A DNA stretch of 64,000 nt from contig CBDDJO010000002.1 in the NCBI GenBank assembly GCA_965229805.1, forward strand, positions 925,811 through 989,810. The letters run 5' to 3'. Made by a program: the position numbers and the translations under genes. The stretch is from Rhodospirillales bacterium (lineage in GTDB: Bacteria; Pseudomonadota; Alphaproteobacteria; Rhodospirillales; Casp-alpha2). Shown here piece after piece: positions 1 through 64,000 of this stretch (positions are counted from its first letter, which is position 1; every line of letters starts with the position of its first letter). The notes under the pieces were generated by a model that saw nothing but the letters and a program-made list of their open reading frames with translations, was not told the DNA's origin and made no database searches.

Positions 1-518
1 CCCTTGAAGGCCTTAAGAACGGTCTGATTGATGGTGCCGAAACCGGTGCCGGCGCTGTAGCATATGCCGGTATGAGCCCCGTTGTATCGCAGGCGCTTGA
101 GATTGGGTTCTTTGCCAACACCGAGCATGCGGCATTTAACGTCAAGAGTTTTGAAAAGCTCGGCTCCGCCTATCAGGAAGATGCATTGGAGGCCGCCTAT
201 GCCGCGCAAGTTTACACGCAGGGTATGAACGAAGCCGCCCTGATGCAGATTACCGGGCGCACCGCAAATCCGACGCCAGGCAGTATCTGGGAAAAAGAGG
301 GTGTCCGCGTGAGCTTCTTCGCGAAAGATGAAATGGACAAGATCAAGCAGCGTTGCACGCCTGAGCATAATCCTGAGCCGTGGGCTGAATGGCGCGAGCG
401 GCTCAACGACTGGTCTGGTGGCCACGACACCTATAAGGAAATCGGCGCGATTGCTCGAGAAATTCCTGAGGACACGCACGCGGTCAATGTTGAACCACGC
501 CGTTGGTGGCGCGGTTAA
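1..518 (+). CDS. TRAP transporter DctP-type solute-binding protein, C-terminal part (5' end outside window)
   Basis: Reading frame is open from base 3 (LEGLKNGLIDGAETGAG..., matching the DctP-family G-x-[IV]-D-G-x-E segment) into listed ORF 72..518. It lies directly upstream of dctQ/dctM-like genes. Confidence 0.75.
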   Translation, partial: LEGLKNGLIDGAETGAGAVAYAGMSPVVSQALEIGFFANTEHAAFNVKSFEKLGSAYQEDALEAAYAAQVYTQGMNEAALMQITGRTANPTPGSIWEKEGVRVSFFAKDEMDKIKQRCTPEHNPEPWAEWRERLNDWSGGHDTYKEIGAIAREIPEDTHAVNVEPRRWWRG

Positions 519-653
519 ATCAGAGACGTATCGGCTGGGCCCGGCGCAGAGTTATGCGTCGGGCTTGGTGCGCTTCTATCAATCAGTAATAATCTTTTCC
601 TGTATATGGCACTTAGTGTGCCGAATGTTGTTTTATAAAGATCGGAGGGTGAA

Positions 654-1184
654 ATGACTGCCGCTTCACTATGGCGTGCGGTTGACGAAAACCTGGAAAA
701 GTTTGTCGTCTCAATCAGTTTTGCGGCATTGGCCGGCATTATCGTGCTAGCGGTCGTTCAGCGGTTTGTATTCAGCTATCAAAGTCCGTGGAGTGGCTCA
801 ATCCCCGTGTACTTGTTCCTGTGGGTGACTTGGATCGGCGCCGCATACAATATCCGCACCCGAACCCAGCTAAGGTTCGGAGAGTTGCGGTCAAATCTGC
901 CCTACACCGGAAAATTTTTATGCATTTTGCTCGATGCGGCACTCTGGCTGGGTGTTTCCGTGATCGTGATCTACTACGCGATCGAGCAAATTCAGCTTGT
1001 ACACATGAATTTCGCTGTGGTTCAGGGCACCGACGATCTGCCTCAGTGGTGGTTTTATCTGGCGACCCCGCTGGGTTGGGGGCTCATCGTCTATAGGGTT
1101 GTTCAGAACCTGATCATCGACACTGCGGCCTTCATGCGTAGAGAGCCGCTTGAGGGCGACACCACAATATTCACAGCTGATTGA
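654..1184 (+). CDS. TRAP transporter small permease (DctQ-type)
   Basis: 176 aa hydrophobic protein with about 4 TM segments. It sits between the SBP and DctM-like genes, in the usual P-Q-M order. Confidence 0.8.
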   Translation: MTAASLWRAVDENLEKFVVSISFAALAGIIVLAVVQRFVFSYQSPWSGSIPVYLFLWVTWIGAAYNIRTRTQLRFGELRSNLPYTGKFLCILLDAALWLGVSVIVIYYAIEQIQLVHMNFAVVQGTDDLPQWWFYLATPLGWGLIVYRVVQNLIIDTAAFMRREPLEGDTTIFTAD

Positions 1185-1204
1185 TTGTCGAGGTAGTTAC
1201 GAAC

Positions 1205-2488
1205 ATGGATCAGGGCACCCTAATCATCATCGTTTCACTGGTTACGTTCTTATTCTTTATGCTGGGGGTCCCGATTTTCCTGGTTATTTCAACCTGGGTG
1301 ATCGGCGTTAGCCTTGTGATTGATTTCACGTTGGCAAACTTCGGCGTCACGTTGTTTGAAGGGCTAAGCTCGTTTGCCTTGTTAGCGCTGCCGCTTTTTA
1401 TTCTGGCCGGCGATTTAATGAAGGAAACGGGTATCGCGAAGCGGCTTGCCGATTTCGCCTTCAGCGTCGTTGGCTGGGCGCGCGGCGGCATGGCCTTGAC
1501 GAGCATCGGCGCATGCGGGTTGTTTGCTGCGGTCTCCGGCTCCAATTCGGCCACAACGGCTGCGATGGGGTCAATCATGAACCCGGAACTGCGCAAACAA
1601 GGTTACGACGGCAGGTTTGCCGCGGCGACGATTGCTTCGGGCGGCGTCGTCGGCATTATTATCCCGCCTAGTATCGTCTTCATCGTCTACGGCGTGTTGT
1701 TGAAGCTACCGGTCGGAGACTTGTTCGTTGCCGGCCTGTTGCCGGGTGTGATCCTTGTCGTGGCAATGCAAATAACCGCTTACACGATCAGCCGTATCAA
1801 TGGCTGGGGTGAAATTGTCGAGTTTCGAGTGTCGAATATTCTGCGCGCCGGGGGGCGGGCATACCTCGGGCTTCTGGCGATCGTCATCGTGCTGTTCGGG
1901 ATATACAGCGGAATATTCTCGCCGACGGAGGCCGCCGGAATTACGGTCGGATTTACAGTTATCGCGGGGCTGGTCGTCACACGCTCGATCCACGTTCGAG
2001 ATCTGCCGAAGGTTTTGGTGCGTTCCAGTCAGTTGACGGCCATGTTGGCCCCAATGGTCGCGATATCCGTTGTGATGCAGCAGATATTCGCTGTTCTCGG
2101 GGTTCAGGAATTCGTCAATGATGTTTTTGCGGCCGTCGGCGGCGGGTATTATGGCGTTCTGGCGCTTTGCATGGTCATGATTCTTGTATCGGGAATGATC
2201 ATCGAGAGTATTCCGAACACGATTATCTTCGCGCCGATCTTGGCGCCCATCGCGGCATCGGCCGGCGTGGACCCCATTCATTTTGCTGTGATTTTTATGG
2301 TCGGAACGGCCATCGGCTTTATCACGCCGCCATATGGCCTGAACCTGTATGTTGCCAGCGGGGTGACCGGCATCCCTTATCTGCGGCTGGTAAAGTTCGT
2401 CGTGCCTTATTTGCTGGCGTTGATAACTGCTTGGCTGATTATCGTACTGGTGCCCTGGTTCAGTGAAGTCCTGCGTGTTCAGTACTAA
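1205..2488 (+). CDS. TRAP transporter large permease (DctM-type)
   Basis: Polytopic membrane protein with DctM-like segments (LPLFILAGDLM, SGSNSATTAAMG). The ATG at 1205 is preceded by GAGG; the listed ORF begins at an upstream TTG (1181). Confidence 0.9.
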   Translation: MDQGTLIIIVSLVTFLFFMLGVPIFLVISTWVIGVSLVIDFTLANFGVTLFEGLSSFALLALPLFILAGDLMKETGIAKRLADFAFSVVGWARGGMALTSIGACGLFAAVSGSNSATTAAMGSIMNPELRKQGYDGRFAAATIASGGVVGIIIPPSIVFIVYGVLLKLPVGDLFVAGLLPGVILVVAMQITAYTISRINGWGEIVEFRVSNILRAGGRAYLGLLAIVIVLFGIYSGIFSPTEAAGITVGFTVIAGLVVTRSIHVRDLPKVLVRSSQLTAMLAPMVAISVVMQQIFAVLGVQEFVNDVFAAVGGGYYGVLALCMVMILVSGMIIESIPNTIIFAPILAPIAASAGVDPIHFAVIFMVGTAIGFITPPYGLNLYVASGVTGIPYLRLVKFVVPYLLALITAWLIIVLVPWFSEVLRVQY

Positions 2489-2536
2489 AGGTCGATTAGT
2501 AGGCCGCCGGGCGGACCTCGTGACAGTAGCCCGCTG

Positions 2537-3274
2537 ATGACGCCTGTGATACCTGAGTTGACGGTCCTTCTCGTTTCGGTGCCCGTCGTGCTGTTCGCCG
2601 GTTTCATACGCGGCTTTACCGGGTTCGGAGGGCCACTGGTTCTGATGCCGGTTCTGGTTCTGTTTCTCTCGCCTCCTTCCGCGGCCGCGATTGTCCTGAT
2701 CATCGATATCTGCTCGAACATAGGGCTGCTGAAAGATGCCTTTCGTTCGGCTGCGAAGCGGACGGTTCTGTTCACTGTCCTCAGCGCGGTGGCCGCGATT
2801 CCCTTCGGCAGCTATCTAATGATTTCAGTAGATCCCGCTAACGTGAGAAACCTGATTTACGCTGCCGTCGGCATAGCTGCATTGATCTTGTTGACCGGCG
2901 TTCGGAGCTCACGACCGTTCAAGTCATATGAACTCGTGGCCGGTGGGGTTGGTGCCGGCGGTGTGATGGGGGCGACGGCGCTTGGGATATTGATCGTGCC
3001 AATACTGTTTTCCATGGCGGATACGGCGCGTACTGCGCGCGGGAATTTGATCGTGTGGGTGTTCTTCGTCAGTATATTTCTGTTGGGCGTGTTGTTTTTT
3101 GAGAATGCCGTCGGCCAACGGGAATTCATTCTCGGAGTCGGGTTTGCGCCGATTTATCTAATCGGAGCTGTTTTCGGGAAGAATTGTTTCGGTCAGCTCG
3201 ACGAGGAGGTATTCCGACGCTGGGTGCTCAGTTTCTTGATGGCGATATCGGTAGCCGGTTTGTTGTTCGGTTGA
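2537..3274 (+). CDS. TSUP (TauE/SafE) family anion exporter, candidate sulfite/sulfoacetate-type exporter
   Basis: 245 aa with 7-8 TM segments. The N-terminal GFIRGFTGFGGPLVLMPVL segment is typical of TauE/SafE. Confidence 0.7.
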   Translation: MTPVIPELTVLLVSVPVVLFAGFIRGFTGFGGPLVLMPVLVLFLSPPSAAAIVLIIDICSNIGLLKDAFRSAAKRTVLFTVLSAVAAIPFGSYLMISVDPANVRNLIYAAVGIAALILLTGVRSSRPFKSYELVAGGVGAGGVMGATALGILIVPILFSMADTARTARGNLIVWVFFVSIFLLGVLFFENAVGQREFILGVGFAPIYLIGAVFGKNCFGQLDEEVFRRWVLSFLMAISVAGLLFG

Positions 3275-3290
3275 GTTCTAACTCGTCGCA

Positions 3291-4136
3291 CTATTGCAAT
3301 GAGCCTGCCGAATTCAGGCGTGGAAAATTCGGCGACGGTTTGGCGCCGAACATGCGTCCAACGGCTTGAATAGCCGGGGTGCCAAGGGAGAAAAGATCGG
3401 CCATCGCTTTCAGCGCTACGCACAGTGATTCGACTTGGTTCTCCGGAATATTGGCGGACCGGCCATTCATGAAAATGCAGCCGATGCAAGCACCATCCTC
3501 AGTCCAAATGGGTGCGCCGATCGCTGTCAAGCCGTCGAAGTAATCATCTCGGGCAACTACGTAACCGTTGCGTTGCCATTTCTCCAGATCAAGCTCGAGC
3601 ATCTCCAGGTCGGTGATCGTATGCTTGGTATGAGCCTTAAGCGGTCCCGGGCCGAGACGTTTTTCCCTCTCCGCGGCGCTCATGGTCAATAGCAGGATCT
3701 TTCCGGAGGCGGAGGCGTGGATGGGGCTGTTGAGCCAGGTATCGTAGGCGGGGCTGAGAGAATTTTGGCCAGTCGCGATTTCGACGAGGATGCGTTCCTG
3801 CATACAGAAAAGAACGAAGCCTGTTGTCTGATTGTGTTCGTCGCGAAACTGGCTGGCGGCGCGGGACGCTTCCCGTCGGAACTCGTTCAAGGGGCTGTAT
3901 ATGGATAAGGGAAACAGCAGTTTTGGACTGGCGAAATATCGCTTCGCGGTGTCGTCCCTGATGACATAGCCGTGTTCGTGCAATGTTTGAAGTAGCCGGT
4001 GGGTGGTACTCGCGTCAAACTCGCATATTTGCGAAATTTCAGTCGACGAGACGGGGCGCCCGATGTTTCGGATGACATCGATGATTTTCATGCCCCGCGC
4101 CAAGGCGCCGGTTACTTTGTTGTCTTTCGAATCCAT
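3291..4136 (-). CDS. IclR family transcriptional regulator
   Basis: N-terminal winged HTH (ALARGMKIIDVIRN...STEISQICEFDASTTHRLLQTLHEHGYV) followed by an IclR-type effector domain. It is divergent from the Rieske oxygenase gene. Confidence 0.85.
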   Translation of the reverse strand: MDSKDNKVTGALARGMKIIDVIRNIGRPVSSTEISQICEFDASTTHRLLQTLHEHGYVIRDDTAKRYFASPKLLFPLSIYSPLNEFRREASRAASQFRDEHNQTTGFVLFCMQERILVEIATGQNSLSPAYDTWLNSPIHASASGKILLLTMSAAEREKRLGPGPLKAHTKHTITDLEMLELDLEKWQRNGYVVARDDYFDGLTAIGAPIWTEDGACIGCIFMNGRSANIPENQVESLCVALKAMADLFSLGTPAIQAVGRMFGAKPSPNFPRLNSAGSLQ

Positions 4137-4306
4137 GCCTAACGGTGCTTCCCAATCTCATTCTATGCAAGTTTTTTGTCACTCGTGTCGGGTGATCGCA
4201 GTATTTTAGTGGTTTGGCCTTTTGTCGCGTGTCTCTGCGTGTTCGGATCCAGCTTCAGAGAACCATGTATTTCCATATCGGGTCTTGTCTCACCCATTTT
4301 CCAGTG

Positions 4307-4336
4307 TATATTATATCATATAACAATAAATATTAT
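4307..4336. promoter_or_regulatory. AT-rich operator/promoter-like element shared with the pta upstream region
   Basis: TATATTATATCATATAACAATAAATATTAT contains the palindrome TTATAT-C-ATATAA. It aligns with few gaps to 11455..11488. Confidence 0.4.
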
Positions 4337-4388
4337 GCATTTAATGAGATAAAGTTTTTATAATTATAGGCGAAAAACGGAGACGACC

Positions 4389-5816
4389 ATGGACGACGCA
4401 TCTGTGCCTGAACACAATCCGGCGAACAAGCTTAGCTACTCTGCATACCATCGACGGGATACTCCCACTGAAGATGCGGAAATCACTCGTTCGGGACCGG
4501 GCACGCCGCTTGGCGAATATTTGCGGCGGTTTTGGCAGCCCGTTTGTATGTCCGAGCAGTTGCGTGACGTTCCTCACAAAATCCGGATCATGAGCGAGGA
4601 TCTCATCGCGTTCCGCGACAAACGGGGAAAAGTAGGTGTCCTGCAACGGCATTGCGCACACCGGGGTGCCTCTCTGGAATTCGGCATCATCGGAGATAGA
4701 GGTATCCGATGTCCGTATCATGCATTTCACTACGACGTCGATGGGACGCTATTGGATGCGCCCGGCGAACCGGACAACGGTGCCAAACTGAGCCAAACCG
4801 TATGCCAGGGGGCATATCCCGCTTTTGAACGTGACGGTCTGGTTTTCGCCTATATGGGGCCGCCGGAAGAAATGCCGCCGTTCCCGGAGTGGGACGCGCT
4901 GGATAAATATAACGACGTGCGACTGGTGCCGTTCTCTAACGTGTTTCCGTGCAACTGGTTGCAGGTTCTGGATAATATCGCTGATCAGGTGCATACCAGC
5001 TTGCTCCATAACCCGGCGGTCTTGTTCGATGGGGATCCGCCCTCTGACCTCGATATCGATGGATTTACACTGAAATCCTTTAGTGGTGTACCGGTGCTGG
5101 ATTTCACCGAGGTCCGCAACGGCACAAGTATGGCATTTATTGCCGGTCGACGAATGAGCGACGAGCGTGTCTGGTGGCGCATCAACGAATGTGCGCTGCC
5201 GAATCACAGTTTCCACGCATACCTTTTCGAGGATGGGGCCGAGATTCGTAAGTTCCACCGCGTTCACATGATGCGGTGGTATGTGCCCGTGGATGATGAA
5301 AACTCAATCATGTACGGATACCGTATGTTCGGTGACGCGATCGATCCTTACGGTCTTGGGCGTGAAGAGAAAGTCGGCTGGGACGATATGGACTTTCTCG
5401 GCGGCCAGGTGGGCAACCGGCCCTATGAAGAGCAGGTTCGCTTGCCCGGGGATTGGGAAGTGATTGTCGGTCAGCGGCAGATTGCAATCCACGCTCTCGA
5501 GAATCCGATGGCTGCCGACGCCGGCGTCTATATGTTCAGGAAATTGGTGCGCCAGGCCGTCCGTGGGAAGAACCCCGGCGCAAACCCGGAAGCCATGCAT
5601 GCGCGGGCGTCGGAAGGATTGCCGACCCATTGCTACACCCAGAACTCGATCATTTCAGTGAGACGCCGTCCTGACGAAGATGAGGACAAGAAGGTTATTC
5701 GTGAAATCGGTAGAAAGATTATCGCGTTGACCGCTGAAGCAGATGCATACACTGGCGAAGAGCGGAATCAGTTCATGCGTGATAAGCTGACCGAGATCGA
5801 GCGGGACTACGCGTGA
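4389..5816 (+). CDS. Rieske [2Fe-2S] non-heme iron oxygenase, catalytic (alpha-only type) component
   Basis: Rieske motif CAHRGASLEFGIIGDRGIRCPYH and mononuclear iron motif NWLQVLDNIADQVHTSLLH. 475 aa; followed by a PDR-type reductase gene. Confidence 0.85.
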   Translation: MDDASVPEHNPANKLSYSAYHRRDTPTEDAEITRSGPGTPLGEYLRRFWQPVCMSEQLRDVPHKIRIMSEDLIAFRDKRGKVGVLQRHCAHRGASLEFGIIGDRGIRCPYHAFHYDVDGTLLDAPGEPDNGAKLSQTVCQGAYPAFERDGLVFAYMGPPEEMPPFPEWDALDKYNDVRLVPFSNVFPCNWLQVLDNIADQVHTSLLHNPAVLFDGDPPSDLDIDGFTLKSFSGVPVLDFTEVRNGTSMAFIAGRRMSDERVWWRINECALPNHSFHAYLFEDGAEIRKFHRVHMMRWYVPVDDENSIMYGYRMFGDAIDPYGLGREEKVGWDDMDFLGGQVGNRPYEEQVRLPGDWEVIVGQRQIAIHALENPMAADAGVYMFRKLVRQAVRGKNPGANPEAMHARASEGLPTHCYTQNSIISVRRRPDEDEDKKVIREIGRKIIALTAEADAYTGEERNQFMRDKLTEIERDYA

Positions 5817-5877
5817 TGGCGCCGTCAAGAATATTGCGAATGTTCGCCATGACGGGCAACTGGTTGGGGCGAGTGGG

Positions 5878-6873
5878 ATGACGGCGGCTAAATCGTTGTC
5901 GGTGCGCGTCCGGTCGATCGTATACCAGGGCGACTATATCAATCAGTATGAAGTTGTGGATCCGGACGGGAATGAATTGCCCCCTTTTAATCCAGGCGAT
6001 CATATCGACCTGTATTTTCGCGACGGTCGTATACGGCAATACTCGCTTTGCAATGATCCAGAAGAACGCCACCGCTACGTTTTTGCAGTCCTCCGTGATG
6101 AGAACGGCCGGGGGGGATCGAAAGCTATCTTCGATCTTGTCCACGTCGGGAGAATCCTGAGCATCTCAGCACCGCGGAGCAACTTTCGGTTGGCGGATAA
6201 CGCCAAGCGGCATCTGTTGCTGGCGGGTGGAATCGGCGTCACGCCGATCATGTCGATGGTTCGTCACCTCGAAAACGAAGGGGCGGACTATGAGCTTCAT
6301 TATTGTACGAGATCGCCTGAGCAGACGGCATTTCAGGAAGAGCTGCGGGAACTTGCCACCATCGGCCGAGTGCATATCCATCATGATGGCGGTGTGCCGT
6401 CGCGTGGGCTCGATGTTGCGGCGTTGCTCAAGGACCATCAGGAAGGCACCCATTTATATTACTGCGGCCCGACGGGATTCATGAATGCGGTGAAAGATGC
6501 ATCGTCGCATTGGCCCAAGGGCGCGGTTCATTTTGAACTGTTCAAGGCGCCAGAGGGCGATTCGCCGGTCCCCGGCACGTTGATGGGCGACGATGCGGAC
6601 GGCGTTATCGGCATCGGCTTTCAATTGCAGCTTGCCAGGAGTGGTGGCGAGTATGTCGTGCCAGCCGACAAAACGATTATCGAAGTGTTGCGCGAAAATG
6701 GCGTGGAAGTTGAGACTTCATGCGAGGCCGGGCTTTGCAGAACATGTATCACCCGTGTTCTGGAAGGCGAGCCCGATCACAAGGATTATGTTCTGGATGA
6801 AGAAGAGCAACGTGATTTCATGCTGATTTGTTGCTCACGCGCGAAGTCGTCCCGGCTCGTTCTCGACCTTTAA
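5878..6873 (+). CDS. PDR/VanB-type oxygenase reductase (flavin/NAD(P)H domains plus C-terminal plant-type [2Fe-2S] ferredoxin)
   Basis: RQYSLCN flavin-binding-type segment, GGIGVTP NAD-binding motif, and the C-terminal cluster CEAGLCRTC...C. Confidence 0.85.
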   Translation: MTAAKSLSVRVRSIVYQGDYINQYEVVDPDGNELPPFNPGDHIDLYFRDGRIRQYSLCNDPEERHRYVFAVLRDENGRGGSKAIFDLVHVGRILSISAPRSNFRLADNAKRHLLLAGGIGVTPIMSMVRHLENEGADYELHYCTRSPEQTAFQEELRELATIGRVHIHHDGGVPSRGLDVAALLKDHQEGTHLYYCGPTGFMNAVKDASSHWPKGAVHFELFKAPEGDSPVPGTLMGDDADGVIGIGFQLQLARSGGEYVVPADKTIIEVLRENGVEVETSCEAGLCRTCITRVLEGEPDHKDYVLDEEEQRDFMLICCSRAKSSRLVLDL

Positions 6874-8492
6874 GTCTCACGCTGTATCAAGTCGGCGGCG
6901 CGCTCGCCGATCATGATGCTGGGTGCGTTGGTGTTGCTGGTGGTGTGTATCGGCATTACGGAGGCATCCGCGATACGCAGCCCCTTGATTCCGTGAACGC
7001 GAAGGGCGGGGTCCACGACACTGTTCTTATCGTTCCCCATCGAGCAGCTTCCGATTGGATGCCAGGACGTTTCGGCGCTCGATTTGATAAAATCCAGCAG
7101 TTCTTCATCGGTGTTGATCCCGAGACCGGGCCGGACTTCGCGCACGACCAGATCGCTCAAAGGTGAAACTTTAGAGAGTTCCCGGGCGCGGCGAACGCCC
7201 CACAGCGTCGCCTGGATATCGTCCAGATGATCGAGGTAGTTCGCTCTGATCACGGGGGCGTCTTCATGCCTGGGCGAGCGTACGTGGATGCTGCCTTGCG
7301 ATTTCGGAAACAGGAAATACGAACCGATATGGAAACCCGAAAATGGATCGACACCGGACTTCACGTATCGGCTTTGGCTACTCGATAGTGCGCATTGGAT
7401 GCGCATATCCGGAAATGTGCTGACAATGCTTTTTACAAACGCATGTGCCCGAAAGCTCGGCGTCGCGAATAGGCCGCGCCTGGTGAAGGCATAATTCAGA
7501 AGCTCCCGGGCGGCAAAAAGCGGGTTGTTGAGCAGATCATTCGCTGTCGTGTGGCAGTTGGTCTCATAGCTGGCGCGGCAGTGCAGGTGGTCGCGGAGGT
7601 TGCGCCCCACACCAGGAAGATCGTGGTGAACGTCGATGCCAGCTTTTTTGAGAAGCTCCCCATCCCCAATTCCTGACAATTCGAGCAACTTCGGGCTGTT
7701 CAAGGCACCCGACGACACGATTACCTCGCGCACCGACCGTGCTTCGCAAAGCCTGCCCTGATGCCAGTATTGAATGCCTTTCGCGACGTTTCCCTCTAGG
7801 TTGATCCGGTGGGCGACGGCATGCGTTCTGATTTCCAGATTTCCCCGCTTTCGAATGGGCTTCAGATATCCGCGGTACGTGCCGCACCTAATGCCCTTCG
7901 ACGCAGCGATCTGTAACTGGGAAACCCCGCCTGTCTGCTCTCCGTTGTAGTCGCTATTGAAGGGGATCTGGCTTTGGACGCAGCTTTCTATGAATGCTCT
8001 CGAGATCCGATCTTCGGGGTCAAGGCGAGTCAGTTTTATAGGGCCGTCATGTCCACGAACAGCGACGTCGCCGAATGCGGCAGTTTCAAGCCGTTTAAAG
8101 TAGGGTAGAACACTCTGAAAGTCCCAACCGGTGCAGCCCATCTCCGACCATTGGTCGTAGCGTTCCGGCGCGCCACGGACAAAAAGCATGGCATTGATCG
8201 AACTCGATCCGCCCAAGACCTTCCCGTGATGCCAGTGCAGACTGCGGCCGTTAAGTTCTGGTTCGGTCAATAACGGCCAAATATAACGCTCATCGTTGAT
8301 GATCTTTCCGATCCCGAGCGGGATATGCAGCCAGGGCGACCTCATCTCACCCCCCGCCTCAACAAGCAAAACGCGGGTTTTCTCGTTTTCCGTCAAACGG
8401 TTCGCGATTACGGCACCAGCTGAACCTGCCCCGATGATGATGTAATCGAACTCTTCACTGGTGCTTGAGGCAGGGTGGTTATTCGGGTTCAT
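6870..8492 (-). CDS. GMC family FAD oxidoreductase (choline/alcohol dehydrogenase-like)
   Basis: N-terminal FDYIIIGAGSAGAVIANRL...VLLVEAGG dinucleotide fold and the GGSSSINAMLFVRG GMC signature. 540 aa. Confidence 0.85.
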   Translation of the reverse strand: MNPNNHPASSTSEEFDYIIIGAGSAGAVIANRLTENEKTRVLLVEAGGEMRSPWLHIPLGIGKIINDERYIWPLLTEPELNGRSLHWHHGKVLGGSSSINAMLFVRGAPERYDQWSEMGCTGWDFQSVLPYFKRLETAAFGDVAVRGHDGPIKLTRLDPEDRISRAFIESCVQSQIPFNSDYNGEQTGGVSQLQIAASKGIRCGTYRGYLKPIRKRGNLEIRTHAVAHRINLEGNVAKGIQYWHQGRLCEARSVREVIVSSGALNSPKLLELSGIGDGELLKKAGIDVHHDLPGVGRNLRDHLHCRASYETNCHTTANDLLNNPLFAARELLNYAFTRRGLFATPSFRAHAFVKSIVSTFPDMRIQCALSSSQSRYVKSGVDPFSGFHIGSYFLFPKSQGSIHVRSPRHEDAPVIRANYLDHLDDIQATLWGVRRARELSKVSPLSDLVVREVRPGLGINTDEELLDFIKSSAETSWHPIGSCSMGNDKNSVVDPALRVHGIKGLRIADASVMPIHTTSNTNAPSIMIGERAADLIQRET

Positions 8493-8594
8493 AAGGCATC
8501 ACATCTCATTAAGGGGAAGATTTTTGTATTGATATGCGAAGAGAATTTTATATATTGAGAAAAGTTTTGCAATATTTATGAAGGACATCGTTTG

Positions 8595-10304
8595 ATGGCA
8601 CGGAAAATCACTGGGAGTGAAGCCCTTGTAGAGGCGCTCCGCGTGGAGAATGTCGAGGTCATGTTCGGGATCGTTGGGTCTGCGTTCATGGATCCACTGG
8701 ATATTTTCCTCAAAGCAGGAATTCGGTTCATTCAGGTGCGCCACGAACAAACCGCAGCGTTCATGGCAGATGGTTATGGGCGCGCCTCTGGGAAGCCAGG
8801 TGTATGTATCGGCCAAAACGGCCCCGGCGTCACGAACCTCGTAACGGGGGTCGCCAGCGCGTTCGTCAACCACACGCCGGCTGTTGTTCTTACGCCGACA
8901 GTTACGAGTACGACTATGGGGACCCATGCATTTCAGGAGATCGAACAGATTTACCTGTTCGACAAGCTCATGAAATATCAGACTCGGGTCAATCGTCCGG
9001 ACCGTATGGCGGAGGGCGTTAGGGGTGCATTTCGTGCCGCAATTTCGATGCGTGGTCCCGCCCAAGTCGATATTCCGCGAGACTATTATTATGGTGAATT
9101 CGAGGAGGATGAGTGGCTCCCCGAGAACTATCGGACCGACGGCCGGTTTGGTGGTGCGGCGCAAAGCGAGATCGAGAAGGCGGCCAAAATTCTCGAAGGC
9201 GCCAAGAATCCGGTGATCCTCGCAGGACTGGGCGCCGTTGATTCGAACGCCGGCGATTTGATTGCCGAGCTTGCGGATCGATATACCGCCCCGGTCGCCT
9301 GTGTGTTCAATCATAATGACGCATTTTACGGGAACCATCCGATGTATGTCGGCCCGATCGGCTATCAGGGCTCCAAAGCAGCGATGCGACTGATTAAAGA
9401 CGCGGACGTCGTATTGGCTCTGGGCACGCGGCTGAATAAATTCGGCACCGTTCCGCAATACGACATGGATTATTTTCCCGAGAACGCAAAGCTCATACAC
9501 AATACGATCAATCCGCTCGAAATAGGCGTCAGCCGCCCGGTCGCACTTGGTTTGATCGGCGATTGTGCTGAAGTTGTGCAGCAGCTGCTCACGGCGACGG
9601 AAGGCGGCGGAAAGAACGTCGACCATGCTGGCCGCAAGCTGCGTATCAACGAAGAGAAAGAAACATGGGCGCTGGAACTGAAGGAAATGTCTTCTCAGGA
9701 AGGCGGTCCCTCTCATCCGCGCCGCGCACTTTGGGAGGTGTCACAGGCGATCCCTGACGATGCCACCGTTGTTGCCGATGTCGGTAATATCTCGGGGTCG
9801 GCAAACGCATACTTCACCTTCAACTCTCATCGACAGTGGATCGCCGCCGGCAGCCTTGGCGGCATTGGCGTTGCTTATCCGACGGCACTCGGCGTCAAGC
9901 TTGCGCAGCCGGAGAAGCCGGTGTTCGCGTTTATGGGGGACGGCGCCTGGGGTATGACGATGCAGGAAGTCATGACCGCGGTGACGGAAAAGATCAATGT
10001 GATCGCGATCCTATTTGATAACTCCCAATACGGTGCCGAGAAACGCAACCAGTACGATTTCTTCGATGAGCGCTATTTCTGGACCGATCTAGACAATCCC
10101 GATTTTGCCCAGATCGCACGCGACATGGGGGCCCATGCGGTCCGTGTCGAGACACCGGAAGAAATAGGTCCGGCAATCGCCGAGGCTCTAACGATCGATG
10201 GGCCATCCGTGATTAACATCGTGACGACGCGGGATCTCTCCGAACCTTACAGGAAAGACGCTTTGTTGAAGCCGAAACGGCTGCTTCCGATGTACCAGAA
10301 TTGA
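8595..10304 (+). CDS. xsc: Thiamine-diphosphate enzyme, sulfoacetaldehyde acetyltransferase (Xsc)-like
   Basis: Shows the ALS/Xsc-type three-domain layout. Xsc-like segments as I recall them: IPRDYYY, HNDAFYGNHP, GYQGSKA, GDGAWGM TPP motif, QYGAEKRN, and a C-terminal EPYRKDALLKP. It is convergent with pta, and a TauE-like exporter lies nearby. Confidence 0.65.
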   Translation: MARKITGSEALVEALRVENVEVMFGIVGSAFMDPLDIFLKAGIRFIQVRHEQTAAFMADGYGRASGKPGVCIGQNGPGVTNLVTGVASAFVNHTPAVVLTPTVTSTTMGTHAFQEIEQIYLFDKLMKYQTRVNRPDRMAEGVRGAFRAAISMRGPAQVDIPRDYYYGEFEEDEWLPENYRTDGRFGGAAQSEIEKAAKILEGAKNPVILAGLGAVDSNAGDLIAELADRYTAPVACVFNHNDAFYGNHPMYVGPIGYQGSKAAMRLIKDADVVLALGTRLNKFGTVPQYDMDYFPENAKLIHNTINPLEIGVSRPVALGLIGDCAEVVQQLLTATEGGGKNVDHAGRKLRINEEKETWALELKEMSSQEGGPSHPRRALWEVSQAIPDDATVVADVGNISGSANAYFTFNSHRQWIAAGSLGGIGVAYPTALGVKLAQPEKPVFAFMGDGAWGMTMQEVMTAVTEKINVIAILFDNSQYGAEKRNQYDFFDERYFWTDLDNPDFAQIARDMGAHAVRVETPEEIGPAIAEALTIDGPSVINIVTTRDLSEPYRKDALLKPKRLLPMYQN

Positions 10305-10363
10305 GTACTGCGAGTCCCCCCTGACTCCCTAAGTCTTCACCGTACATGGGTGGAGCAAACTTG

Positions 10364-10406
10364 AACGGACCGCAGCTTCATGCTGCGGTCCGTTTTATTC
10401 TTTTTT
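10364..10406 (+). terminator. Intrinsic terminator downstream of the xsc-like gene
   Basis: 13-bp GC-rich stem AACGGACCGCAGC / GCTGCGGTCCGTT with a 5-nt loop, followed by the T-rich tract TTATTCTTTTTT. Confidence 0.75.
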
Positions 10407-10488
10407 GGCTCAAGCTGTAGGCAATAGTACACGAACGATCGAGCGAGAGCTCGAAAGCAAATGTCGCACAATCATATAGAGTGTATAA

Positions 10489-11442
10489 TTATGGCTGACG
10501 TTGGAGGCGGATTCCAGCGGCCTTCTTGCCGGCAGCATGAATTTGGGCGATGGCGGTCGCAGCGAGTCGCGCTTCCGGCGGGTCGGCCCGGCTGGTGAGT
10601 ACAATTGGGACCTTGGCGCCTAATAAAAGACCGGCAGGTAAAGCGGACCTGAAATATACCAGAGACTTGAACAGTACGTTCCCGGCCTCGAGATTGGGGA
10701 CGATCAGAATATTTGCGTGGCCTGCTACGTTGCTGTTGACGCCTTTTGTCTCTGCCGCCGCGGGGGATATCGCGACGTCTAACCCCATGGGGCCGTCAAT
10801 AAATTCGCCGGCACCCATTTGATCGTGCGCCCAGGTCTTTACCCTGTCGGCAAGTAAACTGGAGGGCACGCTGTCGATCACGCTCTCTGTTCCTGAGATG
10901 AGTGCGGTCCGCAAGGATCGCAACGAGAGGGACCTGCCGAGATCAAGGGTGTTGAGAACGATATCCCTGAGTGTCTGTTCATCTGGGCTCACGTTCACCG
11001 CGCAATCGGAAATCATTATCGGGTCTGCGCTCCCTGGCAGGCTAAGATGGAACACATGGGTCATGCGCCTGCCTGTACGTAGCCCGAATGCCCCCGATAG
11101 CGTCGCGCGCATTAGCACGTCGGTGTGGACCTGGCCCTTCATAATGGCGTCGACCCCACCCTCCGAGGCAACGCGGACAGCAGTCTCGACTGCCTCCGTT
11201 TCCGAAGCGGCATGAACAATCGAATGCCCGCCCAGTTCCCAAGACATCTGTTTGGCAAGACGAAGAATCCGCGTTTTGTCGCCGATCAGCAGGGGCTCGA
11301 TTAAGCCCCGGGTGGATGCAGCCCGGGCGCTCTCCATGGGAACAGGATGATCTGCTCCCGGGATCGCCATTCGGATCGGGGCGAATTTCCGGGTAGCGCG
11401 AAGCAATTCGTTTGGGATTTCGAACGGTATCTGACTTAACAT
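10489..11442 (-). CDS. pta: Phosphate acetyltransferase (short, PTA_PTB-only type)
   Basis: 317 aa with phosphate acetyl/butyryl transferase segments (DAIMKGQVHTD, ANILIVPNLEAGN). It is paired with the Xsc-like gene. Confidence 0.8.
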   Translation of the reverse strand: MLSQIPFEIPNELLRATRKFAPIRMAIPGADHPVPMESARAASTRGLIEPLLIGDKTRILRLAKQMSWELGGHSIVHAASETEAVETAVRVASEGGVDAIMKGQVHTDVLMRATLSGAFGLRTGRRMTHVFHLSLPGSADPIMISDCAVNVSPDEQTLRDIVLNTLDLGRSLSLRSLRTALISGTESVIDSVPSSLLADRVKTWAHDQMGAGEFIDGPMGLDVAISPAAAETKGVNSNVAGHANILIVPNLEAGNVLFKSLVYFRSALPAGLLLGAKVPIVLTSRADPPEARLAATAIAQIHAAGKKAAGIRLQRQP

Positions 11443-11454
11443 CCCAATATAAAA

Positions 11455-11488
11455 TATATTATAGTCATAATAAGCAATAAAAATAATA
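11455..11488. promoter_or_regulatory. AT-rich operator/promoter-like element upstream of pta (copy of the 4307 element)
   Basis: TATATTATAGTCATAATAAGCAATAAAAATAATA aligns to 4307..4336. Confidence 0.4.
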
Positions 11489-11587
11489 AAAAATGAGATT
11501 ATGTTCTGCGTTAGCTTGAGCGTACATGAGTTAGCAAGCGGTAGCGGATCGCGTGCCGGGCCGTCAGAAAAGTCCTGGGCGGCGGTT

Positions 11588-13009
11588 TCAGCCGATGAAA
11601 TAGGGAACGATATCGCGCCTCTCGGGTTCGGTCCGAATGGATTTTGAAATCGGCGGAACTGCGCGCTGCGTGCATTCGGTACGATCGCAGATCCGGCAGC
11701 TCACGCCAATTGGCGTGAATGCCCTAGCGTTCTGGACATCGAGGTCGTCAGCATAAACGATACGTTCGGCATATTTTACTTCGCAGCCAAGGGCGATGGC
11801 GAAACGGCGTGTAGGTTGATTGAATGCGCCGCCGTGTTTGGTGATTTGCCTGGCGATAGAGATGTAGCGTGCGCCGTCCGGTGTTTCGGCCAATTGCCGA
11901 GAGAAGGTGTCCTGGTTTTGAAAGGCAGCATGCACATTCCAGAGGGGGCATGACGCGCCGAATCTGGCGAACTGGAGTTTCGTTGCGCTATGGCGTTTGG
12001 TGATATTCCCGGCCTGGTCGACGCGTACGAAAAAGAACGGCACGCCCTTGTTGCCGGGCCGTTGCAGGGTGCTCAGACGATGCGCGACCTGCTCGATGCT
12101 CGCTGCAAAAGTCTGGGCCAGCCGCTCGAGGTCGTGTCGGGTTTTCCCGGCTGCGTGAATGAACGTCGAATAGGGGAGCCGCAGCGCTCCGGCGAAGTAG
12201 TTGGCCAGGCCGATCCGGCATATCCCGTTTGCCGGCTCGGTCTTGAAGGCGGCCGCGGATACGATGGCGTCAATTTCCGCAGAGCATTCCAGCAATCCGA
12301 TCTGATGCGCCAACTGGAAAGAATCGGTGTGCACCGGTGATGCTGCCCCAAGGGTCAGAATGCGTTTGCCGGGGTCGAAGAATCTGACCATGTTGGCGGC
12401 ATCGTCCTCCGGTTCCTGCTTCACGACACCGATACCGTGAACGTCGCTCAAATATCCTATCAGGCTCCCTTTATCGTTTCTGCCATACTCGGCGATCTTG
12501 CCGGCGCAAGCTTCGGCAAGCGTGTCCAGTTGGTCGATGTAGTTGTCCGTGTAGTGAAAGAAATCCCGGACCTCTTCGTAAGGCGTCGGCGTCGGTGTGA
12601 GCGCGCCTGTATTCATGGAGGCATCCAATTGCGCCAGCGTATCTGTCGTGCTGCGATAGGCCCGGTGAACGGTCAGCAGCGCATGGGCAATGTCCGGCGC
12701 ATTGTCGGCAACAAGCTTAAGGCTTTGCAGGGACACCTCGTCGCCGGCGAATGCCGGATCGGACAGGGCTTCGCGCAGATCGGCGACGACCCGGTCGCGG
12801 TCGTTGGTCGAAAAATCCGTGATATCAACATCGAAGTTCTCGGCCAGCGCAAGCAATACTGTCGCTGTGATCGGGCGCTGGTTGTTCTCGATCTGGTTGA
12901 GATAACTGGTCGAAATGCCGAGCCGTTCCGCAAACTCGGCTTGCGAAAAAGCAAGGCCCTCCCGCAGGTTCCTGAGTTTCCGGCCGACGAAATGTTTCGT
13001 ATTTCGCAT
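11588..13009 (-). CDS. pccR: Short-chain fatty acyl-CoA regulator family protein (XRE HTH plus ImmA-like/DUF2083 domains), PccR-like
   Basis: HTH segment GRKLRNLREGLAFSQAEFAERLGISTSYLNQIENNQRP and a C-terminal Cys-rich tail. It is divergent from bioY-pccBA. Starting at Met71 of the listed ORF removes the overlap with bioY. Confidence 0.7.
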   Translation of the reverse strand: MRNTKHFVGRKLRNLREGLAFSQAEFAERLGISTSYLNQIENNQRPITATVLLALAENFDVDITDFSTNDRDRVVADLREALSDPAFAGDEVSLQSLKLVADNAPDIAHALLTVHRAYRSTTDTLAQLDASMNTGALTPTPTPYEEVRDFFHYTDNYIDQLDTLAEACAGKIAEYGRNDKGSLIGYLSDVHGIGVVKQEPEDDAANMVRFFDPGKRILTLGAASPVHTDSFQLAHQIGLLECSAEIDAIVSAAAFKTEPANGICRIGLANYFAGALRLPYSTFIHAAGKTRHDLERLAQTFAASIEQVAHRLSTLQRPGNKGVPFFFVRVDQAGNITKRHSATKLQFARFGASCPLWNVHAAFQNQDTFSRQLAETPDGARYISIARQITKHGGAFNQPTRRFAIALGCEVKYAERIVYADDLDVQNARAFTPIGVSCRICDRTECTQRAVPPISKSIRTEPERRDIVPYFIG

Positions 13010-13140
13010 TCGCAAAATTACAATATTCAGTAACCATTTTGCAAAAATTTTCTTTGCCGCCCTATTCACGCTTCCATTCCGCGCACCGATTGCGCTACCC
13101 AAGCTCAGCAAGCCATCGATACACATAAGGATAATTGCAA

Positions 13141-13710
13141 ATGACCTTGCATGCGCATTTGTTAAAGGATCGTGCCAATAACTTAGCCATTCAGATCGCG
13201 TTGATCTTTCTCGCAACACTGATGATCGCCGTTTCCGCGAAGATCAAGATTCCGTTCTATCCCGTGCCGATGACGATGCAAACGGCCGCGATTATCGCGC
13301 TAGCGCTGGCATTCGGGATGAGGCGTGGCGCCTTGATCGTCGGACTCTACCTTCTGCAGGGCGCGCTAGGACTGCCGGTCTTCGCCGGCACGCCGGAACG
13401 TGGCATCGGACTTGCTTACATGGCGGGGCCGACGGGCGGGTATCTGGCCGGATATTTCATCGCGGCCATTGTCTGCGGCTACCTAGCCGACCGTGGGTGG
13501 AGCAACTCGGTACCGCTGGCGTTCGCCGCGGCGCTGATCGGTACGGCATCCATCTTTGCGCCCGGCCTCCTCTGGCTGGGGATGCTGTTCGGTTGGACCC
13601 CGGGTATTCTGGAAGGCGGTCTTTATCCGTTCCTTTGGGGCGCACTTTTTAAGACCATGCTGGTTGCCTTCATCATCGGCGGTGCTTGGCGCATCGCCCG
13701 CAAGTCGTAG
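13141..13710 (+). CDS. bioY: Biotin transporter BioY
   Basis: BioY-like segments [12 protein letters not shown] and [10 protein letters not shown]. About 189 aa, 6 TM. Confidence 0.85.
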
Positions 13711-13717
13711 GCCAACC

Positions 13718-15250
13718 ATGCAGGAAATCATTGCGGAGCTTGAAGAACGGCGCAAACGCGCGCGGCTCGGCGGCGGCGAGAAACGGATCGAGTCGCAGCA
13801 TGCCAAGGGCAAGCTGACGGCACGTGAACGCATCGATGTGTTTCTGGACGAAGGGTCGTTCGAGGAATGGGACATGTTCGTCGAGCACCGCTGCGTCGAT
13901 TTCGGCATGCAGGAGACGCAAACGCCGGGGGACGGGGTCGTCACCGGCCACGGGACCGTCAACGGGCGTCTGGTATTCGTGTTCAGCCAGGACTTCACGG
14001 TTTTCGGCGGCTCGCTCTCGGAAAGCCACGCCAACAAGATCTGCAAGATCATGGACCAGGCGATGAAAGTCGGCGCGCCGGTGATCGGCCTCAACGATTC
14101 CGGCGGCGCGCGCATTCAGGAAGGGGTCGACAGCCTCGCCGGTTACGCCGAGGTGTTCCAGCGCAACGTGCTGGCATCGGGTGTGGTGCCACAGGTGTCG
14201 CTGATCATGGGGCCCTGTGCCGGCGGCGCCGTCTATTCGCCCTCGATGACGGATTTCATCTTCATGGTCGAGGACACGAGCTACATGTTCGTAACCGGTC
14301 CCGACGTCGTCAAAACCGTGACCCATGAGACGGTGACGGCGGAGGAACTGGGGGGCGCCATCACGCATACCACCAAGTCCGGCGTCGCCGACCGCGCCTT
14401 CGTCAACGATATGGAAGCGTTGCTGTACCTGCGCCGTTTCGTCGACTTCCTGCCCCTGAACAACACGGAACAGCCGCCGGAAAGGCCGACGCCGGACCCG
14501 CACGACCGTATCGAGATGTCGCTGGATACGCTGACCCCGGACAATCCGAACAAGCCCTACGACATGAAGGAGTTGATTACCAAGGTCGTGGACGAGGGCG
14601 ATTTCTTCGAATTGCAGCCGAGCTACGCCGGCAACATCATCATCGGTTTCGCGCGCATGGAAGGCTCGACGGTCGGCATCGTCGCCAACCAGCCGATGGT
14701 GCTGGCGGGCTGCCTGGATATCGATTCGTCCAAGAAGGCGGCGCGGTTCGTGCGTTTCTGCGACTGCTTCAACATCCCGATCATGACGTTCGTCGACGTG
14801 CCGGGGTTCCTGCCGGGGACGTCACAGGAGTTCGGGGGCATCATCAAGCACGGCGCCAAGTTGCTGTATGCCTATGCGGAAGCGACCGTGCCCAAGGTCA
14901 CGGTAATCACCCGCAAGGCTTACGGCGGCGCCTACGACGTCATGAGTTCCAAGCACCTGCGCGGCGACGTGAACTATGCCTGGCCGTCGGCGGAGATCGC
15001 GGTCATGGGCCCGAAAGGCGCGGTCGAGATCATATTCCGTGCCGATATCGGCGACGAGGAGAAGATCGCCAAGCGGACCGAGGAATACCGAACCCGGTTC
15101 GCCAATCCGTTCATCGCCGGGTCGCGCGGTTTCATCGACGACGTGATTATGCCGCATTCGACCCGGAAACGGCTCTGCAAGTCCTTACGGATGCTGAAAA
15201 ACAAGGACCTGCAGAATCCCTGGAAGAAGCACGACAATATTCCGCTCTGA
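13718..15250 (+). CDS. pccB: Propionyl-CoA carboxylase beta (carboxyltransferase) subunit
   Basis: [39 protein letters not shown] start and acyl-CoA carboxyltransferase motifs throughout. The listed ORF has a spurious 5' extension that overlaps bioY. Confidence 0.9.
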
Positions 15251-15262
15251 GGTCCGCTGACG

Positions 15263-17251
15263 ATGTTCAAGAAGATACTGATCGCCAACCGGGGGGAAAT
15301 CGCCTGCCGCGTCATCAAGACGGCCCGCGCCATGGGCATTTCGACGGTCGCCGTCTATTCAGATGCCGATCGCGACGCGTTGCACGTGCAAATGGCCGAC
15401 GAGGCGGTGCACATCGGTGCTGCGCCGACGGCGGAAAGCTATCTGGTGATCGAACGCATCCTGCAGGCGATCGAGGACACCGGCGCCGAGGCGGTGCATC
15501 CGGGCTACGGATTTCTCTCCGAGAACACCAAGTTCGCGCAGGCGCTCGACAAGGCAGGCGTGGCGTTCATCGGGCCGGGCGCCAAGGCGATCACGGCGAT
15601 GGGCGACAAGATCGAGTCCAAGAAGCTCGCCAACAAGGCCAAGGTCTCGACCGTGCCGGGCCACCCGGACGCCATCAAGGACGCCGCCGAGGCGGTCAAG
15701 GTCGCCGACAAGATCGGCTACCCGGTGATGCTGAAAGCATCCGCCGGCGGTGGCGGCAAGGGGATGCGGATCGCGTGGAACGCGGAGGAGGCCAAGGACG
15801 GGTTCCAGCGCGCCACCAACGAGGCCAAGTCCTCGTTCGGCGACGACCGTGTGTTCGTCGAGAAATTCATCGAGGACCCGCGCCACATTGAAATCCAGAT
15901 CATCGCCGACAAGCACGGCAACACGGTATATCTGGGCGAGCGCGAGTGCTCGATCCAGCGCCGCCACCAGAAGGTCATCGAGGAGGCGCCGTCGCCGTTC
16001 CTCGACGAGAAGACCCGAAAGGCCATGGGCGAGCAGGCGGTGGCGCTCGCCGCCGCGGTCGACTACCACTCCGCCGGCACGGTCGAATTCATCGTCGACA
16101 AGGACAAGAATTTCTATTTCCTGGAGATGAACACCCGGCTGCAGGTCGAGCACCCGGTGACCGAATACGTGACCGGCCTGGATCTGGTCGAGCTGATGAT
16201 CCGCGTCGCCGATGGCGAGAAGCTGCCGTTTAAACAGGCCGACATCACGCTCGATGGCTGGGCCATGGAAAGCCGCATCTATGCCGAGGATCCGTTCCGC
16301 AACTTCCTGCCGTCGATCGGCCGTCTTGCGAAATACCGTCCGCCGGTCGAGGAGCAAGACGTGCGCGTTGACACCGGCGTCTTCGAAGGCGGCGAGATTT
16401 CCATGTTCTACGACCCGATGATCGCCAAGCTGATCACCTACGGCCCCGATCGCGATGCCGCCATCGGCCGCATGCAACGTGCGCTCGACGAATATCTGAT
16501 CGAAGGCGTGCAGCACAACATCCCGTTCCTGAACGCGCTGATGACCCATCCGCGTTTCGTCGAAGGCCGGCTGACGACCAACTTTATTGCCGAGGAATAC
16601 CCGGACGGCTTCAATCCCACCGACACCGCGCCCCGGAACCCCAAGGCGTTCGCTGCCGTCGCCGCCGTCATGCACGCGGCCTATCAGGCCCGCGCGGCAC
16701 GGATTTCCGGCCAGCAGGCGGCGCACACCCGTAAGGTGTCGTCGGACTGGGTCGTCGTCTTCGGTGACGGTGAGTACAAGGCCCATGTCGGCGATGCCGA
16801 CGACGGCAAGGTCGAACTCAGCGTCGACGGTGAGGACTTCGTCGTGAAAACCGAATGGCAGTTGGGCGAGCCGCTGTTCCGCGCCGAGATCAACGGCGAG
16901 ACGGTCTGCTTCCAGGTCGCGCGCTCGACGGTGGCCTACATCATCTCGCAGGGCGGTATCCGCGCCGAGGCCTGGGTGCTGTCGCCGCACGTCGCCGAAC
17001 TGAACGCGCTGATGCCTATCAAGGAACCGCCGGATACCTCCAAGATGCTCCTATCACCGATGCCGGGACTTTTGGTCTCGGTCGCCGTCGAGGAAGGCCA
17101 GGAGGTCAAGGCCGGCGAGGAACTGTGCGTTGTCGAAGCGATGAAGATGGAGAACGTGTTGCGCGCCGAACTGGACTGCGTGGTTTCCGCGGTCAAAGCC
17201 GAGGCGGGCGCTAATCTCGCTGTCGATCAGGTCATCCTGGAGTTCGAGTAA
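15263..17251 (+). CDS. pccA: Propionyl-CoA carboxylase alpha subunit (biotin carboxylase plus BCCP)
   Basis: MFKKILIANRGEIACRVI biotin carboxylase N-terminus, ATP-grasp motifs, and a C-terminal EAMKMEN biotinylation motif. Confidence 0.9.
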   Translation: MFKKILIANRGEIACRVIKTARAMGISTVAVYSDADRDALHVQMADEAVHIGAAPTAESYLVIERILQAIEDTGAEAVHPGYGFLSENTKFAQALDKAGVAFIGPGAKAITAMGDKIESKKLANKAKVSTVPGHPDAIKDAAEAVKVADKIGYPVMLKASAGGGGKGMRIAWNAEEAKDGFQRATNEAKSSFGDDRVFVEKFIEDPRHIEIQIIADKHGNTVYLGERECSIQRRHQKVIEEAPSPFLDEKTRKAMGEQAVALAAAVDYHSAGTVEFIVDKDKNFYFLEMNTRLQVEHPVTEYVTGLDLVELMIRVADGEKLPFKQADITLDGWAMESRIYAEDPFRNFLPSIGRLAKYRPPVEEQDVRVDTGVFEGGEISMFYDPMIAKLITYGPDRDAAIGRMQRALDEYLIEGVQHNIPFLNALMTHPRFVEGRLTTNFIAEEYPDGFNPTDTAPRNPKAFAAVAAVMHAAYQARAARISGQQAAHTRKVSSDWVVVFGDGEYKAHVGDADDGKVELSVDGEDFVVKTEWQLGEPLFRAEINGETVCFQVARSTVAYIISQGGIRAEAWVLSPHVAELNALMPIKEPPDTSKMLLSPMPGLLVSVAVEEGQEVKAGEELCVVEAMKMENVLRAELDCVVSAVKAEAGANLAVDQVILEFE

Positions 17252-17277
17252 CGCCGTGGCCGGGATTGGGGGAACAC

Positions 17278-17597
17278 TGAGGTGCCCCTAGTTTGCTAGA
17301 CACCTTCCGTGTTCACATTGTGCTGCTGTCGGACTCAATTGCCGTTGACCGGATTTGCGCTTAGTCATCAGAAAAGCACCACTTAAGTCTGTCAAAAGTG
17401 CCAATTAACGATGTCACAATGCCGAATTCGCACCATTAGAGATGTCTGATGCTGAGCGAGTTTTGCCCTGATTTCATAGCGTTGCCGATCCTCCTCGAAT
17501 TGAATGTATGGCTAGGATACCTGTAGAGTGGTGAATTAAGACTGCTGTGCATGATTTGTTGTTTGATGCAGTCATCTAAAAAATCTCATTAAGAAAC
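17278..17597 (-). mobile_element. 3' terminal fragment of an IS3-family element (here called IS-A): terminal inverted repeat plus decayed transposase C-terminus
   Basis: TGAGGTGCCCCTAGTTTGCTAGAC at 17278 is the inverted counterpart of 37826..37849. The minus strand at 17447..17553 still reads ..HSSL.. / ..PYIQFEEDRQRYEIRAKLAQ.., an IS3 OrfB-type C-terminus broken by a frameshift and a stop. Confidence 0.65.
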
Positions 17598-17822
17598 TGA
17601 CCTTGCCCCCAACGTTGGACCGGCCTGAGGCCGAACTTCCCGCTTTCCGGCAGACTTCCTCGACACTCGTGCCCTCGTCAGCCTGCTTAAAAATTACCGC
17701 AATCGCCTGTTCCGAAAATCTCGACGCTTCATCCTCTTCTCCTCGTCTGCCAGCCAAGGCTAAACGAGAAAATTCTCACTTAGAATAGTCCAATTTCCGG
17801 GGTCAGGTCAGGGGGAGGATCA
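17598..17822 (-). mobile_element. Miniature (225 bp) internally deleted IS3-family derivative retaining both termini
   Basis: Left end TGACCTTGCCCCC and right end GTCAGGGGGAGGATCA resemble the termini of the intact IS at 36375..37592. The internal 61-aa ORF (17572..17757, minus) keeps an OrfA-like HTH remnant (SEQAIAVIFKQADEGTSVEEVCRKAG). Confidence 0.6.
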
Positions 17823-17840
17823 AGTCCTGTTAAAATTTAG

Positions 17841-17856
17841 TTGTCATAGACAACAA
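17841..17856. promoter_or_regulatory. Palindromic operator candidate upstream of marR
   Basis: TTGTCATAGACAACAA (palindrome TTGTC-ATA-GACAA) lies 21 bp before the marR start. It is 15/16 identical to 24534..24549. Confidence 0.5.
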
Positions 17857-17876
17857 AAAATGTTACTCGCTCTTTC

Positions 17877-18383
17877 ATGAATACAAAACAAATAGCACCG
17901 GAATCGCTTCTCCCCGAAGCGCTAGAGGATGTCGAAGCGCATTTTGGCGAACTGGCAACGGTAGGCATTCACCTACTGGCGGCGGCGGCAGCACGCCACG
18001 CTGAAGTCAGTTATCTTGGGCATTTCGGGCTGCCACTATTGGAAGCGCGGACGATGCTGTTACTCGGATCAACCGGGCCGGCCTCACTGAAAACGGTGTG
18101 CAAACAAGCCAACATCGAGAAAGCATACGCGAGCCGATTGATTGAGAAACTGATCCGTAAAGGCCTCGTGCAAAAGGTCGAGGATCCTGATGACCGCAGG
18201 GCCGTCAGGCTTACGCTCACCAAAAAAGGAGCAGCACTCAACGCTGACCTGCAGGCCGAGGTCGTTCAACGTAACGACCACCTGATGTCGGTTCTCAATG
18301 CCGAGGAACAGGACATCTTCTTGCGTTGCCTCTCTAAGTTGACCTGGGCGGCCAGGAGCTTGACCGCCATGGAGAAATCATGA
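17877..18383 (+). CDS. MarR family transcriptional regulator
   Basis: 168 aa with a winged-HTH core (SLKTVCKQANIEKAYASRLIEKLIRKGLVQKVEDPDDRRAVRLTLTKKG). Confidence 0.8.
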   Translation: MNTKQIAPESLLPEALEDVEAHFGELATVGIHLLAAAAARHAEVSYLGHFGLPLLEARTMLLLGSTGPASLKTVCKQANIEKAYASRLIEKLIRKGLVQKVEDPDDRRAVRLTLTKKGAALNADLQAEVVQRNDHLMSVLNAEEQDIFLRCLSKLTWAARSLTAMEKS

Positions 18384-19345
18384 ACGCGATCGACAGCCGA
18401 GATGTGCAGTCGTTGATGACGCGGGCAATTGTCCAGGACATCAAACCTGAGGCAGAAGGGGTTCTCACCATGGAATTGGTGCCTGACGGCGAGGCGGAAT
18501 GGCCCGCCGGCGATGCCGGGGCGCATATAGACGTGGAACTGCCGAACGGCACCGTGCGGCAATACTCCGTCATCAATCCGGGGGAGCCGAACAAGTATGT
18601 GATTTCAGCACTCCGCGCACCTGATAGCCGTGGCGGATCCGAGTATATTCACGATCAACTCTCGAATGGTTCGGTCGTACGTGTCAGCCGACCGAGAAAC
18701 AATTTTCCTCTGATTGCGGATGATCGTCCCGTCTGCCTGATCGGTGGCGGGATAGGTGTGACGCCGCTACTTGCCATGGCACAGACGCTCGCCGGGACCG
18801 ACCGGGAATGGCGGCTCTACTATTGTGTGCGCACGCCGGCCCACGCCGGTTTTGGTCGTCTTCTTGACCGGTTCGGCGACCGGGTACGAATGCATTATGA
18901 TTCCGCAAGCGGGAGTCCGCCCGACCTGCAATCAATGGTCGGAGCTTTTGACGACGCACATGTCTATTGTTGCGGCCCGCAGGCCATGCTGACGGCCTTC
19001 GAGCAATGCACCGCGGGATTCCCCAGCGAGTTAGTTCATATCGAACGTTTTTCTCCTGCAGATATACCAGCCGACTCGTCGGCATTCACAGTGGAACTGG
19101 TCCGCCAGGGGCTGACTTTGGATGTGCCGGAGGACAAGTCGATCCTGGACGTAATTGAGGAATCCGGTGTGCAGGTCGAGAGTTCCTGCCGCATCGGTAT
19201 TTGCGGTACGTGCGAGGCAGCCATCGTCGAGGGCGAGGCCGACCACAAGGACGAATACCTGACCGATGACGAGAAAAAGGAGGGGCGCTCGATGATGATT
19301 TGTTGTTCGCGATCGAAGTCGCCCGTTCTCCGATTGGATATCTGA
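18380..19345 (+). CDS. PDR/VanB-type oxygenase reductase (flavin/NAD plus C-terminal [2Fe-2S])
   Basis: RQYSVIN, GGGIGVTP and the C-terminal CRIGICGTCEAAIVEGEADHKD motif. Overlaps the marR stop by 4 nt. Confidence 0.85.
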   Translation: MNAIDSRDVQSLMTRAIVQDIKPEAEGVLTMELVPDGEAEWPAGDAGAHIDVELPNGTVRQYSVINPGEPNKYVISALRAPDSRGGSEYIHDQLSNGSVVRVSRPRNNFPLIADDRPVCLIGGGIGVTPLLAMAQTLAGTDREWRLYYCVRTPAHAGFGRLLDRFGDRVRMHYDSASGSPPDLQSMVGAFDDAHVYCCGPQAMLTAFEQCTAGFPSELVHIERFSPADIPADSSAFTVELVRQGLTLDVPEDKSILDVIEESGVQVESSCRIGICGTCEAAIVEGEADHKDEYLTDDEKKEGRSMMICCSRSKSPVLRLDI

Positions 19346-19434
19346 GCCCTTACAACGCGTGAATATGACGATTGCCGACCGGAGGCCATACAACCTTCGG
19401 CCCTTAAAACTGCAATAAAATGGGAGTGCACCAA

Positions 19435-20700
19435 ATGACCAGCTTCGCCAGCTTGATTGAACCGGACCGGATACATGGCAGCCTCTATACCGATGCAGCC
19501 ATCTTCTCACGGGAGATGAAGGTCATCTTTCGCGATGGCTGGGCATTCGTCGGTCACGAGTCCGAAGTGCCCGAGCCCGGCGATTTTATCACCCGGACGA
19601 TCGGGTCGGAGCCCGTACTTTTCCTGCGGAACAAGGACGGCGAGGTTCGGGTGTTCTCGAACCGTTGTACCCATCGAGGTAACAGGCTCTGTCATGAAGG
19701 GCGCGGCAAGTTGCGTGGCGGAATTATGTGCACTTACCATGGTTGGGCGTTTTCGTTCGACGGCGATCTACTGGCGGTGCCGTACGAGGGCGGTTTTACA
19801 AAAGCGAAGGAGAACTATTCGCTACGCCAGCCGAGAATGGCGAGCCACCGGGGTTTCGTATTCGCCACGTACAATCCCGATCCAGAGGATTTTTACGATT
19901 ACCTAGGGTATGGGAAGGACCTGATCGATAAGTCGGTGTCAATGTCGCCCGCCGGCAAGGTCCGGTTGGACTCCGGGTGGGTAAAGCATCTTTTCAAGGC
20001 GAACTGGAAGATGCTGCCGGAGAACCAGACGGACGGTTATCACGCAAACCACGTCCATAAGTCTTTTTTGAAGGTTTTCAGTTCACAGTATGACGAATTG
20101 AAAACCAACGAAGAAAAGCGTGTTGGATCCGTCGTCGACTGGGGGAGCGGTCACGCGTCGATTGATGTTTCCGAACGCTACAACGGGCCGCTCCAATGGC
20201 TTGGCTCCAATGAGGAACGCTATCCGGAATACGTCAAAGCCATGAACGAGGCTTACGGGGAAAACGACGCGCGCAAGTTGATGACGGAGGGTCCGCCGCA
20301 TGCGTATATATTCCCGAACCTTTTCCTCGGCGAAGCCAACATCGTCATCATCGAACCGGTCGCGCCCGACCTGTCGGTCCAGCACCATTCCCCGATGCTG
20401 TTGGAAGGCGTGCCGGAGGGGTTGAATGCAAGGATTATCCGCCAGTCGGAAGGAGCGCTGGGTCCGTCCGGGTTGCTGCTCGCCGACGACTCCGTGATCT
20501 CCGAACAACAGCAGATTGCCTTGCAGGGCAAGAGCGGTTGGCTCGAAATCAGCCGGGGCGTCGACCGTGAACGCGTCGAGGACGGAAAGCGGATCGGTCA
20601 CGTCAGCGACGAGACCACGAACCGGGGCTTCTGGCAGCATTATCTTGCCAAGATGAATGGAAGCTCGGTGGAAACCCCCGTCGAACCGGAGCTTGTGTAA
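19435..20700 (+). CDS. Rieske aromatic ring-hydroxylating dioxygenase alpha subunit (IpfA-like context)
   Basis: Rieske motif CTHRGNRLCHEGRGKLRGGIMCTYH and iron motif ENQTDGYHANHVH. The ATG at 19435 is preceded by GGGAG; an alternative ATG lies at 19420. Confidence 0.85.
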   Translation: MTSFASLIEPDRIHGSLYTDAAIFSREMKVIFRDGWAFVGHESEVPEPGDFITRTIGSEPVLFLRNKDGEVRVFSNRCTHRGNRLCHEGRGKLRGGIMCTYHGWAFSFDGDLLAVPYEGGFTKAKENYSLRQPRMASHRGFVFATYNPDPEDFYDYLGYGKDLIDKSVSMSPAGKVRLDSGWVKHLFKANWKMLPENQTDGYHANHVHKSFLKVFSSQYDELKTNEEKRVGSVVDWGSGHASIDVSERYNGPLQWLGSNEERYPEYVKAMNEAYGENDARKLMTEGPPHAYIFPNLFLGEANIVIIEPVAPDLSVQHHSPMLLEGVPEGLNARIIRQSEGALGPSGLLLADDSVISEQQQIALQGKSGWLEISRGVDRERVEDGKRIGHVSDETTNRGFWQHYLAKMNGSSVETPVEPELV

Positions 20701-21203
20701 TGACGACAGCAAACCTTTTGCCAACCGAGGTTTATCGTGAAATCGAGGAATTCGTTTACCGCGAAGCCCGACTGGCCGACGAGTCCCGTTACGGGGAATG
20801 GGAGGAACTGGTCGACGACGACATGATGTATTGGATTCCCAGGGGCGAAGGGGGTTTCGACATGGAAAAGCATGTGTCCGTCATCGCCGATAACCGCAAT
20901 CGGTTGCGCCGCCGTATCAAGCAGCTGCAGACCGGCGCACGCTATGCGCAAGTGCCGGTATCGCCCATGCGCCGCCTCGTCTCTAATATCGAAGCGAAAC
21001 CGATTGCCGACGACGAGTTCAATGTGCAATGCAACTTCGTTCTCTATGAACTGCGGATTCAATCGACGAACAATATCGAAATCTGGCCCGGCCGGATCGA
21101 GTATAAACTTCGCCGCTCGGAAGACGGTTTCAAGATGTTCCTGAAGAAGGTCATGCTCGTGAATGGCGACATGCCCCTGCCTTCGCTGGCATTTCTTCTC
21201 TGA
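20700..21203 (+). CDS. Ring-hydroxylating dioxygenase beta subunit (NTF2/SnoaL fold)
   Basis: 167 aa with a typical beta-subunit N-terminus (EIEEFVYREARLADESRYGEWEELVDDDMMYW). Its start overlaps the alpha-subunit stop. Confidence 0.8.
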   Translation: MTTANLLPTEVYREIEEFVYREARLADESRYGEWEELVDDDMMYWIPRGEGGFDMEKHVSVIADNRNRLRRRIKQLQTGARYAQVPVSPMRRLVSNIEAKPIADDEFNVQCNFVLYELRIQSTNNIEIWPGRIEYKLRRSEDGFKMFLKKVMLVNGDMPLPSLAFLL

Positions 21204-21252
21204 GGCCTTTTGGTCTTGTCTGCAGAGCCACGCAAGCAGCGAAGAGTGACGC

Positions 21253-22422
21253 ATGACTGATGCCTTGGGCGCGGTAGTTGGCCTGGGCATGAGTCCGGTG
21301 TCGCGCAAGAACATAGGCACGACGCGGGACCTCGCGGTCCTGGCTGCACGGAACGCTATTCGGGATGCCGGATTCTTGCCGGGTGACGTCGACGGGCTGC
21401 TTCTCAACCGCAGCCCGTCCGCACCGGTCAAAGATCTGCCAATGAGCATTCTGGCGGATCTCGGTCTGGAAGATCTCGGGGTCCTCGCGTGCATCGACGC
21501 CGAAGGCACGTCGGCAATTCAGATGATCGAATACGCATGCATGTCGATCCGTTCAGGCGCCGCAAAATCAATCGTTTGCATTTTTTCCGATGCCCGCCTG
21601 TCCGGCGGTGGCGGCGCCGAGGCATATGCCAGCACAATGCCGGTGACGGGGCTCACGGACTGGGAAGCGCGGTACGGGTTGTACGGTGCAACGGGCCCAT
21701 ATGGGTTGTTGGCGCAGCGGTATCTGTGGAAATACGGGCTGGACTGCGCGGCGCTGGGGCATGTCGCGATATCCAACCGGCGATGGGCAGAGAACAATCC
21801 TCTGGCCCAATTACGTGAACCGATCACGATGGAAGACTATCTCTCGGCAAGATGGGTCGTAGAGCCTTTCCGGCTGCTCGATTGCGCATATCCGGTAAAT
21901 GGTGCGGCTGCAGTTGTCGTGACGGCACCTGACGTCGCGTCGGACCGTCCATGCGCCCCCGCTTTTATCCATGGCGTCGCACAGGGTCATTCCGGGCAGT
22001 TGGCCGCAAAAGCAACTGAAGACGGCGATGCCGGCGCCGAGCGGGCTGCGCGCGAGGTTTATGCGATGGCCGGCATCCAGGCGGACGATGTGGAAGCCTG
22101 CGAATTCTACGACAATTTCACCTATGTAACGTTGCGCACCCTGGAAGATTACGGACTGTGCCGGCGGGGCGAAGCGGCCGGTTTTGTTGAGGCAGGACAA
22201 ATATCTCCGGGCGGACGTTTGCCGACGAATACCGGTGGAGGTCATCTGTCCGGTTATTATCTTCAGGGAATGACGCCGGTCTCCGAAGCCGTGATCCAAA
22301 TTCGCGGTGACGCCGGGGCGCGTCAGATAGACAAGCGCGATGTCATTCTCGTTACGGGTGTCGGCGGGATGCTGAACTACCATGCAGCGATGATCATGAG
22401 CGCCCAGCGGAGGCTGTCATGA
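21253..22422 (+). CDS. SCPx-type thiolase-like protein (IpfD/Ltp-like)
   Basis: 389 aa with a thiolase-fold layout and a C-terminal NTGGGHLSG segment. It is translationally coupled to a DUF35 gene. Confidence 0.7.
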   Translation: MTDALGAVVGLGMSPVSRKNIGTTRDLAVLAARNAIRDAGFLPGDVDGLLLNRSPSAPVKDLPMSILADLGLEDLGVLACIDAEGTSAIQMIEYACMSIRSGAAKSIVCIFSDARLSGGGGAEAYASTMPVTGLTDWEARYGLYGATGPYGLLAQRYLWKYGLDCAALGHVAISNRRWAENNPLAQLREPITMEDYLSARWVVEPFRLLDCAYPVNGAAAVVVTAPDVASDRPCAPAFIHGVAQGHSGQLAAKATEDGDAGAERAAREVYAMAGIQADDVEACEFYDNFTYVTLRTLEDYGLCRRGEAAGFVEAGQISPGGRLPTNTGGGHLSGYYLQGMTPVSEAVIQIRGDAGARQIDKRDVILVTGVGGMLNYHAAMIMSAQRRLS

Positions 22423-22820
22423 CGGATACCTCTGCGACGGGCGCAAGGATTAGACCGAAAAGCGATTTCGACGACGCGTTTCATGAATATATTGGAAGGC
22501 GTGAATTACGATTGCCGTATCTGCGCGGCTCATCGACGGCTCTCGATCTGAATGCCGCGCCTGCTACCGATATGACGGAGATCGAGTGGCGGTTGGCCTC
22601 CGGCCTGGCCGAGCTTTTTTCATTCGTTGTCTATCGGCAACAGTTCTCGGAGGACCGCGCCGCGCCTTACAACGTTGCCTGGGTGTCGTTAGCGGAAGGA
22701 CCGATGCTGATCTCCACAGTCATAGTGGAGCAGAATTCCGAACTGAGAATTTCGATGCCGTTAAGGGCCGAATTCGACGATCGCGGTGTCCTTGTGTTCC
22801 GACCGGCACAAAATCGCTAA
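22419..22820 (+). CDS. DUF35 OB-fold protein (thiolase partner; Zn-ribbon cysteines absent)
   Basis: 133 aa with an OB-fold-type C-terminal half (YNVAWVSLAEGPMLISTVI...ISMPLRAEFDD). Has a 4-nt overlap with the thiolase-like gene. The protein contains no cysteine at all. Confidence 0.6.
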   Translation: MTDTSATGARIRPKSDFDDAFHEYIGRRELRLPYLRGSSTALDLNAAPATDMTEIEWRLASGLAELFSFVVYRQQFSEDRAAPYNVAWVSLAEGPMLISTVIVEQNSELRISMPLRAEFDDRGVLVFRPAQNR

Positions 22821-22848
22821 CAGGCCTATTTGCGGGAGTTTACAGACG

Positions 22849-24438
22849 ATGATGTTGCCACGTGATTTGCTTCGGAATTGTGCATCGAACTATCCGGACA
22901 GGCCGGCCTACTTCTGGCGTGACGAGACACGGACCTGGCAGGAGATGAAACGACGTTCGGACCGCCTCGCGGGCGCGTTCATGGAGCTTGGAGTCGAAAA
23001 GGGTGATGTCGTCGCCATTCTTGGTCGGGAGTCGCTGGTGATATACGAGCATTTCTTCGCCTGCATGACGCTCGGCGCCGTGCGGGTGGGTCTCAACTGG
23101 CGTTATTCACCCGGCGAAATTCTACATATCCTGCAGGACTCCCGCCCCCGCGTGCTGTTGCTTCAAGCGGATTGTGCTTCGTTGATCGAGACGCTGGAGC
23201 AGGATATTGCCGATCTGGGTACGCGGGTCATTCTTTACGGCGATCCCGGGGGTGCGCCGCTCGAGTACGAGGAAATGATCGATGTTGCCGTCGCACCGTC
23301 GGCGTTGCCTGATCTTGAAAGCGAAGATCCAATGTTCATTTCGTACACCTCCGGTTCTACAGGGCGACCTAAAGGTGTCGTACATACCCAATACTCGTCG
23401 GCATATATCATTTTTCAAAACCTGGTCGGGCGCGGCCTTGCACCGAACGATATATTCCTCCAGGCCTCCGCGTCGTCTTGGATGACCGTACTTTTGAATA
23501 TGCTCGGTCTCGGGAACGGCATGGCCCACGCCATCATGGACGGAACGTTCGAGATCGTGAGTTTTATGAAGCAGATCGACCGGCACCGGGTGACGTCGAT
23601 AATGCTGGTGCCGACGCTGCTTCAGCGCGTTCTGCAGGAGCGTGCGAAGGGCGATTACGATCTGTCATCGATCAGGTTGCTTAACTACGGGTCCTCGCCG
23701 ATTACGCCTGAACTTGCGCGATCCGCTTACGCCGCTTTTGACTGTGATCTGATCCAGAATTACGGCATGACAGAGGGCGGTTGGGTGACGCACCTGTCCG
23801 CAGACGATCATGTGAAGGCCGTCAACCGCGAATACAGCCTGCTGGAATCGGTCGGCCGCCCCGGCGTTTTGACGAGGATATCGATCAGAAACGCCGATGG
23901 TGAGGAACTGCCTCCTGGCGAAGTCGGCGAAGTCTGTCTCAACAGCCCGATGCTGATGAAAGGCTATCTCAATCTTTCGGACGCGACGGCTGAAGCGCTC
24001 AAGGATGGATGGCTGCACACCAACGATCTCGGTTGCCTGAACGAGGAGGGGTATCTTTTCCTCCACGGGCGCAAGAACTTCATGATTATCTCAGGGGCGG
24101 TTAACGTGCAACCGCAGGGTGTCGAACTTGTCATTTCGGAACATCCTTCGGTGTTCGAAGTCGCCGTGGTCGGCGCCCCCCATCCGGATTTGGGCGAGGC
24201 CGTCGTCGCCGTGGTCGTCTGCAAGCCAGGAAAAGAAGAACCGACCCAACGCGACATTGAATCGTTCTGCCTCGCGCGCCTGAGCAAGCTGTCCATCCCG
24301 AAGCACGTATATATCGTTTCGGAACTACCGAAAACGCTGAACGGAAAACTCAATAAGCCGAAGATTATCGAATGGGTGCAAGAGAATCTGCATGCACTTC
24401 CCTGGTTCAGCGTGCAGGGCGCCGCAGGTGGACAATAA
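22849..24438 (+). CDS. AMP-forming acyl-CoA ligase (ANL superfamily)
   Basis: ISYTSGSTGRPKGV AMP-binding motif, plus YGMTEG and WLHTNDLG motifs and a C-terminal LPKTLNGKLNK. Started at the ATG at 22849 within the listed ORF. Confidence 0.85.
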   Translation: MMLPRDLLRNCASNYPDRPAYFWRDETRTWQEMKRRSDRLAGAFMELGVEKGDVVAILGRESLVIYEHFFACMTLGAVRVGLNWRYSPGEILHILQDSRPRVLLLQADCASLIETLEQDIADLGTRVILYGDPGGAPLEYEEMIDVAVAPSALPDLESEDPMFISYTSGSTGRPKGVVHTQYSSAYIIFQNLVGRGLAPNDIFLQASASSWMTVLLNMLGLGNGMAHAIMDGTFEIVSFMKQIDRHRVTSIMLVPTLLQRVLQERAKGDYDLSSIRLLNYGSSPITPELARSAYAAFDCDLIQNYGMTEGGWVTHLSADDHVKAVNREYSLLESVGRPGVLTRISIRNADGEELPPGEVGEVCLNSPMLMKGYLNLSDATAEALKDGWLHTNDLGCLNEEGYLFLHGRKNFMIISGAVNVQPQGVELVISEHPSVFEVAVVGAPHPDLGEAVVAVVVCKPGKEEPTQRDIESFCLARLSKLSIPKHVYIVSELPKTLNGKLNKPKIIEWVQENLHALPWFSVQGAAGGQ

Positions 24439-24530
24439 GGCCGTAAGGCCCGCGCGTTATTGAAAGCGCTTGGGCCCGAACCCGGGACATGTTGAGTTTT
24501 CAGGCTCATGTGGGCGGCAGAGAATGAAAA

Positions 24531-24549
24531 TTGTTGTTATAGACAACAA
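24531..24549. promoter_or_regulatory. Palindromic operator candidate upstream of the island TRAP operon
   Basis: TTGTTGTTATAGACAACAA is a perfect 7-bp-arm palindrome that shares TTGT[CT]ATAGACAACAA with 17841..17856. Confidence 0.5.
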
Positions 24550-24627
24550 ATAATGATAGTTATCATGTTAACTAAATAGAGACACCGGGCTCCTTGTGAG
24601 ATCCAAGGTTCCCATTGGGAAACATTC

Positions 24628-25137
24628 ATGGGCGATATCTTCCAGAGACTCGTGAACGGGTTGAACAACGTACTCCTTGCCGCATCGGGAATTCTTCTAT
24701 TCCTGATGATGCTGCATATCTGTTTGGGTGCCGCTTTCAATCTCGTCCTGCCGACCGTCAACTTGAACACGCTGACGGTTGTCGCCGCTTGGTACATGAT
24801 TGGCGTCACCTTCCTGCCGATGGCGAATACGCAACCGCTCTCAGTGAATATCGCTGCCGGGTTCTTGCCCGATGCCTTTCGCAAGACGGTTCGCTATGTC
24901 GTGGCCTTGCTGTCGGCGATCGCGTTCGGTTTTATCGCGTACCTGACGTTTGAAGAAGCGATGTCTCAGACGCAGATCGGCGAAATGTGGGAAACCTCGA
25001 CCGGGTTCTTCCCCGTCTGGCCGGCGCGCTGGCTTCTACCATGCGCCTTCATAGCCATGTCTTTGCGGGAAATATGCAAGGTTTTCGTGCCCGGGGCCAT
25101 GGAGCAAGCCGTGGCTTCATCGGCGGGGAGCGATTGA
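24628..25137 (+). CDS. TRAP transporter small permease (DctQ-type)
   Basis: 169 aa, 4 TM, directly followed by a DctM-like gene. Confidence 0.8.
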   Translation: MGDIFQRLVNGLNNVLLAASGILLFLMMLHICLGAAFNLVLPTVNLNTLTVVAAWYMIGVTFLPMANTQPLSVNIAAGFLPDAFRKTVRYVVALLSAIAFGFIAYLTFEEAMSQTQIGEMWETSTGFFPVWPARWLLPCAFIAMSLREICKVFVPGAMEQAVASSAGSD

Positions 25138-25138
25138 T

Positions 25139-26446
25139 ATGTCTGGATTGCTCGCCGGGTCGCTCGGATTTCTTGCCGTTATCGTACTGATCCTTCTCGA
25201 GGTCCCGATCGGACTGGCGCTCGGCGGCGTCGCGTTCGTCGGCATGTATGTAATGGTCGGCCCGCAGGCGACGTATGGTGTGGTGGGGGGCTCGTTATAC
25301 GAGTTCGCCGCCAATTGGTCGTTGTCGGCGCTGCCTCTATTCATCCTGATGGGGGCGTTCCTTCAACACTCAGGGCTTGCGTCATCAATTTACCGTGCTG
25401 CCCGTCTTTGGCTCTCTTTTCTGCCGGGTGGGCTTGCGATCGCGACCAATGTCGCCGCGGCCGGATTTGCGGCTACGTCCGGGTCGAGCATGGCGACGGC
25501 GGCGACGATGGCCAGGATTGCCGTGCCGGAAATGCTCAAGGCCGGCTATGACAAGAGTTTGGCCGCGGGTACCGTCGCCAGCGCCGGCACTCTGGGTGCG
25601 TTGATTCCACCAAGTATCCTGATGATCCTATTCGGGGTGCTGGCCGAGGTCTCCATCAGCAAGATGTTGTTGGCGGGCATTTTACCCGGTGTGCTTACGC
25701 TTGCCGTCTATGTCGCGATGATCGTCATCCGGGCTAGTCTCAATCCGAAAATCGCGCCGCGTTATCTGGACAAGGAAGAGATAGGCCAACGCTGGGCTAG
25801 CCTCATCCCGATCTGGCCGCTGCCCGTGCTTTTCTTCGGCATTCTTGGCGGCATCTACGGTGGGTTCGTAACTGCCACGGAAGCTGCGGCTTTGGGCGCG
25901 TTTCTCGCAATGCTGATTGCATTGGCATTCGGCCGGCTGTCGTACTCTGTCCTCAAAAACTCGATCAAGACGACGATGATCAGTACGGCGCAGATTTTCT
26001 TCGTTGCATTGGGCGCGGTGCTATTCACCCGCTTCCTCACATTGACGGGAATGAGCGGGGCATTCACGAGCCTGTTTCTCGATCTGGCCGTGTCGCCCTA
26101 TCTGCTGCTGCTGGCGGTGTCGGTAATGTTCATTATCCTCGGGATGTTTCTCGATCCTCTGGGGGTGATGCTGATCTCCATTCCGATCATCATCCCGATC
26201 TTCACGAACCTCGGTATGGACCTGATTTGGGTCGGAATCATCGTCGTGAAATACGTCGAGATCGGTCTGTTGACCCCACCAATCGGCTTCAATGTCTATG
26301 TCGTGAAAGGCGTCGTGGGCGATGAGATATCTATTGGAACGATATTCAAGGGTGTCGGCTGGTTTCTGTTCTGCGAAGTAATAATCATGACAATCATAAT
26401 TTTTTACCCGGAATTGACTTTGTTTATTCCCAACCAGATGAACTAG
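25139..26446 (+). CDS. TRAP transporter large permease (DctM-type)
   Basis: 435 aa paralog of the protein at 1205..2488 (ALPLFILMGAFL, SGSSMATAATMA). Confidence 0.9.
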   Translation: MSGLLAGSLGFLAVIVLILLEVPIGLALGGVAFVGMYVMVGPQATYGVVGGSLYEFAANWSLSALPLFILMGAFLQHSGLASSIYRAARLWLSFLPGGLAIATNVAAAGFAATSGSSMATAATMARIAVPEMLKAGYDKSLAAGTVASAGTLGALIPPSILMILFGVLAEVSISKMLLAGILPGVLTLAVYVAMIVIRASLNPKIAPRYLDKEEIGQRWASLIPIWPLPVLFFGILGGIYGGFVTATEAAALGAFLAMLIALAFGRLSYSVLKNSIKTTMISTAQIFFVALGAVLFTRFLTLTGMSGAFTSLFLDLAVSPYLLLLAVSVMFIILGMFLDPLGVMLISIPIIIPIFTNLGMDLIWVGIIVVKYVEIGLLTPPIGFNVYVVKGVVGDEISIGTIFKGVGWFLFCEVIIMTIIIFYPELTLFIPNQMN

Positions 26447-26471
26447 GCAAACCAAGATAGGAGGCAACATC

Positions 26472-27587
26472 ATGTCATTTGTAATGAAATTTGGAAAACA
26501 GGCCCTTATGGCCGGGCTTGTATCGGTGGTATCCATTGCCGGCGCGCAACATGCCGATGCCGACGAAATCCGCTATGCGACGCTGGTGTCGAACGGGCAT
26601 ACGGGCGTTCAGGACGCGGTACTTCCGTTCTTCGAACAGGTCAGCAAGGCGACGAACGGCGAACTGACAGGCCGCGTGTTCCCATCGGGCCAGCTTCTGA
26701 ACGCCAGGGGTACGCTGAAGGGCATCAACGAAGGCGTCGCGGATGCCGGACTTGTCATTCCCCATTATGCGGCATCGCAACTCCCGCATGTGCTGGCCCT
26801 TGCGGACATGATCATGATCGGTGAGGACCCTCTGGCGGTGGCCGCGGCGCTCAACGAGACCATCTTGTTCGATTGCGAGACGTGTCTGAAAGAGTATGAA
26901 GCTCAGAACACTTTTCCGCTCGTCTCTTATTCGACGACGAGCTATGTCCTGCAGTGCAACAAACCGCTCAATAGCAAGGAAGACCTCAAAGGCTTGCGCG
27001 TCCGTTCGACCGGGATGTTCAGTGCACGCTTGAGCGCCCTCGGCGCGCTGCCGACGAACCTGGCGTCAAGCGAGTCCGCGCAGGCGCTGCAGCGGGGTCA
27101 GGTGGACTGTGTCCTCGGTCCGATGAGCTGGTTAAAGGCGTACGGCTTACAGGGAAGCGTCAGCCACATCATCAACGTGCCGCTCGGCATGGTGCGTGGT
27201 CTCGGTCTGTTTGTGATTAACAAGAATAAGTGGACCGAAATGCCGAAGGCGCAACGTCAGGCGATGCTCGACGCGGCCCCCGACATGTTGGCCGGCGTCA
27301 TGTTTGGCCAACCCCGCGAAGACCGTGAGCAGATCAAATGGGCCAAGGAAAACAATGTTGATATCTCAGAGGGGGCCGACGAACTGCGCGCCTCCCTGAC
27401 GGTGTCGGACAAGGATGACGATATCCTTGCGGAGCGCGCCGACAAACTCGGTGTGAAAAATATCGATCAGCTCGTCGCCACGTTCAAAAAGAACCTCGAG
27501 AAATGGCAGCGGATTGTCGCCAAGACGGGGGACGACAAAGCGGCATATATCGACGCAGTTAAGCGCGAAATCTATTCGCGCCTGTAA
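26472..27587 (+). CDS. TRAP transporter solute-binding protein (DctP-type, signal peptide)
   Basis: N-terminal signal sequence (ALMAGLVSVVSIAGAQHADA) and a periplasmic binding-protein-like composition. It completes a Q-M-P operon. Confidence 0.7.
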   Translation: MSFVMKFGKQALMAGLVSVVSIAGAQHADADEIRYATLVSNGHTGVQDAVLPFFEQVSKATNGELTGRVFPSGQLLNARGTLKGINEGVADAGLVIPHYAASQLPHVLALADMIMIGEDPLAVAAALNETILFDCETCLKEYEAQNTFPLVSYSTTSYVLQCNKPLNSKEDLKGLRVRSTGMFSARLSALGALPTNLASSESAQALQRGQVDCVLGPMSWLKAYGLQGSVSHIINVPLGMVRGLGLFVINKNKWTEMPKAQRQAMLDAAPDMLAGVMFGQPREDREQIKWAKENNVDISEGADELRASLTVSDKDDDILAERADKLGVKNIDQLVATFKKNLEKWQRIVAKTGDDKAAYIDAVKREIYSRL

Positions 27588-27675
27588 ACGCCAGACAAAC
27601 GATCTGATTAACTTTCGGCGGCACCGCGCCCATCCTTGGGGCGGTGTCGTCACTTTTGGAAGCGGAGTGTGACGC

Positions 27676-28821
27676 ATGGGCCTGTTAAGCGGCATGACCG
27701 TCCTCGAGATCGGCGGAATCGGCCCCGGGCCGTTCTGTGCCATGTTGCTAGCGGATCTGGGCGCAGACGTGCTGCGTATCGAAAAGCCCGGCAAGAAGGC
27801 TGCGGGGTTCGAGGAAAGGCCAAGTGCGAAGATCGTCAGCAGAAACAAGACGGCGTTGACGCTTGATCTGAAATCGCCGGATGCGGTCGAGGTCATCAAG
27901 ATCATGGTGCGCCGGGCGGATGCGATCATCGAAGGGTTTCGCCCGGGCGTAATGGAGCGACTTGGGCTTGGACCGGACGATTTGATGGGTGAGAACCCCG
28001 CGCTTATATACGGCCGCATTACCGGTTGGGGGCAAGCAGGGCCCTGGTCTCAGAGAGCCGGTCACGATATCAACTATCTGGCGGTGGCGGGCGCGCTGAG
28101 CTTGATCGGGCGAAAGGGTGAACCGCCGACAGTGCCGCTCAATTTGATCGGGGATTATGGTGGCGGCGGTATGTACCTTGCGTTTGGTATCCTGTCAGCC
28201 GCTTGGGCGGCCAAAAGTACCGGTAAGGGCCAGGTCGTCGATGCCGCGATGATTGACGGGATTTCATCACTGATGGCGCCACTGTTCGAAATGCGGGCAA
28301 ATGGACAATGGACCCGGCCGCGCGGTGAGAACCTGCTGGATGGCGGCGCGCCTTGGTACGATGTTTACCAGACCAAGGATGAGAAATTTCTGGCAGTCGG
28401 CGCGATCGAACCGAAATTCTACGCGGCGTTTCTGGACGGTCTGGGAATTGATCCGAATAGATTGCCCCCTCAGTACGACCATGCCGGCTGGCCTGTGCTG
28501 CGCGAAACTTTCTCGGACGTCATCCGTCAGCGAACGCGATCGGAATGGATGTCGGTCTTTGACGCACGCGATGCTTGCGTGAGCCCGGTTCTAGGCATCC
28601 ACGAAGCAGCGGCGCACCCTCAGATGAAGTTTCGAGGAACCCAAGTCGAAGTGGATGGGGTTGTCCAGCCAGCGCCTGGCCCCAGGGTTGTTGCCGAAGA
28701 TGCTGATAGCGATGGTGTGCCGGACGACGACACCGCCACGGACCCTGCATCGATACTCCGTGCCTGGGGCGTTTCGGAAGAAGATATTGAAAGATTGAGA
28801 ACTGGTGGTGGCTTGGCGTGA
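27676..28821 (+). CDS. Alpha-methylacyl-CoA racemase (family III CoA-transferase fold, MCR/AMACR type)
   Basis: Matches the recalled M. tuberculosis MCR pattern closely: LSGMTVLEIGGIGPGPFCAMLLADLGADVLRIE, the AGHDINYLA catalytic His region, NLIGDYGGGG catalytic Asp region, GKGQVVDAAMIDG, LLDGGAPWYDVY and AVGAIEPKFYA. Confidence 0.8.
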   Translation: MGLLSGMTVLEIGGIGPGPFCAMLLADLGADVLRIEKPGKKAAGFEERPSAKIVSRNKTALTLDLKSPDAVEVIKIMVRRADAIIEGFRPGVMERLGLGPDDLMGENPALIYGRITGWGQAGPWSQRAGHDINYLAVAGALSLIGRKGEPPTVPLNLIGDYGGGGMYLAFGILSAAWAAKSTGKGQVVDAAMIDGISSLMAPLFEMRANGQWTRPRGENLLDGGAPWYDVYQTKDEKFLAVGAIEPKFYAAFLDGLGIDPNRLPPQYDHAGWPVLRETFSDVIRQRTRSEWMSVFDARDACVSPVLGIHEAAAHPQMKFRGTQVEVDGVVQPAPGPRVVAEDADSDGVPDDDTATDPASILRAWGVSEEDIERLRTGGGLA

Positions 28822-28838
28822 AATGGATCGATGCCGCG

Positions 28839-29351
28839 CTAATCGGCCGTGTCGGGTTCCGGCACGTCAGCCGGCATCTCCGGCGTCAGATCCTCGATAA
28901 GTTGCGTGAGAAGGGCGAGCAGCTTGTGGAACTGATCTTCACCGTACTCGTCGATGATCTTTTTATAGATCCGCTCGGATTCCGGAATTAAATCCTTGAT
29001 TGTCTTGCGGCCGAGCGCGGAAATTGAAATCAACATCGACCGGCCATCCTGTTCATCCTGATCCCGGGTTACGAACCCTTTTTCTTCCAAGGTCTTCAGT
29101 ATCCGGCTCATGCTCGGTCGCATGATGCAGCATGCAGTCGCTATCTCCGCGGGCTTCATCGCGTCGTATTCCATCAGCGTGCGCAAGACGCGCCATTGTT
29201 GCTCGGTGAAGCCATGGCTGTGAATGAACGGCCGGAAGTATGCCATCACGACCTCACGCGACTGAAGCAGGACCATAGGGAGTGCCCGGCCCGTGTTCAT
29301 CGGAATGCCGGCTGCACTCAAAACCTGCGTTTCGTTATCATCTTTGTTCAT
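28839..29351 (-). CDS. MarR family regulator, HpaR-like
   Basis: 170 aa; FTEQQWRVLRTLMEYDAMKPAEIATACCIMRPSMSRILKTLEEKGFVTRDQDEQDGR. Lies adjacent to hpa-like meta-cleavage genes. Confidence 0.75.
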   Translation of the reverse strand: MNKDDNETQVLSAAGIPMNTGRALPMVLLQSREVVMAYFRPFIHSHGFTEQQWRVLRTLMEYDAMKPAEIATACCIMRPSMSRILKTLEEKGFVTRDQDEQDGRSMLISISALGRKTIKDLIPESERIYKKIIDEYGEDQFHKLLALLTQLIEDLTPEMPADVPEPDTAD

Positions 29352-29522
29352 GAAACTCGTTCTTGGTCCTCAATTCCCGCATTTCGTTTGCCAGTTCGGT
29401 TCGACGATAGAAGAGGCGTGGGATGCCACCGGTATACGAACGTCGCGATGCGGCTGCCACCTGTTGCGTTTCAATTATGGCCCGTCGAGCGTCTTATACG
29501 GCGGCATCCTCGCATGACCTGA

Positions 29523-30380
29523 CTATGCCTCGTCGGCGATACCGTTCTCCAGCGTGCCGACGCCGTCAACAATAACGCGAACGGTATCCCCCGGCACCAA
29601 CCATTTTGGCGGATCGAAGCGCGCCCCGGCTCCGGTCGGAGTGCCGGTGGCGATCATATCGCCGGGACACAACGTGCAGAAGGTCGAAACGTATTCAATA
29701 AGCTTGTCGAACGGAAAGGCCATGCTCGCTGTTGTATCCGATTGACGCAGTTCGTCATTGACCCAGGTTTCGATGTGCATGTCGGTGGGGTCGATGGCTG
29801 ACAAATCGGTTTGAATCGCCGGACCGATCGCGCCCGAGCGATCCCAATTCTTGCCCTGTGTCACGTTGAATTTTCCGTGGCGAAGCCAGTCCCGGATCGA
29901 TCCCTCGTTCATGATTGTGAGACCGGCGACATGCTGCATCGCATCCGATCTTGAAATGCGTCTGCCCGGCTTCCCGATGACAAGGACAATTTCTCCCTCA
30001 TAGTCGAGCTGGCTGGATTCCGGCGGGCGTATAAGGTTTTGCCCGTGTCCGGTAAAAGAAAGCGGATTGCGGACGAAGATCGACGGATACTCGGGCGCGG
30101 CCGAGCCGTCCTTGTATTCGGCGTTTCGGTTCATGTAATTGACGCCGATACAAAAGATTTTCTGTGGATCTGGAACCGGAATATCCAGAGTCACGTCGGC
30201 AAGGGCGACCTGCGGCGATTCGCTCTCCGTGGCAACTTTCGCCTGTTCCAGAAGATCCTGTTCGAGGAGTTGTTTGACGGAACCGACCGAAAGTGCGGAT
30301 GTCAGATCGACAATGCCTTCGTCTTTAAGAGCACCGACCGATTGTACGCCGTCGGCTTTGCGATATGTAACCAGTTTCAT
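29523..30380 (-). CDS. Fumarylacetoacetate hydrolase (FAH) family protein (HpaG-type isomerase/decarboxylase or hydratase)
   Basis: FAH-family segments IFCIGVNY, DYEGEIVLVIGK and GDMIATGTPTGAG. Starting at MKLVTYRK (30380) gives a 4-nt overlap with the upstream gene. Confidence 0.8.
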   Translation of the reverse strand: MKLVTYRKADGVQSVGALKDEGIVDLTSALSVGSVKQLLEQDLLEQAKVATESESPQVALADVTLDIPVPDPQKIFCIGVNYMNRNAEYKDGSAAPEYPSIFVRNPLSFTGHGQNLIRPPESSQLDYEGEIVLVIGKPGRRISRSDAMQHVAGLTIMNEGSIRDWLRHGKFNVTQGKNWDRSGAIGPAIQTDLSAIDPTDMHIETWVNDELRQSDTTASMAFPFDKLIEYVSTFCTLCPGDMIATGTPTGAGARFDPPKWLVPGDTVRVIVDGVGTLENGIADEA

Positions 30381-31282
30381 GTCAGAAGCCCTGCATCCTT
30401 GAGTACCGATTCTAAACGTTCTTCGAGTTCCGGGGTTGCCGGCAGTAGCGGCAAGCGGTGCTCGTTCACCTCCAGCAGACCGCACATCTTCATCATCGCC
30501 TTCATGGGAATGGGGTTGATGTCGAAAAAGACGGCTTCATTCAGATGATAGAGCTGCCGATGCAGCGCCCGTGCCGCCATCAGATCGCCGCGCCATACCG
30601 CTTCGCAAAGGTCGGACAGCGGCTTTGGATTAATATTGCCGACCGCGTTCATCAGTCCGCACGCGCCGATGGCCATCATGGGAAAAGACAGCTCTTCTAG
30701 GCCGACAAAAACCCGCAGGTCCTCGCTGATCGCATCGAACAGGTCGGAAACGAACCCCAGGTCAAGCGAGGCGTGCTTGAGGCCGACGAACGTGGGGCAC
30801 ACGGCATCGATGCTGCGGATCGTTTCCAACTCGACGGAGACGCCGGCGCGCCCCGGGATGTGATAGATCATCCACGGTTTATCATGCAGTTCATTGAGAC
30901 GCCGGTAATACTCCACCATGCCCCGTTGCGGTGGACGGGAGTAATAAGGCGTCACGATCAAAAGTGCATCGACGGCTGAGATGGCCGCGGCGTATCGAGT
31001 GAGCGCTTCGGTTTCGGTGTAGGATTGCGATCCGGAGGCTACGATCACCTGACCCCGCCCGGCAGCGGCCTCGACGGCGACGTCTACGAGCCGGTTACGC
31101 TCGTCAACGGTAAGGGACGAAGGCTCCGATGTTGTGCCGTTGACCAGCACCCCGTGGCTGCCGTTTGCGAGCTGGAACTCGACCAGTTCGGCATATTTCC
31201 GGTAGTCGACTTCGCCGCCGGAAAAAGGTGTCACGATGGGGGGAATCGAGCCGCGAAGCTCGGTTTCTTGAAGAGCTAGCAT
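30377..31282 (-). CDS. DHDPS/NAL family class I aldolase (DapA-like)
   Basis: IPPIVTPF...GSHGVLVNGTTSEPSSLTVDER and a YYSRP-type segment, typical of dihydrodipicolinate synthase-family aldolases. Confidence 0.75.
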   Translation of the reverse strand: MLALQETELRGSIPPIVTPFSGGEVDYRKYAELVEFQLANGSHGVLVNGTTSEPSSLTVDERNRLVDVAVEAAAGRGQVIVASGSQSYTETEALTRYAAAISAVDALLIVTPYYSRPPQRGMVEYYRRLNELHDKPWMIYHIPGRAGVSVELETIRSIDAVCPTFVGLKHASLDLGFVSDLFDAISEDLRVFVGLEELSFPMMAIGACGLMNAVGNINPKPLSDLCEAVWRGDLMAARALHRQLYHLNEAVFFDINPIPMKAMMKMCGLLEVNEHRLPLLPATPELEERLESVLKDAGLLT

Positions 31283-31391
31283 GTGAAATCTCGCTGTGCC
31301 TTGCGCGGGTTTGAGTTTGACGTTTAGTAATGAACATGTTAACTACTATACGAAATGAAAGCAATACGATTGTTGGCGAAGGAGTCATCGA

Positions 31392-31796
31392 ATGCCGCAT
31401 TTGACGCTGGAGTATTCCGCGAACGTCGAACAGTTCTGCGAAATCTCCTCGATGTGTTCGGTCGTCAGGGAATCCGCCCTCGGCACGGGTGTTTTTCCGC
31501 TTGGCGGTATCCGGGTTAGGGCTCGGCGCTGCGACCATTACTCGATTGCCGACGGCCGTCTCGAATGCGCATTCATCGATGTCGAAATAAGGATCGGTGA
31601 AGGCCGCTCGCTGGAGGTCAGGAAAAATTGCACCGAGACCATATTCGCCGCACTCGTCGAGCATCTAGGCGACCTTTTTGAGCGCATCCCACTTGGCGTT
31701 TCCATCGAGCTTAGGGAAATCAGTGCCGACTTAAGCATCAAGAAAAACTCGATCCACAAATGGGTCGAACAAGACAAATCTGCCGCAGGAGAATAA
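31392..31796 (+). CDS. hpaF: 5-carboxymethyl-2-hydroxymuconate isomerase
   Basis: Begins MPHLTLEYSANV (catalytic Pro1 after Met removal). Collinear with the E. coli HpcD/HpaF pattern (GVFPLGGIRVRA..., IRIGEGRSLE). Confidence 0.8.
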   Translation: MPHLTLEYSANVEQFCEISSMCSVVRESALGTGVFPLGGIRVRARRCDHYSIADGRLECAFIDVEIRIGEGRSLEVRKNCTETIFAALVEHLGDLFERIPLGVSIELREISADLSIKKNSIHKWVEQDKSAAGE

Positions 31797-31800
31797 TAAG

Positions 31801-33324
31801 ATGAACGTGATCGCACCCGATTTGGCGGCTAATGCCCGCAAGTACCTGGAGCGCTATAACGAGTCAGGCGTGCTCAATCAGATCGACGGCCAGGCCGTGC
31901 CGGCGGTGTCCGGCGAATGGTTTGAAACGACGTCGCCCGTGGATCTGACGCCTCTCGCCCGTGTGGCAAAGGGGGGGGCGGACGACGTTGCGCGCGCCGC
32001 CAAAGCGGCAAAGAAAGCGTTTCCGGCATGGGCGGCTATGCCGCCGAAGAAGCGGCAGAAGTTATTGCACGATATTGCCGATGCCATCGAAGCCCGCGCA
32101 CCTGAAATCGCTGCGCTCGAATGCCTCGATACAGGGCAGGCCATGCGCTTCATGTCAAAAGCCGCGTTGCGCGGGGCCGAAAACTTCCGCTTCTTCGCGG
32201 ATCGCTGTCTGGAAGCCGCTGACGGTTTGGCGTTGCCGTCACCGGATCATTACAATGTGACCTCGCGCGTGCCGATCGGTCCGGTTGGCATTATCACGCC
32301 GTGGAACACGCCGTTCATGCTCTCCACATGGAAGATCGCACCCGCGCTTGCGGCCGGATGCACGGTGGTCCACAAACCTGCCGAATTGTCGCCGATCACG
32401 GCACGCCTGTTGGTCGAAATTGCCGAAGAAGCAGGCCTGCCGCCGGGCGTCTGGAATGTGGTCAACGGCTTCGGCGAAGATGCCGGCAAGGCGTTGACGG
32501 AATGTCCCGATATCAAGGCGATTGCCTTCGTCGGCGAGTCCGCTACCGGCTCCGCGATCATGGCGCAGGGTGCATCCACGCTGAAACGTGTGCATTTCGA
32601 ACTTGGCGGCAAGAACGCCGTGGTCGTATTTGCGGACGCGGATCTAGATCGGGCTCTCGAAGCGACGATCTTCATGATTTACTCGCTGAACGGGGAGCGT
32701 TGCACCTCATCCAGCCGGGTATTGGTCGAGGAGAGTATATACGAGGAATTCACGGCCAAGATTGCCGAACGGGCGAAGAACCTGAAAGTCGGGCATCCCC
32801 TCGACCCGGAAACCGAGGTTGGCCCCCTGATTCATCCGAATCATGCGTCCAAAGTGCTTTCGTACTTCGATGTCGCCCGGCAAGAAGGTGTGACGATTGC
32901 CGCCGGCGGGTCCGCCTTCGACGGCCCAGGCGGCGGGTGCTATGTTGCGCCGACGTTGTTCGTAGATGCGAAAAGCGAGATGCGCGTTTCACAAGAGGAA
33001 ATCTTCGGACCGGTTCTGACGGCCATCCCCTTCCGTGACGAGGCCGAGGCAATTGAGATCGCCAACTCCGTAGAATATGGACTGGCCGGATACTTGTGGA
33101 CCAACGATATATCACGCGCATTCCGGGTTTCGAACGCGATGGATGTCGGCATGGTCTGGGTCAACTCGGAAAACGTACGCCATTTGCCGACCCCCTTCGG
33201 CGGCATGAAGGCAAGCGGGATCGGCAGGGACGGCGGGGATTATTCTTTCGACTTTTACATGGAGACTAAGAACATTGCCTATGCGACCGGTTCGCACAAA
33301 ATTCCGAAACTGGGCGGCAACTGA
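31801..33324 (+). CDS. NAD-dependent aldehyde dehydrogenase (5-carboxymethyl-2-hydroxymuconate semialdehyde dehydrogenase-like)
   Basis: ALDH motifs GIITPWNTP, the FELGGKNA catalytic Glu region, the NGERCTSSSR catalytic Cys region, and EEIFGPV. Confidence 0.85.
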   Translation: MNVIAPDLAANARKYLERYNESGVLNQIDGQAVPAVSGEWFETTSPVDLTPLARVAKGGADDVARAAKAAKKAFPAWAAMPPKKRQKLLHDIADAIEARAPEIAALECLDTGQAMRFMSKAALRGAENFRFFADRCLEAADGLALPSPDHYNVTSRVPIGPVGIITPWNTPFMLSTWKIAPALAAGCTVVHKPAELSPITARLLVEIAEEAGLPPGVWNVVNGFGEDAGKALTECPDIKAIAFVGESATGSAIMAQGASTLKRVHFELGGKNAVVVFADADLDRALEATIFMIYSLNGERCTSSSRVLVEESIYEEFTAKIAERAKNLKVGHPLDPETEVGPLIHPNHASKVLSYFDVARQEGVTIAAGGSAFDGPGGGCYVAPTLFVDAKSEMRVSQEEIFGPVLTAIPFRDEAEAIEIANSVEYGLAGYLWTNDISRAFRVSNAMDVGMVWVNSENVRHLPTPFGGMKASGIGRDGGDYSFDFYMETKNIAYATGSHKIPKLGGN

Positions 33325-33336
33325 TCCGATATCGAC

Positions 33337-33699
33337 ATGAGCCTCTACGAGACGCAGAAATTGCTCTACCACCTCAATCGGGAGCCGAAGCTGAAAGCAA
33401 GCTTTCTGGAAGATCACGATGCGGTGTTGAGGGATTACGGCCTGACAGAAGAAGAGGCGGGCGCCGTACGCGATCATGATATCGGCCTGCTTTACGTATT
33501 AGGCGTCAATGGACAAATCCTCATGCACTTTGCGGCAATGCTCGGTATTGCCTGGAGCGATTACCTCCAATTGATGCGTGACGGCGTCGAGCGGCACGGC
33601 CCGGTTCGCGCGGGGGTGTATAAACTGTCAGGCTACGAGGGCGTCGAAGCTCACGACCGTGCGTTGCGGGAAAAGCGAAACCAAAAGGCGAAAGGGTAA
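33337..33699 (+). CDS. LigA-like small subunit of a class III extradiol dioxygenase
   Basis: 120 aa; the YETQKLLYHLNREPKLKASFLEDHDAVLRDYGLTEEE pattern is typical of protocatechuate 4,5-dioxygenase alpha-type subunits. Confidence 0.7.
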   Translation: MSLYETQKLLYHLNREPKLKASFLEDHDAVLRDYGLTEEEAGAVRDHDIGLLYVLGVNGQILMHFAAMLGIAWSDYLQLMRDGVERHGPVRAGVYKLSGYEGVEAHDRALREKRNQKAKG

Positions 33700-33705
33700 T
33701 ACGGC

Positions 33706-34524
33706 ATGCCATTGGTTTACGCCGGCGTGTGTTCTCATGGGCCGGGCATCACGGCAAGATCGGATCAGGCGGACCCGGATACCCGGGGACGGTTCTACGG
33801 CGCACTCCGTGCCATGGGCGACGAAATTCGCGCTTCCGGCGCGGAGCTTCTTATCGTGGTCGCAGCAGAGCATTTCGCGAACTTCTTCATGAACAACATG
33901 CCGGCTTTTGCAATGGGGATGGCGGACACCTACGAGGGCCCGATTGAAGATCCGGATTGGCTGAAGATCGCGCCGGTCAAGGTGCCGGGCGATGCGGAAG
34001 CGTCGCGTTCTTTGATCTCTTCGGTATTGGAAAGCGTCGACGTCGCCTATGCGGAGGAATGGAAATTCGATCACGGTATTATGGTGCCGTTGCATTTCCT
34101 GACACCGGCGTACGACCTGCCTGTGCTGCCCTGTAACATAAACTGCCAGGGGCCGCCGTTGACGCCGTTGTACCGTGCCTGGGCATTTGGTGAGGCCTTG
34201 CGCCGCGCTTGCGACAGCACGCCGCGGAATATCGCGCTTGTCGGTACCGGCGGTATATCTCATTGGCCGGCGACACCTGATTCTGGGAAGATCAATGAAC
34301 CCTGGGACAGGACCTTCATGGATCGATGGGTGGCGCAGGACAAGGAAGCGCTTCTTTCCTATAGCGATGCGGATATCTATCAGGACGCCGGGCAAGGTGG
34401 CTTCGAAATTCGCACCTATATCGCTGCTGCGGCTGCTGCCGGTGGGTTGGGCAAAATCGCGTTTCTCGAGCCGATACCGATTTTCGCGACAATGGGGGTC
34501 GTTGCTTCGAAAGCTGTCATATGA
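33706..34524 (+). CDS. LigB-family class III extradiol ring-cleavage dioxygenase, catalytic subunit
   Basis: 272 aa with N-terminal CSHGPGI and AAEHFANFF histidine-containing segments and GGISHWP, typical of the LigB family. Confidence 0.8.
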   Translation: MPLVYAGVCSHGPGITARSDQADPDTRGRFYGALRAMGDEIRASGAELLIVVAAEHFANFFMNNMPAFAMGMADTYEGPIEDPDWLKIAPVKVPGDAEASRSLISSVLESVDVAYAEEWKFDHGIMVPLHFLTPAYDLPVLPCNINCQGPPLTPLYRAWAFGEALRRACDSTPRNIALVGTGGISHWPATPDSGKINEPWDRTFMDRWVAQDKEALLSYSDADIYQDAGQGGFEIRTYIAAAAAAGGLGKIAFLEPIPIFATMGVVASKAVI

Positions 34525-34680
34525 ACGACGTTGCGGAAGACGGGGCATCCCCGATATTGCAGCCACTGTCCAGATTGTATTAGTCCGGCGAACTTTGAAT
34601 TGAGAGTAAGAATTGGTGAGGTCGCCGCCGATGAGTTGGGGTGGTAAACAACTGTAACTTTGGTGCGCCGTCGATGATGA

Positions 34681-34881
34681 ATGCGACATGTGCCGAGGGC
34701 GAAATTTCCGGTTCCAGGGATGGCGACCGATGAAATGCCGCCTGCATCGAATCGGGGCGAACACAATCGGGAGATCCTTGCCGAGTTCGGTCATGGCGAG
34801 GATGACGTTCTGCTGCTGTCGGAGCGGGGCATTATCGTCTGCACCCGGGCCTCAACTTGTGACGTTTCGTTCACATGGTAA
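34681..34881 (+). pseudogene. 3' remnant of a family III CoA-transferase gene
   Basis: The ORF reads ..PPASNRGEHNREILAEFGHGEDDVLLLSERGIIV.., which is the conserved C-terminal P-x-x-G-E-H-x-x-x-[IV]-L...G tail of CaiB/BaiF enzymes. No upstream catalytic domain is present. Confidence 0.6.
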
Positions 34882-35780
34882 TTCAAGGAAACAAGCGAAT
34901 GCGGAATGCAGGGAAGAGGTTGCCCGGGACGCCTCAACCGTCAGATGTCTGGACGGCCCGCGACGGGATATCTATTGCCGGCGATCAATGGGGCGATCCG
35001 TCCTGTCCTCTGGTCATTCTGCAGCACGGCGGGGGACAGACCCGTCATGCCTGGAAGAATACTGGAGAAACCCTAGGGGCAGCCGGTTATCACGCAGTAG
35101 CACTTGATGCACGAGGGCACGGAGATTCCGGTTGGGCGGATGCCGGTCACTATGGTGTCGATCATATGATCGACGATATAGACATGGTCGTTGAGGCGCT
35201 CGGCGGCAAGACGCCAATCCTGGTCGGGGCTTCGATGGGGGGCGCCACTAGTCTTGTTGCGGTAGGCGAAGGAAAGATTGCCGCAAAGGCTTTGGTGCTG
35301 GTCGATATTGCGCCCCGAATTGATCAGGAGGGACATCGTCAGATTCAGGCGTTTCTCGACCAATACCCAGAGGGCTTCGAGACGCTCGAACAGGTTTCCG
35401 ACGCAATTGCCAACTACCAACCGCACCGTAAAATGCCGAGAAATCTGGATGGTCTGGCCAAAAACGTACGTCTGGGTGATGACGGCCGCTACCATTGGCA
35501 CTGGGATCCAGTATGGCGTCATGGCCGCGGGTCCATGCAAGCATACCAAGACCGTCTCCGCGAAGCGGCATCGCGCATAGCAGTACCGACGCTATTGATT
35601 CGCGGCGGTCTTTCCAACGTTTTGACAGAAGCCGGTGCAAGAGAGTTTCTCGCGCTTTGTCCGCATTCGGACTACGTGAACATCCCGACTGCTGCACATA
35701 TGGTTGCCGGAGATCGAAATGACGTTTTCGCCGATGCGGTTGTGGAATTTTTAGGACGGGCTGTAGGGGGCGACCGATAA
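34875..35780 (+). CDS. Alpha/beta hydrolase fold protein
   Basis: HGGGQTRHAW oxyanion region, GASMGG nucleophile elbow, and a C-terminal AAHMVAGD histidine. Confidence 0.8.
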   Translation: MVIQGNKRMRNAGKRLPGTPQPSDVWTARDGISIAGDQWGDPSCPLVILQHGGGQTRHAWKNTGETLGAAGYHAVALDARGHGDSGWADAGHYGVDHMIDDIDMVVEALGGKTPILVGASMGGATSLVAVGEGKIAAKALVLVDIAPRIDQEGHRQIQAFLDQYPEGFETLEQVSDAIANYQPHRKMPRNLDGLAKNVRLGDDGRYHWHWDPVWRHGRGSMQAYQDRLREAASRIAVPTLLIRGGLSNVLTEAGAREFLALCPHSDYVNIPTAAHMVAGDRNDVFADAVVEFLGRAVGGDR

Positions 35781-35887
35781 ATTGATGGCTTGGATAGGTG
35801 TTGGTTTTTTGCATTCATTGATTGGTAGAAAACGACCCCAATACCTATCTCTCCATCTAATATACGCATTGCTATGATGGGAACGAA

Positions 35888-35899
35888 TGACCTGCCCCC
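35888..35899 (+). repeat. Solo IS3-family terminal repeat-like 12-mer
   Basis: TGACCTGCCCCC is identical to the left terminus of the IS at 36375. It is in the same orientation, and no transposase gene follows it. Confidence 0.45.
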
Positions 35900-36058
35900 A
35901 TAAACGGACTAAGTAGCTGGCATTGGTCAGGTCCGGAGACGTAGACGGAATTGCTTGAAACTAGATGAGCTAGCTTGAGGGTGTGTGACCGAAGTTGGCA
36001 GGCGAAGTCCCTCCAGTGAAATGGTATACTTTACCGGTTAGATACGTTGGGGTAGGTC

Positions 36059-36295
36059 ATGCGGGATTTTGTGGAGAACTTAATCGCTATCGCGGGAGAT
36101 GAGAGCATCGTCGCGAAACGCGTCGCCGAAATGGAGGCGTCCGATTACAACGACTTGATGCATCGTATCGACGAGATCATGGAATTGAATGAAGGGGTTG
36201 GGCCCGACTCAGTTCGGGACACAGAAATGATCCAATGGCTTATGCGCGCATCCGTGGTGGCCGAGTATTATGAAAAGCGGACGTTTGATGTCTGA
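36059..36295 (+). CDS. Hypothetical small acidic protein
   Basis: 78-aa ORF with no motif I recognise. It lies between a solo IS terminus and an intact IS. Its coding status is uncertain. Confidence 0.3.
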   Translation: MRDFVENLIAIAGDESIVAKRVAEMEASDYNDLMHRIDEIMELNEGVGPDSVRDTEMIQWLMRASVVAEYYEKRTFDV

Positions 36296-36408
36296 GATAT
36301 GGAGGCGCGTGTATTAAGTCGCCGCCAGGTGGATCGCCAAACAGCATCCTTATTGATTTCGGAATAGTTTGAACTGACCTGCCCCCGTTGACTGGTCCGA
36401 GTGGAATG

Positions 36409-37224
36409 TTAGTGCATCATCGGTTTTTCCTCCAAGGGAATGATGCTCTCTGGTGCTGGCGGCCTGTATCCCAAAGCTGAGTGTGGCCGCTTCGTATTGT
36501 AATGCCGTTGCCATTGTTCGATGACGATTTGAGCTTCTTTGAGGCTGTAGAATACCTCTCCGTTGAGCAGTTCGTCCCGGAACCGGGCGTTGAAGCTCTC
36601 GCAGTATCCATTCTCCCAGGGTGAACCAGGTTCGATGTATGCGGTCTCCGCGCCGACGGCTTTGATCCACTGCCTGACGGCGTCTGCGATGAACTCCGGC
36701 CCGTTGTCGGAGCGGATGTACGCTGGAACACCTTGGACGATGAACAGATCCGTCAGCGCGTCGATCACGTCCGTGGAGTTCAGCTTCCGCTTCACTCGGA
36801 TCGCCAGACATTCGCGGCTAAACTCATCGATGATGTTCAGCATTCTGTATGCCCGACCATCCTCCGTCCGGTGATGAACGAAGTCGTATGACCAGACATG
36901 ATCAATTCGCTCCGGCCTGAGACGGATGCACGAGCCGTCATTCAGCCACAGCCGGCCTCTCTTCGGCTGTTTCATGGGAACCTTCAGCCCCTCACGGCGC
37001 CACAGGCGTTCGACCCGCTTATCGTTCAAATGCCAGCCTGCATCTCTCAACATCGCGGCGATCCGCCGATAACCGTAACGCCCATATTGCCGAGCCAACT
37101 CGATCATATCCCGAACAAGAAGATCTTCATCATCACGGGACTTCGGCACATACCGTTGCGTGGATCGATGCTGCTTCAGCACCAGGCAGGCCCGGCGTTC
37201 GGTGATGTTGAACTTACCCCGCAC
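36409..37224 (-). CDS. IS3-family transposase OrfB (DDE integrase domain), normally expressed as an OrfAB frameshift fusion
   Basis: ERRACLVL.., YGYRRI, WSYDFV, the DNGPEF DDE region, and a YNTKRPHSALGYRPPAPE tail. The frame stays open upstream (GKLLSPARRRTCIDLV) in the -1 frame relative to the orfA end. Confidence 0.85.
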   Translation of the reverse strand: MRGKFNITERRACLVLKQHRSTQRYVPKSRDDEDLLVRDMIELARQYGRYGYRRIAAMLRDAGWHLNDKRVERLWRREGLKVPMKQPKRGRLWLNDGSCIRLRPERIDHVWSYDFVHHRTEDGRAYRMLNIIDEFSRECLAIRVKRKLNSTDVIDALTDLFIVQGVPAYIRSDNGPEFIADAVRQWIKAVGAETAYIEPGSPWENGYCESFNARFRDELLNGEVFYSLKEAQIVIEQWQRHYNTKRPHSALGYRPPAPESIIPLEEKPMMH

Positions 37225-37256
37225 CAGATCGATGCAGGTGCGGCGCCGTGCGGGGC

Positions 37257-37559
37257 TCAGAAGTTTCCCTTCGCGGCCTCTGCCAATATGAGCTTATCCA
37301 GTGTGAGATCGGAAACGGCCCTGCGAAGTCGTTCGTTCTCCTTCTGAAGCCGCTTCAACTCTTTGAGTTGATCCGTGCCCATGCCGCCGTATTGCTTGCG
37401 CCATCGATAATACGTCTGCTCTGTAATCTGCACCTGCCGAATGGCATCAATCCTCGGCTGGCCTTGCCCAACAAGGACATCAACCTGACGCAGCTTCGAG
37501 ACAATTTCTTCCGGTTTGTGTCGTTTCGTTGCCTTCTTTGGTCCTCCGTTTCCTATCAT
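37257..37559 (-). CDS. IS3-family transposase OrfA (HTH plus leucine zipper)
   Basis: 100 aa; TEQTYYRWRKQYGGMGTDQLKELKRLQKENERLRRAVSDLTLDKLIL. Confidence 0.85.
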   Translation of the reverse strand: MIGNGGPKKATKRHKPEEIVSKLRQVDVLVGQGQPRIDAIRQVQITEQTYYRWRKQYGGMGTDQLKELKRLQKENERLRRAVSDLTLDKLILAEAAKGNF

Positions 37560-37574
37560 AACCGGTGGACCAAT

Positions 37575-37790
37575 TCAGTGGGGGAGGATCAACAGCTCAC
37601 GCTTCAATCGCCGGATCTCCGCGTCCTTGTCATCGCCGCCGGCAGGTTCCGAGAACTTCTTCTTCCAGGCGTAGAGCGAATGTGCACTCACGCCGAGGCG
37701 CTCTGAGACCTCCGAAACCGGATAACCCCGCTCGGTGCTCTGACGCACTGCGTCCCGTTTGAAATCGTCACTGAAATTGGCTTTGCCCAT
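37575..37790 (-). pseudogene. Truncated IS3-family OrfA of IS-A
   Basis: MGKANFSDDFKRDAVRQSTERGYPVSEVSERLGVSAHSLYAWKKKF...AEIRRLKREL. The frame then runs into the IS-B terminus (LILPH-stop). Confidence 0.75.
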
Positions 37791-37849
37791 GTTAGCCTCC
37801 TTGCCTCAAATTTAGGGAAGAAAGCGTCTACAAATCTAGGGGCACCTCA
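37593..37849 (-). mobile_element. 5' terminal fragment of IS-A (terminal inverted repeat plus truncated orfA), cut by the IS-B insertion
   Basis: The minus strand starts TGAGGTGCCCCTAGATTTGTAGAC. Its first 14 nt are identical to 17278..17291, with about 22/26 matches overall. Confidence 0.7.
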
Positions 37850-37850
37850 T

Positions 37851-38078
37851 TTCTTCGCGGTCGCGTACGCCGCCGTCAACAATCAGTCCGCCCATTCCCT
37901 TGTGGACGGCGGCATACGTTGCCATGCCGCCCCAAGTGGAAACCGGGTGTCCGCCGTTGTCGACGACAATGATGTCGCCCGGCCCGGCAGCGTCGATCAT
38001 ATGCCCGACCTTGAAGTCCGCCGGCGGAAAGCTCCCTTTCAGGCCTGTCGTTTCGCGTGCTGTGCGACGCCCGCATCC
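37851..38078 (-). pseudogene. RraA / 4-hydroxy-4-methyl-2-oxoglutarate aldolase family gene, 3'-truncated by IS-A
   Basis: The minus strand reads ..GLKGSFPPADFKVGHMIDAAGPGDIIVVDNGGHPVSTWGGMATYAAVHKGMGGLIVDGGVRDREE and stops abruptly at the IS terminus. This shows the RraA-family GD[IV]xVVD..GG and G..[IV].DG.[IV]RD pattern. The upstream part is out of frame. Confidence 0.5.
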
Positions 38079-38297
38079 TCAACATCTTCGAAGGGGACGC
38101 CGAGATTCAGACGCAGGTCATCGCCCGCGGCCTTCTGGAAGACAAAAACTGAGAATGCGCAAACGCTCTCATCTGCATAGGCGATCCTACAGAAACATAT
38201 CCATAACTGAGGCTGATAGGGGGTGAGCCGTGATGAGAACTGAATGGAGTGACTTGAAGCTCAGACAGTAATCAGGTCAGAGCACCTCAAAAACAAT

Positions 38298-38317
38298 AAA
38301 TGGAAAGCATTCCATTT
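38298..38317. promoter_or_regulatory. Palindromic operator candidate (AAATGGAA-N4-TTCCATTT) upstream of the TRAP dctP
   Basis: AAATGGAAAGCATTCCATTT lies 99 bp upstream of the ATG at 38416. It shares ATTCCATTTTTGTTG with 63145..63159. Confidence 0.55.
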
Positions 38318-38415
38318 TTGTTGCAAGCCTCGAGTTTGTGCGCTAAGAGTCTTACTTCTCGTCTCCAATTTTAGGGTCCGAGAGTCCGGGAAATAAAATC
38401 CAAGGGAGGATTGCG

Positions 38416-39429
38416 ATGTCATTGAATTTCTCAAAGCAGACCAAGCAGGGGGTGTTCGCGTTGGCTATGAGCGCATTTGTGTTCGCTCAGGCCCCGCTGA
38501 CCGTCAACGCCGCCAATTTCAAGTATACGACGCAGTTGCCGCAGAAAAATTTTCAGGTGCAGAACATTCTGGAGTTCTCTAAATGTGTGGCAGAAAAGTC
38601 GGATATCACGATTGACGTATATGATTCGGCTCAGTTGTATCGCGACAAAGAGGTTCCGAGTGCCGTCGCTTCGGGGGCAGTCGAGCTTGGCATGTCCACG
38701 ACGGAACGCTGGGCGGGTACGATCCCGGCAATGGGTATCTTTAGCGTACCATTCGCATTGGGTGGCCGTGACACCGTTCTTAAGCTTTTGAAGCCTGGTG
38801 CGGAGTTTCGAAAGGTCCTCGACGAAGCGCTCGTCAAAACCGGTGTGCGGCCGATCTACTGGATGGAATATGGCACGGTTGTCTTCTTGTCGAAGAAGGA
38901 TCGCCCGATTCGCATGCCTGAAGATCTCAAAGGGATGAAGGTCAGAACGTTCGGGAAAACGCTCGGTGATTTCGTCAATTCTGTGGGCGGTGCCGCGACG
39001 ATCATGTCGGGTTCTGAGCAGTTTGTTGCCTATCAGCGGGGCACAGTCGATGCGGGCATGACGGGCGTGGCGAGTTTCAAATCTCGTAAGCTCGATGAAG
39101 TGATGAACGTCATCACGTTCACCCAGCATGGACACATCTACTTCCCGTCAGTGATTAATGAAAAGGTATGGCAGGGTCTTTCTGCCGATCAGAAGTCGGC
39201 GCTGAAGTCATGTGGAGACGAGGCGCAAACCGCTTTGCACAACGAAGTTGGATCTGCCGAAGCTGAAGCGATCGCATACGCGAAGGACAAGGGTGCGGAT
39301 GTCATCGAATTGTCCGCAGAAGACCTTGAGAAGTGGCGCGAAGCTGGCCAGCCTACGGTGAAAGAGTTTGTCAATCACTCCGGCGAACTCGGTCAGAAAC
39401 TTCTGGAACTTGTCGAAAAAGCCAAGTGA
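38416..39429 (+). CDS. TRAP transporter DctP-type solute-binding protein
   Basis: Signal peptide (ALAMSAFVFAQAPLTVNA) and DctP-family segments (LYRDKEVPSAVASGAVELG, VDAGMTG). Confidence 0.85.
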   Translation: MSLNFSKQTKQGVFALAMSAFVFAQAPLTVNAANFKYTTQLPQKNFQVQNILEFSKCVAEKSDITIDVYDSAQLYRDKEVPSAVASGAVELGMSTTERWAGTIPAMGIFSVPFALGGRDTVLKLLKPGAEFRKVLDEALVKTGVRPIYWMEYGTVVFLSKKDRPIRMPEDLKGMKVRTFGKTLGDFVNSVGGAATIMSGSEQFVAYQRGTVDAGMTGVASFKSRKLDEVMNVITFTQHGHIYFPSVINEKVWQGLSADQKSALKSCGDEAQTALHNEVGSAEAEAIAYAKDKGADVIELSAEDLEKWREAGQPTVKEFVNHSGELGQKLLELVEKAK

Positions 39430-39454
39430 AGTCTGACGTCAGCCGTTTGAGTTG

Positions 39455-39496
39455 GTTGCGGGAGGCAGGTTGAATGCGGCCTGCCTCCAGCGCAAC
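39455..39496 (+). other. Strong intercistronic stem-loop after the SBP gene (no T-tract)
   Basis: GTTGCG-GGAGGCAGG ... CCTGCCTCC-AG-CGCAAC: a 9-bp perfect GC-rich stem extended by 6 bp, followed by TAACC rather than Ts. Confidence 0.6.
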
Positions 39497-39522
39497 TAAC
39501 CTCAATTGTGATCAGTTAAGGA

Positions 39523-40056
39523 ATGCTCAGCATGATCGGAACGGGAATAGACCGAATAAGTGACCTTCTTGGTTATCTTGCCGCAGCCATTTTTTTTCTG
39601 ATCGGTCTGGTGATTACCTTCGAAGTGGTTTCCAGGTATGTGTTTCTGGCGCCCACGACCTGGGCCGAGGAAGGGGCTAGGTTGTTGCAGTTATGGGCTA
39701 CCTACGGGGCGCTCGCGTACATTCTGAAAACACGCGCGTATATCCGGATTACTGCTCTGGTCGTGATCTTGCCATTGCGGTTGCGTCAATTTCTGGAATT
39801 TTTCGCATTGCTCTGGATCATGAGCTTCAGCGTTGTCGTTACCTGGTATGGATACGAGATCGCTTACGAGAGCGTGGAGATCGGGCGCGCAACAGAAACA
39901 ATGAATCAGGTGCCAATGGTATGGACCGAAGCGGCTATCCCGATCGGTTTTAGCATCTTGCTACTTCAGGGCTGTGTCGAGATGTGCAAGTTGTTTAAGC
40001 ACGGCACCCTCGATCGTTCGGATGAGCGAGACGAGCTTGGCAGCGAGTTCCACTAG
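39523..40056 (+). CDS. TRAP transporter small permease (DctQ-type)
   Basis: 177 aa, 4 TM, between the dctP and dctM genes. Confidence 0.8.
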   Translation: MLSMIGTGIDRISDLLGYLAAAIFFLIGLVITFEVVSRYVFLAPTTWAEEGARLLQLWATYGALAYILKTRAYIRITALVVILPLRLRQFLEFFALLWIMSFSVVVTWYGYEIAYESVEIGRATETMNQVPMVWTEAAIPIGFSILLLQGCVEMCKLFKHGTLDRSDERDELGSEFH

Positions 40057-40058
40057 AA

Positions 40059-41327
40059 ATGACAACATTTATTATACTCGCAGCATTGTTGCTGTTGCTG
40101 CTTGCGGGAATCCCTATTGCATTCGTGACGGGCGGACTGGGCCTGCTGCTTCTCTTGATCGAGGGCTTCAAGCCGATCATGGCGGCCCAGGCGCTATATG
40201 CGAGCATCGACAACTTTATTCTGCTTGCCGTCCCGATGTTCCTTTTGATGTCCAATGTCCTGCTGAAAGGCGGGATCGGCAAAGACTTGTTTGCGGCGGT
40301 TCAGTCCTGGGTCGGGCATTGGCCTGGCGGATTGGGTGTCGCTACCATCATATCCTGTACGATTTTTGCCGCGATCTCCGGATCATCCGTTGCGACGGCG
40401 GCGACGATCGCAGTCGTTGCCATTCCCGAAATGACAAAGCGCGGTTACGAGCGAAAATTTGTTCTGGGCTTGCTCGCTGCCGGCGGCACCCTCGGCATTT
40501 TGATACCCCCCTCGATCATTCTGATTGTCTATGGCGTCATCACCGAAGAATCGATCACAAGGCTGTTCTTGGCCGGTATCGGTCCCGGGTTGTTCCTCGC
40601 GTTCGCCTTTTCCGCATACGCGATGCTGTATGCCCGCTTTAAAGGTCAGTATGAACGAGCACCAAAGGCAAGCTGGGAGGAGCGCCGGAAGTCACTGCTG
40701 CGGGCGTTCCCGGCACTTCTTTTGGCTTTCGTCATTATCTTCGGGATTTATTTCGGTATCTTCACGCCCACGGAAGCCGCTGGCATCGGGTTCGTTTCTT
40801 CTCTGATCATCACGACCGCCATGGGCCGGATGGACATTCAGAAACTGAAAGCGTCATCAATAGAAGCCGCCAGTACGACGGTTACAATATTCGTCATTGT
40901 TGCGGGCGCAGATATTTTTGCGAAGGCAATCACCCTGTACCGCATCCCGCATGACGTTTCGCAGATGGTTGGTTCTACATTCACGGAACCCGGCATGTTT
41001 ATCCTGCTCGTATGTATTGTTCTTCTCATTATGGGTTTCTTTATTGAAGCGCTCAGCATGATGCTCGTGATGGTGCCCGTGCTGTACCCCTCGCTGCTTG
41101 GCATGGGCATCGACCCGATTTGGTTCGGTATCGTTTTCGTGATCATGGTTGAATGTGCGTTGATCACGCCTCCGGTGGGCTTGAACCTGTTCGTCCTACA
41201 GGCGATAGCCAAGGTGTCACTAGGCGAGGTGTCAAGAGGTGTGGCGCCGTTCATCGTCATAATGTTGTCTACCGTTGTTCTGCTTTTCTTCTGGCCGGAC
41301 CTGGCGTTGTACTTCACCAGGCTCTGA
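40059..41327 (+). CDS. TRAP transporter large permease (DctM-type)
   Basis: 422 aa; SGSSVATAATIA and the ITPPVGLNLFV segment shared with the other two DctM paralogs. Confidence 0.9.
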   Translation: MTTFIILAALLLLLLAGIPIAFVTGGLGLLLLLIEGFKPIMAAQALYASIDNFILLAVPMFLLMSNVLLKGGIGKDLFAAVQSWVGHWPGGLGVATIISCTIFAAISGSSVATAATIAVVAIPEMTKRGYERKFVLGLLAAGGTLGILIPPSIILIVYGVITEESITRLFLAGIGPGLFLAFAFSAYAMLYARFKGQYERAPKASWEERRKSLLRAFPALLLAFVIIFGIYFGIFTPTEAAGIGFVSSLIITTAMGRMDIQKLKASSIEAASTTVTIFVIVAGADIFAKAITLYRIPHDVSQMVGSTFTEPGMFILLVCIVLLIMGFFIEALSMMLVMVPVLYPSLLGMGIDPIWFGIVFVIMVECALITPPVGLNLFVLQAIAKVSLGEVSRGVAPFIVIMLSTVVLLFFWPDLALYFTRL

Positions 41328-41357
41328 GTGAGGTTACGCTCAGCAAAGTAAAACGGT

Positions 41358-42587
41358 ATGGACTCAATTCGTGACGACTGGAGAACGCATCACCTCTTAG
41401 TTCTCGTGGTGCTTAGCGTTCTTCATATCGCCGTGATCGTGGGTCTGTTCGCAGTGCCGGCACTGGCGGTCAGCCTGAAGCAGGAATTGGGCCTCAACTC
41501 GGAGACAATCGGCTACAGCTCCAGTTTGATTTTTGTAATGTGCGGCCTGACCTCGATTGTCTTCGTCGGGACCACAGCAAAATTCGGCGGCGGGAAGGTT
41601 CTTCAGGCATCGCTGGTCGTCATGTCTGCGGGCGGCTTGCTGGTGGCGATTTCGGACGGCAGCATCCTGTTCTTTGCCGGTCTCGGCCTGTTTGGCCTGG
41701 GGTACGGTGTCATGATGCCCGTCACCTCCGTCGTGCTTGCCCAGTTTACGCCGGCCAGCCGAAAGAATTTCAGTTTCTCCACCAAGCAATCCGGGACGCC
41801 CATCGGTGCCGCCATTGCGGGTATTGCGTGTCCGTTCCTGGCCGCGGCATGGGGATGGGAAGCAAGCTTCCTGCTGATTGCCGCGACATGTGCGCTGGGT
41901 GCATTGGGATTGCTGTTCTTTGCCAAAGCTTGGGATGTAACGGCCGATTCCAAAAGAAAGATCCAATCGCCAGGCGCCGGCATCCGCATTATTGCCGCTG
42001 ACCCGACCCTGAGGCGCCTCGTCGCAACAGGTCTGTTCTTTTCCATGTCGCAACTGGCCTCGACGTCGTTTCTGGTTCTTTACATGGTTGAAGATCTGCA
42101 AAGAGCCCCCGCGACGGCGGGTTTCTATTTCTCGCTTGCATATGCGTCGGGGTTCGCCGGCCGATTTGTCTCGGGCTGGGTAGCGGATCGCTATAATGAC
42201 ACGATTGGCGTCCTGGTCTTCAACGGTGTGCTGGCAGCGGTCGCCGCGGGCGTGCTGGCAATGGTCTCTTCGGGTGTGCCGGAAGCGATCGTTGTGATCC
42301 TGGTCGTCGCCAGCGGCGTCAGCGGGTTTTCCTGGAACGGCTTGTACCATGCAGCGGTCGCTTCGAACGCGAAACCAGATCAGCTCGGTGAGGTCATTGG
42401 CGGCAGTTACGGGTTTGTCTTTCTGGGATCGCTCGCGGGCCCCGGGATATCCGCCTTGCTCTACGGTATCAGCGGAAGCTACGTGGTTGTGTTCATGTAC
42501 GTGGGGTTGATGGCGTTGTTCGGCGCAATATCGGTTGTGCCGCTTCGCAACAGGAAAGCGAGCGTGGCTAAGCCCAAAAATACCTAA
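41358..42587 (+). CDS. MFS transporter
   Basis: 409 aa, about 12 TM helices with two-fold symmetric hydrophobic organisation. Confidence 0.75.
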   Translation: MDSIRDDWRTHHLLVLVVLSVLHIAVIVGLFAVPALAVSLKQELGLNSETIGYSSSLIFVMCGLTSIVFVGTTAKFGGGKVLQASLVVMSAGGLLVAISDGSILFFAGLGLFGLGYGVMMPVTSVVLAQFTPASRKNFSFSTKQSGTPIGAAIAGIACPFLAAAWGWEASFLLIAATCALGALGLLFFAKAWDVTADSKRKIQSPGAGIRIIAADPTLRRLVATGLFFSMSQLASTSFLVLYMVEDLQRAPATAGFYFSLAYASGFAGRFVSGWVADRYNDTIGVLVFNGVLAAVAAGVLAMVSSGVPEAIVVILVVASGVSGFSWNGLYHAAVASNAKPDQLGEVIGGSYGFVFLGSLAGPGISALLYGISGSYVVVFMYVGLMALFGAISVVPLRNRKASVAKPKNT

Positions 42588-42597
42588 ATTCCATCTT

Positions 42598-42616
42598 GTG
42601 AAATGCATTCCATTTT
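42598..42616. promoter_or_regulatory. Imperfect copy of the GGAAT/ATTCC palindrome upstream of the MenB/BadI-like gene
   Basis: GTGAAATGCATTCCATTTT: TGAAATGCATTCCA is a 12/14 palindrome, with a second ATTCCAT at 42588..42594. It lies about 155 bp upstream of 42772. Confidence 0.4.
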
Positions 42617-42771
42617 GATAATTTACGATCAACAGTGTCGTTAACCTGTGCGCGGCGGGCGTGCCCGTTCGTATGCGAAGCGGGTCGGCATCCTGACGTG
42701 TTGAATGCATCCCTCCGTCCAAGCGTCTGGCAAGCGAGGTGGTCGTTCATTGAACCAGAGGAGATCTTAAA

Positions 42772-43566
42772 ATGACGGACGGTTATCAAGACATTCTGTA
42801 CGAAGTGAAAAACGGCGTGGCGACCATTACGGTAAACCGGTCGGAAAAAATGAATGCTTTCCGGGAGGTCACATACCATGAAGTTCTGGACGCTCTTGGC
42901 CGCGCAGGATGGGATCTTGATATCGGTGTTATTGTCCTAACCGGAGCAGGCGGCAAAGCCTTCGGCGTCGGTGGCGACAGCAGTGACAAGAAATCCGAAC
43001 GTGCGGGCCGGGGATTGCTGGGCGTGCCGCTTGAAGAAATCCATACCATGATCCGTGACGTTCCGAAGCCTGTCATTGCGAAAGTAAACGGATATGCAAT
43101 CGGCGGCGGGAACGTGATGGCGACGATCTGCGACCTGACGATCGCCTCGGAGAACTCGCAATTCGGCCAGGTTGGGCCGAAAGTGGGTTCGGTGGACCCG
43201 GGTTTCGGCACCGCGTATCTGGCAAGGATCGTCGGCGAAAAGAAAGCCCGTGAGATGTGGTATTTGTGCCGTCGATACACGGCGCAGGAGGCTCTGGAAA
43301 TGGGGCTCGTCAATAAGGTTGTGCCGGAAGCAGACCTGGACGCCGAGGTCGATGCCTGGTGTGCGGAAATCATGGAAAGAAGTCCGACCGCCATCGCCAT
43401 CGCAAAACGGTCTTTCAATGCCGACAGCGAGAATATCCGCGGTATCGGCGGGATGGGATTCCAGGCGCTGGCACTTTACTACCAAACCGAAGAGTCGAAA
43501 GAGGGCGGCAACGCCTTCAGGGAAAAACGCAAGCCTGATTTTCGCGGCAAGGTCGTTCGCTCATAA
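42772..43566 (+). CDS. MenB/BadI-family crotonase (1,4-dihydroxy-2-naphthoyl-CoA synthase / 2-ketocyclohexanecarboxyl-CoA hydrolase-like)
   Basis: Collinear with the recalled MenB pattern: ILYE..NGVATITVNR...MNAF, GVIVLTGAGGKAF, PKPVIAKVNGYAIGGG, CDLTIA, FGQVGPKVGS.D.G.G..YLARIVG.KKAREMW.LCR.Y.A.EAL.MGLVN.VVP, and EG.NAF.EKR.PDF. Confidence 0.8.
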   Translation: MTDGYQDILYEVKNGVATITVNRSEKMNAFREVTYHEVLDALGRAGWDLDIGVIVLTGAGGKAFGVGGDSSDKKSERAGRGLLGVPLEEIHTMIRDVPKPVIAKVNGYAIGGGNVMATICDLTIASENSQFGQVGPKVGSVDPGFGTAYLARIVGEKKAREMWYLCRRYTAQEALEMGLVNKVVPEADLDAEVDAWCAEIMERSPTAIAIAKRSFNADSENIRGIGGMGFQALALYYQTEESKEGGNAFREKRKPDFRGKVVRS

Positions 43567-43640
43567 GACCGGTTGAGTATCCGGTGTGTGAACATACTGC
43601 CGATATCAGGCGTATCCAGACGAATATGTAGAGGTTCGTG

Positions 43641-44390
43641 ATGAAGGTACTTGTCGCGGTGAAGCGCGTCATTGACTACAACGTGAATGTGCGGGTGAAG
43701 GCTGACGGCACGGGCGTTGAGAGGTCGAACGTCAAGATGTCCATGAATCCATTCGACGAGATAGCCGTCGAAGAGGCTGTCAGATTGAAGGAGGCCGGTG
43801 TCGCCGACGAAGTCGTCGCTGTGACAGTCGGCAGCGCGCCGTCTCAGGAAACGCTCAGAACCGCCCTCGCCATGGGTGCGGATCGCGGCATACATGTCGT
43901 TTCGGATGAAGAGCTTCAACCGCTCGCCGTCGCGAAGGTGCTTAAATCCATTTGTCTCGAAGAGACGCCGGATCTAGTGATCGTCGGCAAGCAGGCAATT
44001 GATGACGACAGCAACCAGACGGGGCAAATGCTTGCGGCGATGATGAAATGGCCGCAGGGAACTTTTGCGTCGAAAGTGGAACTGAACGACTCAAAAGCCG
44101 TCGTGATCCGTGAAGTGGACGGCGGTCTCGAGACCGTCGGGCTCTCAATGCCTTGTGTCGTTACGACCGATCTGCGGCTCAACGAGCCCAGGTATGCATC
44201 CTTGCCGAATATCATGAAGGCAAAGAAAAAACCAATCGAGGAAAAGCAGGCAAGCGAGCTTGGCGTCGATATCGCGCCGCGATTAACGGTTGTGAGTGTT
44301 TCCGAACCGCCCAAGCGAGAAGCCGGCATTGTTGTGGAGGATGTCTCTCAGTTGGTGGACAAACTGAAGAACGTAGCAAAGGTGATCTAA
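43641..44390 (+). CDS. etfB: Electron transfer flavoprotein beta subunit
   Basis: [20 protein letters not shown]...[17 protein letters not shown] is the canonical EtfB pattern. Confidence 0.9.
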
Positions 44391-44392
44391 TT

Positions 44393-45325
44393 ATGAGTGT
44401 ATTGGTCATTGCTGAACACGATAATTCATCGCTCATGCTGGCCACGCTGTCTGCCGTAACGGCAGGACTGCGGATCAGCGAAATAGTTGACGTGCTGGTT
44501 GCTGGAAGCGACTGCGGCAGCGTCGCTGAAGCGGCGTCGAAGATCGCAGGGGTTAAACGCGTCATGCACTGCGATGATCCTGCTTATGCGCACATGCTCG
44601 CTGAAAATATGGCGCCGTTGATCGTGAGCATGTCGGACGGTTTCACGCATATTCTCGCGCCTGCAACGACGGCCGGTAAGAATATTATGCCGCGTGTGGC
44701 TGCGGACCTGGATGTTGCCCAGATTTCCGACATTGTCGACGTCGTCGATGCGGATATTTTTGTTCGGCCGATATACGCAGGAAACGCGATGGCGACCGTT
44801 AAAAGCAGCGATACCGTCAAGGTGATCACGGTGCGGGGGACGGCATTCGATGCTGCCGATCAGACAGGCGGCAGCGGTTCGATCGAAACGGTTTCGGCGG
44901 CCGAGACCGGTGACAGCTCGGCCTTCATCGGCCAGGAACTCAGTAAATCGGAAAGGCCGGAATTGACGGCAGCCAAAGTGGTCATATCCGGCGGCCGCGG
45001 CATGGGGTCGGGTGAGAACTTTAAACTGATTGATGCCGTTGCAGATAAGCTCGGGGCGGCCGTTGGCGCATCCAGAGCGGCCGTAGATGCTGGTTATGTC
45101 CCCAGTGACTATCAGGTCGGGCAAACCGGCAAGATCGTGGCGCCCGATTTATACGTCGCGGTCGGTATATCCGGCGCCATCCAGCATCTTGCAGGCATGA
45201 AAGATTCGAAAGTCATCGTGGCGATCAACAAAGACCCGGAAGCACCTATCTTTCAGGTTGCCGACTTCGGTCTGGTCGCGGATTTGTTCGAAGCGTTACC
45301 TGAACTCGAAGCCAAGCTGAACTGA
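44393..45325 (+). CDS. etfA: Electron transfer flavoprotein alpha subunit
   Basis: [11 protein letters not shown] start, [11 protein letters not shown], and the [31 protein letters not shown]-binding motif. The listed ORF has a spurious 5' extension. Confidence 0.9.
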
Positions 45326-45430
45326 CACTCCCGATGTGGCACCCCTTGTCGTCGCTGGTGCATGGCGCTGTGAGGCGGCAACAGGGGGCGGAGATCTGCG
45401 TCAAATATTGCCGAAAAGGGGAACTTTCCG

Positions 45431-47086
45431 ATGACGGAACGTGAGCAAATGGAATTCGATGTAATTATTGTCGGCGCGGGGCCATCCGGCCTGAGTGCGG
45501 CGATCCGCCTGAAACAGCTCGCTGAGTCTTCGGGCCGGGATATCTCTGTCTGCGTGCTCGAAAAAGGATCGGAGGTCGGCGCACACATCCTGTCCGGTGC
45601 AATCCTTGAGCCGACAGCACTGAATGAACTGTTGCCGGACTGGAAGGAACTCGGTGCACCGCTGCATACCCCCGTGGCGCAGGAAAAGATCATGTTCCTG
45701 TCAGAAGCGGGTGGGCTCACGCTGCCGGGTGTATTCATACCACCGGCCATGCGGAACCACGGAAACTACATCATCAGCCTTGGCAACCTGTGCCGCTGGT
45801 TGGGCGAACAGGCCGAGGCCGCAGGGGTAGACGTGTATGCCGGGTTTGCTGCCGCTGAAATGATCTGTGACGATGATGGCGCCGTTGCGGGCGTTATCAC
45901 CGGCGATATGGGCGTCAACGCCGACGGTACTCAATCGGCCAACTTTGAGCCGGGAATAGAGCTACGTGCCAGGTACACACTGCTTGCCGAAGGGTGCCGG
46001 GGGCATCTCGGCAAGGAAGTGAAGCAGCGCTACGATCTGGAGAAGGACTGTGAGCCGCAAACTTATGGTATCGGTATCAAGGAACTGTGGGAGGTAGAAC
46101 CGGACAAGCACAAGCCCGGTCTCGTCGTGCACACGGCGGGTTGGCCCCTGGACAATGGGACTTACGGCGGCTCTTTTCTTTATCATCTCGAGAATAATCA
46201 GGTGGCGGTCGGGTTTGTCGTCGGATTGGACTACAGCAACCCGTATCTCAGCCCCTATGACGAGTTTCAGCGGTTCAAGACGCATCCGAAGATCGTCGAG
46301 ACATTTAAGGGCGGCCGGCGGATTTCTTACGGCGCACGCGCAATCAACGAAGGCGGGTTGCAGTCGATGCCTAAAATGACCTTTCCTAGCGGGGCGCTGA
46401 TCGGATGTGACGCCGGTACGCTCAACATGCCAAAGATCAAGGGATCTCATACGGCGATGAAGTCGGGCATGCTTGCAGCGGAAGCAGTTTTCGAGGAATG
46501 GGCGGAGCCGTCCCGCCAAAGCCCAGAACCAGCATCATATGCAGGCCTGATAAGAAACTCGTGGCTGTACAAAGAGCTTTATCGCGCACGGAACGTCCGG
46601 CCGTCATTCAAGTGGGGTCTGATCATCGGGACACTTTATACGGCGCTCGATCAGATTGTCTTCAGAGGCAACGCCCCCTGGACGCTTTCCCATGGGCATG
46701 TTGACCATGAGAAATTGATCCCGGCCGATCAGGCAACGCCGATCCAATATCCAAAACCGGACGGCGAAGTCTCATTCGACAAGCTTTCGTCCGTGTATTT
46801 ATCAAACACGAATCATGCTGAAAATCAGCCTTGTCATCTTCAGTTGCGGGACCCGGAACTGCCGGTACAACACAACTATCAGCGCTACGCCGGACCGGAG
46901 CAGAGGTTCTGCCCGGCGGGCGTCTACGAGTTCGTCGAAGACCAGAAGGCGGAAGACGGCGTGCGCCTGCAGATCAATTTTCAAAACTGCGTTCACTGCA
47001 AAACATGCGACATCAAGGACCCGAACCAGAATATAAACTGGGTTGTTCCAGAAGGCGGGAACGGGCCGAACTATCCAAATATGTAG
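45431..47086 (+). CDS. Electron-transferring-flavoprotein:ubiquinone oxidoreductase (ETF-QO)
   Basis: FDVIIVGAGPSGLSAAIRL FAD fold and the C-terminal 4Fe-4S segment CPAGVYEF...NCVHCKTCDIKDP. Confidence 0.9.
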   Translation: MTEREQMEFDVIIVGAGPSGLSAAIRLKQLAESSGRDISVCVLEKGSEVGAHILSGAILEPTALNELLPDWKELGAPLHTPVAQEKIMFLSEAGGLTLPGVFIPPAMRNHGNYIISLGNLCRWLGEQAEAAGVDVYAGFAAAEMICDDDGAVAGVITGDMGVNADGTQSANFEPGIELRARYTLLAEGCRGHLGKEVKQRYDLEKDCEPQTYGIGIKELWEVEPDKHKPGLVVHTAGWPLDNGTYGGSFLYHLENNQVAVGFVVGLDYSNPYLSPYDEFQRFKTHPKIVETFKGGRRISYGARAINEGGLQSMPKMTFPSGALIGCDAGTLNMPKIKGSHTAMKSGMLAAEAVFEEWAEPSRQSPEPASYAGLIRNSWLYKELYRARNVRPSFKWGLIIGTLYTALDQIVFRGNAPWTLSHGHVDHEKLIPADQATPIQYPKPDGEVSFDKLSSVYLSNTNHAENQPCHLQLRDPELPVQHNYQRYAGPEQRFCPAGVYEFVEDQKAEDGVRLQINFQNCVHCKTCDIKDPNQNINWVVPEGGNGPNYPNM

Positions 47087-47119
47087 CTAACGCATTGAAA
47101 TAGTATTGATTTCACACAC

Positions 47120-48337
47120 TTAGTCTTTCGCCACAGTCCCGGCCTCTTGAAGGTTCCGGACCTCGTCTTCTGTATAGTTCAATACGGACCTGAGGACCTC
47201 GGTCGTGTGCGCACCAAGCTGAGGGGCAGCGACAGGGTCTTTTCGCTCGAGTTCGGAGAACGTACCGGCAAATCCCGGTGCCGGATAGTCTTCGCCGCTG
47301 GGGTGGCGCAGGTTCCGGTATAATGGATTGGTTTTGACGAGTTCAGGTGTGTGTTCGTAGGCTTCTTTGACAGTCCGGTACACATCCCAGCAGACATTAT
47401 TTTCCTTAAACAGATTGGTTATCTCTTCGAGTGAATGGCGCTGGACGGCGTCGGCCACCATTGGATTGATTCTGTCGCGATGGCGGAAGCGTGTCCCCTC
47501 ATCTAGGGTGAAACTGACGCCAAGCTCCTGTTCGAGGCGGTCGATAGATGACGTGAGCTGCAGTGCCTCGATCAATGATGTCCATTGCCGGGGCGTCAGT
47601 GCAACGATCATGACACGTGCGCCATCCCTGGTCTGGAAATCACGACCGAATGCGCCGAATAGATCATTGCCGTAGCGGGGCCGGTCGTGTCCGCTCGAAA
47701 TCACTTCCCCCAGCATCCCCAGATTGGCGATGGTGGAGAATGCAACATCGCTTAGCGGGATACGGACTTCGCCGCGAATACCGGTTTCACTGCGATTTCT
47801 TTCCGCTGCGATAAGGGAGAGCGCTGCCATTGAACCCGTCATCAGGTCCCATGCCGGCAGCACATGGTTGGTTAGCTCTTGCCTGTCGCCTGGGCCGGTC
47901 AGTGATGCGATGCACACGGCGGGGTTGATCGTGTAGTCGACGGCGCTGGTCCCGTCCGGCCAGCCCATCACCCGGACCGTAATCTGATCGGGACGGGTCT
48001 TGCAGAGGTTCTCGTGTGAGAGGAAACCGTGCGACGGAAAATTGGTCAGCAGAATACCGGCCCGCGGCCCGGGCGCGCAGGCAAGCTTCACGAGAATTTC
48101 CCGGCCAGCCGCCGATTTGAGGTCCAGGGCGACGGATTTCTTGCCGCGGTTAAGGCCTTCTCAGAACAGGCTGTGTCCGTTGGCGCTGAGCGGCCAACGG
48201 TGAAAATCCGGCCCGCCACCTATTTGATCAATGCGGATCACTTCCGCGCCAAGCTGGCTTAGATATAGCCCGGCCGATGGTGCGGCGACGAAGGACGATG
48301 CCTCGATTATCCGAAAACCTTTCAAGAGGTCATACAT
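47120..48337 (-). pseudogene. Family III (CaiB/BaiF) CoA-transferase interrupted by an in-frame TGA
   Basis: The minus strand from the ATG at 48337 reads MYDLLKGFRIIEASSFVAAPSAGLYLSQLGAEVIRIDQIGGGPDFHRWPLSANGHSLF-TGA-EGLNRGKKSVALDLKS... and continues in frame into listed ORF 47120..48091. The stop at 48161..48163 falls where this family usually has W or Y before E-x-x-N-R-G-K. Confidence 0.75.
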
Positions 48338-48414
48338 CGCCCGCAGCTCTATCTGGATTGAACACGAAATATCTCCGAATAGGCACGTTGATGCCTGAGA
48401 GACGGCAGTCTAAA

Positions 48415-48433
48415 TTATTCAATCAGTGAATAA
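48415..48433. promoter_or_regulatory. Palindrome in a divergent promoter region
   Basis: TTATTCA-ATCAG-TGAATAA (perfect 7-bp arms) lies between the CoA-transferase pseudogene and the E1 gene. Confidence 0.35.
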
Positions 48434-48580
48434 AAAATTCAAAATAAATGACAATTGGTGCCTGCACAGGTAAGATTTGTCAAACTCGGAGCAGGCCGGG
48501 ATTGCGTGTTTTGTGTTGATTGCAGCCTGGATGGCGGAATGCCTTTCCGCCATGCCCAACCTACGAATCTGGATACGGAA

Positions 48581-51283
48581 ATGAACCACGAACTCTATAT
48601 CCCGTTCTCTGGCGAGAATTCTTTCTTCTTTGAACTTTATCGGCGTTACCAGCGTGATCCTCAGTCTGTGCCGATCGACTGGCGTATCCATTTCGAAGCA
48701 CTGGATGATGATGAAAAATCGGGTCAGGCATCGGGGACGGCGGACGCGACCGCTCAGGCTCTGGTTGCGGTATATCGTCAGGAAGGTCACCGGGTGGCGA
48801 GCCTTGATCCGTTGGGTCTCTCGTCAGGCAATCCAGGTGCAACGATGGCAAGCTTGCGCGAAAAGGCAGCCGCGACGGACAGTCAGTGCCGATACAGGCT
48901 CGCCGGCGAGGAACGGATCGGCCGGCTGCAGGATGTGGAGAAAGAGCTCCGCTCCATTTATGGCGGCACCGTAGCGCTGGAAGCCGGGCATATTCAGGAC
49001 GAGGCGGTGCGAAACTGGATATACGAAACGTATGAGCGGGAGATGCTGGCGCCACCGGATGCGGAGTCGCTGATCCGTGTCGGGGATACGATTGCCCGTG
49101 CCGACACCTTCGAGAATTTTTGTAAGATCAAATTCGTCGGAAAAAAGAGATTCGGGATTGAAGGCGCGGAAGGCAGTGTTGTCCTGCTACGAGAACTGCT
49201 GAGGCATGCGGCGCATGCCGGCGTTGCGGAAGTCGTCGCCGGCGGCATGCATCGTGGGCGGCTTGCGACGCTTGTGACGGTGCTGGGTAAGTCTCCGGCG
49301 TTGTTGTTTGCGGAACTCAAGGGTGCGGACCTCACCAACGCGAGCAGCGACTTCACCGGGGATGTGCCGTACCACCTGGGGCATACAGCGGAGCTCACCT
49401 TTGGCTCGCATGAGCTTAAGGTTTCGATATCTCCCCATCCCTCTCATCTGATGGTCGTCGCCCCTGTCGTATTGGGTTATGCCCGGGCTAAACGCGATAA
49501 ATCCGAGGGCAGAGCGATGAGCATCCTGTTGCATACCGATGCGGCGTTCGCCGGGCAGGGGCTTTCAGCAGAGATTATGCAGATGTCCGGTTTGCAGGGC
49601 TATGACACGAGCGGGACAGTGCACATCGTCGTCAATAACCAGATCGGGTTCAGTACAATGCCGTCGGAAGGACGTACGGCTTCATATTGCACCGACGTCG
49701 GAAAGATGATCGGCGTCCCCATTCTGCATGTAAATGGTGATGATCCGGACGCCATGCTGCGCGCTGCTCAAGTTGCTTTCTCATGGCGCCAGAAGTTTGG
49801 CCGCGATGTCCTGATCGATCTCGTTTGCTACAGAAAGAATGGGCATAACGAGTTGGACGAACCACGGTTCACCCAGCCGGGTATGTGGGACGTCATTGAT
49901 AATCACCGCACCGTATTCGAGATCGCGACCGCAAAGATTGCGGAAGTTGCGCCGTACGGCGTGGATCATGTCCAGAATACGGCAAAGGCTTTCCGGACTG
50001 AGCTGGAGGACGCATACGAAGCCGTCGAGGGCGCCTTTACCAATGCGTATCTGCACTACCAGGAAGGCTGGGAGAAGATCAGCGGCAGCGGCGCCGCGTT
50101 GCTCAGCCGAATAGAAACCGGCATTAATGCCAAATCTCTGGAAGCACTTCTTCGCCAAACAACGGAAATACCGGCCTCGGTCCAGGCGCATCCAAAAGTT
50201 GCCCGTTTCTATCAGGAACGGGTATCGAACGTGCTGGATGAAGACAAAGTGGATTTCGCGACAGCCGAGGCGCTGGCGATTGCATCGCTTCTGGATGAAA
50301 AGGTCTCGGTCAGGATTTCCGGTCAGGATTGTGTCCGTGGCACGTTCACGCAGCGCCACTGGCGCGTCCACGATTTGAAAGAGGCAGGCACCTGCACCCC
50401 GGTTGCGTTCGCAGCGAAGGATGGGGCGACGTTCGATGCGATTAACAGTCCGCTCACGGAGTATGGCATTTTAAGTTTCGAGTATGGGTACAGTACGAAT
50501 TCGCCGCAGGCACTCACGATCTGGGAGGCACAGTTCGGCGATTTTCTGAACTGCGCGCAGACTGTTGTTGATCAGTTTATTGTATCAGCCGAGTCGAAAT
50601 GGCGATTGAAATCCGGATTAGTGATCTCGTTACCGCACGGTCTGGAAGGGCAGGGGCCGGATCATTCGTCAGCCCGCATCGAGCGAATTCTTCAATCGTG
50701 TGCACATGACAATATCGTTGTCGTCAATCCGTCCACGCCGGCGAACCTTTTTCATGTTCTGCGTCGACAAATACACGCCTTCTGGCGAAAACCGCTTTTC
50801 CTGATCTCGCCGAAGTCGCCATTGCGCATGAAGGCTGCCGTTTCAAGCGTCGGCGACTTCATCGGTAAAAGTCATTTTCTGCCTGTTATCGGCGAGTCGA
50901 TTAAGGATAAAACCGCGATACGGCGGCTCATCCTCTGCTCGGGCAAGATATTTTACGACCTTGCAGCAGCGCGGGAAGATAATGGGCTCAACGATCGCGT
51001 CGCCATCGTCCGCATCGAACAATTGTATCCGTTGGATATGGAAGCCATCCTCAAAGAAATCGGATCATATGGGAAATGTCAGGACGTGATCTGGTGTCAG
51101 GAAGAAGCGGAGAACCAGGGTGCGTGGAAGTTCATCCGCGACAAGCTTCTGGAAGTGGACAGTGATTTGGCGCTGAAGATCGAATATCATGGCCGCGAAG
51201 CGTTGCCGGTCGCCGCCGGCGGTTCTGTCGACCGGCATGGCGCGGAACAGTCCGGGATCGTAAAGTCGGCTCTCGGCATTTAG
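48581..51283 (+). CDS. 2-oxoglutarate/2-oxoadipate dehydrogenase E1 component-like (SucA family), orphan
   Basis: About 900 aa. The N-terminus GENSFFFELYRRYQRDPQSVPIDWRIHF resembles SucA. Also has the RFGIEGAE, GMHRGRL and HGDAAFAGQG-like (HTDAAFAGQG) TPP region, and LPHGLEGQGPDHSSARIERIL. The start is uncertain (48539 or 48581). Confidence 0.8.
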   Translation: MNHELYIPFSGENSFFFELYRRYQRDPQSVPIDWRIHFEALDDDEKSGQASGTADATAQALVAVYRQEGHRVASLDPLGLSSGNPGATMASLREKAAATDSQCRYRLAGEERIGRLQDVEKELRSIYGGTVALEAGHIQDEAVRNWIYETYEREMLAPPDAESLIRVGDTIARADTFENFCKIKFVGKKRFGIEGAEGSVVLLRELLRHAAHAGVAEVVAGGMHRGRLATLVTVLGKSPALLFAELKGADLTNASSDFTGDVPYHLGHTAELTFGSHELKVSISPHPSHLMVVAPVVLGYARAKRDKSEGRAMSILLHTDAAFAGQGLSAEIMQMSGLQGYDTSGTVHIVVNNQIGFSTMPSEGRTASYCTDVGKMIGVPILHVNGDDPDAMLRAAQVAFSWRQKFGRDVLIDLVCYRKNGHNELDEPRFTQPGMWDVIDNHRTVFEIATAKIAEVAPYGVDHVQNTAKAFRTELEDAYEAVEGAFTNAYLHYQEGWEKISGSGAALLSRIETGINAKSLEALLRQTTEIPASVQAHPKVARFYQERVSNVLDEDKVDFATAEALAIASLLDEKVSVRISGQDCVRGTFTQRHWRVHDLKEAGTCTPVAFAAKDGATFDAINSPLTEYGILSFEYGYSTNSPQALTIWEAQFGDFLNCAQTVVDQFIVSAESKWRLKSGLVISLPHGLEGQGPDHSSARIERILQSCAHDNIVVVNPSTPANLFHVLRRQIHAFWRKPLFLISPKSPLRMKAAVSSVGDFIGKSHFLPVIGESIKDKTAIRRLILCSGKIFYDLAAAREDNGLNDRVAIVRIEQLYPLDMEAILKEIGSYGKCQDVIWCQEEAENQGAWKFIRDKLLEVDSDLALKIEYHGREALPVAAGGSVDRHGAEQSGIVKSALGI

Positions 51284-51315
51284 GTCTATCGGGTTAACAC
51301 CCTGACAGGAAGCAT

Positions 51316-52116
51316 ATGACGGCATTTGAACCTGTTAGAGCATTGGTGCGTGGCTTGGATGTTTTGCGTGCCGTCAGTGAGAACAGCAGGCTCACGGCAT
51401 CCGAGATAGCCAAGCGCCTGGATATTCCTCAACCCACAATTGTCAGAATATTAGAGACATTGATTGCCGTTGGTTACGTCTATCGTGATCTGGACGCAGC
51501 GACGTTCGGTGTGACGGCGAGAACCAAATCGTTGAGTAGCGGATACGATATGAGCTCGCGCGTGGCGCAGCTTGCTCAGCCGACGATCGAGGCGCTTCGA
51601 CAGGAGATCGGCTGGCCATCCAATCTGTCCGTTCCCGTCGGGCGGTCAATGGTCATCGCGTACACCAACCGTGCTGCGCATGGATTGTCGATGCCGGGCA
51701 GATTGGGCGCCCAGCTGCCGATGCTGGCGACCGCCACCGGTATTGTTTACCTGGCGAATCTTGATGATGCCGCTCAAAAGGAACTTCTCTCTGACCTCAA
51801 AAGCAGCAGCGATCCCTGGGACAGCTTGCCGACGCTTTGGAAGGGCCTGAAAAATAAACTGGAGCGTGTGAAGGCGCAGGGTTACGGGCTTGCGGAAGAA
51901 CAGTATCTGGACGCGATCTATCAGTCACGGCTTTGGGCCGTCGCCGTGCCGATCCATTCCAATCTGGGGGTCGAAGCGGCGATCAGCAGTCTGGTGCTCA
52001 GAGATGCCGGCGATCAAGCGGAACAGATAGAGAGAATCCTGCCGAATCTTCGGGATGCCGCACGTGAGATCGGCCGCAAGATAGACCTGGATCGGGGCAT
52101 CGGCGAGATCGAATGA
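51316..52116 (+). CDS. IclR family transcriptional regulator
   Basis: VRALVRGLDVLRAVSENSRLTASEIAKRLDIPQPTIVRILETLIAVGYV followed by an IclR effector domain. Confidence 0.85.
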   Translation: MTAFEPVRALVRGLDVLRAVSENSRLTASEIAKRLDIPQPTIVRILETLIAVGYVYRDLDAATFGVTARTKSLSSGYDMSSRVAQLAQPTIEALRQEIGWPSNLSVPVGRSMVIAYTNRAAHGLSMPGRLGAQLPMLATATGIVYLANLDDAAQKELLSDLKSSSDPWDSLPTLWKGLKNKLERVKAQGYGLAEEQYLDAIYQSRLWAVAVPIHSNLGVEAAISSLVLRDAGDQAEQIERILPNLRDAAREIGRKIDLDRGIGEIE

Positions 52117-52159
52117 CGCGGAGCGAGTGGGAGTGGTGTGATCTTTTTTGGAAACGCCT

Positions 52160-53013
52160 CTACTCGCCGGTCATGATCGTGCCGCGCATGGCCAGTCCAC
52201 CAATTTCAGACGCGGCCCAGACATCGTAGCAGCTGCCGTCGCTGTTTTTGTCGACGAAAACGGAAATCTCATCCCCGCAGAACAAGGGGGAGATGACTCT
52301 ATATTTATACTTATTGATCTTCGCCTCCGGATGACGGGCTCTGAAGGCTTCGGCGATAAGCGTGGCGGTCAGCGGCCGTGTACGACCAGTCCGGGATACC
52401 CCTCGACGTCTTCTGTATAAGGGCGGTCATAATGAATGCGGTGACTGTTGAAGGTCAGAGCCGAATAGCGAAACAGCATGATTTCATCGACGGTCGTTGA
52501 GCCAATTTTTTGTCCGTGATCCGGTGCCGGGACATGAGACCGCGCTTCTTTTGCGCGGGGCATTTCGCGATAAATTATGTCCTGCTCCTCGATCAGTGAG
52601 GTGCCAAACTGCCCTTCGTAGGTATGAGACAGCGTCAACAGCGTTAATGCTCCGTTGCGGCCAGTCTTCTCCGTGACATTAAGTATCTTGGTTATCTTTT
52701 TGAAGTGTTCCCCGATACGAAGTGTGCGCAGGTATTGAATGCGGCTGCCTGCCCACATGCGACGGGGCAATGCCACAGGCGGAAGGAAACCGCCTCTCAC
52801 CGGGTGGCCATCTGCACCGAGTTCTTTTTGCGGAACGGGTTTGTTGAAATACAACCAGTGACCGGTCGGCGGAAGCGGGCATTCGACTGAAGATTCGATA
52901 TTCTCGCTGTCCAGCAAAGCGGCCAAACCGGCAATGCGATCACCGTGTATTGTTTCTTCCGCCGCCGACGTACGTCCAATCCAATCCGATTTTGATTCCA
53001 TCGTTTGTGACAC
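52160..53013 (-). pseudogene. Double hot-dog (MaoC-like) acyl-CoA hydratase, itaconyl/mesaconyl-CoA hydratase-like, with a 1-nt frameshift
   Basis: The listed ORF ends ..EGYPGLVVHGR-stop at 52369. Shifting one base continues the conserved HG-PLTATLIAEAF...YRVISPLFCGDEISV...GGLAMRGTIMTGE to a stop at 52160. The lesion lies in the GGCCGC run at 52372..52377. Confidence 0.7.
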
Positions 53014-53052
53014 TTGTCCGATCCAGAGAAAATTTGTTGAGCGGGCGCAGCC

Positions 53053-54405
53053 TCAATGGAGGCTGCGATCACCAGACAATATTTCTGCGATCTGAGGCAG
53101 GGTATTCCCGTCACCCGTATTGCGGATCAGTTTGAACAGTTTCTCAGTGCCGTCACCGAGGACTGGCTCGACGAGAGCGTTGAACTTTCGCTCCATGCCT
53201 TCCCATCCAAGCGGATTGCCGGGATTGCCGATAGAGATCGGGGTTTCTGCGGAGACCTGTGACCCATCGCCGAAGTGTACCGTCATGGTTGCTGAGACTT
53301 CCGAGACGCCGTCAGTGCCGGTCAGGGTAACCTTTTCCATCAAGCTGCGGATTTTTGGATCGGTAATGCGATCCATATCGAAATCACGCTTGGTCGCGTC
53401 ATATCCGTTCAGGCCTAACGCCGCACAGTACTGATTGCTGAATTTGCCTTCGAGTGGCGTGTTCGGCGACGGCTTTCCTGCGAGACGAAGAACGGAAGGA
53501 TGGACGTTCACGATGACCTTGTCGATATTGTCCAAGTCGATTTTAGATGCAAGTTTCTGCCCGGTTTCAATGGTGGCGTGCGTCAAATTGCATGCCGCGA
53601 AAGGCTTGAACGTATCTTGGAGGATTTGCCAATCTTGACCGAACGAGAGCTTGGGAAAAGTCTTCAAGCCATCCTGGACGAGCGCAGCCGCCAAGGTCTG
53701 ACCCTCAGCTTCAAGCAAGTCGAGTTTCGATTCGAAACCGGCGGAAGCCAGCTCTGCAGAAAGCATCCCGTCCAGCGCGGCTTTGCCGGCATGGAGTGGT
53801 TTCGACATCGTCCCGAACGAGGCCACGAGCCCGATGCATTGGGTCGCAGCGGCACCCAGCGCATTCATGATCTGCTGTTCATTCAAGCCGTAGGCATAGC
53901 TTGAAGCGACGGCAGCCGATAGCCGCCCAAACACGGCCGTCGAGTGAATGCCGCGACCGGTGATCTCGTGACCGAGGCCGTTTCCACCCAGCCTCGAGGC
54001 GACCTCAAAGCCGTTTATGAATGCGTGGAGCGCGGTTTCGTCGTCCAGGCCGAGATGAGAGGCGGTTGCCAGCGTTGCCGCCCATGTAGGTCCGCTCAAG
54101 TGGGCAAGGCAGCCGAAATGCGTATCGTCGAAGTCCAGACAGTGGGCGAATGTCCCGTTCACGAAGGCCGCTGCTGTAGGGGCGTGATATCCAGAGAAAA
54201 ACATCGGCGCACGGCCGGTTGAAGACCAGGCCTTTGCGACGCTCATGGCTGATACGCCCGCCGGCTGGTCGAATGCGCCCAAGCCGACCGCACACCAGTC
54301 GGCCATGCACATGCGCGCGGCGTCCAGAACATTTTCCGGGATCTGCCTCTGCGGCGTTCCGGAAACATAAGAAGCAATTGTCCGGGCGTTTTCCGTGACA
54401 GTCAT
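53053..54405 (-). CDS. MmgE/PrpD family protein
   Basis: 450 aa; DWCAVGLGA, AFVNGTFAHCLDFDDTH and HSTAVFG are typical 2-methylcitrate dehydratase-family segments. Confidence 0.8.
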   Translation of the reverse strand: MTVTENARTIASYVSGTPQRQIPENVLDAARMCMADWCAVGLGAFDQPAGVSAMSVAKAWSSTGRAPMFFSGYHAPTAAAFVNGTFAHCLDFDDTHFGCLAHLSGPTWAATLATASHLGLDDETALHAFINGFEVASRLGGNGLGHEITGRGIHSTAVFGRLSAAVASSYAYGLNEQQIMNALGAAATQCIGLVASFGTMSKPLHAGKAALDGMLSAELASAGFESKLDLLEAEGQTLAAALVQDGLKTFPKLSFGQDWQILQDTFKPFAACNLTHATIETGQKLASKIDLDNIDKVIVNVHPSVLRLAGKPSPNTPLEGKFSNQYCAALGLNGYDATKRDFDMDRITDPKIRSLMEKVTLTGTDGVSEVSATMTVHFGDGSQVSAETPISIGNPGNPLGWEGMERKFNALVEPVLGDGTEKLFKLIRNTGDGNTLPQIAEILSGDRSLH

Positions 54406-55607
54406 GATGTGATCTCTCCCTTGTTCATGAAGGCTTTGATTTCGTCAGTTTGGCACCCGAGGTCCGCGAGTATCGCGGGGGCGTCGCCATTCAGGGCAGG
54501 GGCGCGGCCCCGTGTCGGCGCGGCAAGCCCCGTGCATGCCAATGGATTCGTGATATGCGGCACCTGTGGGTTGTCTTTAAATGCCACAGGGTCCAATAGG
54601 CCGCGGCCTTTTACATTCTCCGAGTGCAATGCTTCGCCAGGCGAAAGCACAGGCGTTATCGGCACGCCTTTGGCCTCCATCAAATCTATGATGTCGTCGC
54701 GGGTGTGAGCGAGGCAGTAATCGGAAATCGTCTTCCGATAAACCTCGGCGAGGTCGCCGTGATTGCTCAACCGGTCATGCGTGGATTCGTTCTCATTGAT
54801 CAGATCGTCCCGGCCGATGGCATGGCAGAATCCCTTCCAGAGCCGAGGCTCAAGCAGCGCCACCGCGACGGACTTCCCATCTTTCGTCCCATAGATGGCA
54901 TACCTTGGGTTTCCGCCCCAAACTTCCAATCGATTTGGGTCGTCTGTTTTCGCCGCGTCGGCCAATGCACCGGTCAGGGCAATATTGCTCATGCTGAACA
55001 GGCTATCGAACATCGATATATCCAGATAACAGCCTTCGTCCGTGGTATGCCGGCGAAGCAATGCCGATATAATGCCAATGCAAGCGACATTGGCGCCGGC
55101 AAAATCAGCGGCTTGAAAATGCGGCATCTGGGGTGGCACTCCATCTTTTGCGGCAACGCCCAGAACGCCTGTCTGACATTGAATTGCCAGATCGTGCCCG
55201 GAGATATGGGCAAGCGGCCCGGTTTGCCCGAAGCCGGTGATTGAACAGTAAACGATGTCTGGCGAGAGGGATTTTGCGGTTTCGTAGCCGATGCCAAGCT
55301 TGGCCGCGAGGCCAGGGCGAAATGACTCGACGACAACGTCGGCATTGTCGATGAGCCGGTGCGCAATCGCCAGATCGCCCTCATCTGTGAGATCTAGGGT
55401 GATACTTTTCTTCCCGCCGTTCACCCCGGTGAAATACACGCTGACGTCATCGACTTTCGGCGAATTGTGCCGGCTCCCATCGCCGATGTGTGGGGCCTCG
55501 ATCTTGATGACTTCGGCTCCAAGGTCGGAGAGAAACTGAGTGCACCAGGGGCCTGGCAGCAATCTGCTGAAATCGACGATCCTAATATTCTGTAACGGTA
55601 GATTCAT
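54402..55607 (-). CDS. Family III (CaiB/BaiF) CoA-transferase
   Basis: LQNIRIVDFSRLLPGPWCTQFLSDLGAEVIKIE, NGGKKSITLDL, and the GHDLAIQCQTG Asp region. Has a 4-nt overlap with the PrpD-family gene. Confidence 0.85.
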   Translation of the reverse strand: MNLPLQNIRIVDFSRLLPGPWCTQFLSDLGAEVIKIEAPHIGDGSRHNSPKVDDVSVYFTGVNGGKKSITLDLTDEGDLAIAHRLIDNADVVVESFRPGLAAKLGIGYETAKSLSPDIVYCSITGFGQTGPLAHISGHDLAIQCQTGVLGVAAKDGVPPQMPHFQAADFAGANVACIGIISALLRRHTTDEGCYLDISMFDSLFSMSNIALTGALADAAKTDDPNRLEVWGGNPRYAIYGTKDGKSVAVALLEPRLWKGFCHAIGRDDLINENESTHDRLSNHGDLAEVYRKTISDYCLAHTRDDIIDLMEAKGVPITPVLSPGEALHSENVKGRGLLDPVAFKDNPQVPHITNPLACTGLAAPTRGRAPALNGDAPAILADLGCQTDEIKAFMNKGEITS

Positions 55608-55913
55608 GCTCTGACCCTTTAACTCCCTTCCTCGTTTACCGGCGCCGAAACGGAACCGTTCCCAGTTGCCCGTGCAGGCGTTTCACCAAATTGGAAAATT
55701 CCTAATTGATTGACTCGGCGATCTGGGATAATTAACATAATGGAATACGTTCCGTCTATCGGAATATCGAAATTCCGGTGGTGATCTTCTCGTGCGGGCA
55801 CCAACCGCGACCGCCCACAAGGGCGGCGCATCGGGGTTCGGCGATGGAAAGGGCGCATTTTCGTCTTTGCCTTGTAACCGGCAGGGAAACATTTCGGGTT
55901 GGAGGATACAGTT

Positions 55914-56702
55914 ATGGATTTGGGAATTGATGGGCGTGTCGCGCTGGTAATCGGTGGTGGCCGGGGTATCGGGTATGCCGTTTGCAATGATCTCGCCGCT
56001 GCGGGGGGCAAAGTTGCGATCGCAGATATCAACGGCGACGGCGCAAAGGAATCGGCAGGCAAACTGGCCGCCGAGACATCTGCGGAAACGATGGGTATCG
56101 GCCTCGATATCAGCTCTATGGAAAGTGTGCGCTCTGGCTACGACGAGATAGCAAAGAAGTTCGGTGCGCCGGAAATCCTGATCATCACCGCAGCTATTGT
56201 TGACGATAAGTTATTCTTGGAATCCTCAGTCGACGACTGGAAGCCCATGATCGACATCTGCCTGTATGGGCCGATGAACGTCCTCAGCGTCGCTTTGCCG
56301 AGCATGGTCGAAAACAATTACGGCCGTGTTGTTTGCATGGCTACGGACTCTGCGCGCGTCGGGCAGGCGCGGCTTTCCTATTACGCGGCGGCCAAAGCCG
56401 GCGTGGTGGCATTGGTCAAATCCGTTGCCCAGGAAATCGGCTCGAAGGGGGTCAATCTGAACGTCGTCTCTCCTGGGGCCACCAACACAGAACTGCGCAT
56501 GGCGCGCGAAGAGGCGATGAAAGCCGAAATGGGCGAGGAAAAGTACGTTCGGCGGGTGGAGAAAGTGCTGCGCATGTATCCGGTTCGTCGGATCGGCGAG
56601 CCGGAAGATATCGCGTCGATCACGGCCTTTTTGGTTAGTGAACGGGCGTCTTGGATTACAGGCCAAGTCGTTAGCGTTAATGGCGGCTTTGTGATGCCTT
56701 GA
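55914..56702 (+). CDS. Short-chain dehydrogenase/reductase (SDR)
   Basis: GGGRGIG cofactor motif, YYAAAKAG catalytic Y-x-x-x-K, and C-terminal ITGQVVSVNGG. Confidence 0.85.
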   Translation: MDLGIDGRVALVIGGGRGIGYAVCNDLAAAGGKVAIADINGDGAKESAGKLAAETSAETMGIGLDISSMESVRSGYDEIAKKFGAPEILIITAAIVDDKLFLESSVDDWKPMIDICLYGPMNVLSVALPSMVENNYGRVVCMATDSARVGQARLSYYAAAKAGVVALVKSVAQEIGSKGVNLNVVSPGATNTELRMAREEAMKAEMGEEKYVRRVEKVLRMYPVRRIGEPEDIASITAFLVSERASWITGQVVSVNGGFVMP

Positions 56703-56712
56703 GGATACGGAC

Positions 56713-57867
56713 GTGGACTTAGAACTAACAACCGAACAAAGACTCATTCAGGAGTCTGCCATTGAAATGTCGGAGCGGGATATCGTTCCGGTCCTCAAGC
56801 GAAACCCGGTAGACTTACCGTTGCCGAAATCGGAAATGCTGGAGATTTTCGGTGTTCTGGCCCGGCAAGGTTTGATGGCGCCGCGCCTGCCTGTTGAAGA
56901 AGGCGGGGCCGGCCTGAAGATGCTGGACTACGGGCTGATTTTCGAACAGTTGCCGGCGGAGATAGCTATCGCCCTGCTGTCACAGGATTGTACGATTGCG
57001 CGAATTTTCGCCGAGTCGACGCAAGAGCAGCGTGATCGGTTTCTTCCCGGATTGCTTAACGGCACGAAGATTTCGTGTACTGCCACCACGGAACCCGATG
57101 CTGGCTCGAACCCGCGTGAAATCAAAACGCGAATCTCGGATGCCGGGGATCATTTTCGCCTAAACGGAAGGAAGATGTGGATAACCAACGCAACCATATC
57201 AGATGTCGTGAACGTAACATGTATCGACGGTTTGGATGAAAAGGGAAGGGGGCGTATAAGGCGACTGGCCGTGGAGCTTGAGCACTCGCCTTTTGAAACT
57301 TCCGAGATTCCGAGCCTTGGCCTTCGCCAAGGACATTTGGGAGAACTGAGCTTCGACGATTGTCCGGTGCCGAAGGATAATGCGCTTGGCTCAACCGGTG
57401 ACGCTGCCAAGTTGCTGACATTGACGTGGAATGGAAATCGACCCCTAGTCGGGTTGGCTGCCGTCGGGTTGGCGCAAAAAGCATTTAATTCCGCTTTAGA
57501 GTATTCGGGCACAAGAAAACAGTTCGGCAAGTTGATTGGCGGCCACCAACTCGTTCAAGCTCATCTGGCGGAAATCCAAACACTAATCACGACTAGCCGC
57601 CTTCTCTGCTATTCCGCCCTGAATGCGACCGACCATGGACATCGGGCAAACGGATTGTCCGCGATGGCGAAGCATTACGCGACGGAGTCCTGTGAAAAAG
57701 CGATCACTGAAGCGATTCAATTACATGGCGCTATGGGGATTGCATGCGAGACAGGTCTCGAGAAGCTGTATCGCGATGTCCGAATGCTGCCTATTCCAGA
57801 TGGGGCAAACAACATTCTGGCACTGATCCAAGGTCGTGAACTCACAAATATTGACGCGTTCAAGTAG
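56713..57867 (+). CDS. Acyl-CoA dehydrogenase family protein (Asp at the canonical catalytic Glu position)
   Basis: TEPDAGSNPREIKT...LNGRKMWITNA and the C-terminal LYRDVRMLPIPDGANNIL (MCAD-type IYEGT region). GTG start with a GAGGA RBS. Confidence 0.85.
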   Translation: MDLELTTEQRLIQESAIEMSERDIVPVLKRNPVDLPLPKSEMLEIFGVLARQGLMAPRLPVEEGGAGLKMLDYGLIFEQLPAEIAIALLSQDCTIARIFAESTQEQRDRFLPGLLNGTKISCTATTEPDAGSNPREIKTRISDAGDHFRLNGRKMWITNATISDVVNVTCIDGLDEKGRGRIRRLAVELEHSPFETSEIPSLGLRQGHLGELSFDDCPVPKDNALGSTGDAAKLLTLTWNGNRPLVGLAAVGLAQKAFNSALEYSGTRKQFGKLIGGHQLVQAHLAEIQTLITTSRLLCYSALNATDHGHRANGLSAMAKHYATESCEKAITEAIQLHGAMGIACETGLEKLYRDVRMLPIPDGANNILALIQGRELTNIDAFK

Positions 57868-57879
57868 GTGCTTGTCTAA

Positions 57880-59883
57880 ATGGAACAGGTTCACGGTTTA
57901 AACGGCATTAGGGTCGTCGAGCGTACCGGACGATTGGCTGTGAGATTGTGTTCGTTCCTTTTGCGGCAAGCGGGGGCTTCGCTTACCCGTGTCGAAACGG
58001 CATTGTTAGACACGGGGAACGAGCCCCGGTTCTGGAAGGACTATCCGAAGTTCGATGACGGTGTTGAGACGCTGAACCTTGGATTAAGCGACAATGTCTG
58101 CGGGGATGAAGAGCCTGCACCCGATATCATCATCATCGGCGTGGATGGCAATGAAAATCGTAAAAGTCTGGAAGCACAGACCGCCGGGATAGACCCAAAC
58201 CGAACAATCATGTGCGTCATTTCGCCGTTCGGGGTGGATGCAGAGCATCCACCTTCGACGGAGACGGACGAGCTGGCCATTCAGGCCGTCAGCGGGCTCA
58301 TGGCGACAACCGGAGAGCTTGGCGGTGAACCGTGCGCCGTCGGTGTTCCGGTTATGGAAGTCTTTGCGGCCATCAATGCGGCAAGCTCGGCTGTCGCGGC
58401 ATTGCGGGCGAGGGCGCTCGGCGGCGGGGCGAAGCTCATCGATATTGCCGTCTTCGATGCGGCCATCGGTATGTTTGGGTCTTTTCTCGGGAACGTGGCG
58501 AATGGTCACGCCCGCGGGCTTCGGGGCGGTTGCCGGCATCCTATTGTCGCGCCTTGGAATGCCTATCCGACGCGTGATGGGTGGGGTGTGATATGCACGG
58601 TCTCGAACGAGCAATGGTTTCGGCTGCTTGACGTCATCGGACGAGCAGAGTTGCGTCAAGACGAAAGGTTTCAGACGGCAAAATCAAGGGTAGAGAATTG
58701 CGACACTGTCGATGAAATAGTTACAAATTGGTCGAAGACGCAAACGACGGACGCGTTGATCCTGGCGCTGACCGGCCGGGGAATTCCGGCGGGTAAGACG
58801 GCCACAATTGCACAACTGAGGAGCGGGCCGAGCCCCGTCCCATGCCGACGAAAATTCTACGATACCCAAATAGCCAGGAATGATGCTGCACCGATCTCTC
58901 ACGGCAAACTACCACTGGCGGGTGTCCGGATTGTCGAAGTCGGCGCGTATACCGCCGGGCCATATGCGGGGCGCATGCTTTACAATCTGGGTGCGGACGT
59001 CATCAAGGTCGAACCGTTGGTAGGTGAGGTCAGCAGGGCCTGGACGCCACGCGTAGGAAACAGCAGCGTTTTTTTCGCCAATTACAATGCGGGGAAGAAA
59101 TCTGTCGCGCTGGACCTGAAAACACAACCCGGCCGAGAAAGCTTCAAAACCCTGTTGGGTGGGGCAGACGTCGTTCTGCAAAACCTGAAAGCAGGCGCGA
59201 TGGACGATCTCGGGCTGGGACCGGGCGAGTTATTCTCCGACACCGCATTGAAGGTTTATTGCAATGTTGTCGGCTTCAGTGGAGAGCTACAAGACCGTCC
59301 GGCGTTCGACACGGTTATACAGGCTGAAGCGGGCATCATGTCGTTAATCGGGAGCGGAACATCGCCAATGAAGGCAGGATTTTCGCTCGCGGATCTCTTG
59401 GCTGCCCATCTGGCTGTTTTTGAGATCGTATCGGCGCTCCGCGCCGCGAATGAAAGTCGGCACCCGGTCGAACTGACGGTGTCGATGCAAGACGCCTTGG
59501 CGTGGCTCACTCAAATCAGTTGGGCTTCTGAAGGCTCCGTCTTGCCGCCGCACACGGTGTGCCGAACCAACGATGGCTGGATTGTTGTCCGCCACCAGGG
59601 TCAGAGCCCGCAAACAGATATCGATTTCTCATCGTCAACGACGGATGAAGCGCTCGTGCAAGCCGCTGAAACCGGTATGCCGGCGACAAAAATCTTCGAG
59701 TTAGACGAGGTTCTGGCAGACGAACATGTGAAGGCCAGACTGTTGTTGATGGAAGAATCCGATGGAGATCGGTTGTTGAAGTATATGACCGCGGCGCCGT
59801 TCGGGTTCGATAAGAATTCGATCAGATACGGTGACCAGGTCTCTGAAGTGGGAGCAGACAATGATGCCTACCTCAGCCGGTGA
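57880..59883 (+). CDS. Tandem-duplicated (two-module) family III CoA-transferase, 667 aa
   Basis: Module 1 covers roughly aa 1-330: degenerate N-terminus GIRVVERTGRLAVRLCSFLLRQAGASLTRVE and Asp region TDELAIQAVSGLM. Module 2 is canonical: GVRIVEVGAYTAGPYAGRMLYNLGADVIKVEP, NAGKKSVALDLK, PAFDTVIQAEAG. Confidence 0.8.
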   Translation: MEQVHGLNGIRVVERTGRLAVRLCSFLLRQAGASLTRVETALLDTGNEPRFWKDYPKFDDGVETLNLGLSDNVCGDEEPAPDIIIIGVDGNENRKSLEAQTAGIDPNRTIMCVISPFGVDAEHPPSTETDELAIQAVSGLMATTGELGGEPCAVGVPVMEVFAAINAASSAVAALRARALGGGAKLIDIAVFDAAIGMFGSFLGNVANGHARGLRGGCRHPIVAPWNAYPTRDGWGVICTVSNEQWFRLLDVIGRAELRQDERFQTAKSRVENCDTVDEIVTNWSKTQTTDALILALTGRGIPAGKTATIAQLRSGPSPVPCRRKFYDTQIARNDAAPISHGKLPLAGVRIVEVGAYTAGPYAGRMLYNLGADVIKVEPLVGEVSRAWTPRVGNSSVFFANYNAGKKSVALDLKTQPGRESFKTLLGGADVVLQNLKAGAMDDLGLGPGELFSDTALKVYCNVVGFSGELQDRPAFDTVIQAEAGIMSLIGSGTSPMKAGFSLADLLAAHLAVFEIVSALRAANESRHPVELTVSMQDALAWLTQISWASEGSVLPPHTVCRTNDGWIVVRHQGQSPQTDIDFSSSTTDEALVQAAETGMPATKIFELDEVLADEHVKARLLLMEESDGDRLLKYMTAAPFGFDKNSIRYGDQVSEVGADNDAYLSR

Positions 59884-59924
59884 ACCCCAAAAACAAAACC
59901 AGAATGATCACAAGGAAGTGCTCC

Positions 59925-62084
59925 ATGTCTGAAAACTCGGAGAATTGGCTCGACGGACGTGTGGTTGTCGAACTGGGCAGCAGAATTTCCGTGGGGGCAT
60001 GCGGGTCGTTGTTGGCTCAGGCGGGTGCAACCGTTTTCTTCGTGGAACCAGTCAATGGCGCGGCGCCGGCTGGCAAGTTCGCCAGCCGTAGAGTGTTCTC
60101 CGCCGGGAAGAAAAGCCTTGGAATAGATTATCAGAATCAAGACGACAGGAAGCTCCTGTGTGAACTCTTGAGAAAGGCCGATGTGGTACTGCTGTCCAGT
60201 GACTGGGACGGCCCGATCGCCGATGACATCGAAGCCGCTTGTGAAGGTGCGGCGGCTGTATGTGAATTTGCGGCAACGGGTGAACGAGCAGATACGTCGT
60301 TCGGGCCACTGACGGACGCGACGGTACAGGCCATGTCCGGCATTGCCTACACGAACGGGTTTCCAGGAGAGGAGCCGGTCGTCTTGAATGTGCCGATCCT
60401 GGAATATTCGGCCGGTGTCTACGGTGCGTCCGCATGTGTTGCCGCGCTCGAAACGATGCGTCAGTTCGGTCAGCCGCAAGAAATCGAAGTGACGCTCTTT
60501 GACTGCGCCATAAACGCTCTATCGACGTTTCTTCCTGCGGTCTATGAGGGGAAAGAGCCGGGGCGTTTGGGCAATGGGCATCCGATGGCGGCGCCGTGGA
60601 ATGCCTACAACGCGGCAGATGGCTGGATTCTGCTATGTTCGGCATCTGACGATCATTGGAAGCGTGTCTGTCAGACGATCGAACGGGACGATCTTGCAAA
60701 TGACGGGAGATTCGCAACCCTTGGTGATCGTATTGCACATCGGACCATGGTTGACGATGCGATCGCCGAGTGGGTTGCAAAGCACAGTGTCGATGAATGT
60801 ATCGCTTCCTTTTCCAGCAGAAAATTAGCATGTGGCGCGATTGTTAAGCTCCCTGAGCTGAAGAGCGAACCCAATGTGGTTTATCGTCAGGCCATCACGC
60901 AGGTTCCCGAAAATAACGGTGAGACGACGTCGTTCGTGCCAGGTAGGTTTTTAAAGGCATCAACCGGGATCAGTAGTACGCCTATGGCTATTCCAGGTGT
61001 CGATGACGGCCGTGACCTCGCCAGAAGCTGCCGCCGTACGGATTTGAGCTGTGAGTCCAGGTCAAACGAGGAAAATATCACGCTGCCGCTCACGGGTGTG
61101 CGGGTGCTTGAGATCGGCCAGTACACAACAGCGCCACTGACGGCCCGTCATCTCGCGAGCTTAGGCGCTGAAGTGATTAAGATCGAGCCGCCCAGTGGGG
61201 ATGCTGCGCGTGAGTGGGCGCCGAAAGTTGACGGACTGAGTGTATTCTTCGCCATGAGCAATAGTGGGAAAACCAGTTATTGCCTAGACCTGAAGACAGA
61301 GTTCGGAAGAGATGCATTCGCCGAGCTTGTCGCTACGGCGGATGTGATGGTTGAGAATATGAAGCCCGGTTCACTTGCGGCGATCGGCTTCACGGCAGCG
61401 CGTTTGCAAGAGATAAATCCGAAACTGATATACTGTGCGATCACCGGGTTTGGGTCCGATTCCGTTTACGAGAATCGCCCGGCATTCGATACGGTTGTTC
61501 AGGCTATGTCCGGTATGATGGATGCCAACGCCTGGAATGGTATCCCCTTGAAGGCCGGCGTATCAGCATGCGATTTCATGGGGGGCGAAGTTGCCCTGTT
61601 TTCGATTCTTGCCGCCTTGCACAAGAGAGCGGCGTCAGGCCGTGGTGTCGTCCTGGACCTGTCTATGCAGGACATTTCAGTATGGATGACGGCAACTTTA
61701 TGGTCGAAAGAGACAGAGCAAACCACGTGCAATCGTGTCCTGCAGTGCAGTGACGGCTATGTTTTGCTTGAAGGTGTTGAAGGTGCGATTGGTCGGCTAC
61801 TGGATGCTTTAGGTTCCGAGAAAACAAGCCTTGCTGAAATGCTTGAAAAGGCCAGCCTTGAGATGGTTGCGGCAACCCCGATTTCACGATTGTCAGATGC
61901 GCTCAAATCAGACGCTGCCAAGAGCACCAATCCCGTAGTATCCGTTGAAGGGCACGGCAGCAAGCAGTGGCAAGTGCTTCGTTCACCAATGAGGTTGAGC
62001 CCGACGTCGCCTGCAATATGTGCCCCGGCCGGGCAGGCGTCGCCATTCAGCTTGAGCACATTGACTGCGATGAAAGGTGAATGA
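59925..62084 (+). CDS. Tandem-duplicated (two-module) family III CoA-transferase, about 719 aa
   Basis: Module 1: GRVVVELGSRISVGACGSLLAQAGATVFFVEP and LTDATVQAMSGI. Module 2: GVRVLEIGQYTTAPLTARHLASLGAEVIKIEP, NSGKTSYCLDLK, PAFDTVVQAMSGM. The ATG at 59925 is preceded by AAGGAAG; the listed ORF starts at the GTG at 59880. Confidence 0.8.
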   Translation: MSENSENWLDGRVVVELGSRISVGACGSLLAQAGATVFFVEPVNGAAPAGKFASRRVFSAGKKSLGIDYQNQDDRKLLCELLRKADVVLLSSDWDGPIADDIEAACEGAAAVCEFAATGERADTSFGPLTDATVQAMSGIAYTNGFPGEEPVVLNVPILEYSAGVYGASACVAALETMRQFGQPQEIEVTLFDCAINALSTFLPAVYEGKEPGRLGNGHPMAAPWNAYNAADGWILLCSASDDHWKRVCQTIERDDLANDGRFATLGDRIAHRTMVDDAIAEWVAKHSVDECIASFSSRKLACGAIVKLPELKSEPNVVYRQAITQVPENNGETTSFVPGRFLKASTGISSTPMAIPGVDDGRDLARSCRRTDLSCESRSNEENITLPLTGVRVLEIGQYTTAPLTARHLASLGAEVIKIEPPSGDAAREWAPKVDGLSVFFAMSNSGKTSYCLDLKTEFGRDAFAELVATADVMVENMKPGSLAAIGFTAARLQEINPKLIYCAITGFGSDSVYENRPAFDTVVQAMSGMMDANAWNGIPLKAGVSACDFMGGEVALFSILAALHKRAASGRGVVLDLSMQDISVWMTATLWSKETEQTTCNRVLQCSDGYVLLEGVEGAIGRLLDALGSEKTSLAEMLEKASLEMVAATPISRLSDALKSDAAKSTNPVVSVEGHGSKQWQVLRSPMRLSPTSPAICAPAGQASPFSLSTLTAMKGE

Positions 62085-62181
62085 GGCGACGGAGAACTGC
62101 CGTAGACCAGACAATACAGATTTCATGGAAAGCATTCAAAGATCGAAGCAAACCCATCTAAGCCAATTAATTTCGAGCGAA

Positions 62182-62919
62182 TTAATTCAACTGCTTGACC
62201 CGTCGCCTACTTCCAGCGCGTGTAGATATTCGGTCTGCAGAAGTAATCAGTAACTGAGCAAATTTATCAGCGTTAGGAGCGATGCGTCCAGTAGGCCCAA
62301 AAATGCCCAGAGAGTGAGAACATTCGTCCTTAATGTTGAACAGCGGCACCGCAATCCCAACCAAGCCCTCAGTTCGCTGATTGGTTGCCATCACGTATCC
62401 ATGTTTCAGCACGTGGTCCACGTCCTCGCGTATCTTGGCTTTATCCTTACGTTGTGTCTTCAGGTATTCATTAAAATGATTGGGGTGGTACGCAAGGAAT
62501 ACGCGGCCGGTTGCGCCAGTGTTGCGATCGTTCTGCTCTCCGCGGCGTATTACAATCTTCAGGATTTCCGTACTTTCAATGAAGTCTATAATTACCCGAG
62601 AGTCACCGATAAGGGCGCTTAGCGCGACAGTTTCGTTTACTTCTTTCGAAATAAACTCCAGTTCGGGGCGCGCCAATCTCGCCATGTCAGGGTCAATTCG
62701 GACACAGTCTCCTAATCGAAGCGCTTTCATGGATAACTCGAAATGAGTGTTGTCAGTGTGAAGGACGTAACCGGAATCAATTAACGTCTGCAGAATCCTG
62801 AATGTCGTCGTCTTAGGTAGCTTTACCTTGACGCTTATTTCATGGAGCGTAAGCAACGGTTGGTTCGGCTCAAAGGTCTCCAAAATACTAAGTGCGCGGT
62901 CAATGGATCTGATACTCAA
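62182..62919 (-). CDS. IclR family transcriptional regulator
   Basis: IRSIDRALSILETFEPNQPLLTLHEISVKVKLPKTTTFRILQTLIDSGYV followed by an effector domain. Confidence 0.85.
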   Translation of the reverse strand: MSIRSIDRALSILETFEPNQPLLTLHEISVKVKLPKTTTFRILQTLIDSGYVLHTDNTHFELSMKALRLGDCVRIDPDMARLARPELEFISKEVNETVALSALIGDSRVIIDFIESTEILKIVIRRGEQNDRNTGATGRVFLAYHPNHFNEYLKTQRKDKAKIREDVDHVLKHGYVMATNQRTEGLVGIAVPLFNIKDECSHSLGIFGPTGRIAPNADKFAQLLITSADRISTRAGSRRRVKQLN

Positions 62920-63132
62920 TTTTACGGCCTCCGTGTAACTTGTGGGACTTTGCCCTGTTTGCCTAGAAATGCAAAGTCCAGTTTTCCATCTCAGGTCGTT
63001 TCAACGCCTCGTCCCCTGACAATGCCGTTACCGCTGTTTTGATAAAGTCATGACGCTCAAAACGAGGGATCGGATCGGCTTTCTCAACGACCGATAGCAG
63101 TTCAATACATATTGAATTGATGCTAGAACATA

Positions 63133-63156
63133 AAAAATGGAATGTATTCCATTTTT
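63133..63156. promoter_or_regulatory. Perfect 11-bp-arm palindrome, IclR-type operator candidate
   Basis: AAAAATGGAAT-GT-ATTCCATTTTT lies between the divergent iclR (62919) and the crotonase gene (63302). Confidence 0.6.
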
Positions 63157-63301
63157 GTTGGACACCATTCTCCGGGTGCTGTAATACTTAGGAAATCCGA
63201 CGCTTCACGGCAGTTTGCCGGCGGGTGTGTCGGATTCAATATGTATGGCGCCGTGCATTGCGCATTTGAACAAACGGCTGGTTACGGACAGGGCAGAGGT
63301 T

Positions 63302-64000
63302 ATGGAGAAAGAATACGAAACGCTGAAGCTGGAACGGATTGAAGATCATCTGCTTGTCGTAACCTTGGATAGGCCGCATGCTGGCAATTCGACGAATACC
63401 CAAATGGGGCGTGATTTCCTCGACCTGTGGACCGAGCTTTATATCGACCAGCAAGGCATCAGGTGCGTTGTTCTCACGGGCGCCGGCGATCGCATTTTCA
63501 GCGCAGGCGGTGATCTTAAAGAACGAAATAACATGACGGACGAAGACTGGCATCGTCAGCACAGTCTTTTTGAACGGGCGCGCCAATCGCTGATGCAATG
63601 CCCTGTCCCTGTGATTGCAGCTGTCAACGGTGCAGCGTATGGCGGGGGGGCGGAGACGGCCCTGACATGCGATTTCATTTTTGCGGCAAAGCGGGCGAAG
63701 TTTGCGCTGACCGAAGTAAAGTTGGGGATTATGCCTGGTGGTATGGGGACACTGCAGTTGCCGCGTGCGGTTGGCGTGCGGCGGGCGAAGCAGATCATCC
63801 TGAGCGCCGAGCCATTCACTGCGGACGAGGCCTATGAATGGGGCATGGTAAACAAGGTATGCAATGACGACACCTTGATGGATGAAACGATAGAAGTGGC
63901 GCGCAAAATCTGCAGCAACGCGCCTCTGTCGATTTGTCAGGCGAAGAAATCGATGAATGTCTCAACGCAGGTTGACCTTTTCAACGGCTTCGCTTTTGAG
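63302..64000 (+). CDS. Enoyl-CoA hydratase/isomerase (crotonase) family protein, 3' end outside window
   Basis: Not in the ORF track because there is no stop in the window. My own translation from the ATG at 63302 gives MEKEYETLKLERIEDHLLVVTLDRP...VVLTGAGDRIFSAGGDLKE...AAVNGAAYGGGAETALTCDFIFA...LTEVKLGIMPGGMGTLQLPRAVG, which are the canonical crotonase oxyanion-hole segments. Confidence 0.8.
   Translation, partial: MEKEYETLKLERIEDHLLVVTLDRPHAGNSTNTQMGRDFLDLWTELYIDQQGIRCVVLTGAGDRIFSAGGDLKERNNMTDEDWHRQHSLFERARQSLMQCPVPVIAAVNGAAYGGGAETALTCDFIFAAKRAKFALTEVKLGIMPGGMGTLQLPRAVGVRRAKQIILSAEPFTADEAYEWGMVNKVCNDDTLMDETIEVARKICSNAPLSICQAKKSMNVSTQVDLFNGFAFE

Follow-up and report, generated by a model that had tools for sequence, protein, structure and literature searches.

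Classical catabolic composite transposons, such as Tn5280, consist of two copies of one IS around degradative genes. On plasmid pIBU218 of Rhizorhabdus wittichii MPO218, the ipf (ibuprofen) catabolic region is flanked by copies of IS6100, the ipf genes are prone to IS-mediated deletion, and the pathway has a functional link to propionyl-CoA carboxylase (PMC9195938). The stretch of Rhodospirillales DNA analysed here (64,000 nucleotides, hereafter the window) resembles this ipf region in carrying a module of Rieske alpha/beta oxygenase, thiolase-like protein, DUF35 protein and CoA ligase and in having IS sequence around its catabolic genes, and it resembles composite transposons in that the ends of one IS (IS-B, below) lie around the cargo in direct orientation, one IS-B being intact. 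Unlike pIBU218, a plasmid with intact IS6-family copies, the window belongs to a large, presumably chromosomal replicon and holds IS3-family relics with one intact IS; its lower pathway, unlike that of ipf, is of the Hpa type with a LigAB-type dioxygenase, and the likeness to ipf is one of sequence. Unlike composite transposons, the window retains just 12 nt of the second IS-B copy, has no target duplication and no second known location, and carries a cargo that is resident in relatives lacking the IS. The R. wittichii plasmid NZ_CP059320.1, which we take to be pIBU218, carries an oxygenase gene whose product shares 52% identity with the window's alpha subunit. On balance, we lean toward reading the locus as a resident catabolic cluster of an uncultured marine Rhodospirillales clade, with layered IS3-family scars at both borders, rather than as an insertion between pccA and an RraA-like gene.

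The conserved cargo (16.8 kb, 17824–34638, plus strand), annotated with Pfam and NCBIfam and collinear in relatives, is a predicted aromatic-acid degradation gene cluster. Its first part runs MarR, reductase, an ipfABDEF-like module (Rieske alpha and beta, thiolase-like protein, DUF35/OB protein, CoA ligase) and TRAP DctQMP; its second part runs CoA-transferase III, a further MarR, HpaG-like, HpaI-like, CHMI (5-carboxymethyl-2-hydroxymuconate isomerase), HpaE and LigA/LigB. By domains, the ipf-type gene set (CoA ligase, Rieske alpha/beta, reductase, thiolase-like, DUF35) is complete, the oxygenase being 52–55% identical to IpfA-type oxygenases on plasmids, and the ipf-like module is also conserved in two unrelated contigs (L153 and L154). 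The Hpa-type meta-cleavage set is present as HpaE, HpaG, HpaI and CHMI together with the LigAB-type extradiol dioxygenase; HpaE scores 783 bits, above its equivalog cutoff of 638, and the other Hpa-family matches fall below their cutoffs. To the right of the cargo lies a lineage-specific segment (34639–36379, plus strand) that has no counterpart in relatives and encodes an alpha/beta hydrolase (34875–35780, GC3 0.54) and a 78-aa ORF. The first-pass annotation, which described a 20.6-kb island, proposed comparing composition inside and outside it; the cargo is indistinguishable from them in tetranucleotide usage (r 0.89–0.92) and has 56.7% GC against 55%.

Close relatives speak for our reading: at 95–96% nucleotide identity, they have a 16.8-kb core (17829–34638) next to the DctPQM-MFS-ETF block that the window also has, and lack both IS-A and IS-B. 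Three contigs (L155, L157 and L158) match window positions 25930–34638 at 95.3%, pass through a 1.1-kb IS (HTH_32 + rve_3), and then match 38284–49430 at 96.5%; their cargo has the same orientation and lies 1.2 kb from the DctP block. Three others (L164–L166) are collinear with 17829–29344 at 95.3% and have a prophage-like left flank ending in a large serine recombinase, and L164 and L155 overlap at 99.9%. Since the cargo lies beside the same right-hand genes in close relatives, the arrangement points to ordinary IS-driven rearrangement and not to a newly inserted mobile island. The first-pass annotation proposed aligning close relatives to find an empty site; those with the 16.8 kb in place, free of IS-A and IS-B, come close to the finding that it had itself named as telling against an island, and the window differs from all of them only in its left (pccA) junction, which none shares. 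Presence of the cargo is polymorphic among relatives, some of which have lost it by deletion. The 20.6-kb unit is without a target duplication, without a second copy in the plasmid collection and contigs searched (the next Rieske homologue elsewhere is at 60% identity), and without a tRNA or, in domain searches, an integrase domain. No empty site, in which the acylphosphatase stub would be joined to the RraA interior, was found, the two flanks being contiguous in no genome. More than 20 contigs, drawn from several metagenomes, show the window's junctions at ≥99.9% identity, and the structure appears to be fixed in the population, with no sign of recent movement.

The two outer ends of the 20.6-kb interval are genuine IS termini, as had been proposed. 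Positions 17278–17307 and 37820–37849 form an outward-facing inverted pair of 30 nt, 83% complementary, which represents the IRR and IRL of one IS3-family type (IS-A) and has the length (20–40 bp) and 5'-TG...CA-3' tips of IS3 terminal repeats; the window contains exactly two copies of the 14-mer TGAGGTGCCCCTAG, where 0.22 would be expected. IS-A is a 1.2-kb element common in marine Alphaproteobacteria. Full-length IS-A-type elements of 1225 bp elsewhere have two distinct terminus types, an IRR type (..TAGTTT(C/G)CTAGACACC) and an IRL type (..TAGATTTGTAGACGC), and the window's two ends match both. Such elements are abundant in related marine genomes, and L135 has one about 10 kb upstream of its DctP block. 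On the right, the first-pass reading of a truncated OrfA of about 257 bp holds: the fragment at 37593–37849 (minus strand) comprises IRL and orfA codons 1 to about 66 with an HTH_Tnp_1 match, is cut by IS-B, and shares 81% identity with an IS3-family element of 1220 bp from a Pannonibacter plasmid. On the left, the supposed 320 bp of decayed OrfB C-terminus shrink to about 68 bp (17278–17345, minus strand), consisting of IRR and the end of orfB (about 8 codons plus the stop); this extent comes from alignment to the IRR ends of IS-A-type elements, and BLAST similarity to 60 loci ends at about 17336–17345. The remainder, at 17346–17597, is a 252-bp non-coding filler of 44% GC that resembles IS3 orfB at neither the nucleotide nor the protein level, has no match in plasmids, Rfam or JGI metagenomes, and is seen elsewhere only in a same-population contig (L124). 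No remnant of IS-A orfB (DDE/rve, -1 frame) is detectable in the window beyond the 68-bp end, and about 900 bp of the element are absent from the two pieces combined. Since the window holds only the orfA N-terminus (HTH_Tnp_1), whereas full-length relatives carry both orfA and orfB, IS-A here is a fragment of an IS3-family member. The outer flanks (CAC and TTT) show no target-site duplication, as already noted in the first pass; 3–4 bp would be expected for the IS3 family, but the absence is weak evidence, because only one of seven full-length IS-A-type copies elsewhere with readable flanks has one.

Inside orfA of the right-hand IS-A fragment lies IS-B (36380–37591, minus strand; start at 36375 or 36380), whose intactness was correctly recognized. 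With terminal inverted repeats ending TG...CA, an HTH orfA (100 aa) and an overlapping DDE (rve) orfB (271 aa) whose -1 frame stays open past the orfA stop, it has the organization of IS3-family elements, which measure 1.2–1.5 kb. Along its entire length, IS-B shows 72–75% identity to loci annotated as IS3-family transposases, and its exact OrfB was seen solely at this locus, in 19 contigs. It has no target-site duplication (flanks GTT(TGAAC) and ACA), which is consistent with an adjacent deletion. Related IS sequences in the same orientation had been claimed for both inner edges, with a 225-bp miniature IS-B at the left one. IS-B sequence does lie at both edges in the same orientation, but the left-hand segment has in common with IS-B just two stretches, of about 30 nt and 13 nt, and resolves into a probable 213-bp miniature of another IS3 lineage (IS-C, 17598–17810, minus strand) and an exact 12-nt copy of the IS-B IRL tip, GGGGGAGGATCA (17811–17822, minus strand), whose only other exact occurrence in the window is the end of IS-B itself (37580–37591). 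In alignments, cargo homology to relatives resumes 1–6 nt to the right of this tip. IS-C, apparently an internal-deletion derivative, joins a 31-nt IRR end to a frameshifted orfA N-terminus, followed by the 5' UTR and IRL; it has its own inverted repeats (17598–17620 and 17788–17810; about 24 nt, 75% complementary), is about 70% identical in nucleotide sequence to Rhizobium/Agrobacterium IS3 elements ending ...GGGGGCACGTCA, and encodes a peptide, RFSEQAIAVIFKQADEGTSVEEVCRKAG, that matches HTH_Tnp_1 at E=7e-5, slightly below the cutoff (23.4 bits against 24.1).

As a composite transposon, then, the locus offers one intact IS-B and an exact 12-nt IRL tip at the opposite edge. It might be supposed that an IS-B-bounded composite transposon carrying the cargo split a single IS-A, and that the middle 900 bp of IS-A and most of the left IS-B were deleted later. 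The IRR and IRL do face outward as in one element of a single IS type, IS-B ends in direct orientation stand on both sides of the cargo, and the right IS-B abuts the IS-A interior; if that IS-A were a hybrid, a recombinant of copies in the acylphosphatase gene and the RraA-like gene, the non-contiguous outer flanks and missing target duplication would also be accounted for. We nevertheless regard this history as unlikely. The left IS-B does not adjoin IS-A, the unrelated filler and IS-C lying between them; the exact IS-B OrfB was seen at this one locus only, and no copy of the cargo turned up in the plasmid collection. In relatives that lack IS-A and IS-B, moreover, the cargo is already present in this orientation, at a distance of 1.2 kb from the DctP block, and the transposon would have had to land right beside its original position. 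These relatives, the missing 900 bp of IS-A, the match in composition between cargo and flanks and the lack of a second copy in the collections searched speak against the island enclosed by one broken IS-A that the first-pass annotation described.

The outer flanks indicate which junction is derived. On the right, the predicted truncated RraA-family gene is present as a pseudogene remnant (class II aldolase family, 37850–38283, minus strand) that matches Pfam positions 44–100 of 152; IS-A truncates it at position 100, and its N-terminal part is degenerate. Beyond it, a conserved block (38284–49430, plus strand) encoding DctPQM, MFS, enoyl-CoA hydratase, ETF alpha/beta, ETF-QO, CoA-transferase and 2-oxoglutarate dehydrogenase E1 adjoins the cargo in relatives too. 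Positions 38252–38283 are common to the window and L135–L139, which have an IS6-family element at this boundary, and are lost in L155; the sharing of these positions makes the RraA-proximal sequence older than the L155-type junction, a polarity that rests on 32 nt. On the left are the core genes pccB and pccA for propionyl-CoA carboxylase (13556–17251, plus strand; Pfam), with GC3 of 0.82–0.86 and 86% nucleotide identity to Rhodospirillales MAG contigs (L122 and L123); a recombination tract is present in pccA. Next comes a junction remnant (17252–17277, plus strand), recognized by alignment and by gene order in relatives, where homology stops at 17263, 14 nt before the IS-A terminus, and the acylphosphatase gene is reduced to its GTG start codon (17256–17258). 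In all relatives examined (L122, L123, L161 and L162), pccA is followed by acylphosphatase-MaoC-LplA-MgtE. Since acylphosphatase follows pccA in every one and only its start codon remains here, the pccA-cluster junction is the derived one; judged by these alignments it is the only derived one, and the rearrangement suspected from the first pass is borne out at this junction, where the gene was lost beyond its start codon.

The cluster borders have been struck repeatedly by IS elements. With IS-B nested inside IS-A orfA and IS-A inside the RraA-like gene, we can propose an order of events, inferred and not observed, for a resident cluster. At the right border, IS-A would have entered the RraA-like aldolase gene between the cluster and DctP, IS-B would then have entered IS-A, and an adjacent deletion would have taken about 970 bp of IS-A (orfB and IRR), the RraA-like C-terminal part, and the sequence after 36379. 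At the left border, a second IS-B copy would have come to abut the cluster, which would thus have been bracketed for a time by two direct IS-B copies; IS-C would have inserted 12 nt inside the IRL of this left IS-B and later lost its own interior. Finally, everything further left would have been replaced by recombination or deletion involving another IS-A copy, one that would have landed in the acylphosphatase gene and of which 68 bp are left. Some points count against this history. The IS-A pieces are oriented exactly as the ends of one element, for which a model with two IS-A copies must call on a one-in-two chance or on direct repeats, and the 252-bp filler and the alpha/beta-hydrolase segment (34639–36379) are not accounted for.

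The IS relics may instead be bystanders near breakpoints, the pccA-cluster junction having arisen by IS-independent deletion or recombination. The region is a general hot spot, with various IS and prophage-like sequences at the same borders across lineages, and the recombination tract in pccA would fit; yet the left homology ends 14 nt before the IS-A terminus and resumes 1–6 nt from the IS-B tip, and IS-mediated events would be expected to leave just such breakpoints, coinciding with IS ends. We judge this account unlikely. Far less credible, and in our view extremely improbable, is a transposase-less cassette that spans all 20.6 kb between the IS-A inverted repeats and, like a very large mobile insertion cassette, would be moved as a unit by IS-A transposase in trans. 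In its favour, the 30-nt termini at the two outer ends are intact and in the right orientation, and IS-A-type elements are abundant in related marine genomes, including the one near the L135 DctP block; set against this are the missing target duplication, the acylphosphatase stub and RraA interior contiguous in no genome, the linkage of the cargo to the right flank in relatives without the termini, and the lack of a second copy or an empty site. We think it highly improbable, too, that either the 20.6 kb can still be moved in trans as a giant IS-A cassette or an IS-mediated fusion brought an ipf-like pathway for aryl-propionates into place just downstream of pccBA and its ScfR regulator and was retained on account of the propionyl-CoA that this pathway releases.

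The resident-cluster reading makes the locus a case in which facing IS termini mimic an island in a split IS, and relatives reveal a resident cluster with IS-hot-spot borders. It also documents, by predicted gene content, that an uncultured lineage of marine Rhodospirillales has an ipfABDEF-like aryl-acyl-CoA dioxygenase module joined to an Hpa-type lower pathway. Neither point changes the current understanding of IS biology or catabolic gene mobility. In different lineages, the same borders hold IS6-family, IS481-like, IS3-type and serine-recombinase prophage-like sequences. Nested insertions are frequent in IS-A-type elements of other genomes, and the window resembles the nested and decayed IS clusters of L079 and L053, where one IS has likewise inserted in another; compared with IS3-family clusters, the one unusual feature here is the stacking of three distinct IS3-family lineages at a single border.

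Related bacteria already carry the aromatic-acid catabolic cluster beside the genes that adjoin it here, which argues against arrival of the 20.6-kb interval (17278–37849) as a unit. In three contigs reached through a widely sampled cluster of relatives (P0361; contigs L155, L157, and L158), positions 25930–34638 of the cluster are collinear with the window at 95.3% identity; they are followed by 54 nt, a 1.1-kb IS481-like element (HTH_32 plus rve_3), and then the counterpart of 38284–49430 at 96.5%, a block of DctPQM, MFS, and ETF genes that we call the DctP block. Three other contigs (L164–L166) carry the left half, 17829–29344, also at 95.3%, preceded by a prophage-like region with a large serine recombinase at its end. 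Since these halves overlap at 99.9% identity (L164 versus L155), we conclude from the alignments that relatives hold 17829–34638 as a single stretch adjoining the same right-hand block, without the IS3-family elements IS-A and IS-B found at the borders in the window. The DctP block already adjoined the cluster before the IS-A and IS-B events. Hence the 20.6 kb cannot be a unit that landed in IS-A at this site, as the first-pass annotation had proposed, unless it hopped to a site right beside its own origin. The related proposal that both IS-A pieces come from one copy split by the cargo would require just such a hop, and we regard it as rather unlikely. We favor, with restrained confidence, a resident cluster and two IS-A copies.

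The DctP block is common to five additional contigs (L135–L139) from 38252 onward, with an IS6-family element at that border. In relatives, the cluster is separated from the IS481-like element by 54 nt (L155, 8711–8764) with TGACGTGACCCCC at their end, an IS407-like inverted-repeat tip, so older IS3-type scars are present at that border too. Relatives are polymorphic for the cluster, which L164 and L155 retain: in L156, L159, and L160 the block is lost from its start to about codon 50 of LigB. The prophage-like flank of L160 is 99.9% identical to that of L164, and in place of an equivalent of 17829–33843 L160 has 686 nt that contain part of a LysR gene and a 5′-truncated LigB gene.

The facing inverted IS termini described earlier are real. 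Positions 17278–17307 and 37820–37849 form a 30-nt inverted pair, 83% complementary, the first 14 nt of which occur as 2 exact copies in the window, where 0.22 would be expected. When one genome per species was scanned for the terminus pattern, more than 119 loci matched, almost all of them in marine Rhodobacterales and other Alphaproteobacteria; loci with both ends show a typical element length of 1225 bp and two distinct end types. The left end in the window is of the IRR type (right-hand terminal inverted repeat, ..TAGTTTGCTAGACACC) and the right end of the IRL type (left-hand terminal inverted repeat, ..TAGATTTGTAGACGC). The right fragment (37593–37849) encodes the N-terminal ~66 residues of OrfA, with HTH_Tnp_1, in agreement with the truncated OrfA annotated there; a 1220-bp IS3-family element on a Pannonibacter plasmid has an IRL end that matches this fragment at 81% identity. 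Because most full-length IS-A-type copies elsewhere also lack a target duplication, we have downgraded the argument drawn from its absence. Nested insertions within IS-A-type elements are frequent elsewhere, with one IS110-family insertion in a Thalassovita copy (L079, 3806–6625) and two in a Pseudooceanicola copy (L053, 82–4269).

To the left of the interval, the pccA product is 89–92% identical to proteins on 4.2–4.4-Mb contigs, and the pccA-like proteins with a source name (P0003 and P0008) are labelled "MAG: Rhodospirillales bacterium." In L122, L123, L161, and L162, a 4-nt gap separates pccA from the genes for acylphosphatase, MaoC, LplA, and MgtE, in that order; homology of the window to these relatives stops at 17263, and the window retains the acylphosphatase start codon (GTG). 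The same protein is present in the 4.36-Mb L162 and in L161 (assembly GCA_017644185.1, contig JAEPMA010000012.1). The search for an empty site that the first-pass annotation had suggested yielded nothing closer: the nearest pccA relatives (89–92% amino-acid identity) all have the pccA–acylphosphatase arrangement, and no same-species strain without the junctions was found among the pccA relatives examined.

Much less of IS-A survives at this border than the ~320 bp of decayed OrfB C-terminus first reported. Alignment to IS-A-type IRR ends covers only 17278 to ~17345, comprising the inverted repeat, a stop codon, and ~8 codons. The other 252 bp (17346–17597, 44% GC), here called the filler, have neither nucleotide nor protein similarity to orfB, and tblastn and blastn with a full-length IS-A orfB detected no remnant in 17200–17900. 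Among the sequence sets searched, only the same-population contig L124 matched the filler, and a 25-mer from it was not found in a JGI metagenome scan. Rfam gave no match on 17200–17900, so that a piece of a group II intron, for instance, is ruled out. The 225-bp segment that follows, originally taken for a miniature IS-B, has only ~30 nt and 13 nt in common with IS-B. It has its own inverted repeats (17598–17620 and 17788–17810), distinct from those of IS-B, encodes on the minus strand a frameshifted orfA N-terminus (HTH_Tnp_1, E=7e-5), and resembles Rhizobium/Agrobacterium IS3-family elements with ends ...GGGGGCACGTCA; we name it IS-C, a predicted 213-bp internal-deletion miniature. What stands of the original assignment is the 12 nt after IS-C (17811–17822, GGGGGAGGATCA), an exact match to the IS-B IRL tip. 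The left end of cargo homology to relatives lies within 1–6 nt of this tip.

The intact IS-B annotated at the right inner edge is present (36380–37591), with orfA, with an orfB whose −1 frame continues through the orfA stop, and with terminal inverted repeats. Over its full length it is 72–75% identical to IS3-family elements on Roseobacter-group plasmids, and its exact OrfB occurs in 19 metagenome contigs, every one at the present locus. Three independent Logan contigs (L127, L131, and L133) start at window position 37562, precisely 30 nt into the IRL end of IS-B, as would be expected if the sample contained further copies of that end. The RraA-like aldolase-family remnant beyond IS-A (37850–38283) keeps Pfam positions 44–100 of 152. 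Between the conserved cargo and IS-B, the segment 34639–36379 holds an alpha/beta hydrolase gene, whose GC3 of 0.54 is the window's lowest, and a 78-aa ORF without a Pfam match; it had no counterpart among the relatives fetched, and may either have come with IS-B or have been deleted in other lineages.

The right junction (LigAB, hydrolase, 78-aa ORF, IS-B, IS-A fragment, RraA-like remnant, DctP) recurs at an identity of at least 99.9% in contigs from many samples. The left junction is present in L124. This contig differs from the window at 46 positions, every one in a 1.2-kb stretch of pccA (15511–16733); the next 2 kb, which span the IS relics, contain no mismatch. Because of these matches, the border structure appears to be fixed in the population and is not an assembly artefact. 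The mismatch cluster is a recombination tract, or else the assembly is chimeric between strains. An alternative junction in L134, whose first 56 nt are unmatched, was ruled out as Nextera adapter sequence.

For a resident cluster with two IS-A copies, we suggest the following history. On the right, IS-A would have inserted into the RraA-like aldolase gene and IS-B into IS-A, after which a deletion would have taken away what was left of IS-A together with the C-terminal portion of the RraA-like gene. On the left, the 12-nt tip may be the trace of a former IS-B copy; IS-C would have inserted, and all sequence further left would have been replaced; the present neighbor is a 68-bp relic of IS-A, which cuts the acylphosphatase gene short. 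Alternatively, the IS relics may be bystanders, a minor, still appreciable possibility; that the interval is a trans-mobilisable cassette seems to us very improbable. In our view the catabolic cluster is of moderate interest and the mosaic junction around it, with its IS scars, is an ordinary one.

Composition, which the first-pass annotation had proposed as a check, gave no island signal: tetranucleotide usage of the cargo correlates with that of both flanks at r = 0.89–0.92. Neither a tRNA nor an integrase domain was found in the interval. The only outlier is pccBA (13556–17251), with GC3 of 0.82 for pccB and 0.86 for pccA; all other scored window genes, including the adjacent ScfR-type regulator, fall at 0.54–0.72. 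Relatives have 5.6 kb of other genes between pccB and pccA.

The upper part of the cargo comprises MarR, reductase, Rieske oxygenase alpha/beta, thiolase-like, DUF35/OB, CoA ligase, TRAP transporter, and family III CoA-transferase genes, and the lower part MarR, HpaG-like, HpaI-like, CHMI (5-carboxymethyl-2-hydroxymuconate isomerase), HpaE (which scores above its equivalog cutoff), LigA/LigB, and alpha/beta hydrolase genes. The Rieske alpha subunit is 52–55% identical to products of plasmid genes, some of them from R. wittichii and S. granuli, which degrade ibuprofen, and the five-gene module is kept in unrelated contigs, there with other transporters and with IS absent nearby. Exact-protein look-ups with pccA and the Rieske alpha subunit gave no match, and when the entire cargo was compared with plasmids by megablast, the only matches were at the hpaE level (~72–75%). 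In R. wittichii MPO218, the ipf genes lie between IS6100 copies and undergo deletion; growth of a pccB mutant on ibuprofen is poor (leaky) (PMC9195938). The ipf module of ibuprofen degraders releases propionyl-CoA; in the window an ipf-like module (17877–24438) now lies directly downstream of ScfR-pccB-pccA (11588–17251), an adjacency that could be a functional link or a coincidence.

In the DctP block, the CoA-transferase III gene at 47120–48091 is probably a frameshifted pseudogene, since relatives have a 405-aa gene where this one encodes 323 aa and a separate 58-aa fragment is called upstream in same-population contigs. The palindrome GTTGTCATAGACAAC (17840–17865) precedes the MarR-reductase-oxygenase operon, and a second copy (24533–24558) precedes the TRAP transporter genes; relatives have kept this palindrome, which is probably a MarR operator. 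Another palindrome, AAATGGAAAGCATTCCATTT, lies upstream of DctP (38298–38319), where it is conserved in L135 and L155; it recurs ~25 kb downstream, at 63133–63154 and 62125–62154, and looks like the putative operator of a regulator.

Follow-up and report, generated by a model that had tools for sequence, protein, structure and literature searches.

The block at 17826-34574 of the analysed stretch (64,000 nucleotides, hereafter the window) is best explained as an IS-associated island that holds a complete set of genes for the catabolism of an aryl-alkanoic acid. A seven-gene ipf-like cluster forms the left third of this 16.75-kb block, and the functional unit reaches past the end of that cluster at 24438 to 34574. 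The encoded pathway is probably of the Ipf class, in which CoA-dependent side-chain removal would feed the linked meta-cleavage genes.

The earlier note had read the cluster as MarR, reductase, oxygenase alpha and beta, thiolase-like, DUF35 and ligase genes. ORFs and Pfam domains agree with this reading, with seven co-directional plus-strand ORFs at the positions that it gave (17877-24438). Three gene junctions overlap by 1-4 nt, as is typical of an operon, and Pfam E-values of 1e-9 to 1e-78 for all seven proteins place the domain assignments far beyond chance. The likeness to ipfABDEF, proposed from domains and order only, is now backed by BLASTP against the ipf genes of Rhizorhabdus wittichii MPO218 plasmid pIBU218, which shows homology at 34-61% identity, nearly full length in each case: 52% (446 bits) for alpha and IpfA, 61% for beta and IpfB, 51% for the thiolase-like protein and IpfD, 34% for the DUF35 protein and IpfE and 47.5% for the ligase and IpfF. 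The order A-B-D-E-F is identical in the two. These comparisons identify the cluster as a true but distant relative of the ipf side-chain-removal genes; at 47-52% identity, the Ipf substrate range is not transferable to the window proteins.

Features of the catabolic block and its flanks (window coordinates).
Feature	Position	Strand	Evidence or remark
30-nt repeat	17278-17307		inverted repeat with 37820-37849; 83% complementary, arms 20.5 kb apart
Decayed IS3-family OrfA fragment (…RFSEQAIAVIFKQADEGTSVEEVCRKAG…)	17590-17770	-	six-frame translation
Motif A copy 1, palindrome GTTGTCATAGACAAC	17840-17854		22 nt upstream of marR1; candidate MarR operator
MarR1, MarR-family regulator	17877-18383	+	PF01047/PF12802
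Reductase, phthalate-dioxygenase-reductase-type	18380-19345	+	NAD_binding_1, then C-terminal Fer2 (FNR-like + plant-type 2Fe-2S)
IpfA-like Rieske oxygenase alpha	19420-20700	+	Rieske + Ring_hydroxyl_A
IpfB-like oxygenase beta	20700-21203	+	Ring_hydroxyl_B
IpfD-like SCP-x/thiolase-fold protein, predicted retro-aldolase	21253-22422	+	Thiolase_C_1 only, without Thiolase_N
IpfE-like DUF35/OB-fold partner	22419-22820	+	OB_ChsH2_C (DUF35)
IpfF-like aryl-alkanoate-CoA ligase	22849-24438 (listed ORF: GTG 22786)	+	AMP-binding + AMP-binding_C
Motif A copy 2 GTTGTTATAGACAAC, then motif B copy 1 TAGTTATCATGTTAACTA	24533-24574		upstream of dctQ
TRAP transporter	24628-27587	+	DctQ 24628-25137, DctM 25139-26446, DctP 26472-27587
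Alpha-methylacyl-CoA racemase (MCR/AMACR) homologue	27676-28821	+	1x74 match; last gene of plus-strand unit
HpaR, homoprotocatechuate operon regulator, MarR family	28839-29351	-	TIGR02337, 143 bits, above cut-off 121
FAA-hydrolase-family protein, like C-terminal half of HpaG	29523-30380	-	listed ORF runs to 30485
DapA-family class I aldolase	30377-31282	-	TIGR02313 'HpaI-NOT-DapA', 279 bits, below cut-off 397
Motif B copy 2 TAATGAACATGTTAACTA	31328-31345		divergent hpa promoter region
HpaF-like 5-carboxymethyl-2-hydroxymuconate isomerase homologue	31392-31796	+	PF02962 on related contigs
HpaE, 5-carboxymethyl-2-hydroxymuconate semialdehyde dehydrogenase	31801-33324	+	TIGR02299, 783 bits, above cut-off 638
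LigA 33337-33699 and LigB 33706-34524	33337-34524	+	two-subunit class III extradiol dioxygenase
IS3 element and second IS3 relic	36409-37849	-	orfB 36409-37224, orfA 37257-37559; relic orfA 37575-37790

The alpha subunit carries a Rieske motif (C83-H85…C103-H106) and the iron-binding residues D205/H208/H213, and may start at 19435, an alternative that gives 421 aa. The fused FNR-ferredoxin reductase described earlier is of the phthalate dioxygenase reductase (PDR) type, with PDB matches to 2pia (219 bits, E=9e-64) and 7ylr (IadC, E=3e-48). For the ligase, the start is probably ATG 22849, giving 529 aa, because the IpfF alignment opens at residue 22-23 of the listed ORF, GGGAG lies upstream and gene callers on related contigs also give 529 aa.

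The top PDB match of the IpfD-like protein is Ltp2 (6ok1, 182 bits), a steroid side-chain retro-aldolase that works with the DUF35 protein ChsH2 and has no nucleophilic cysteine. Equivalents of its catalytic Tyr294 and Tyr344, whose roles have been described (PMC12329534), are kept in the window protein and in the IpfD family, and a glycine stands where the thiolase nucleophile Cys would be. The IpfD-like protein is thus predicted to be a retro-aldolase. Ltp2 converts a tertiary beta-hydroxy-alpha-methylacyl-CoA into a ketone and propionyl-CoA, and the same chemistry is proposed here, but with a ring dihydrodiol rather than a steroid as the predicted substrate. The YDHF motif of Ltp2 reads YDNF in the window protein and YDAF in IpfD, and the window DUF35 protein is cysteine-free, lacking the four-cysteine zinc finger of ChsH2. 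The His to Asn change and the missing zinc-binding cysteines therefore indicate active-site details unlike those of Ltp2, a point against our reading.

The plus-strand unit continues beyond the ligase through the TRAP genes to the racemase; the 88 nt that separate the racemase gene from dctP contain no predicted terminator. The racemase shares 52% identity with M. tuberculosis MCR (1x74, E=4.5e-111) and has equivalents of all four MCR catalytic residues, His126, Asp127, Asp156 and Glu241. MCR and AMACR epimerise ibuprofenoyl-CoA, and the entry name of 1x74 itself includes a 2-arylpropionyl-CoA epimerase label; the window enzyme differs from these in closing an aryl-acid catabolic transcription unit. 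It likely corrects the stereochemistry of the acyl-CoA; among the papers on ipf genes in the library searched, none mentions an alpha-methylacyl-CoA racemase. MCR orthologues also adjoin two unrelated ipf-like cores (L092 and L051). Against our reading, this recurrence (2 cases in 553 kb of flanks) does not clearly exceed the Burkholderiales background (up to 5 copies in 2.6 Mb), and no racemase was found within the 16 kb examined in the Hyphomicrobiales versions or pIBU218.

Many metagenome contigs carry the block, with about 95% of nucleotides identical, and at least three that have both ends (L015-L017) contain all of it with identical borders. At least five left flanks that differ from one another (L005/L006, L015-L019) meet the block at the same left border, 17826, and IS or recombinase genes are found in these flanks. 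The claim that the island is IS-bounded is partly borne out. On the right lies an IS3 element (orfA and orfB) that apparently inserted into the adjacent second IS3 relic; that relic terminates in the inverted repeat at 37820-37849. On the left there is an IS3 OrfA relic, recognised by eye from its resemblance to IS3 OrfA, and the 30-nt repeat, likely an IS end, which lies 27 nt past the pccA stop codon.

The meta-cleavage pathway noted downstream can be refined to a homoprotocatechuate type. HpaR and HpaE exceed their NCBIfam equivalog cut-offs, and the HpaF, HpaG and aldolase homologues all fall below theirs. The hpa pathway of E. coli and others has counterparts here for HpaR, HpaE, HpaF, the HpaG C-terminal half and the 'HpaI-NOT-DapA' aldolase, but the window dioxygenase is of the two-subunit LigAB type. 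Neither an HpaBC hydroxylase nor a recognisable HpaH was found among the island genes of the window. The lower pathway looks homoprotocatechuate-specific, and we know of no common natural aryl-alkanoate that yields homoprotocatechuate by side-chain loss; both points count against our reading.

The alpha-beta-thiolase-(DUF35)-ligase core recurs in 37 of 40 metagenome loci with enough flanking sequence. The accessory genes travel with it: MarR, PDR reductase, DctQMP, HpaR and HpaE are co-conserved with the core at 39-71% identity on Chelativorans sp. AA-79 and Nitratireductor thuwali plasmids (L010/L011), MarR1 being 39% identical to the MarR in the same place in the Chelativorans cluster. By Pfam domain content, contigs of Amorphus sp. 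MBR-141 (L013) and a metagenome (L012) have the same MarR/PDR-reductase/DctQMP arrangement. The importer that the earlier note assigned to the island is accordingly co-conserved with the ipf-like module; DctP orthologues of at least 51% identity are rare, and each of the five whose surroundings were inspected (the window lineage and L010, L011, L012 and L013) adjoins an ipf-like core. The clusters of L010-L013 differ from the window in their order, [hpaD]-dctQMP-marR-reductase-[alpha/beta hydrolase]-A-B-ligase-thiolase-DUF35, in a VOC-type HpaD in place of LigAB and in lacking the racemase. These clusters are unnamed and none is characterised.

Two palindromic motifs tie three promoter regions together, motif A being common to the marR1 and dctQ promoters and motif B to the dctQ and hpa promoters. 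A motif B-like site also lies upstream of hpaD-dctQMP in L010/L011, including the Chelativorans plasmid. Against our reading, motif A is enriched only weakly: with up to 3 mismatches allowed, 4 matches occur where 0.84 would be expected by chance, a count that 1 shuffle in 100 also attained.

These data bear on whether the block is one pathway or a patchwork whose ipf-like operon, TRAP and racemase genes, and hpa genes would each act on a different substrate and merely co-travel; TRAP and hpa might then handle hydroxyphenylacetates, for example, and the racemase branched fatty acids. The equivalog-level HpaR and HpaE, the joining of TRAP and hpa promoters by motif B, the racemase-free Hyphomicrobiales versions and the commonness of MCR paralogues in some genomes would suit such a patchwork. 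However, we consider it unlikely given the constant company of DctP and ipf-like cores, the sharing of motif A by marR1 and dctQ, the absence of HpaBC to supply the hpa genes independently and the Chelativorans hpaD, which opens a co-directional run of hpaD-dctQMP-marR-reductase-…-ipf-like genes.

A different order of reactions is seen in Variovorax auxin degradation, where IadCDE, IadF and IadG are proposed to oxygenate the free aryl-acetate, then ligate CoA, then release the acetyl side chain as acetyl-CoA by a thiolase-family enzyme annotated as acetyl-CoA acetyltransferase. The iad operon has a MarR regulator and shares with the window a two-component Rieske oxygenase, PDR-type reductase and AMP-ligase; the best solved structures are IadD (7yls) for alpha and, after PDR itself, IadC for the reductase. 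The nearest solved DctP relatives include, at weak scores (~57 bits), 4pgn and 4pgp, which bind indole acids. This precedent counts against a CoA-first order, yet it seems improbable for the window: IadD, the closest other characterised oxygenase, is 29% identical to alpha versus 52% for IpfA, the genes run in the ipfABDEF order, and the downstream genes specify catechol/homoprotocatechuate meta-cleavage, not catabolism of anthranilate, the iad product. An ordinary ring-hydroxylating dioxygenase acting on free acids (benzoate/toluate, phthalate or phenylpropionate type) beside unrelated beta-oxidation genes is very improbable. In its favour, the best NCBIfam names for alpha are BenA, HcaE and AntA. 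However, these benzoate, phenylpropionate and anthranilate models reach just 144-173 bits where 670-830 would be needed to pass their cut-offs, so that the grouping the earlier note had named as contrary evidence was not found; in addition, the block has no cis-diol dehydrogenase gene, and thiolase-like, DUF35 and ligase genes stay beside alpha/beta in 37 of 40 distant loci.

The Ipf-type reading also agrees with the ipfABDEF(HI) clusters of Sphingomonas Ibu-2, R. wittichii MPO218 and Sphingopyxis granuli RW412, which have a homologous core in the same order, IS association and meta-cleavage genes nearby. Those clusters use ferredoxin IpfI and reductase IpfH rather than a single PDR-type reductase, are flanked by IS6100 rather than IS3-type elements and reside in sphingomonads, whereas the window host is not one and related genomes are labelled Rhodospirillales. 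Unlike them, the window unites MarR, TRAP importer, MCR-type racemase and hpa-type LigAB pathway on one 16.7-kb stretch.

Gene content, homology, catalytic-residue conservation, synteny and co-conservation of parts were observed directly, and from these, with the Ipf chemistry as guide (PMC9195938, PMC11892951), we infer every enzymatic step, the CoA-then-oxygenation order, the racemase role, the regulation and the substrate. The DctPQM transporter would bring the acid in and the IpfF-like ligase would form the aryl-alkanoyl-CoA, whose 2R and 2S epimers the racemase would interconvert if the acid has an alpha-methyl group (a 2-arylpropionate). The PDR-type reductase and IpfAB-like oxygenase would then dihydroxylate the ipso and ortho ring carbons to give a beta-hydroxyacyl-CoA. 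Cleavage of the ring-to-C-alpha bond by the retro-aldolase and its zinc-free DUF35 partner would set free propionyl-CoA (or acetyl-CoA) and leave a dienone, from which a catechol would form by tautomerisation. This catechol, probably 4-substituted, would be opened by LigAB and the product handled by the HpaE, HpaF-like, HpaG-like and aldolase enzymes, with MarR1 and HpaR governing the three transcription units through the two shared candidate operators. There is about an even chance that the substrate is a 2-arylpropionate; ibuprofen, only one candidate, is itself a doubtful substrate of the pathway.

The ipf-like cluster consists of seven co-directional ORFs with overlapping or tightly spaced junctions, and its limits are exactly those assigned to it in the earlier note. 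Pfam and NCBIfam searches identify a MarR regulator (MarR1), a reductase in which an FNR-like NAD module precedes a plant-type 2Fe-2S domain at the C terminus, a Rieske oxygenase α subunit (Rieske and Ring_hydroxyl_A domains) followed by its β subunit, a thiolase-fold protein whose sole match is Thiolase_C_1, a DUF35/OB-fold protein and an AMP-forming CoA ligase, the start of which is most likely ATG 22849 rather than GTG 22786. A low-stringency plasmid DNA search located the ipf region of pIBU218, the ipf plasmid of Rhizorhabdus wittichii MPO218, and its Sphingopyxis granuli twin. BLASTP against the pIBU218 genes bears out the likeness to Ipf that had been proposed from domain content and order, with identities of 34-61% to IpfA, B, D, E and F, all five matches approximately full length and the same gene order, A-B-D-E-F. 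In particular, the α subunit shares 52% identity with IpfA (446 bits) and the β subunit 61% with IpfB (217 bits), while the thiolase-fold protein and the DUF35 protein, encoded by adjacent genes with a 4-nt overlap, share 51% with IpfD and 34% with IpfE, respectively, and the ligase shares 47.5% with IpfF across 522 aa. Among characterised oxygenases the α and β subunits are nearest to IpfA and IpfB, and the Rieske motif (C83, H85, C103 and H106) and iron motif (D205/H208/H213) of the α subunit are intact. The observation is confirmed and its Ipf-type interpretation is supported.

Coordinates of the island, its flanks and other features in the window and in compared sequences
Feature	Sequence	Coordinates	Strand
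Conserved block (island)	window	17826-34574	
ipf-like cluster	window	17877-24438	+
marR1	window	17877-18383	+
DUF35 partner	window	22419-22820	+
Eleven co-directional genes	window	17877-28821	
30-nt repeat, left copy	window	17278-17307	
30-nt repeat, right (inverted) copy	window	37820-37849	
pccR/ScfR, pccB, pccA	window	11588-17251	
Insert	window	34575-38283	
α/β hydrolase gene	window	34875-35780	
78-aa ORF	window	36059-36295	
Second Rieske system beside GMC oxidoreductase	window	4389-6873; 6870-8492	+; -
Organosulfonate set	window	2537-3274; 8592-10304; 10489-11442	
405-aa ORF, probably spurious	window	8499-9716	opposite
Two long CoA-transferases	window	57880-62084	+
Further CoA-transferases	window	47120-48091; 54402-55607	-; -
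ipfE	L001	8569-8967	
DUF35 homologue	L003	12977-13333	
Second thiolase-like/DUF35 locus	L012	694-7120	
Thiolase-like/OB-fold pair operon	L101 (NZ_CP077420.1)	26-35 kb	

To our knowledge, Ipf-type side-chain removal is the one bacterial route for ibuprofen with a defined genetic basis, and studies of it have been confined to three sphingomonads with near-identical genes. Database searches with the α subunit returned more than 1,200 relatives at E<1e-30, of which one metagenome cluster is 97% identical and every other is at most 60% identical. We surveyed 78 distant metagenome loci (α identity 46-57%), 40 of which extend beyond the α gene by 4.5 kb or more on its downstream side, and 37 of those 40 contain the ligase gene as well as the thiolase-like gene. 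The commonest gene order is A-B-D-(E)-F, and A-B-F-D-E occurs in five loci. Thus the five-gene ipf-type module forms a conserved, syntenic and widespread operon, contrary to what a recent survey implied (PMC11892951).

The IpfD-like protein has as its top solved relative Ltp2 (6ok1, 182 bits), a steroid side-chain aldolase that acts with a DUF35 domain. In Ltp2, Tyr294 of the YDHF motif serves as the catalytic base and Tyr344 as the catalytic acid, a histidine forms the oxyanion hole and a glycine replaces the thiolase nucleophile (PMC12329534). When six IpfD-family proteins were aligned with Ltp2, both tyrosines (in FYDNF and GYYLQGM) and the glycine at the nucleophile position proved to be kept in all six members, while the histidine of YDHF is replaced by Asn in the window protein and by Ala in IpfD and the other members. 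The DUF35 partner lacks the Ltp2-type four-cysteine (or Cys3His) zinc finger; it contains no cysteine, nor does its homologue in L003, whereas IpfE (L001) has two and the homologues of WDL1 and of the compared sequences L004 and L010 keep three to four. From these counts, the canonical zinc ribbon has been lost in part of the IpfE-type DUF35 family. Ipso/ortho dihydroxylation of an aryl-alkanoyl-CoA would generate a tertiary β-hydroxyacyl-CoA, and retro-aldol cleavage would be the natural reaction of such a product, which agrees with the "retro-aldolase" wording used for the Ipf step in PMC9195938. The alignment provides sequence-level support for IpfD enzymes being Ltp2-like retro-aldolases and not thiolases.

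Related protein pairs were found in two other settings. On a plasmid of Rhodococcus qingshengii TG-1 (L101), one operon encodes a thiolase-like/OB-fold pair and two CoA-transferases of family III, of which one is MCR-like (48%), and also contains two ligase genes and β-oxidation genes; it was rejected as the same system because it has no Rieske oxygenase, and it may represent a different CoA-dependent side-chain pathway. On the metagenome contig L012, a second thiolase-like protein and a zinc-finger DUF35 protein are encoded adjoining the ipf-like/TRAP cluster, together with an ADP-forming CoA ligase, an HpcH/HpaI aldolase, a PEP-mutase-family protein and an intradiol dioxygenase.

The reductase contains NAD_binding_1 (residues 120-207) followed by Fer2 (residues 242-311), which is the class IA (PDR/VanB-type) layout, and it can be aligned over its whole length with phthalate dioxygenase reductase (PDR; 2pia, 219 bits) and also with IadC (7ylr). 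The operon thus encodes a single PDR-type protein, the fused FNR-ferredoxin reductase that the earlier note had described in place of separate components. In sphingomonad Ipf systems, in contrast, the reductase ipfH and the ferredoxin ipfI are separate (PMC11892951), and this three-component electron transfer is not matched by the window operon. Since ipfH and ipfI stand apart from ipfAB in sphingomonads, separate-component electron transfer is an accessory, not a core, feature of Ipf. Elsewhere in the window, a second two-component Rieske system encodes a Rieske/LigXa_C-like oxygenase (475 aa) and then a PDR-type FNR-Fer2 reductase (331 aa).

The conserved unit exceeds the ipf-like cluster, as a 16.75-kb block is kept at ~95% identity in related contigs by blastn. 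Its left border is fixed in every related contig and is flanked variably by IS66, an IS6-type element, a serine recombinase or other genes, while the right side has a conserved junction, via an IS, to a chromosomal dctPQM region. Between the right border and this region the window has a specific insert that comprises the α/β hydrolase gene, a 78-aa ORF with no family match and an intact IS3 element, apparently inserted into a further IS3 relic. In the related contigs this position is occupied by just one gene, for a 348-aa rve_3 transposase. The left flank contains a decayed IS3 orfA and one copy of a 30-nt inverted repeat. The proposal that the island is IS-bounded is partly borne out: the intact IS3 and the relic lie on the right, on the left only the repeat and the decayed orfA were found, and no target-site duplication was identified. 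The plasmid DNA search gave only weak patches of 65-71% identity, and the window was accordingly rejected as a known plasmid.

Two neighbouring loci were considered as parts of the island and rejected. The hydrolase gene of the insert, as a candidate for the meta-cleavage hydrolase of the block, is absent from the related contigs L015-L020 and is not orthologous to the hydrolase of the Hyphomicrobiales operons. The propionyl-CoA carboxylase genes pccB and pccA lie with pccR/ScfR directly left of the island, and a link was considered given that propionyl-CoA is a product of Ipf chemistry and that pccB is of importance in MPO218; however, related contigs share nothing left of 17826. Further left is an organosulfonate set encoding a TauE sulfite exporter, the sulfoacetaldehyde acetyltransferase Xsc (695 bits, cut-off 620) and a phosphate acetyltransferase.

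The block has its own TRAP importer, as had been proposed, with DctQ, DctM and DctP identified by Pfam. Orthologues of this DctP with at least 51% identity are rare (seven clusters) and adjoin an ipf-like core in five of the five contexts examined, whereas a 47% homologue does not. A substrate reading from solved DctP structures was dropped because the matches were too weak. The downstream meta-cleavage pathway is likewise present, and its gene content indicates a homoprotocatechuate-type pathway. HpaR (TIGR02337, 143 bits, cut-off 121) and HpaE (TIGR02299, 783 bits, cut-off 638) score above their equivalog cut-offs and are accompanied by an HpaG C-terminal-half-like protein (162 bits, cut-off 276), a DapA-family aldolase with the top model TIGR02313 "HpaI-NOT-DapA" (279 bits, cut-off 397), a CHM isomerase homologue (93 bits, cut-off 215) and a LigA/LigB extradiol dioxygenase, which stands in for the HpaD of the hpa pathway. 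No HpaH or HpaBC hydroxylase was found in the block. Pathways of the homoprotocatechuate type handle ring-fission products substituted at the formyl-bearing carbon and, on chemical grounds, products substituted in this way would be expected from 4-substituted catechols, 4-isobutylcatechol derived from ibuprofen being one example. The product that PMC9195938 gives for ibuprofen cleavage is in keeping with this.

Plasmids of Chelativorans sp. AA-79, on which no literature was found, and Nitratireductor thuwali harbor an ipf-like core at 45-55% identity, and both encode orthologues of the accessory proteins, namely MarR (39%), the PDR reductase (51%), DctQ/M/P (41/59/53%), HpaR (41%) and HpaE (71%), with hpaD at the head of a co-directional run. 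The arrangement of MarR, PDR-reductase and DctQMP on an Amorphus sp. MBR-141 contig and on L012 is alike by Pfam domain content. Palindromes also recur between units of the island. Motif A, GTTGT(C/T)ATAGACAAC, is located upstream of marR1 and of dctQ, with modest statistical support. Motif B, TAGTTA-N6-TAACTA, precedes dctQ and also occurs within the divergent hpa promoter, with good support (0 expected), and both the Chelativorans and the Nitratireductor plasmid have a motif B-like site ahead of hpaD-dctQMP.

These data bear on other readings of the island. An Iad-like order, in which the free acid would be oxygenated, then ligated to CoA and then cleaved, is disfavoured, as the α subunit is far closer to IpfA than to IadD of the Variovorax auxin operon (7yls, 29% identity) and the lower pathway is of the catechol type. 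Conservation of the parts together and motifs common to the units speak against a patchwork of independent units. The kinship of the α subunit with benzoate- or phthalate-type dioxygenases acting on free acids, which by the earlier note would have told against an Ipf-type assignment, is effectively excluded, with BenA, AntA and HcaE models at 144-173 bits against cut-offs of 670-830. The BbsAB thiolase and the benzoate, anthranilate and phenylpropionate dioxygenases were rejected as candidates, each being far under its cut-off.

The Ipf-type island further encodes, as the final gene of the dctQMP unit, a homologue of α-methylacyl-CoA racemase (MCR), a protein of the family III CoA-transferase fold that matches 1x74 with 52% identity (E=4.5e-111); the gene follows dctP after 88 nt with no terminator predicted. 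Equivalents of the His126/Asp156 pair, Asp127 and Glu241 are all kept, and the motifs AGHDINY, GDYGGG and AIEP align. MCR and AMACR epimerise 2-arylpropionyl-CoAs, including ibuprofenoyl-CoA, and the name of PDB entry 1x74 bears a 2-arylpropionyl-CoA epimerase label. The presence of the racemase argues for a substrate that would be chiral and α-methyl-branched. In the literature searched, papers discussing ipf genes make no mention of a racemase. MCR orthologues with intact motifs occur beside two unrelated ipf-like cores, straight after the ligase gene on the same strand in L092 and 3.7 kb downstream in L051. These are two cases in 553 kb of flanking sequence against a background of ~2 per Mb in some replicons, an enrichment that is suggestive only. 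Given that the Hyphomicrobiales versions lack the racemase and that background densities are sometimes high, the link of the racemase to the ipf-like pathway is best described as plausible.

Other family III CoA-transferases are encoded to the right in the window, among them two proteins of unusual length (667 and 734 aa), both of which have a duplicated CoA_transf_3 domain. Of the two remaining, one matches profile positions 102-366 only and may be truncated. Neighbouring genes encode ETF, ETF-QO, an acyl-CoA dehydrogenase, MmgE/PrpD and a 2-oxoglutarate-dehydrogenase-E1-like protein.

IpfF takes phenylacetate, tolylacetates, 2-phenylpropionate and ibuprofen (PMC9956071), a range that is not transferable to the window ligase at 47% identity. 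The predicted racemase points to a 2-arylpropionate, the putative lower pathway of the hpa type suggests para substitution of the ring, and turnover of ibuprofen itself is unlikely. We put forward only tentatively the broader proposal that the island would be a full pathway for both enantiomers of a 2-arylpropionate, natural or profen, via the MCR racemase and an enantioselective dioxygenase/retro-aldolase, and would represent a second, non-sphingomonad, IS-spread Ipf lineage. If this is true, the racemase would be the missing component that explains bacterial use of both 2-arylpropionate enantiomers, and the second lineage would be defined by its PDR-type reductase, TRAP transporter and hpa-type set.

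The island is an IS-associated Ipf-type core whose surroundings differ in electron transfer, transport, stereochemistry and lower pathway, and is not categorically new. It marks a distinct alphaproteobacterial lineage in which the Ipf core goes together with a single-protein reductase, its own TRAP importer and a lower pathway of the homoprotocatechuate type, a combination to which the window lineage adds a 2-methylacyl-CoA racemase, a candidate for handling of the two enantiomers. The eleven co-directional genes provide a compact (~11 kb) set for work on aryl-alkanoate and profen degradation, and the system is of use to research on profen/aryl-alkanoate biodegradation as well as on the enzymology of aldolases associated with DUF35.

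Follow-up and report, generated by a model that had tools for sequence, protein, structure and literature searches.

Two adjacent tandem family III CoA-transferase genes with complementarily trimmed modules in a Rhodospirillales bacterium

The window analysed here is a stretch of 64,000 nucleotides of a Rhodospirillales bacterium (contig CBDDJO010000002.1), and all coordinates are counted from its first letter. Two adjacent genes, called A and B in what follows, lie on the same strand after an SDR gene and an acyl-CoA dehydrogenase (ACAD) gene of the same orientation, as the preliminary description had reported, and these four genes form an operon-like block opposite a canonical CoA-transferase, an MmgE/PrpD enzyme and a MaoC-like hydratase. 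The genes of the locus are the following:

52369..53013, minus strand, MaoC-like (hot-dog) hydratase gene (Pfam FAS1_DH_region, 24.8 bits)
53053..54405, minus strand, MmgE/PrpD-family gene (Pfam MmgE_PrpD_N and MmgE_PrpD_C)
54402..55607, minus strand, divergent, canonical 401-aa family III CoA-transferase (Pfam positions 1–365 of 366, 321 bits)
55899..56702, plus strand, SDR gene, first of the putative operon (Pfam adh_short_C2, 177 bits)
56713..57867, plus strand, ACAD gene, directly upstream of A (Pfam ACAD N, M and C domains)
57880..59883, plus strand, gene A, 667-aa trimmed tandem family III CoA-transferase (uninterrupted reading frame, Pfam PF02515)
59925..62084, plus strand, gene B, 719-aa trimmed tandem family III CoA-transferase (uninterrupted reading frame, Pfam)
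62182..62919, minus strand, IclR-family regulator downstream of B (Pfam IclR_C and HTH_IclR)

Elsewhere in the window, another family III gene carries an in-frame TGA at 48161–48163, and sequence defects or pseudogenes do occur in this stretch.

The Pfam family CoA_transf_3 (PF02515, cut-off 23.3) matches A with 350 bits in three stretches and B with 439 bits in two, and a profile of 399 positions built from 50 canonical enzymes finds an N-module and a C-module in each protein; both genes are indeed tandem family III genes, and their N-terminal halves, whose membership the preliminary description had asked to be checked, also match the canonical profile. That description had also held the genes to be translationally coupled, which depends on a GTG at 59880 that would give B a length of 734 aa and has no Shine-Dalgarno sequence upstream. 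The ATG at 59925 is preceded by its own Shine-Dalgarno sequence (AAGGAAG, 59912–59918, 7 nt upstream) and gives 719 aa, which is also the length of the 94% identical orthologue P0121 (an independent assembly, 23 member sequences), and the profile alignment of B begins at this codon. The start of B is therefore most likely ATG 59925, which leaves a 41-nt spacer after A and no overlap. The counterpart of A in an independent assembly, P0001 (27 member sequences), likewise has 667 aa and is 98% identical. The parts of the two genes, all on the plus strand, are the following:

57880..58857, N-module of A, aa 1–326, with a degenerate CoA pocket and an intact small domain (canonical profile match)
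58522..58539, loop R215-G-G217-C-R-H220 in the N-module of A, counterpart of the YfdE GNxH loop
58858..58914, inter-module linker of A, aa 327–345 (about 20 aa), between the profile matches
58915..59880, C-module of A, aa 346–667, with a canonical large domain and a truncated small domain
59308..59310, codon for Asp477 of A, predicted catalytic nucleophile
59925..60944, N-module of B, aa 1–340 (profile positions 1–352 of 399, 186 bits)
60564..60581, loop R214-L-G216-N217-G-H219 (GNxH motif) in the N-module of B
60945..61076, inter-module linker of B, aa 341–384 (about 45 aa), between the profile matches
61077..62081, C-module of B, aa 385–719, with a canonical large domain and a truncated small domain
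61488..61490, codon for Asp522 of B, predicted catalytic nucleophile

The modules had been called complete, but both kinds are trimmed, and in complementary fashion: the N-modules lack the C-terminal tail, and from the C-modules some 80 profile positions of the small domain are missing, the GNxH loop among them. The N-module of A corresponds to profile positions 7–53 and 120–330 and its C-module to positions 5–214 (200 bits) and 298–380 (23 bits), with positions 215–297 replaced by only some 37 aa, while the C-module of B covers positions 5–217 (240 bits) and 301–364 (8 bits). The linker length of 40–60 aa that had been given for both proteins fits B and not A. End to end, A and B align with 32% identity; their N-modules fall in one clade and their C-modules likewise in one, and therefore a single fusion followed by duplication is indicated.

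The structure prediction that had been recommended gave compact single-body AlphaFold (AF2) monomer models for A (pLDDT 88.5, pTM 0.93) and B (pLDDT 90.6, pTM 0.94), in which disorder is confined to the linker: pLDDT is below 50 only at residues 335–338 of A, and in B it falls in the blocks containing residues 341–350 and 371–380. The top Foldseek matches in the PDB (TMt 0.65–0.77) are canonical monomers, namely 9zav, 4ed9, YfdE (4hl6), SUGCT (9br6 and 9br7), Rv3272 and BbsEF, the last of which (9fn0) is found among the sequence matches as well. The canonical homodimers (YfdE, SUGCT, Brucella 4ed9/9zav, Rv3272 and Frc) thus share the fold of A and B and are also their closest sequence relatives. 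The nearest relatives in NCBIfam and the PDB are dicarboxylate CoA-transferases (succinate-glutarate, YfdE, SUGCT), far under the family cut-offs, the NCBIfam equivalog scores being three- to four-fold below them.

A canonical family III enzyme consists of two identical, interlocked subunits of about 400 aa with two active sites, and each site is composed of the large domain of one subunit, with the CoA pocket and the catalytic Asp, and the small domain of the partner. In the YfdE dimer, Asp173 is faced by His233 from the GNxH loop of the partner subunit (PMC3720670), and the geometry of loop and Asp is the same in Mct (PMC9196870). Among 157 trimmed tandem homologues, a sample for which A and B served as the seeds, the C-modules conserve P24, G34, A35, K39, E41, R50, N68, K71, N100, D144, Q148 and G152 at 98–100%, with Asp at the catalytic position in every one, and the GNxH region is a gap in 87–91%. 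In the N-modules of the same 157 proteins K39 is replaced by F, V, R or L, R50 is retained in 33% and N100 has become Ser, while R228, G230, H233, P238 and W239 are conserved at 99–100% and N231 at 81%, the positions that match the loop of A being among them. The individual alignments agree with this picture, since R215, G217 and Asp477 of A are invariant in alignment A1 and H220 is conserved in at least 90%, and R214, G216, N217, H219 and Asp522 of B are invariant in alignment A2 (50 sequences). The CoA-site residues of the N-module of A vary across the family, and the N-module of B reads GATVFFVE where the canonical motif is GAxVIKxE. Profile alignment and conservation therefore bear out the earlier observation of canonical C-modules and N-modules with a degenerate CoA site, and the motif strings quoted for it are all present. 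The Asp region that had been assigned to all four modules stands as far as the strings go, but at that position 73% of the N-modules of the 157 homologues carry Asp and 26% Glu (acidic in 99%, with Q148 kept in 97% and G152 in 98%), and in A the residues there are D130-E131, in an ambiguous register. At the level of sequence, the erosion of the modules is complementary, the reciprocal halves (the CoA pocket of the N-module and the loop of the C-module) being degenerate or deleted.

Given that a family III site pairs a large domain with the small domain of a partner, and that the erosion is complementary, each chain probably has one active site. A and B are thus probably paralogous single-chain pseudo-dimers of family III (CaiB/BaiF/Frc-type), each with one composite site and a presumed CoA-transfer activity, and the covalently fused pseudo-heterodimer of two diverged modules proposed earlier remains the best reading of each protein. 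Two subunits would have been fused into one chain that retained a single composite site, whose large-domain half would be supplied by the C-module, with Asp477 (A) or Asp522 (B) and the GAxVIKxEP CoA motif, and whose small-domain half would be supplied by the N-module, with the GNxH-type loop and His220 (A) or His219 (B). The reciprocal site would have been dismantled from both sides, through degeneration of the N-module CoA pocket and deletion of the C-module loop and helices. By the mechanism of the family, the Asp would attack the acyl-CoA donor, the reaction would pass through an Asp-acyl anhydride and an Asp-CoA thioester, and the acceptor carboxylate would receive the CoA; covalent Asp intermediates are named in the titles of PDB entries 2vjm, 2vjo and 9fol. 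Each paralogue would have an independent role.

The canonical homodimers share the catalytic Asp and the CoA motif with the C-modules and the GNxH loop with the N-modules, but their two chains, each of about 400 aa, are identical and form two equivalent sites, whereas A and B are single chains of unequal modules with apparently one site. The heteromeric BbsEF and SmtAB are also dimers of two diverged paralogous modules encoded adjacently, but theirs are separate polypeptides of about 400 aa, while the heterodimer of A and B is covalent and trimmed. DddD, the DMSP CoA-transferase/lyase of Marinomonas, Halomonas, Endozoicomonas and Ruegeria, likewise carries tandem CaiB-type modules in one polypeptide. 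It is a marine bacterial enzyme, and its essential Asp, D602, belongs to the C-terminal module, in line with the prediction for A and B. Its two CaiB domains span residues 1–416 and 439–821 (PMC7174347), and it has been characterised as a CoA-transferase/lyase that depends on acetyl-CoA (Alcolombri 2014, as cited in PMC8163506), so that, as regards tandem family III fusions in general, the earlier statement that this architecture had not been characterised biochemically was wrong. According to its description, DddD has about 820–840 aa and near full-length modules, whereas A and B have 667 and 719 aa and C-modules without some 80 small-domain positions. The neighbours of dddD are dddT (a BCCT transporter), dddB, dddC and a LysR regulator, in contrast to the PrpD-family, ACAD, SDR, MaoC-like and IclR genes around A and B, where, unlike in DddD, two fused paralogues adjoin. 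A literature search found no paper on the trimmed tandem subclass; tandem fusions being already known from DddD and common in databases, A and B represent a tidy variant and not a new kind of enzyme.

It has also been suggested that A and B are obligate partners in a hetero-oligomer equal to a module tetramer, comparable to the alpha2-beta2 BbsEF, with neither active alone, and this appears unlikely. Every strict A-type orthologue (40–46% identity) has a B-type gene directly after it, at a spacing of 13–41 nt (L001, L003, L087, L088 and L089), and a Burkholderiaceae MAG (L004) also has a fused pair. However, single B-type or intermediate fused genes occur in similar neighbourhoods in at least seven loci (L084, L085, L082, L083, L006, L090 and L091), among them plasmid 2 of Pseudorhizobium flavum (L084), with the order E1-like, IclR, CoAT, SDR, ACAD, fused gene, IclR and without A, and A and B each possess a full set of catalytic residues. 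Because B-type genes stand alone in the same synteny, an obligate A–B complex is not supported.

That both pockets of each chain function, with the N-module site reshaped to bind a second ligand or to catalyse another reaction (for instance that of a lyase or an isomerase, or an intramolecular CoA shift), seems quite improbable. A and B would then be bifunctional like DddD, the one characterised tandem, which performs two steps (PMC8163506), and this would agree with the N-module acidic position, Q148 and G152 described above and with the invariant large-domain residues E16, G18, R20, K62 and D93 in the B family and E14 and G32 in the A family. Nevertheless, the C-module loop and helices, the partner half of such a pocket, are deleted in about 90% of homologues, the contacts of the N-module with the CoA nucleotide are lost, and, to judge from the description of Mct (PMC9196870), the conserved D/E-x3-Q-A-x-S-G helix belongs to the dimer core, so the constraint on it may be structural. 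With regard to the one-site pseudo-dimer, its N-module pocket may be remodelled rather than dead, since simple decay would not predict the retained acidic residue, Q148 and G152; and the chemistry of A and B could differ from CoA transfer, because the family also has racemases, an intramolecular transferase (Mct) and a transferase/lyase (DddD). The idea that four ordinary genes only look fused, owing to a missed stop codon, a frameshift or chimeric assembly, found no evidence in its favour, is highly implausible and, as far as the sequence data reach, refuted by the uninterrupted frames, the identical lengths of P0001 and P0121, the more than 150 homologues of 600–750 aa with the same layout (RefSeq proteins of cultured Pseudorhizobium and Paraburkholderia among them), the 123 of the best 150 library representatives with at least 600 aa that the B N-module alone retrieves, and modules too trimmed for free-standing enzymes.

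The block of PrpD-like and CoAT genes opposite SDR, ACAD, A and B is kept in the five loci with the A–B pair named above, with protein identities of 41–52%. The SDR position is conserved in these and in L086, ACAD orthologues (60–72% identical) hold the same position in related loci, where the divergent 401-aa CoA-transferase is also retained, and the IclR gene lies downstream of the fusion in L084 and L086 as well. A near-identical contig has an Htd2/MaoC gene annotated at the position of the MaoC-like hydratase. The most constant neighbour of the trimmed tandems is the MmgE/PrpD gene: of the 14 related loci examined, 13 have it within the block; it lies just upstream of the block in L084, and the L089 sequence ends short of that region. 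Among proteins of solved structure, its product is most closely related to B. subtilis 'IRG1', IDS epimerase and cis-aconitate decarboxylase. The itaconate cluster places the gene of a PrpD-family methylsuccinate isomerase beside those of a CoA-transferase and methylsuccinyl-CoA dehydrogenase, and every PrpD-family substrate known so far has a succinate substructure (PMC12290011). The constancy of this neighbour suggests a substituted dicarboxylate; judged from the gene neighbourhood alone, by analogy with the itaconate/methylsuccinate cluster, A and B probably act on a substituted di- or tricarboxylic acid of the succinate or glutarate type, which would receive CoA from succinyl- or acetyl-CoA and subsequently be oxidised. 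That cluster (Ict, Ich, Ccl, methylsuccinyl-CoA dehydrogenase and PrpD-family methylsuccinate isomerase; PMC12290011) resembles the A/B block in combining a family III CoA-transferase, an ACAD, an MmgE/PrpD protein and a MaoC-type hydratase, but it has neither a tandem-fused transferase nor an SDR, and it includes a citramalyl-CoA lyase, whereas the A/B block contains no gene for a lyase or thiolase. In L087, L088 and L089 the block is followed by a TRAP carboxylate transporter.

A family III CoA-transferase is an obligate interlocked dimer, and both of its active sites lie at the subunit interface. The preliminary description reported two adjacent genes that each encode a tandem fusion of such enzymes, and this core observation is real: the open reading frames of both genes (here called A and B) are uninterrupted, confirming the absence of internal stops, and independent assemblies contain proteins of identical length, namely P0001, a homologue of A (98% identity, 27 member sequences), and P0121, the orthologue of B (94% identity, 719 aa, 23 member sequences). 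Together with the many fused homologues, these facts rule out an assembly artefact. The genes, with those immediately 5' of them, are:

55899-56702, + strand, SDR gene
56713-57867, + strand, ACAD gene
57880-59883, + strand, gene A, uninterrupted frame with an ATG start, 667 aa
59925-62084, + strand, gene B, uninterrupted frame from the ATG at 59925 (719 aa), with an alternative GTG at 59880 (734 aa)

As had been noted, A and B come after SDR and ACAD in one orientation, and the four form a tightly spaced, operon-like block; a scan of 55.5-62.4 kb for promoters and terminators returned sites no more numerous than in shuffled sequence. The two genes had also been called translationally coupled. 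The GTG at 59880 overlaps the stop codon of A (as GTGA) and lacks a Shine-Dalgarno sequence, while AAGGAAG is found 7 nt 5' of the ATG at 59925. Since a Shine-Dalgarno sequence is present only there, P0121 has the corresponding length, the gene call on a near-identical contig (L086) places the beginning of B 41 nt past A, and the alignment of B to a profile of canonical enzymes starts at the Met of this codon, B likely begins at ATG 59925, without overlap with A, and the GTG start and coupling through overlap are rejected.

Two CoA_transf_3 units are present in each protein. The Pfam model (PF02515, CaiB/BaiF/Frc; gathering cut-off 23.3) matches A with 350 bits in three stretches and B with 439 bits in two, and a custom profile of 399 positions, built from 50 canonical relatives of approximately 400 aa and used for module mapping, identifies an N-module and a C-module in both.

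Extent of the modules on the canonical profile (399 positions)
A, N-module: positions 7-53 and 120-330
A, C-module: positions 5-214 (200 bits) and 298-380 (23 bits)
B, N-module: positions 1-352
B, C-module: positions 5-217 (240 bits) and 301-364 (8 bits)

There are indeed four modules in a row, but, contrary to what had been supposed, none of them is complete: the C-terminal 50-70 residues, the part that returns to the large domain, are missing from the N-modules, and the C-modules have approximately 40 residues against approximately 80 in canonical enzymes at profile positions 215-297, the small-domain core. The linker, put at 40-60 aa, is of that length in B (approximately 45 aa) but not in A (approximately 20 aa). 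BLASTP detects no match between the N- and C-modules of one protein, yet A and B can be aligned over their whole length (32% identity), which argues that they derive from an old fusion that was duplicated later and not from a recent tandem duplication.

The architecture is widespread. With B as the query, 949 proteins are found at E ≤ 1e-30, and the best 120 of these are nearly all 680-790 aa long. The degenerate N-module of B alone, in a search of 1.84 billion cluster representatives (50% identity), gives 298 matches at E ≤ 1e-30; among the best 150 of them, 123 have at least 600 aa and at least two matched stretches. The search draws attention to a sizeable group (at least 123 clusters at 50% identity) that is now annotated only as "CoA transferase", as are its representatives from cultured bacteria, WP_172977915.1 (RefSeq; Pseudorhizobium flavum plasmid 2) and WP_082670593.1 (RefSeq; Paraburkholderia caribensis plasmid). 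A contig scan with the generic pattern LGA[ED]V[IVL]K[VI]E was saturated with canonical enzymes and yielded few fused loci. Among the best matches to the N-module of B there is a minority of short proteins, 320-415 aa long and matched in one stretch only (P0263, P0270, P0283, P0288, P0333, P0348, P0364 and P0379), which may represent fragments of genes or, alternatively, N-module-like subunits that stand alone, from an unfused heterodimer stage.

The 195 fused proteins that were collected fall into two classes: a "full" class of 38 tandems (median 795 aa), in which both modules span the profile from approximately position 5 to at least position 380, and a "trimmed" class of 157 tandems (median 717 aa), which lack the small-domain core of the C-module. 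A and B, whose C-modules are without profile positions of approximately 215-297, belong in the trimmed class. A rough neighbour-joining tree, drawn from the large-domain region and carrying no support values, groups the N-modules of trimmed proteins in one clade and their C-modules in a second, and nine "full" tandems join each of the two; this pattern fits a single fusion, then trimming, and then the duplication that would have produced A and B.

The main new result is the complementary erosion of the two modules, which became apparent when each module of the 157 trimmed proteins was aligned to the canonical profile. In canonical enzymes the site is formed by the large domain of one subunit, with the CoA pocket and the catalytic Asp, and by the GNxH loop of the partner's small domain; the active site of Mct has the geometry described for canonical family III sites (PMC9196870). 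In the C-modules of the trimmed proteins the CoA pocket (P24, G34, A35, K39, E41, R50, N68, K71 and N100) is 98-100% conserved, whereas in the N-modules it is degenerate: K39 is replaced by F, V, R or L, N100 by Ser and P24 by G, A or S, and R50 is retained in 33%. The Rossmann-type CoA-binding motif (GP...LGAxVIKxE, R50, N68, K71, N100) is present in both C-modules of A and B and absent from both N-modules. The loop R228-x-G230-N231-x-H233...P238-W239 behaves in the opposite way, since it falls in a gap in 87-91% of the C-modules and is 99-100% conserved in the N-modules, except for N231 (81%, with Cys in 15%).

The catalytic region, reported as kept in all four modules, is fully so in the C-modules, where D144 is Asp in 100% of the trimmed proteins; in the N-modules this position holds Asp in 73% and Glu in 26%, and is thus acidic in 99% without being invariant. 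Q148 and G152 are found in 100% of the C-modules and in 97% and 98% of the N-modules, respectively. In the family alignments the invariant residues include R215, G217, D477 and Q481 of A (alignment A1) and R214, G216, N217, H219, D522 and Q526 of B (alignment A2); D477 and D522 are the Asp residues of the C-modules that precede the xxxQAxSG helix.

The elements that are kept would make up exactly one composite site, from the large domain of the C-module and the small domain of the N-module with its GNxH loop, and those that are lost would be both halves of the other. Taken with the homologous structures, this conservation suggests one active site per polypeptide in the trimmed tandems, a reading that supports and sharpens the earlier proposal of covalently fused pseudo-heterodimers. 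Simple decay of the second site would not predict the near-universal acidic residue and QAxSG helix in the supposedly dead N-module.

The structures predicted by AlphaFold2 with the family alignments are confident, compact two-module bodies (pLDDT 88.5 and pTM 0.93 for A, in which only residues 335-338 fall below 50; pLDDT 90.6 and pTM 0.94 for B). In the model of B, the segment from the beta-hairpin to the next strand has two helices in the C-module versus five in the N-module, so that the predicted secondary structure confirms the shortening of the C-module small domain. Foldseek comparison with the PDB gives only canonical monomers, and no tandem chain, among the top 50 matches listed (TMt 0.61-0.77, TMq at most 0.44), including 9zav, 4ed9, YfdE, SUGCT, Rv3272, BbsEF, Frc and CaiB.

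Searches of the literature on fused or tandem family III CoA-transferases and on Rv1866, which we take to be a two-domain protein, yielded nothing usable, and within their incomplete coverage no description of the trimmed class or of complementary erosion was found. Tandem family III fusions as such are not new. DddD, the DMSP CoA-transferase/lyase of which Marinomonas A6W2K8 is a characterized example, establishes the principle, and with this precedent the trimmed tandems are no new enzyme class. DddD has two CaiB domains (1-416 and 439-821; PMC7174347) and is a characterized acetyl-CoA-dependent CoA-transferase/lyase that yields 3-hydroxypropionyl-CoA and DMS (PMC8163506, citing Alcolombri et al. 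2014). In view of these accounts, the statement that the architecture had not been biochemically characterized does not hold for tandem family III fusions.

A and B are nevertheless probably not DddD themselves, in view of their length, trimmed C-module and gene context, DddD being compared by its description: it has two near full-length CaiB domains in approximately 820-840 aa, and A and B, with truncated C-modules, are 100-170 aa shorter. The ddd cluster includes dddT (a BCCT transporter), dddB, dddC and the LysR-type dddR (PMC8163506); no ddd genes occur in 38-64 kb of the window, whose content there is TRAP transporter, ECH, ETF, ETF-QO, E1-like, IclR, MaoC-like, PrpD-like, CoAT, SDR and ACAD genes. 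The name DddD was absent from ten clusters of tandem proteins of approximately 800 aa.

The genomic neighbourhood bears on whether A and B work together. PrpD-family and CoAT genes on one strand and then SDR, ACAD, A and B on the opposite strand form a block that is found again in L086, in L001 (A 46% and B 52% identical), in a Roseovarius MAG (L003) and in L087 and L088; a Marinosulfonomonas MAG locus (L089) begins inside the SDR gene and shows no more than SDR, ACAD, A and B. All strict A orthologues that were examined have B as the next gene downstream. The order on P. flavum plasmid 2 (L084), however, is E1-like, IclR, OYE, CoAT, SDR, ACAD, one fused gene, IclR, which mirrors the window minus A, and L085, L082, L083, L006, L090 and L091 have lone fused genes as well. 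Since B-type or intermediate genes stand without a partner in at least seven loci, unlike the two different subunits of BbsEF and SmtAB, which always occur together as one enzyme, these gene arrangements support neither an obligate A-B complex nor the hetero-tetramer-equivalent assembly suggested earlier. Two paralogues with separate roles are the simpler reading, although a facultative complex may exist.

The most constant neighbour over the related loci is the MmgE/PrpD-family gene, whose product in the window is nearest to B. subtilis "IRG1", iminodisuccinate epimerase and cis-aconitate decarboxylase. A PrpD-family isomerase also belongs to the itaconate/methylsuccinate cluster, in which it works on the free acid beside a CoA-transferase and methylsuccinyl-CoA dehydrogenase, and a succinate substructure is common to all known PrpD-family substrates (PMC12290011). 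The window block shares CoAT, MaoC-like, ACAD and PrpD-like genes with the itaconate cluster, which unites Ict, Ich (MaoC), Ccl lyase, ACAD and a PrpD-family isomerase; it contains no Ccl-type lyase (an HMGL-like lyase is found in the next operon of L086), and the likeness is an analogy only. By sequence, the catalytic modules come closest to dicarboxylate CoA-transferases (the NCBIfam succinate-glutarate and mesaconate models; YfdE and SUGCT in the PDB). The NCBIfam equivalogs for succinate-glutarate, mesaconate, oxalate and formyl-CoA transferases match A and B only well below their cut-offs, and therefore no specific function can be assigned.

On the basis of the PrpD-family context and these relatives, a pathway can be tentatively proposed in which a substituted succinate- or glutarate-type acid would be activated from succinyl- or acetyl-CoA, oxidized by the ACAD, hydrated by the MaoC-type enzyme and oxidized again by the SDR. 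The constant association of the fused CoA-transferases with the MmgE/PrpD family points to dicarboxylate catabolic routes yet to be worked out. A wider reading, which we consider improbable, takes the trimmed tandems as an uncharacterized, widespread clade with one transferase site that would be bifunctional like DddD, the N-module pocket, whose Asp position is acidic in 99% of the homologues, having been remodelled for a further step rather than lost; with the ever-present MmgE/PrpD-family partner they would define a CoA-dependent route, so far undescribed, by which marine Rhodobacterales and other Pseudomonadota process substituted succinate-type acids, and A and B would each take a different acid or act on opposite carboxyl ends of a single one. 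A natural single chain with exactly one composite site could in any case be used to test whether communication is needed between the two sites of canonical enzymes and which partner-subunit residues are indispensable.

Other genes lie around the block:

38416-41327, 42772-43566 and 44153-47086, + strand, TRAP transporter (DctP/Q/M), enoyl-CoA hydratase, ETF-alpha-like and ETF-ubiquinone oxidoreductase genes
41397-42722, - strand, frame of 441 aa with no Pfam match at E ≤ 1e-4
47135-48328, - strand, family III CoA-transferase gene with an in-frame TGA
48455-51283, + strand, stand-alone 2-oxoglutarate-dehydrogenase E1-like gene, 942 aa, without an adjacent E2 or E3
51316-52116, + strand, IclR regulator
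27682-28800, + strand, canonical full-length family III CoA-transferase gene (profile 8-394, 222 bits)

The TRAP transporter and ETF genes fit carboxylate uptake and an electron outlet for the ACAD, and a TRAP transporter lies directly 3' of the A-B operon in L087-L089. The E1-like and IclR pair is also found 5' of the CoAT, SDR, ACAD and fused gene block of P. flavum plasmid 2, and because of this recurrence it may belong to the same pathway as the fused CoA-transferases. Past the IclR gene 3' of B, a second CoA-ester operon is conserved in related loci (L086, 11309-14004; L084, 13248-20360; L001, 13343-19675); it comprises ECH, HMGL-like lyase, two ACADs, further ECHs and another CoA-transferase, and the window stops short of it at 64000. 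The window holds five family III genes. The fifth, at 47135-48328, is broken at 48161-48163 within a conserved motif (HSLF*EGLNRGKKS) and matches profile positions 8-54 before the stop and 67-398 after it, in one frame; it is either a pseudogene or the product of a sequencing error.
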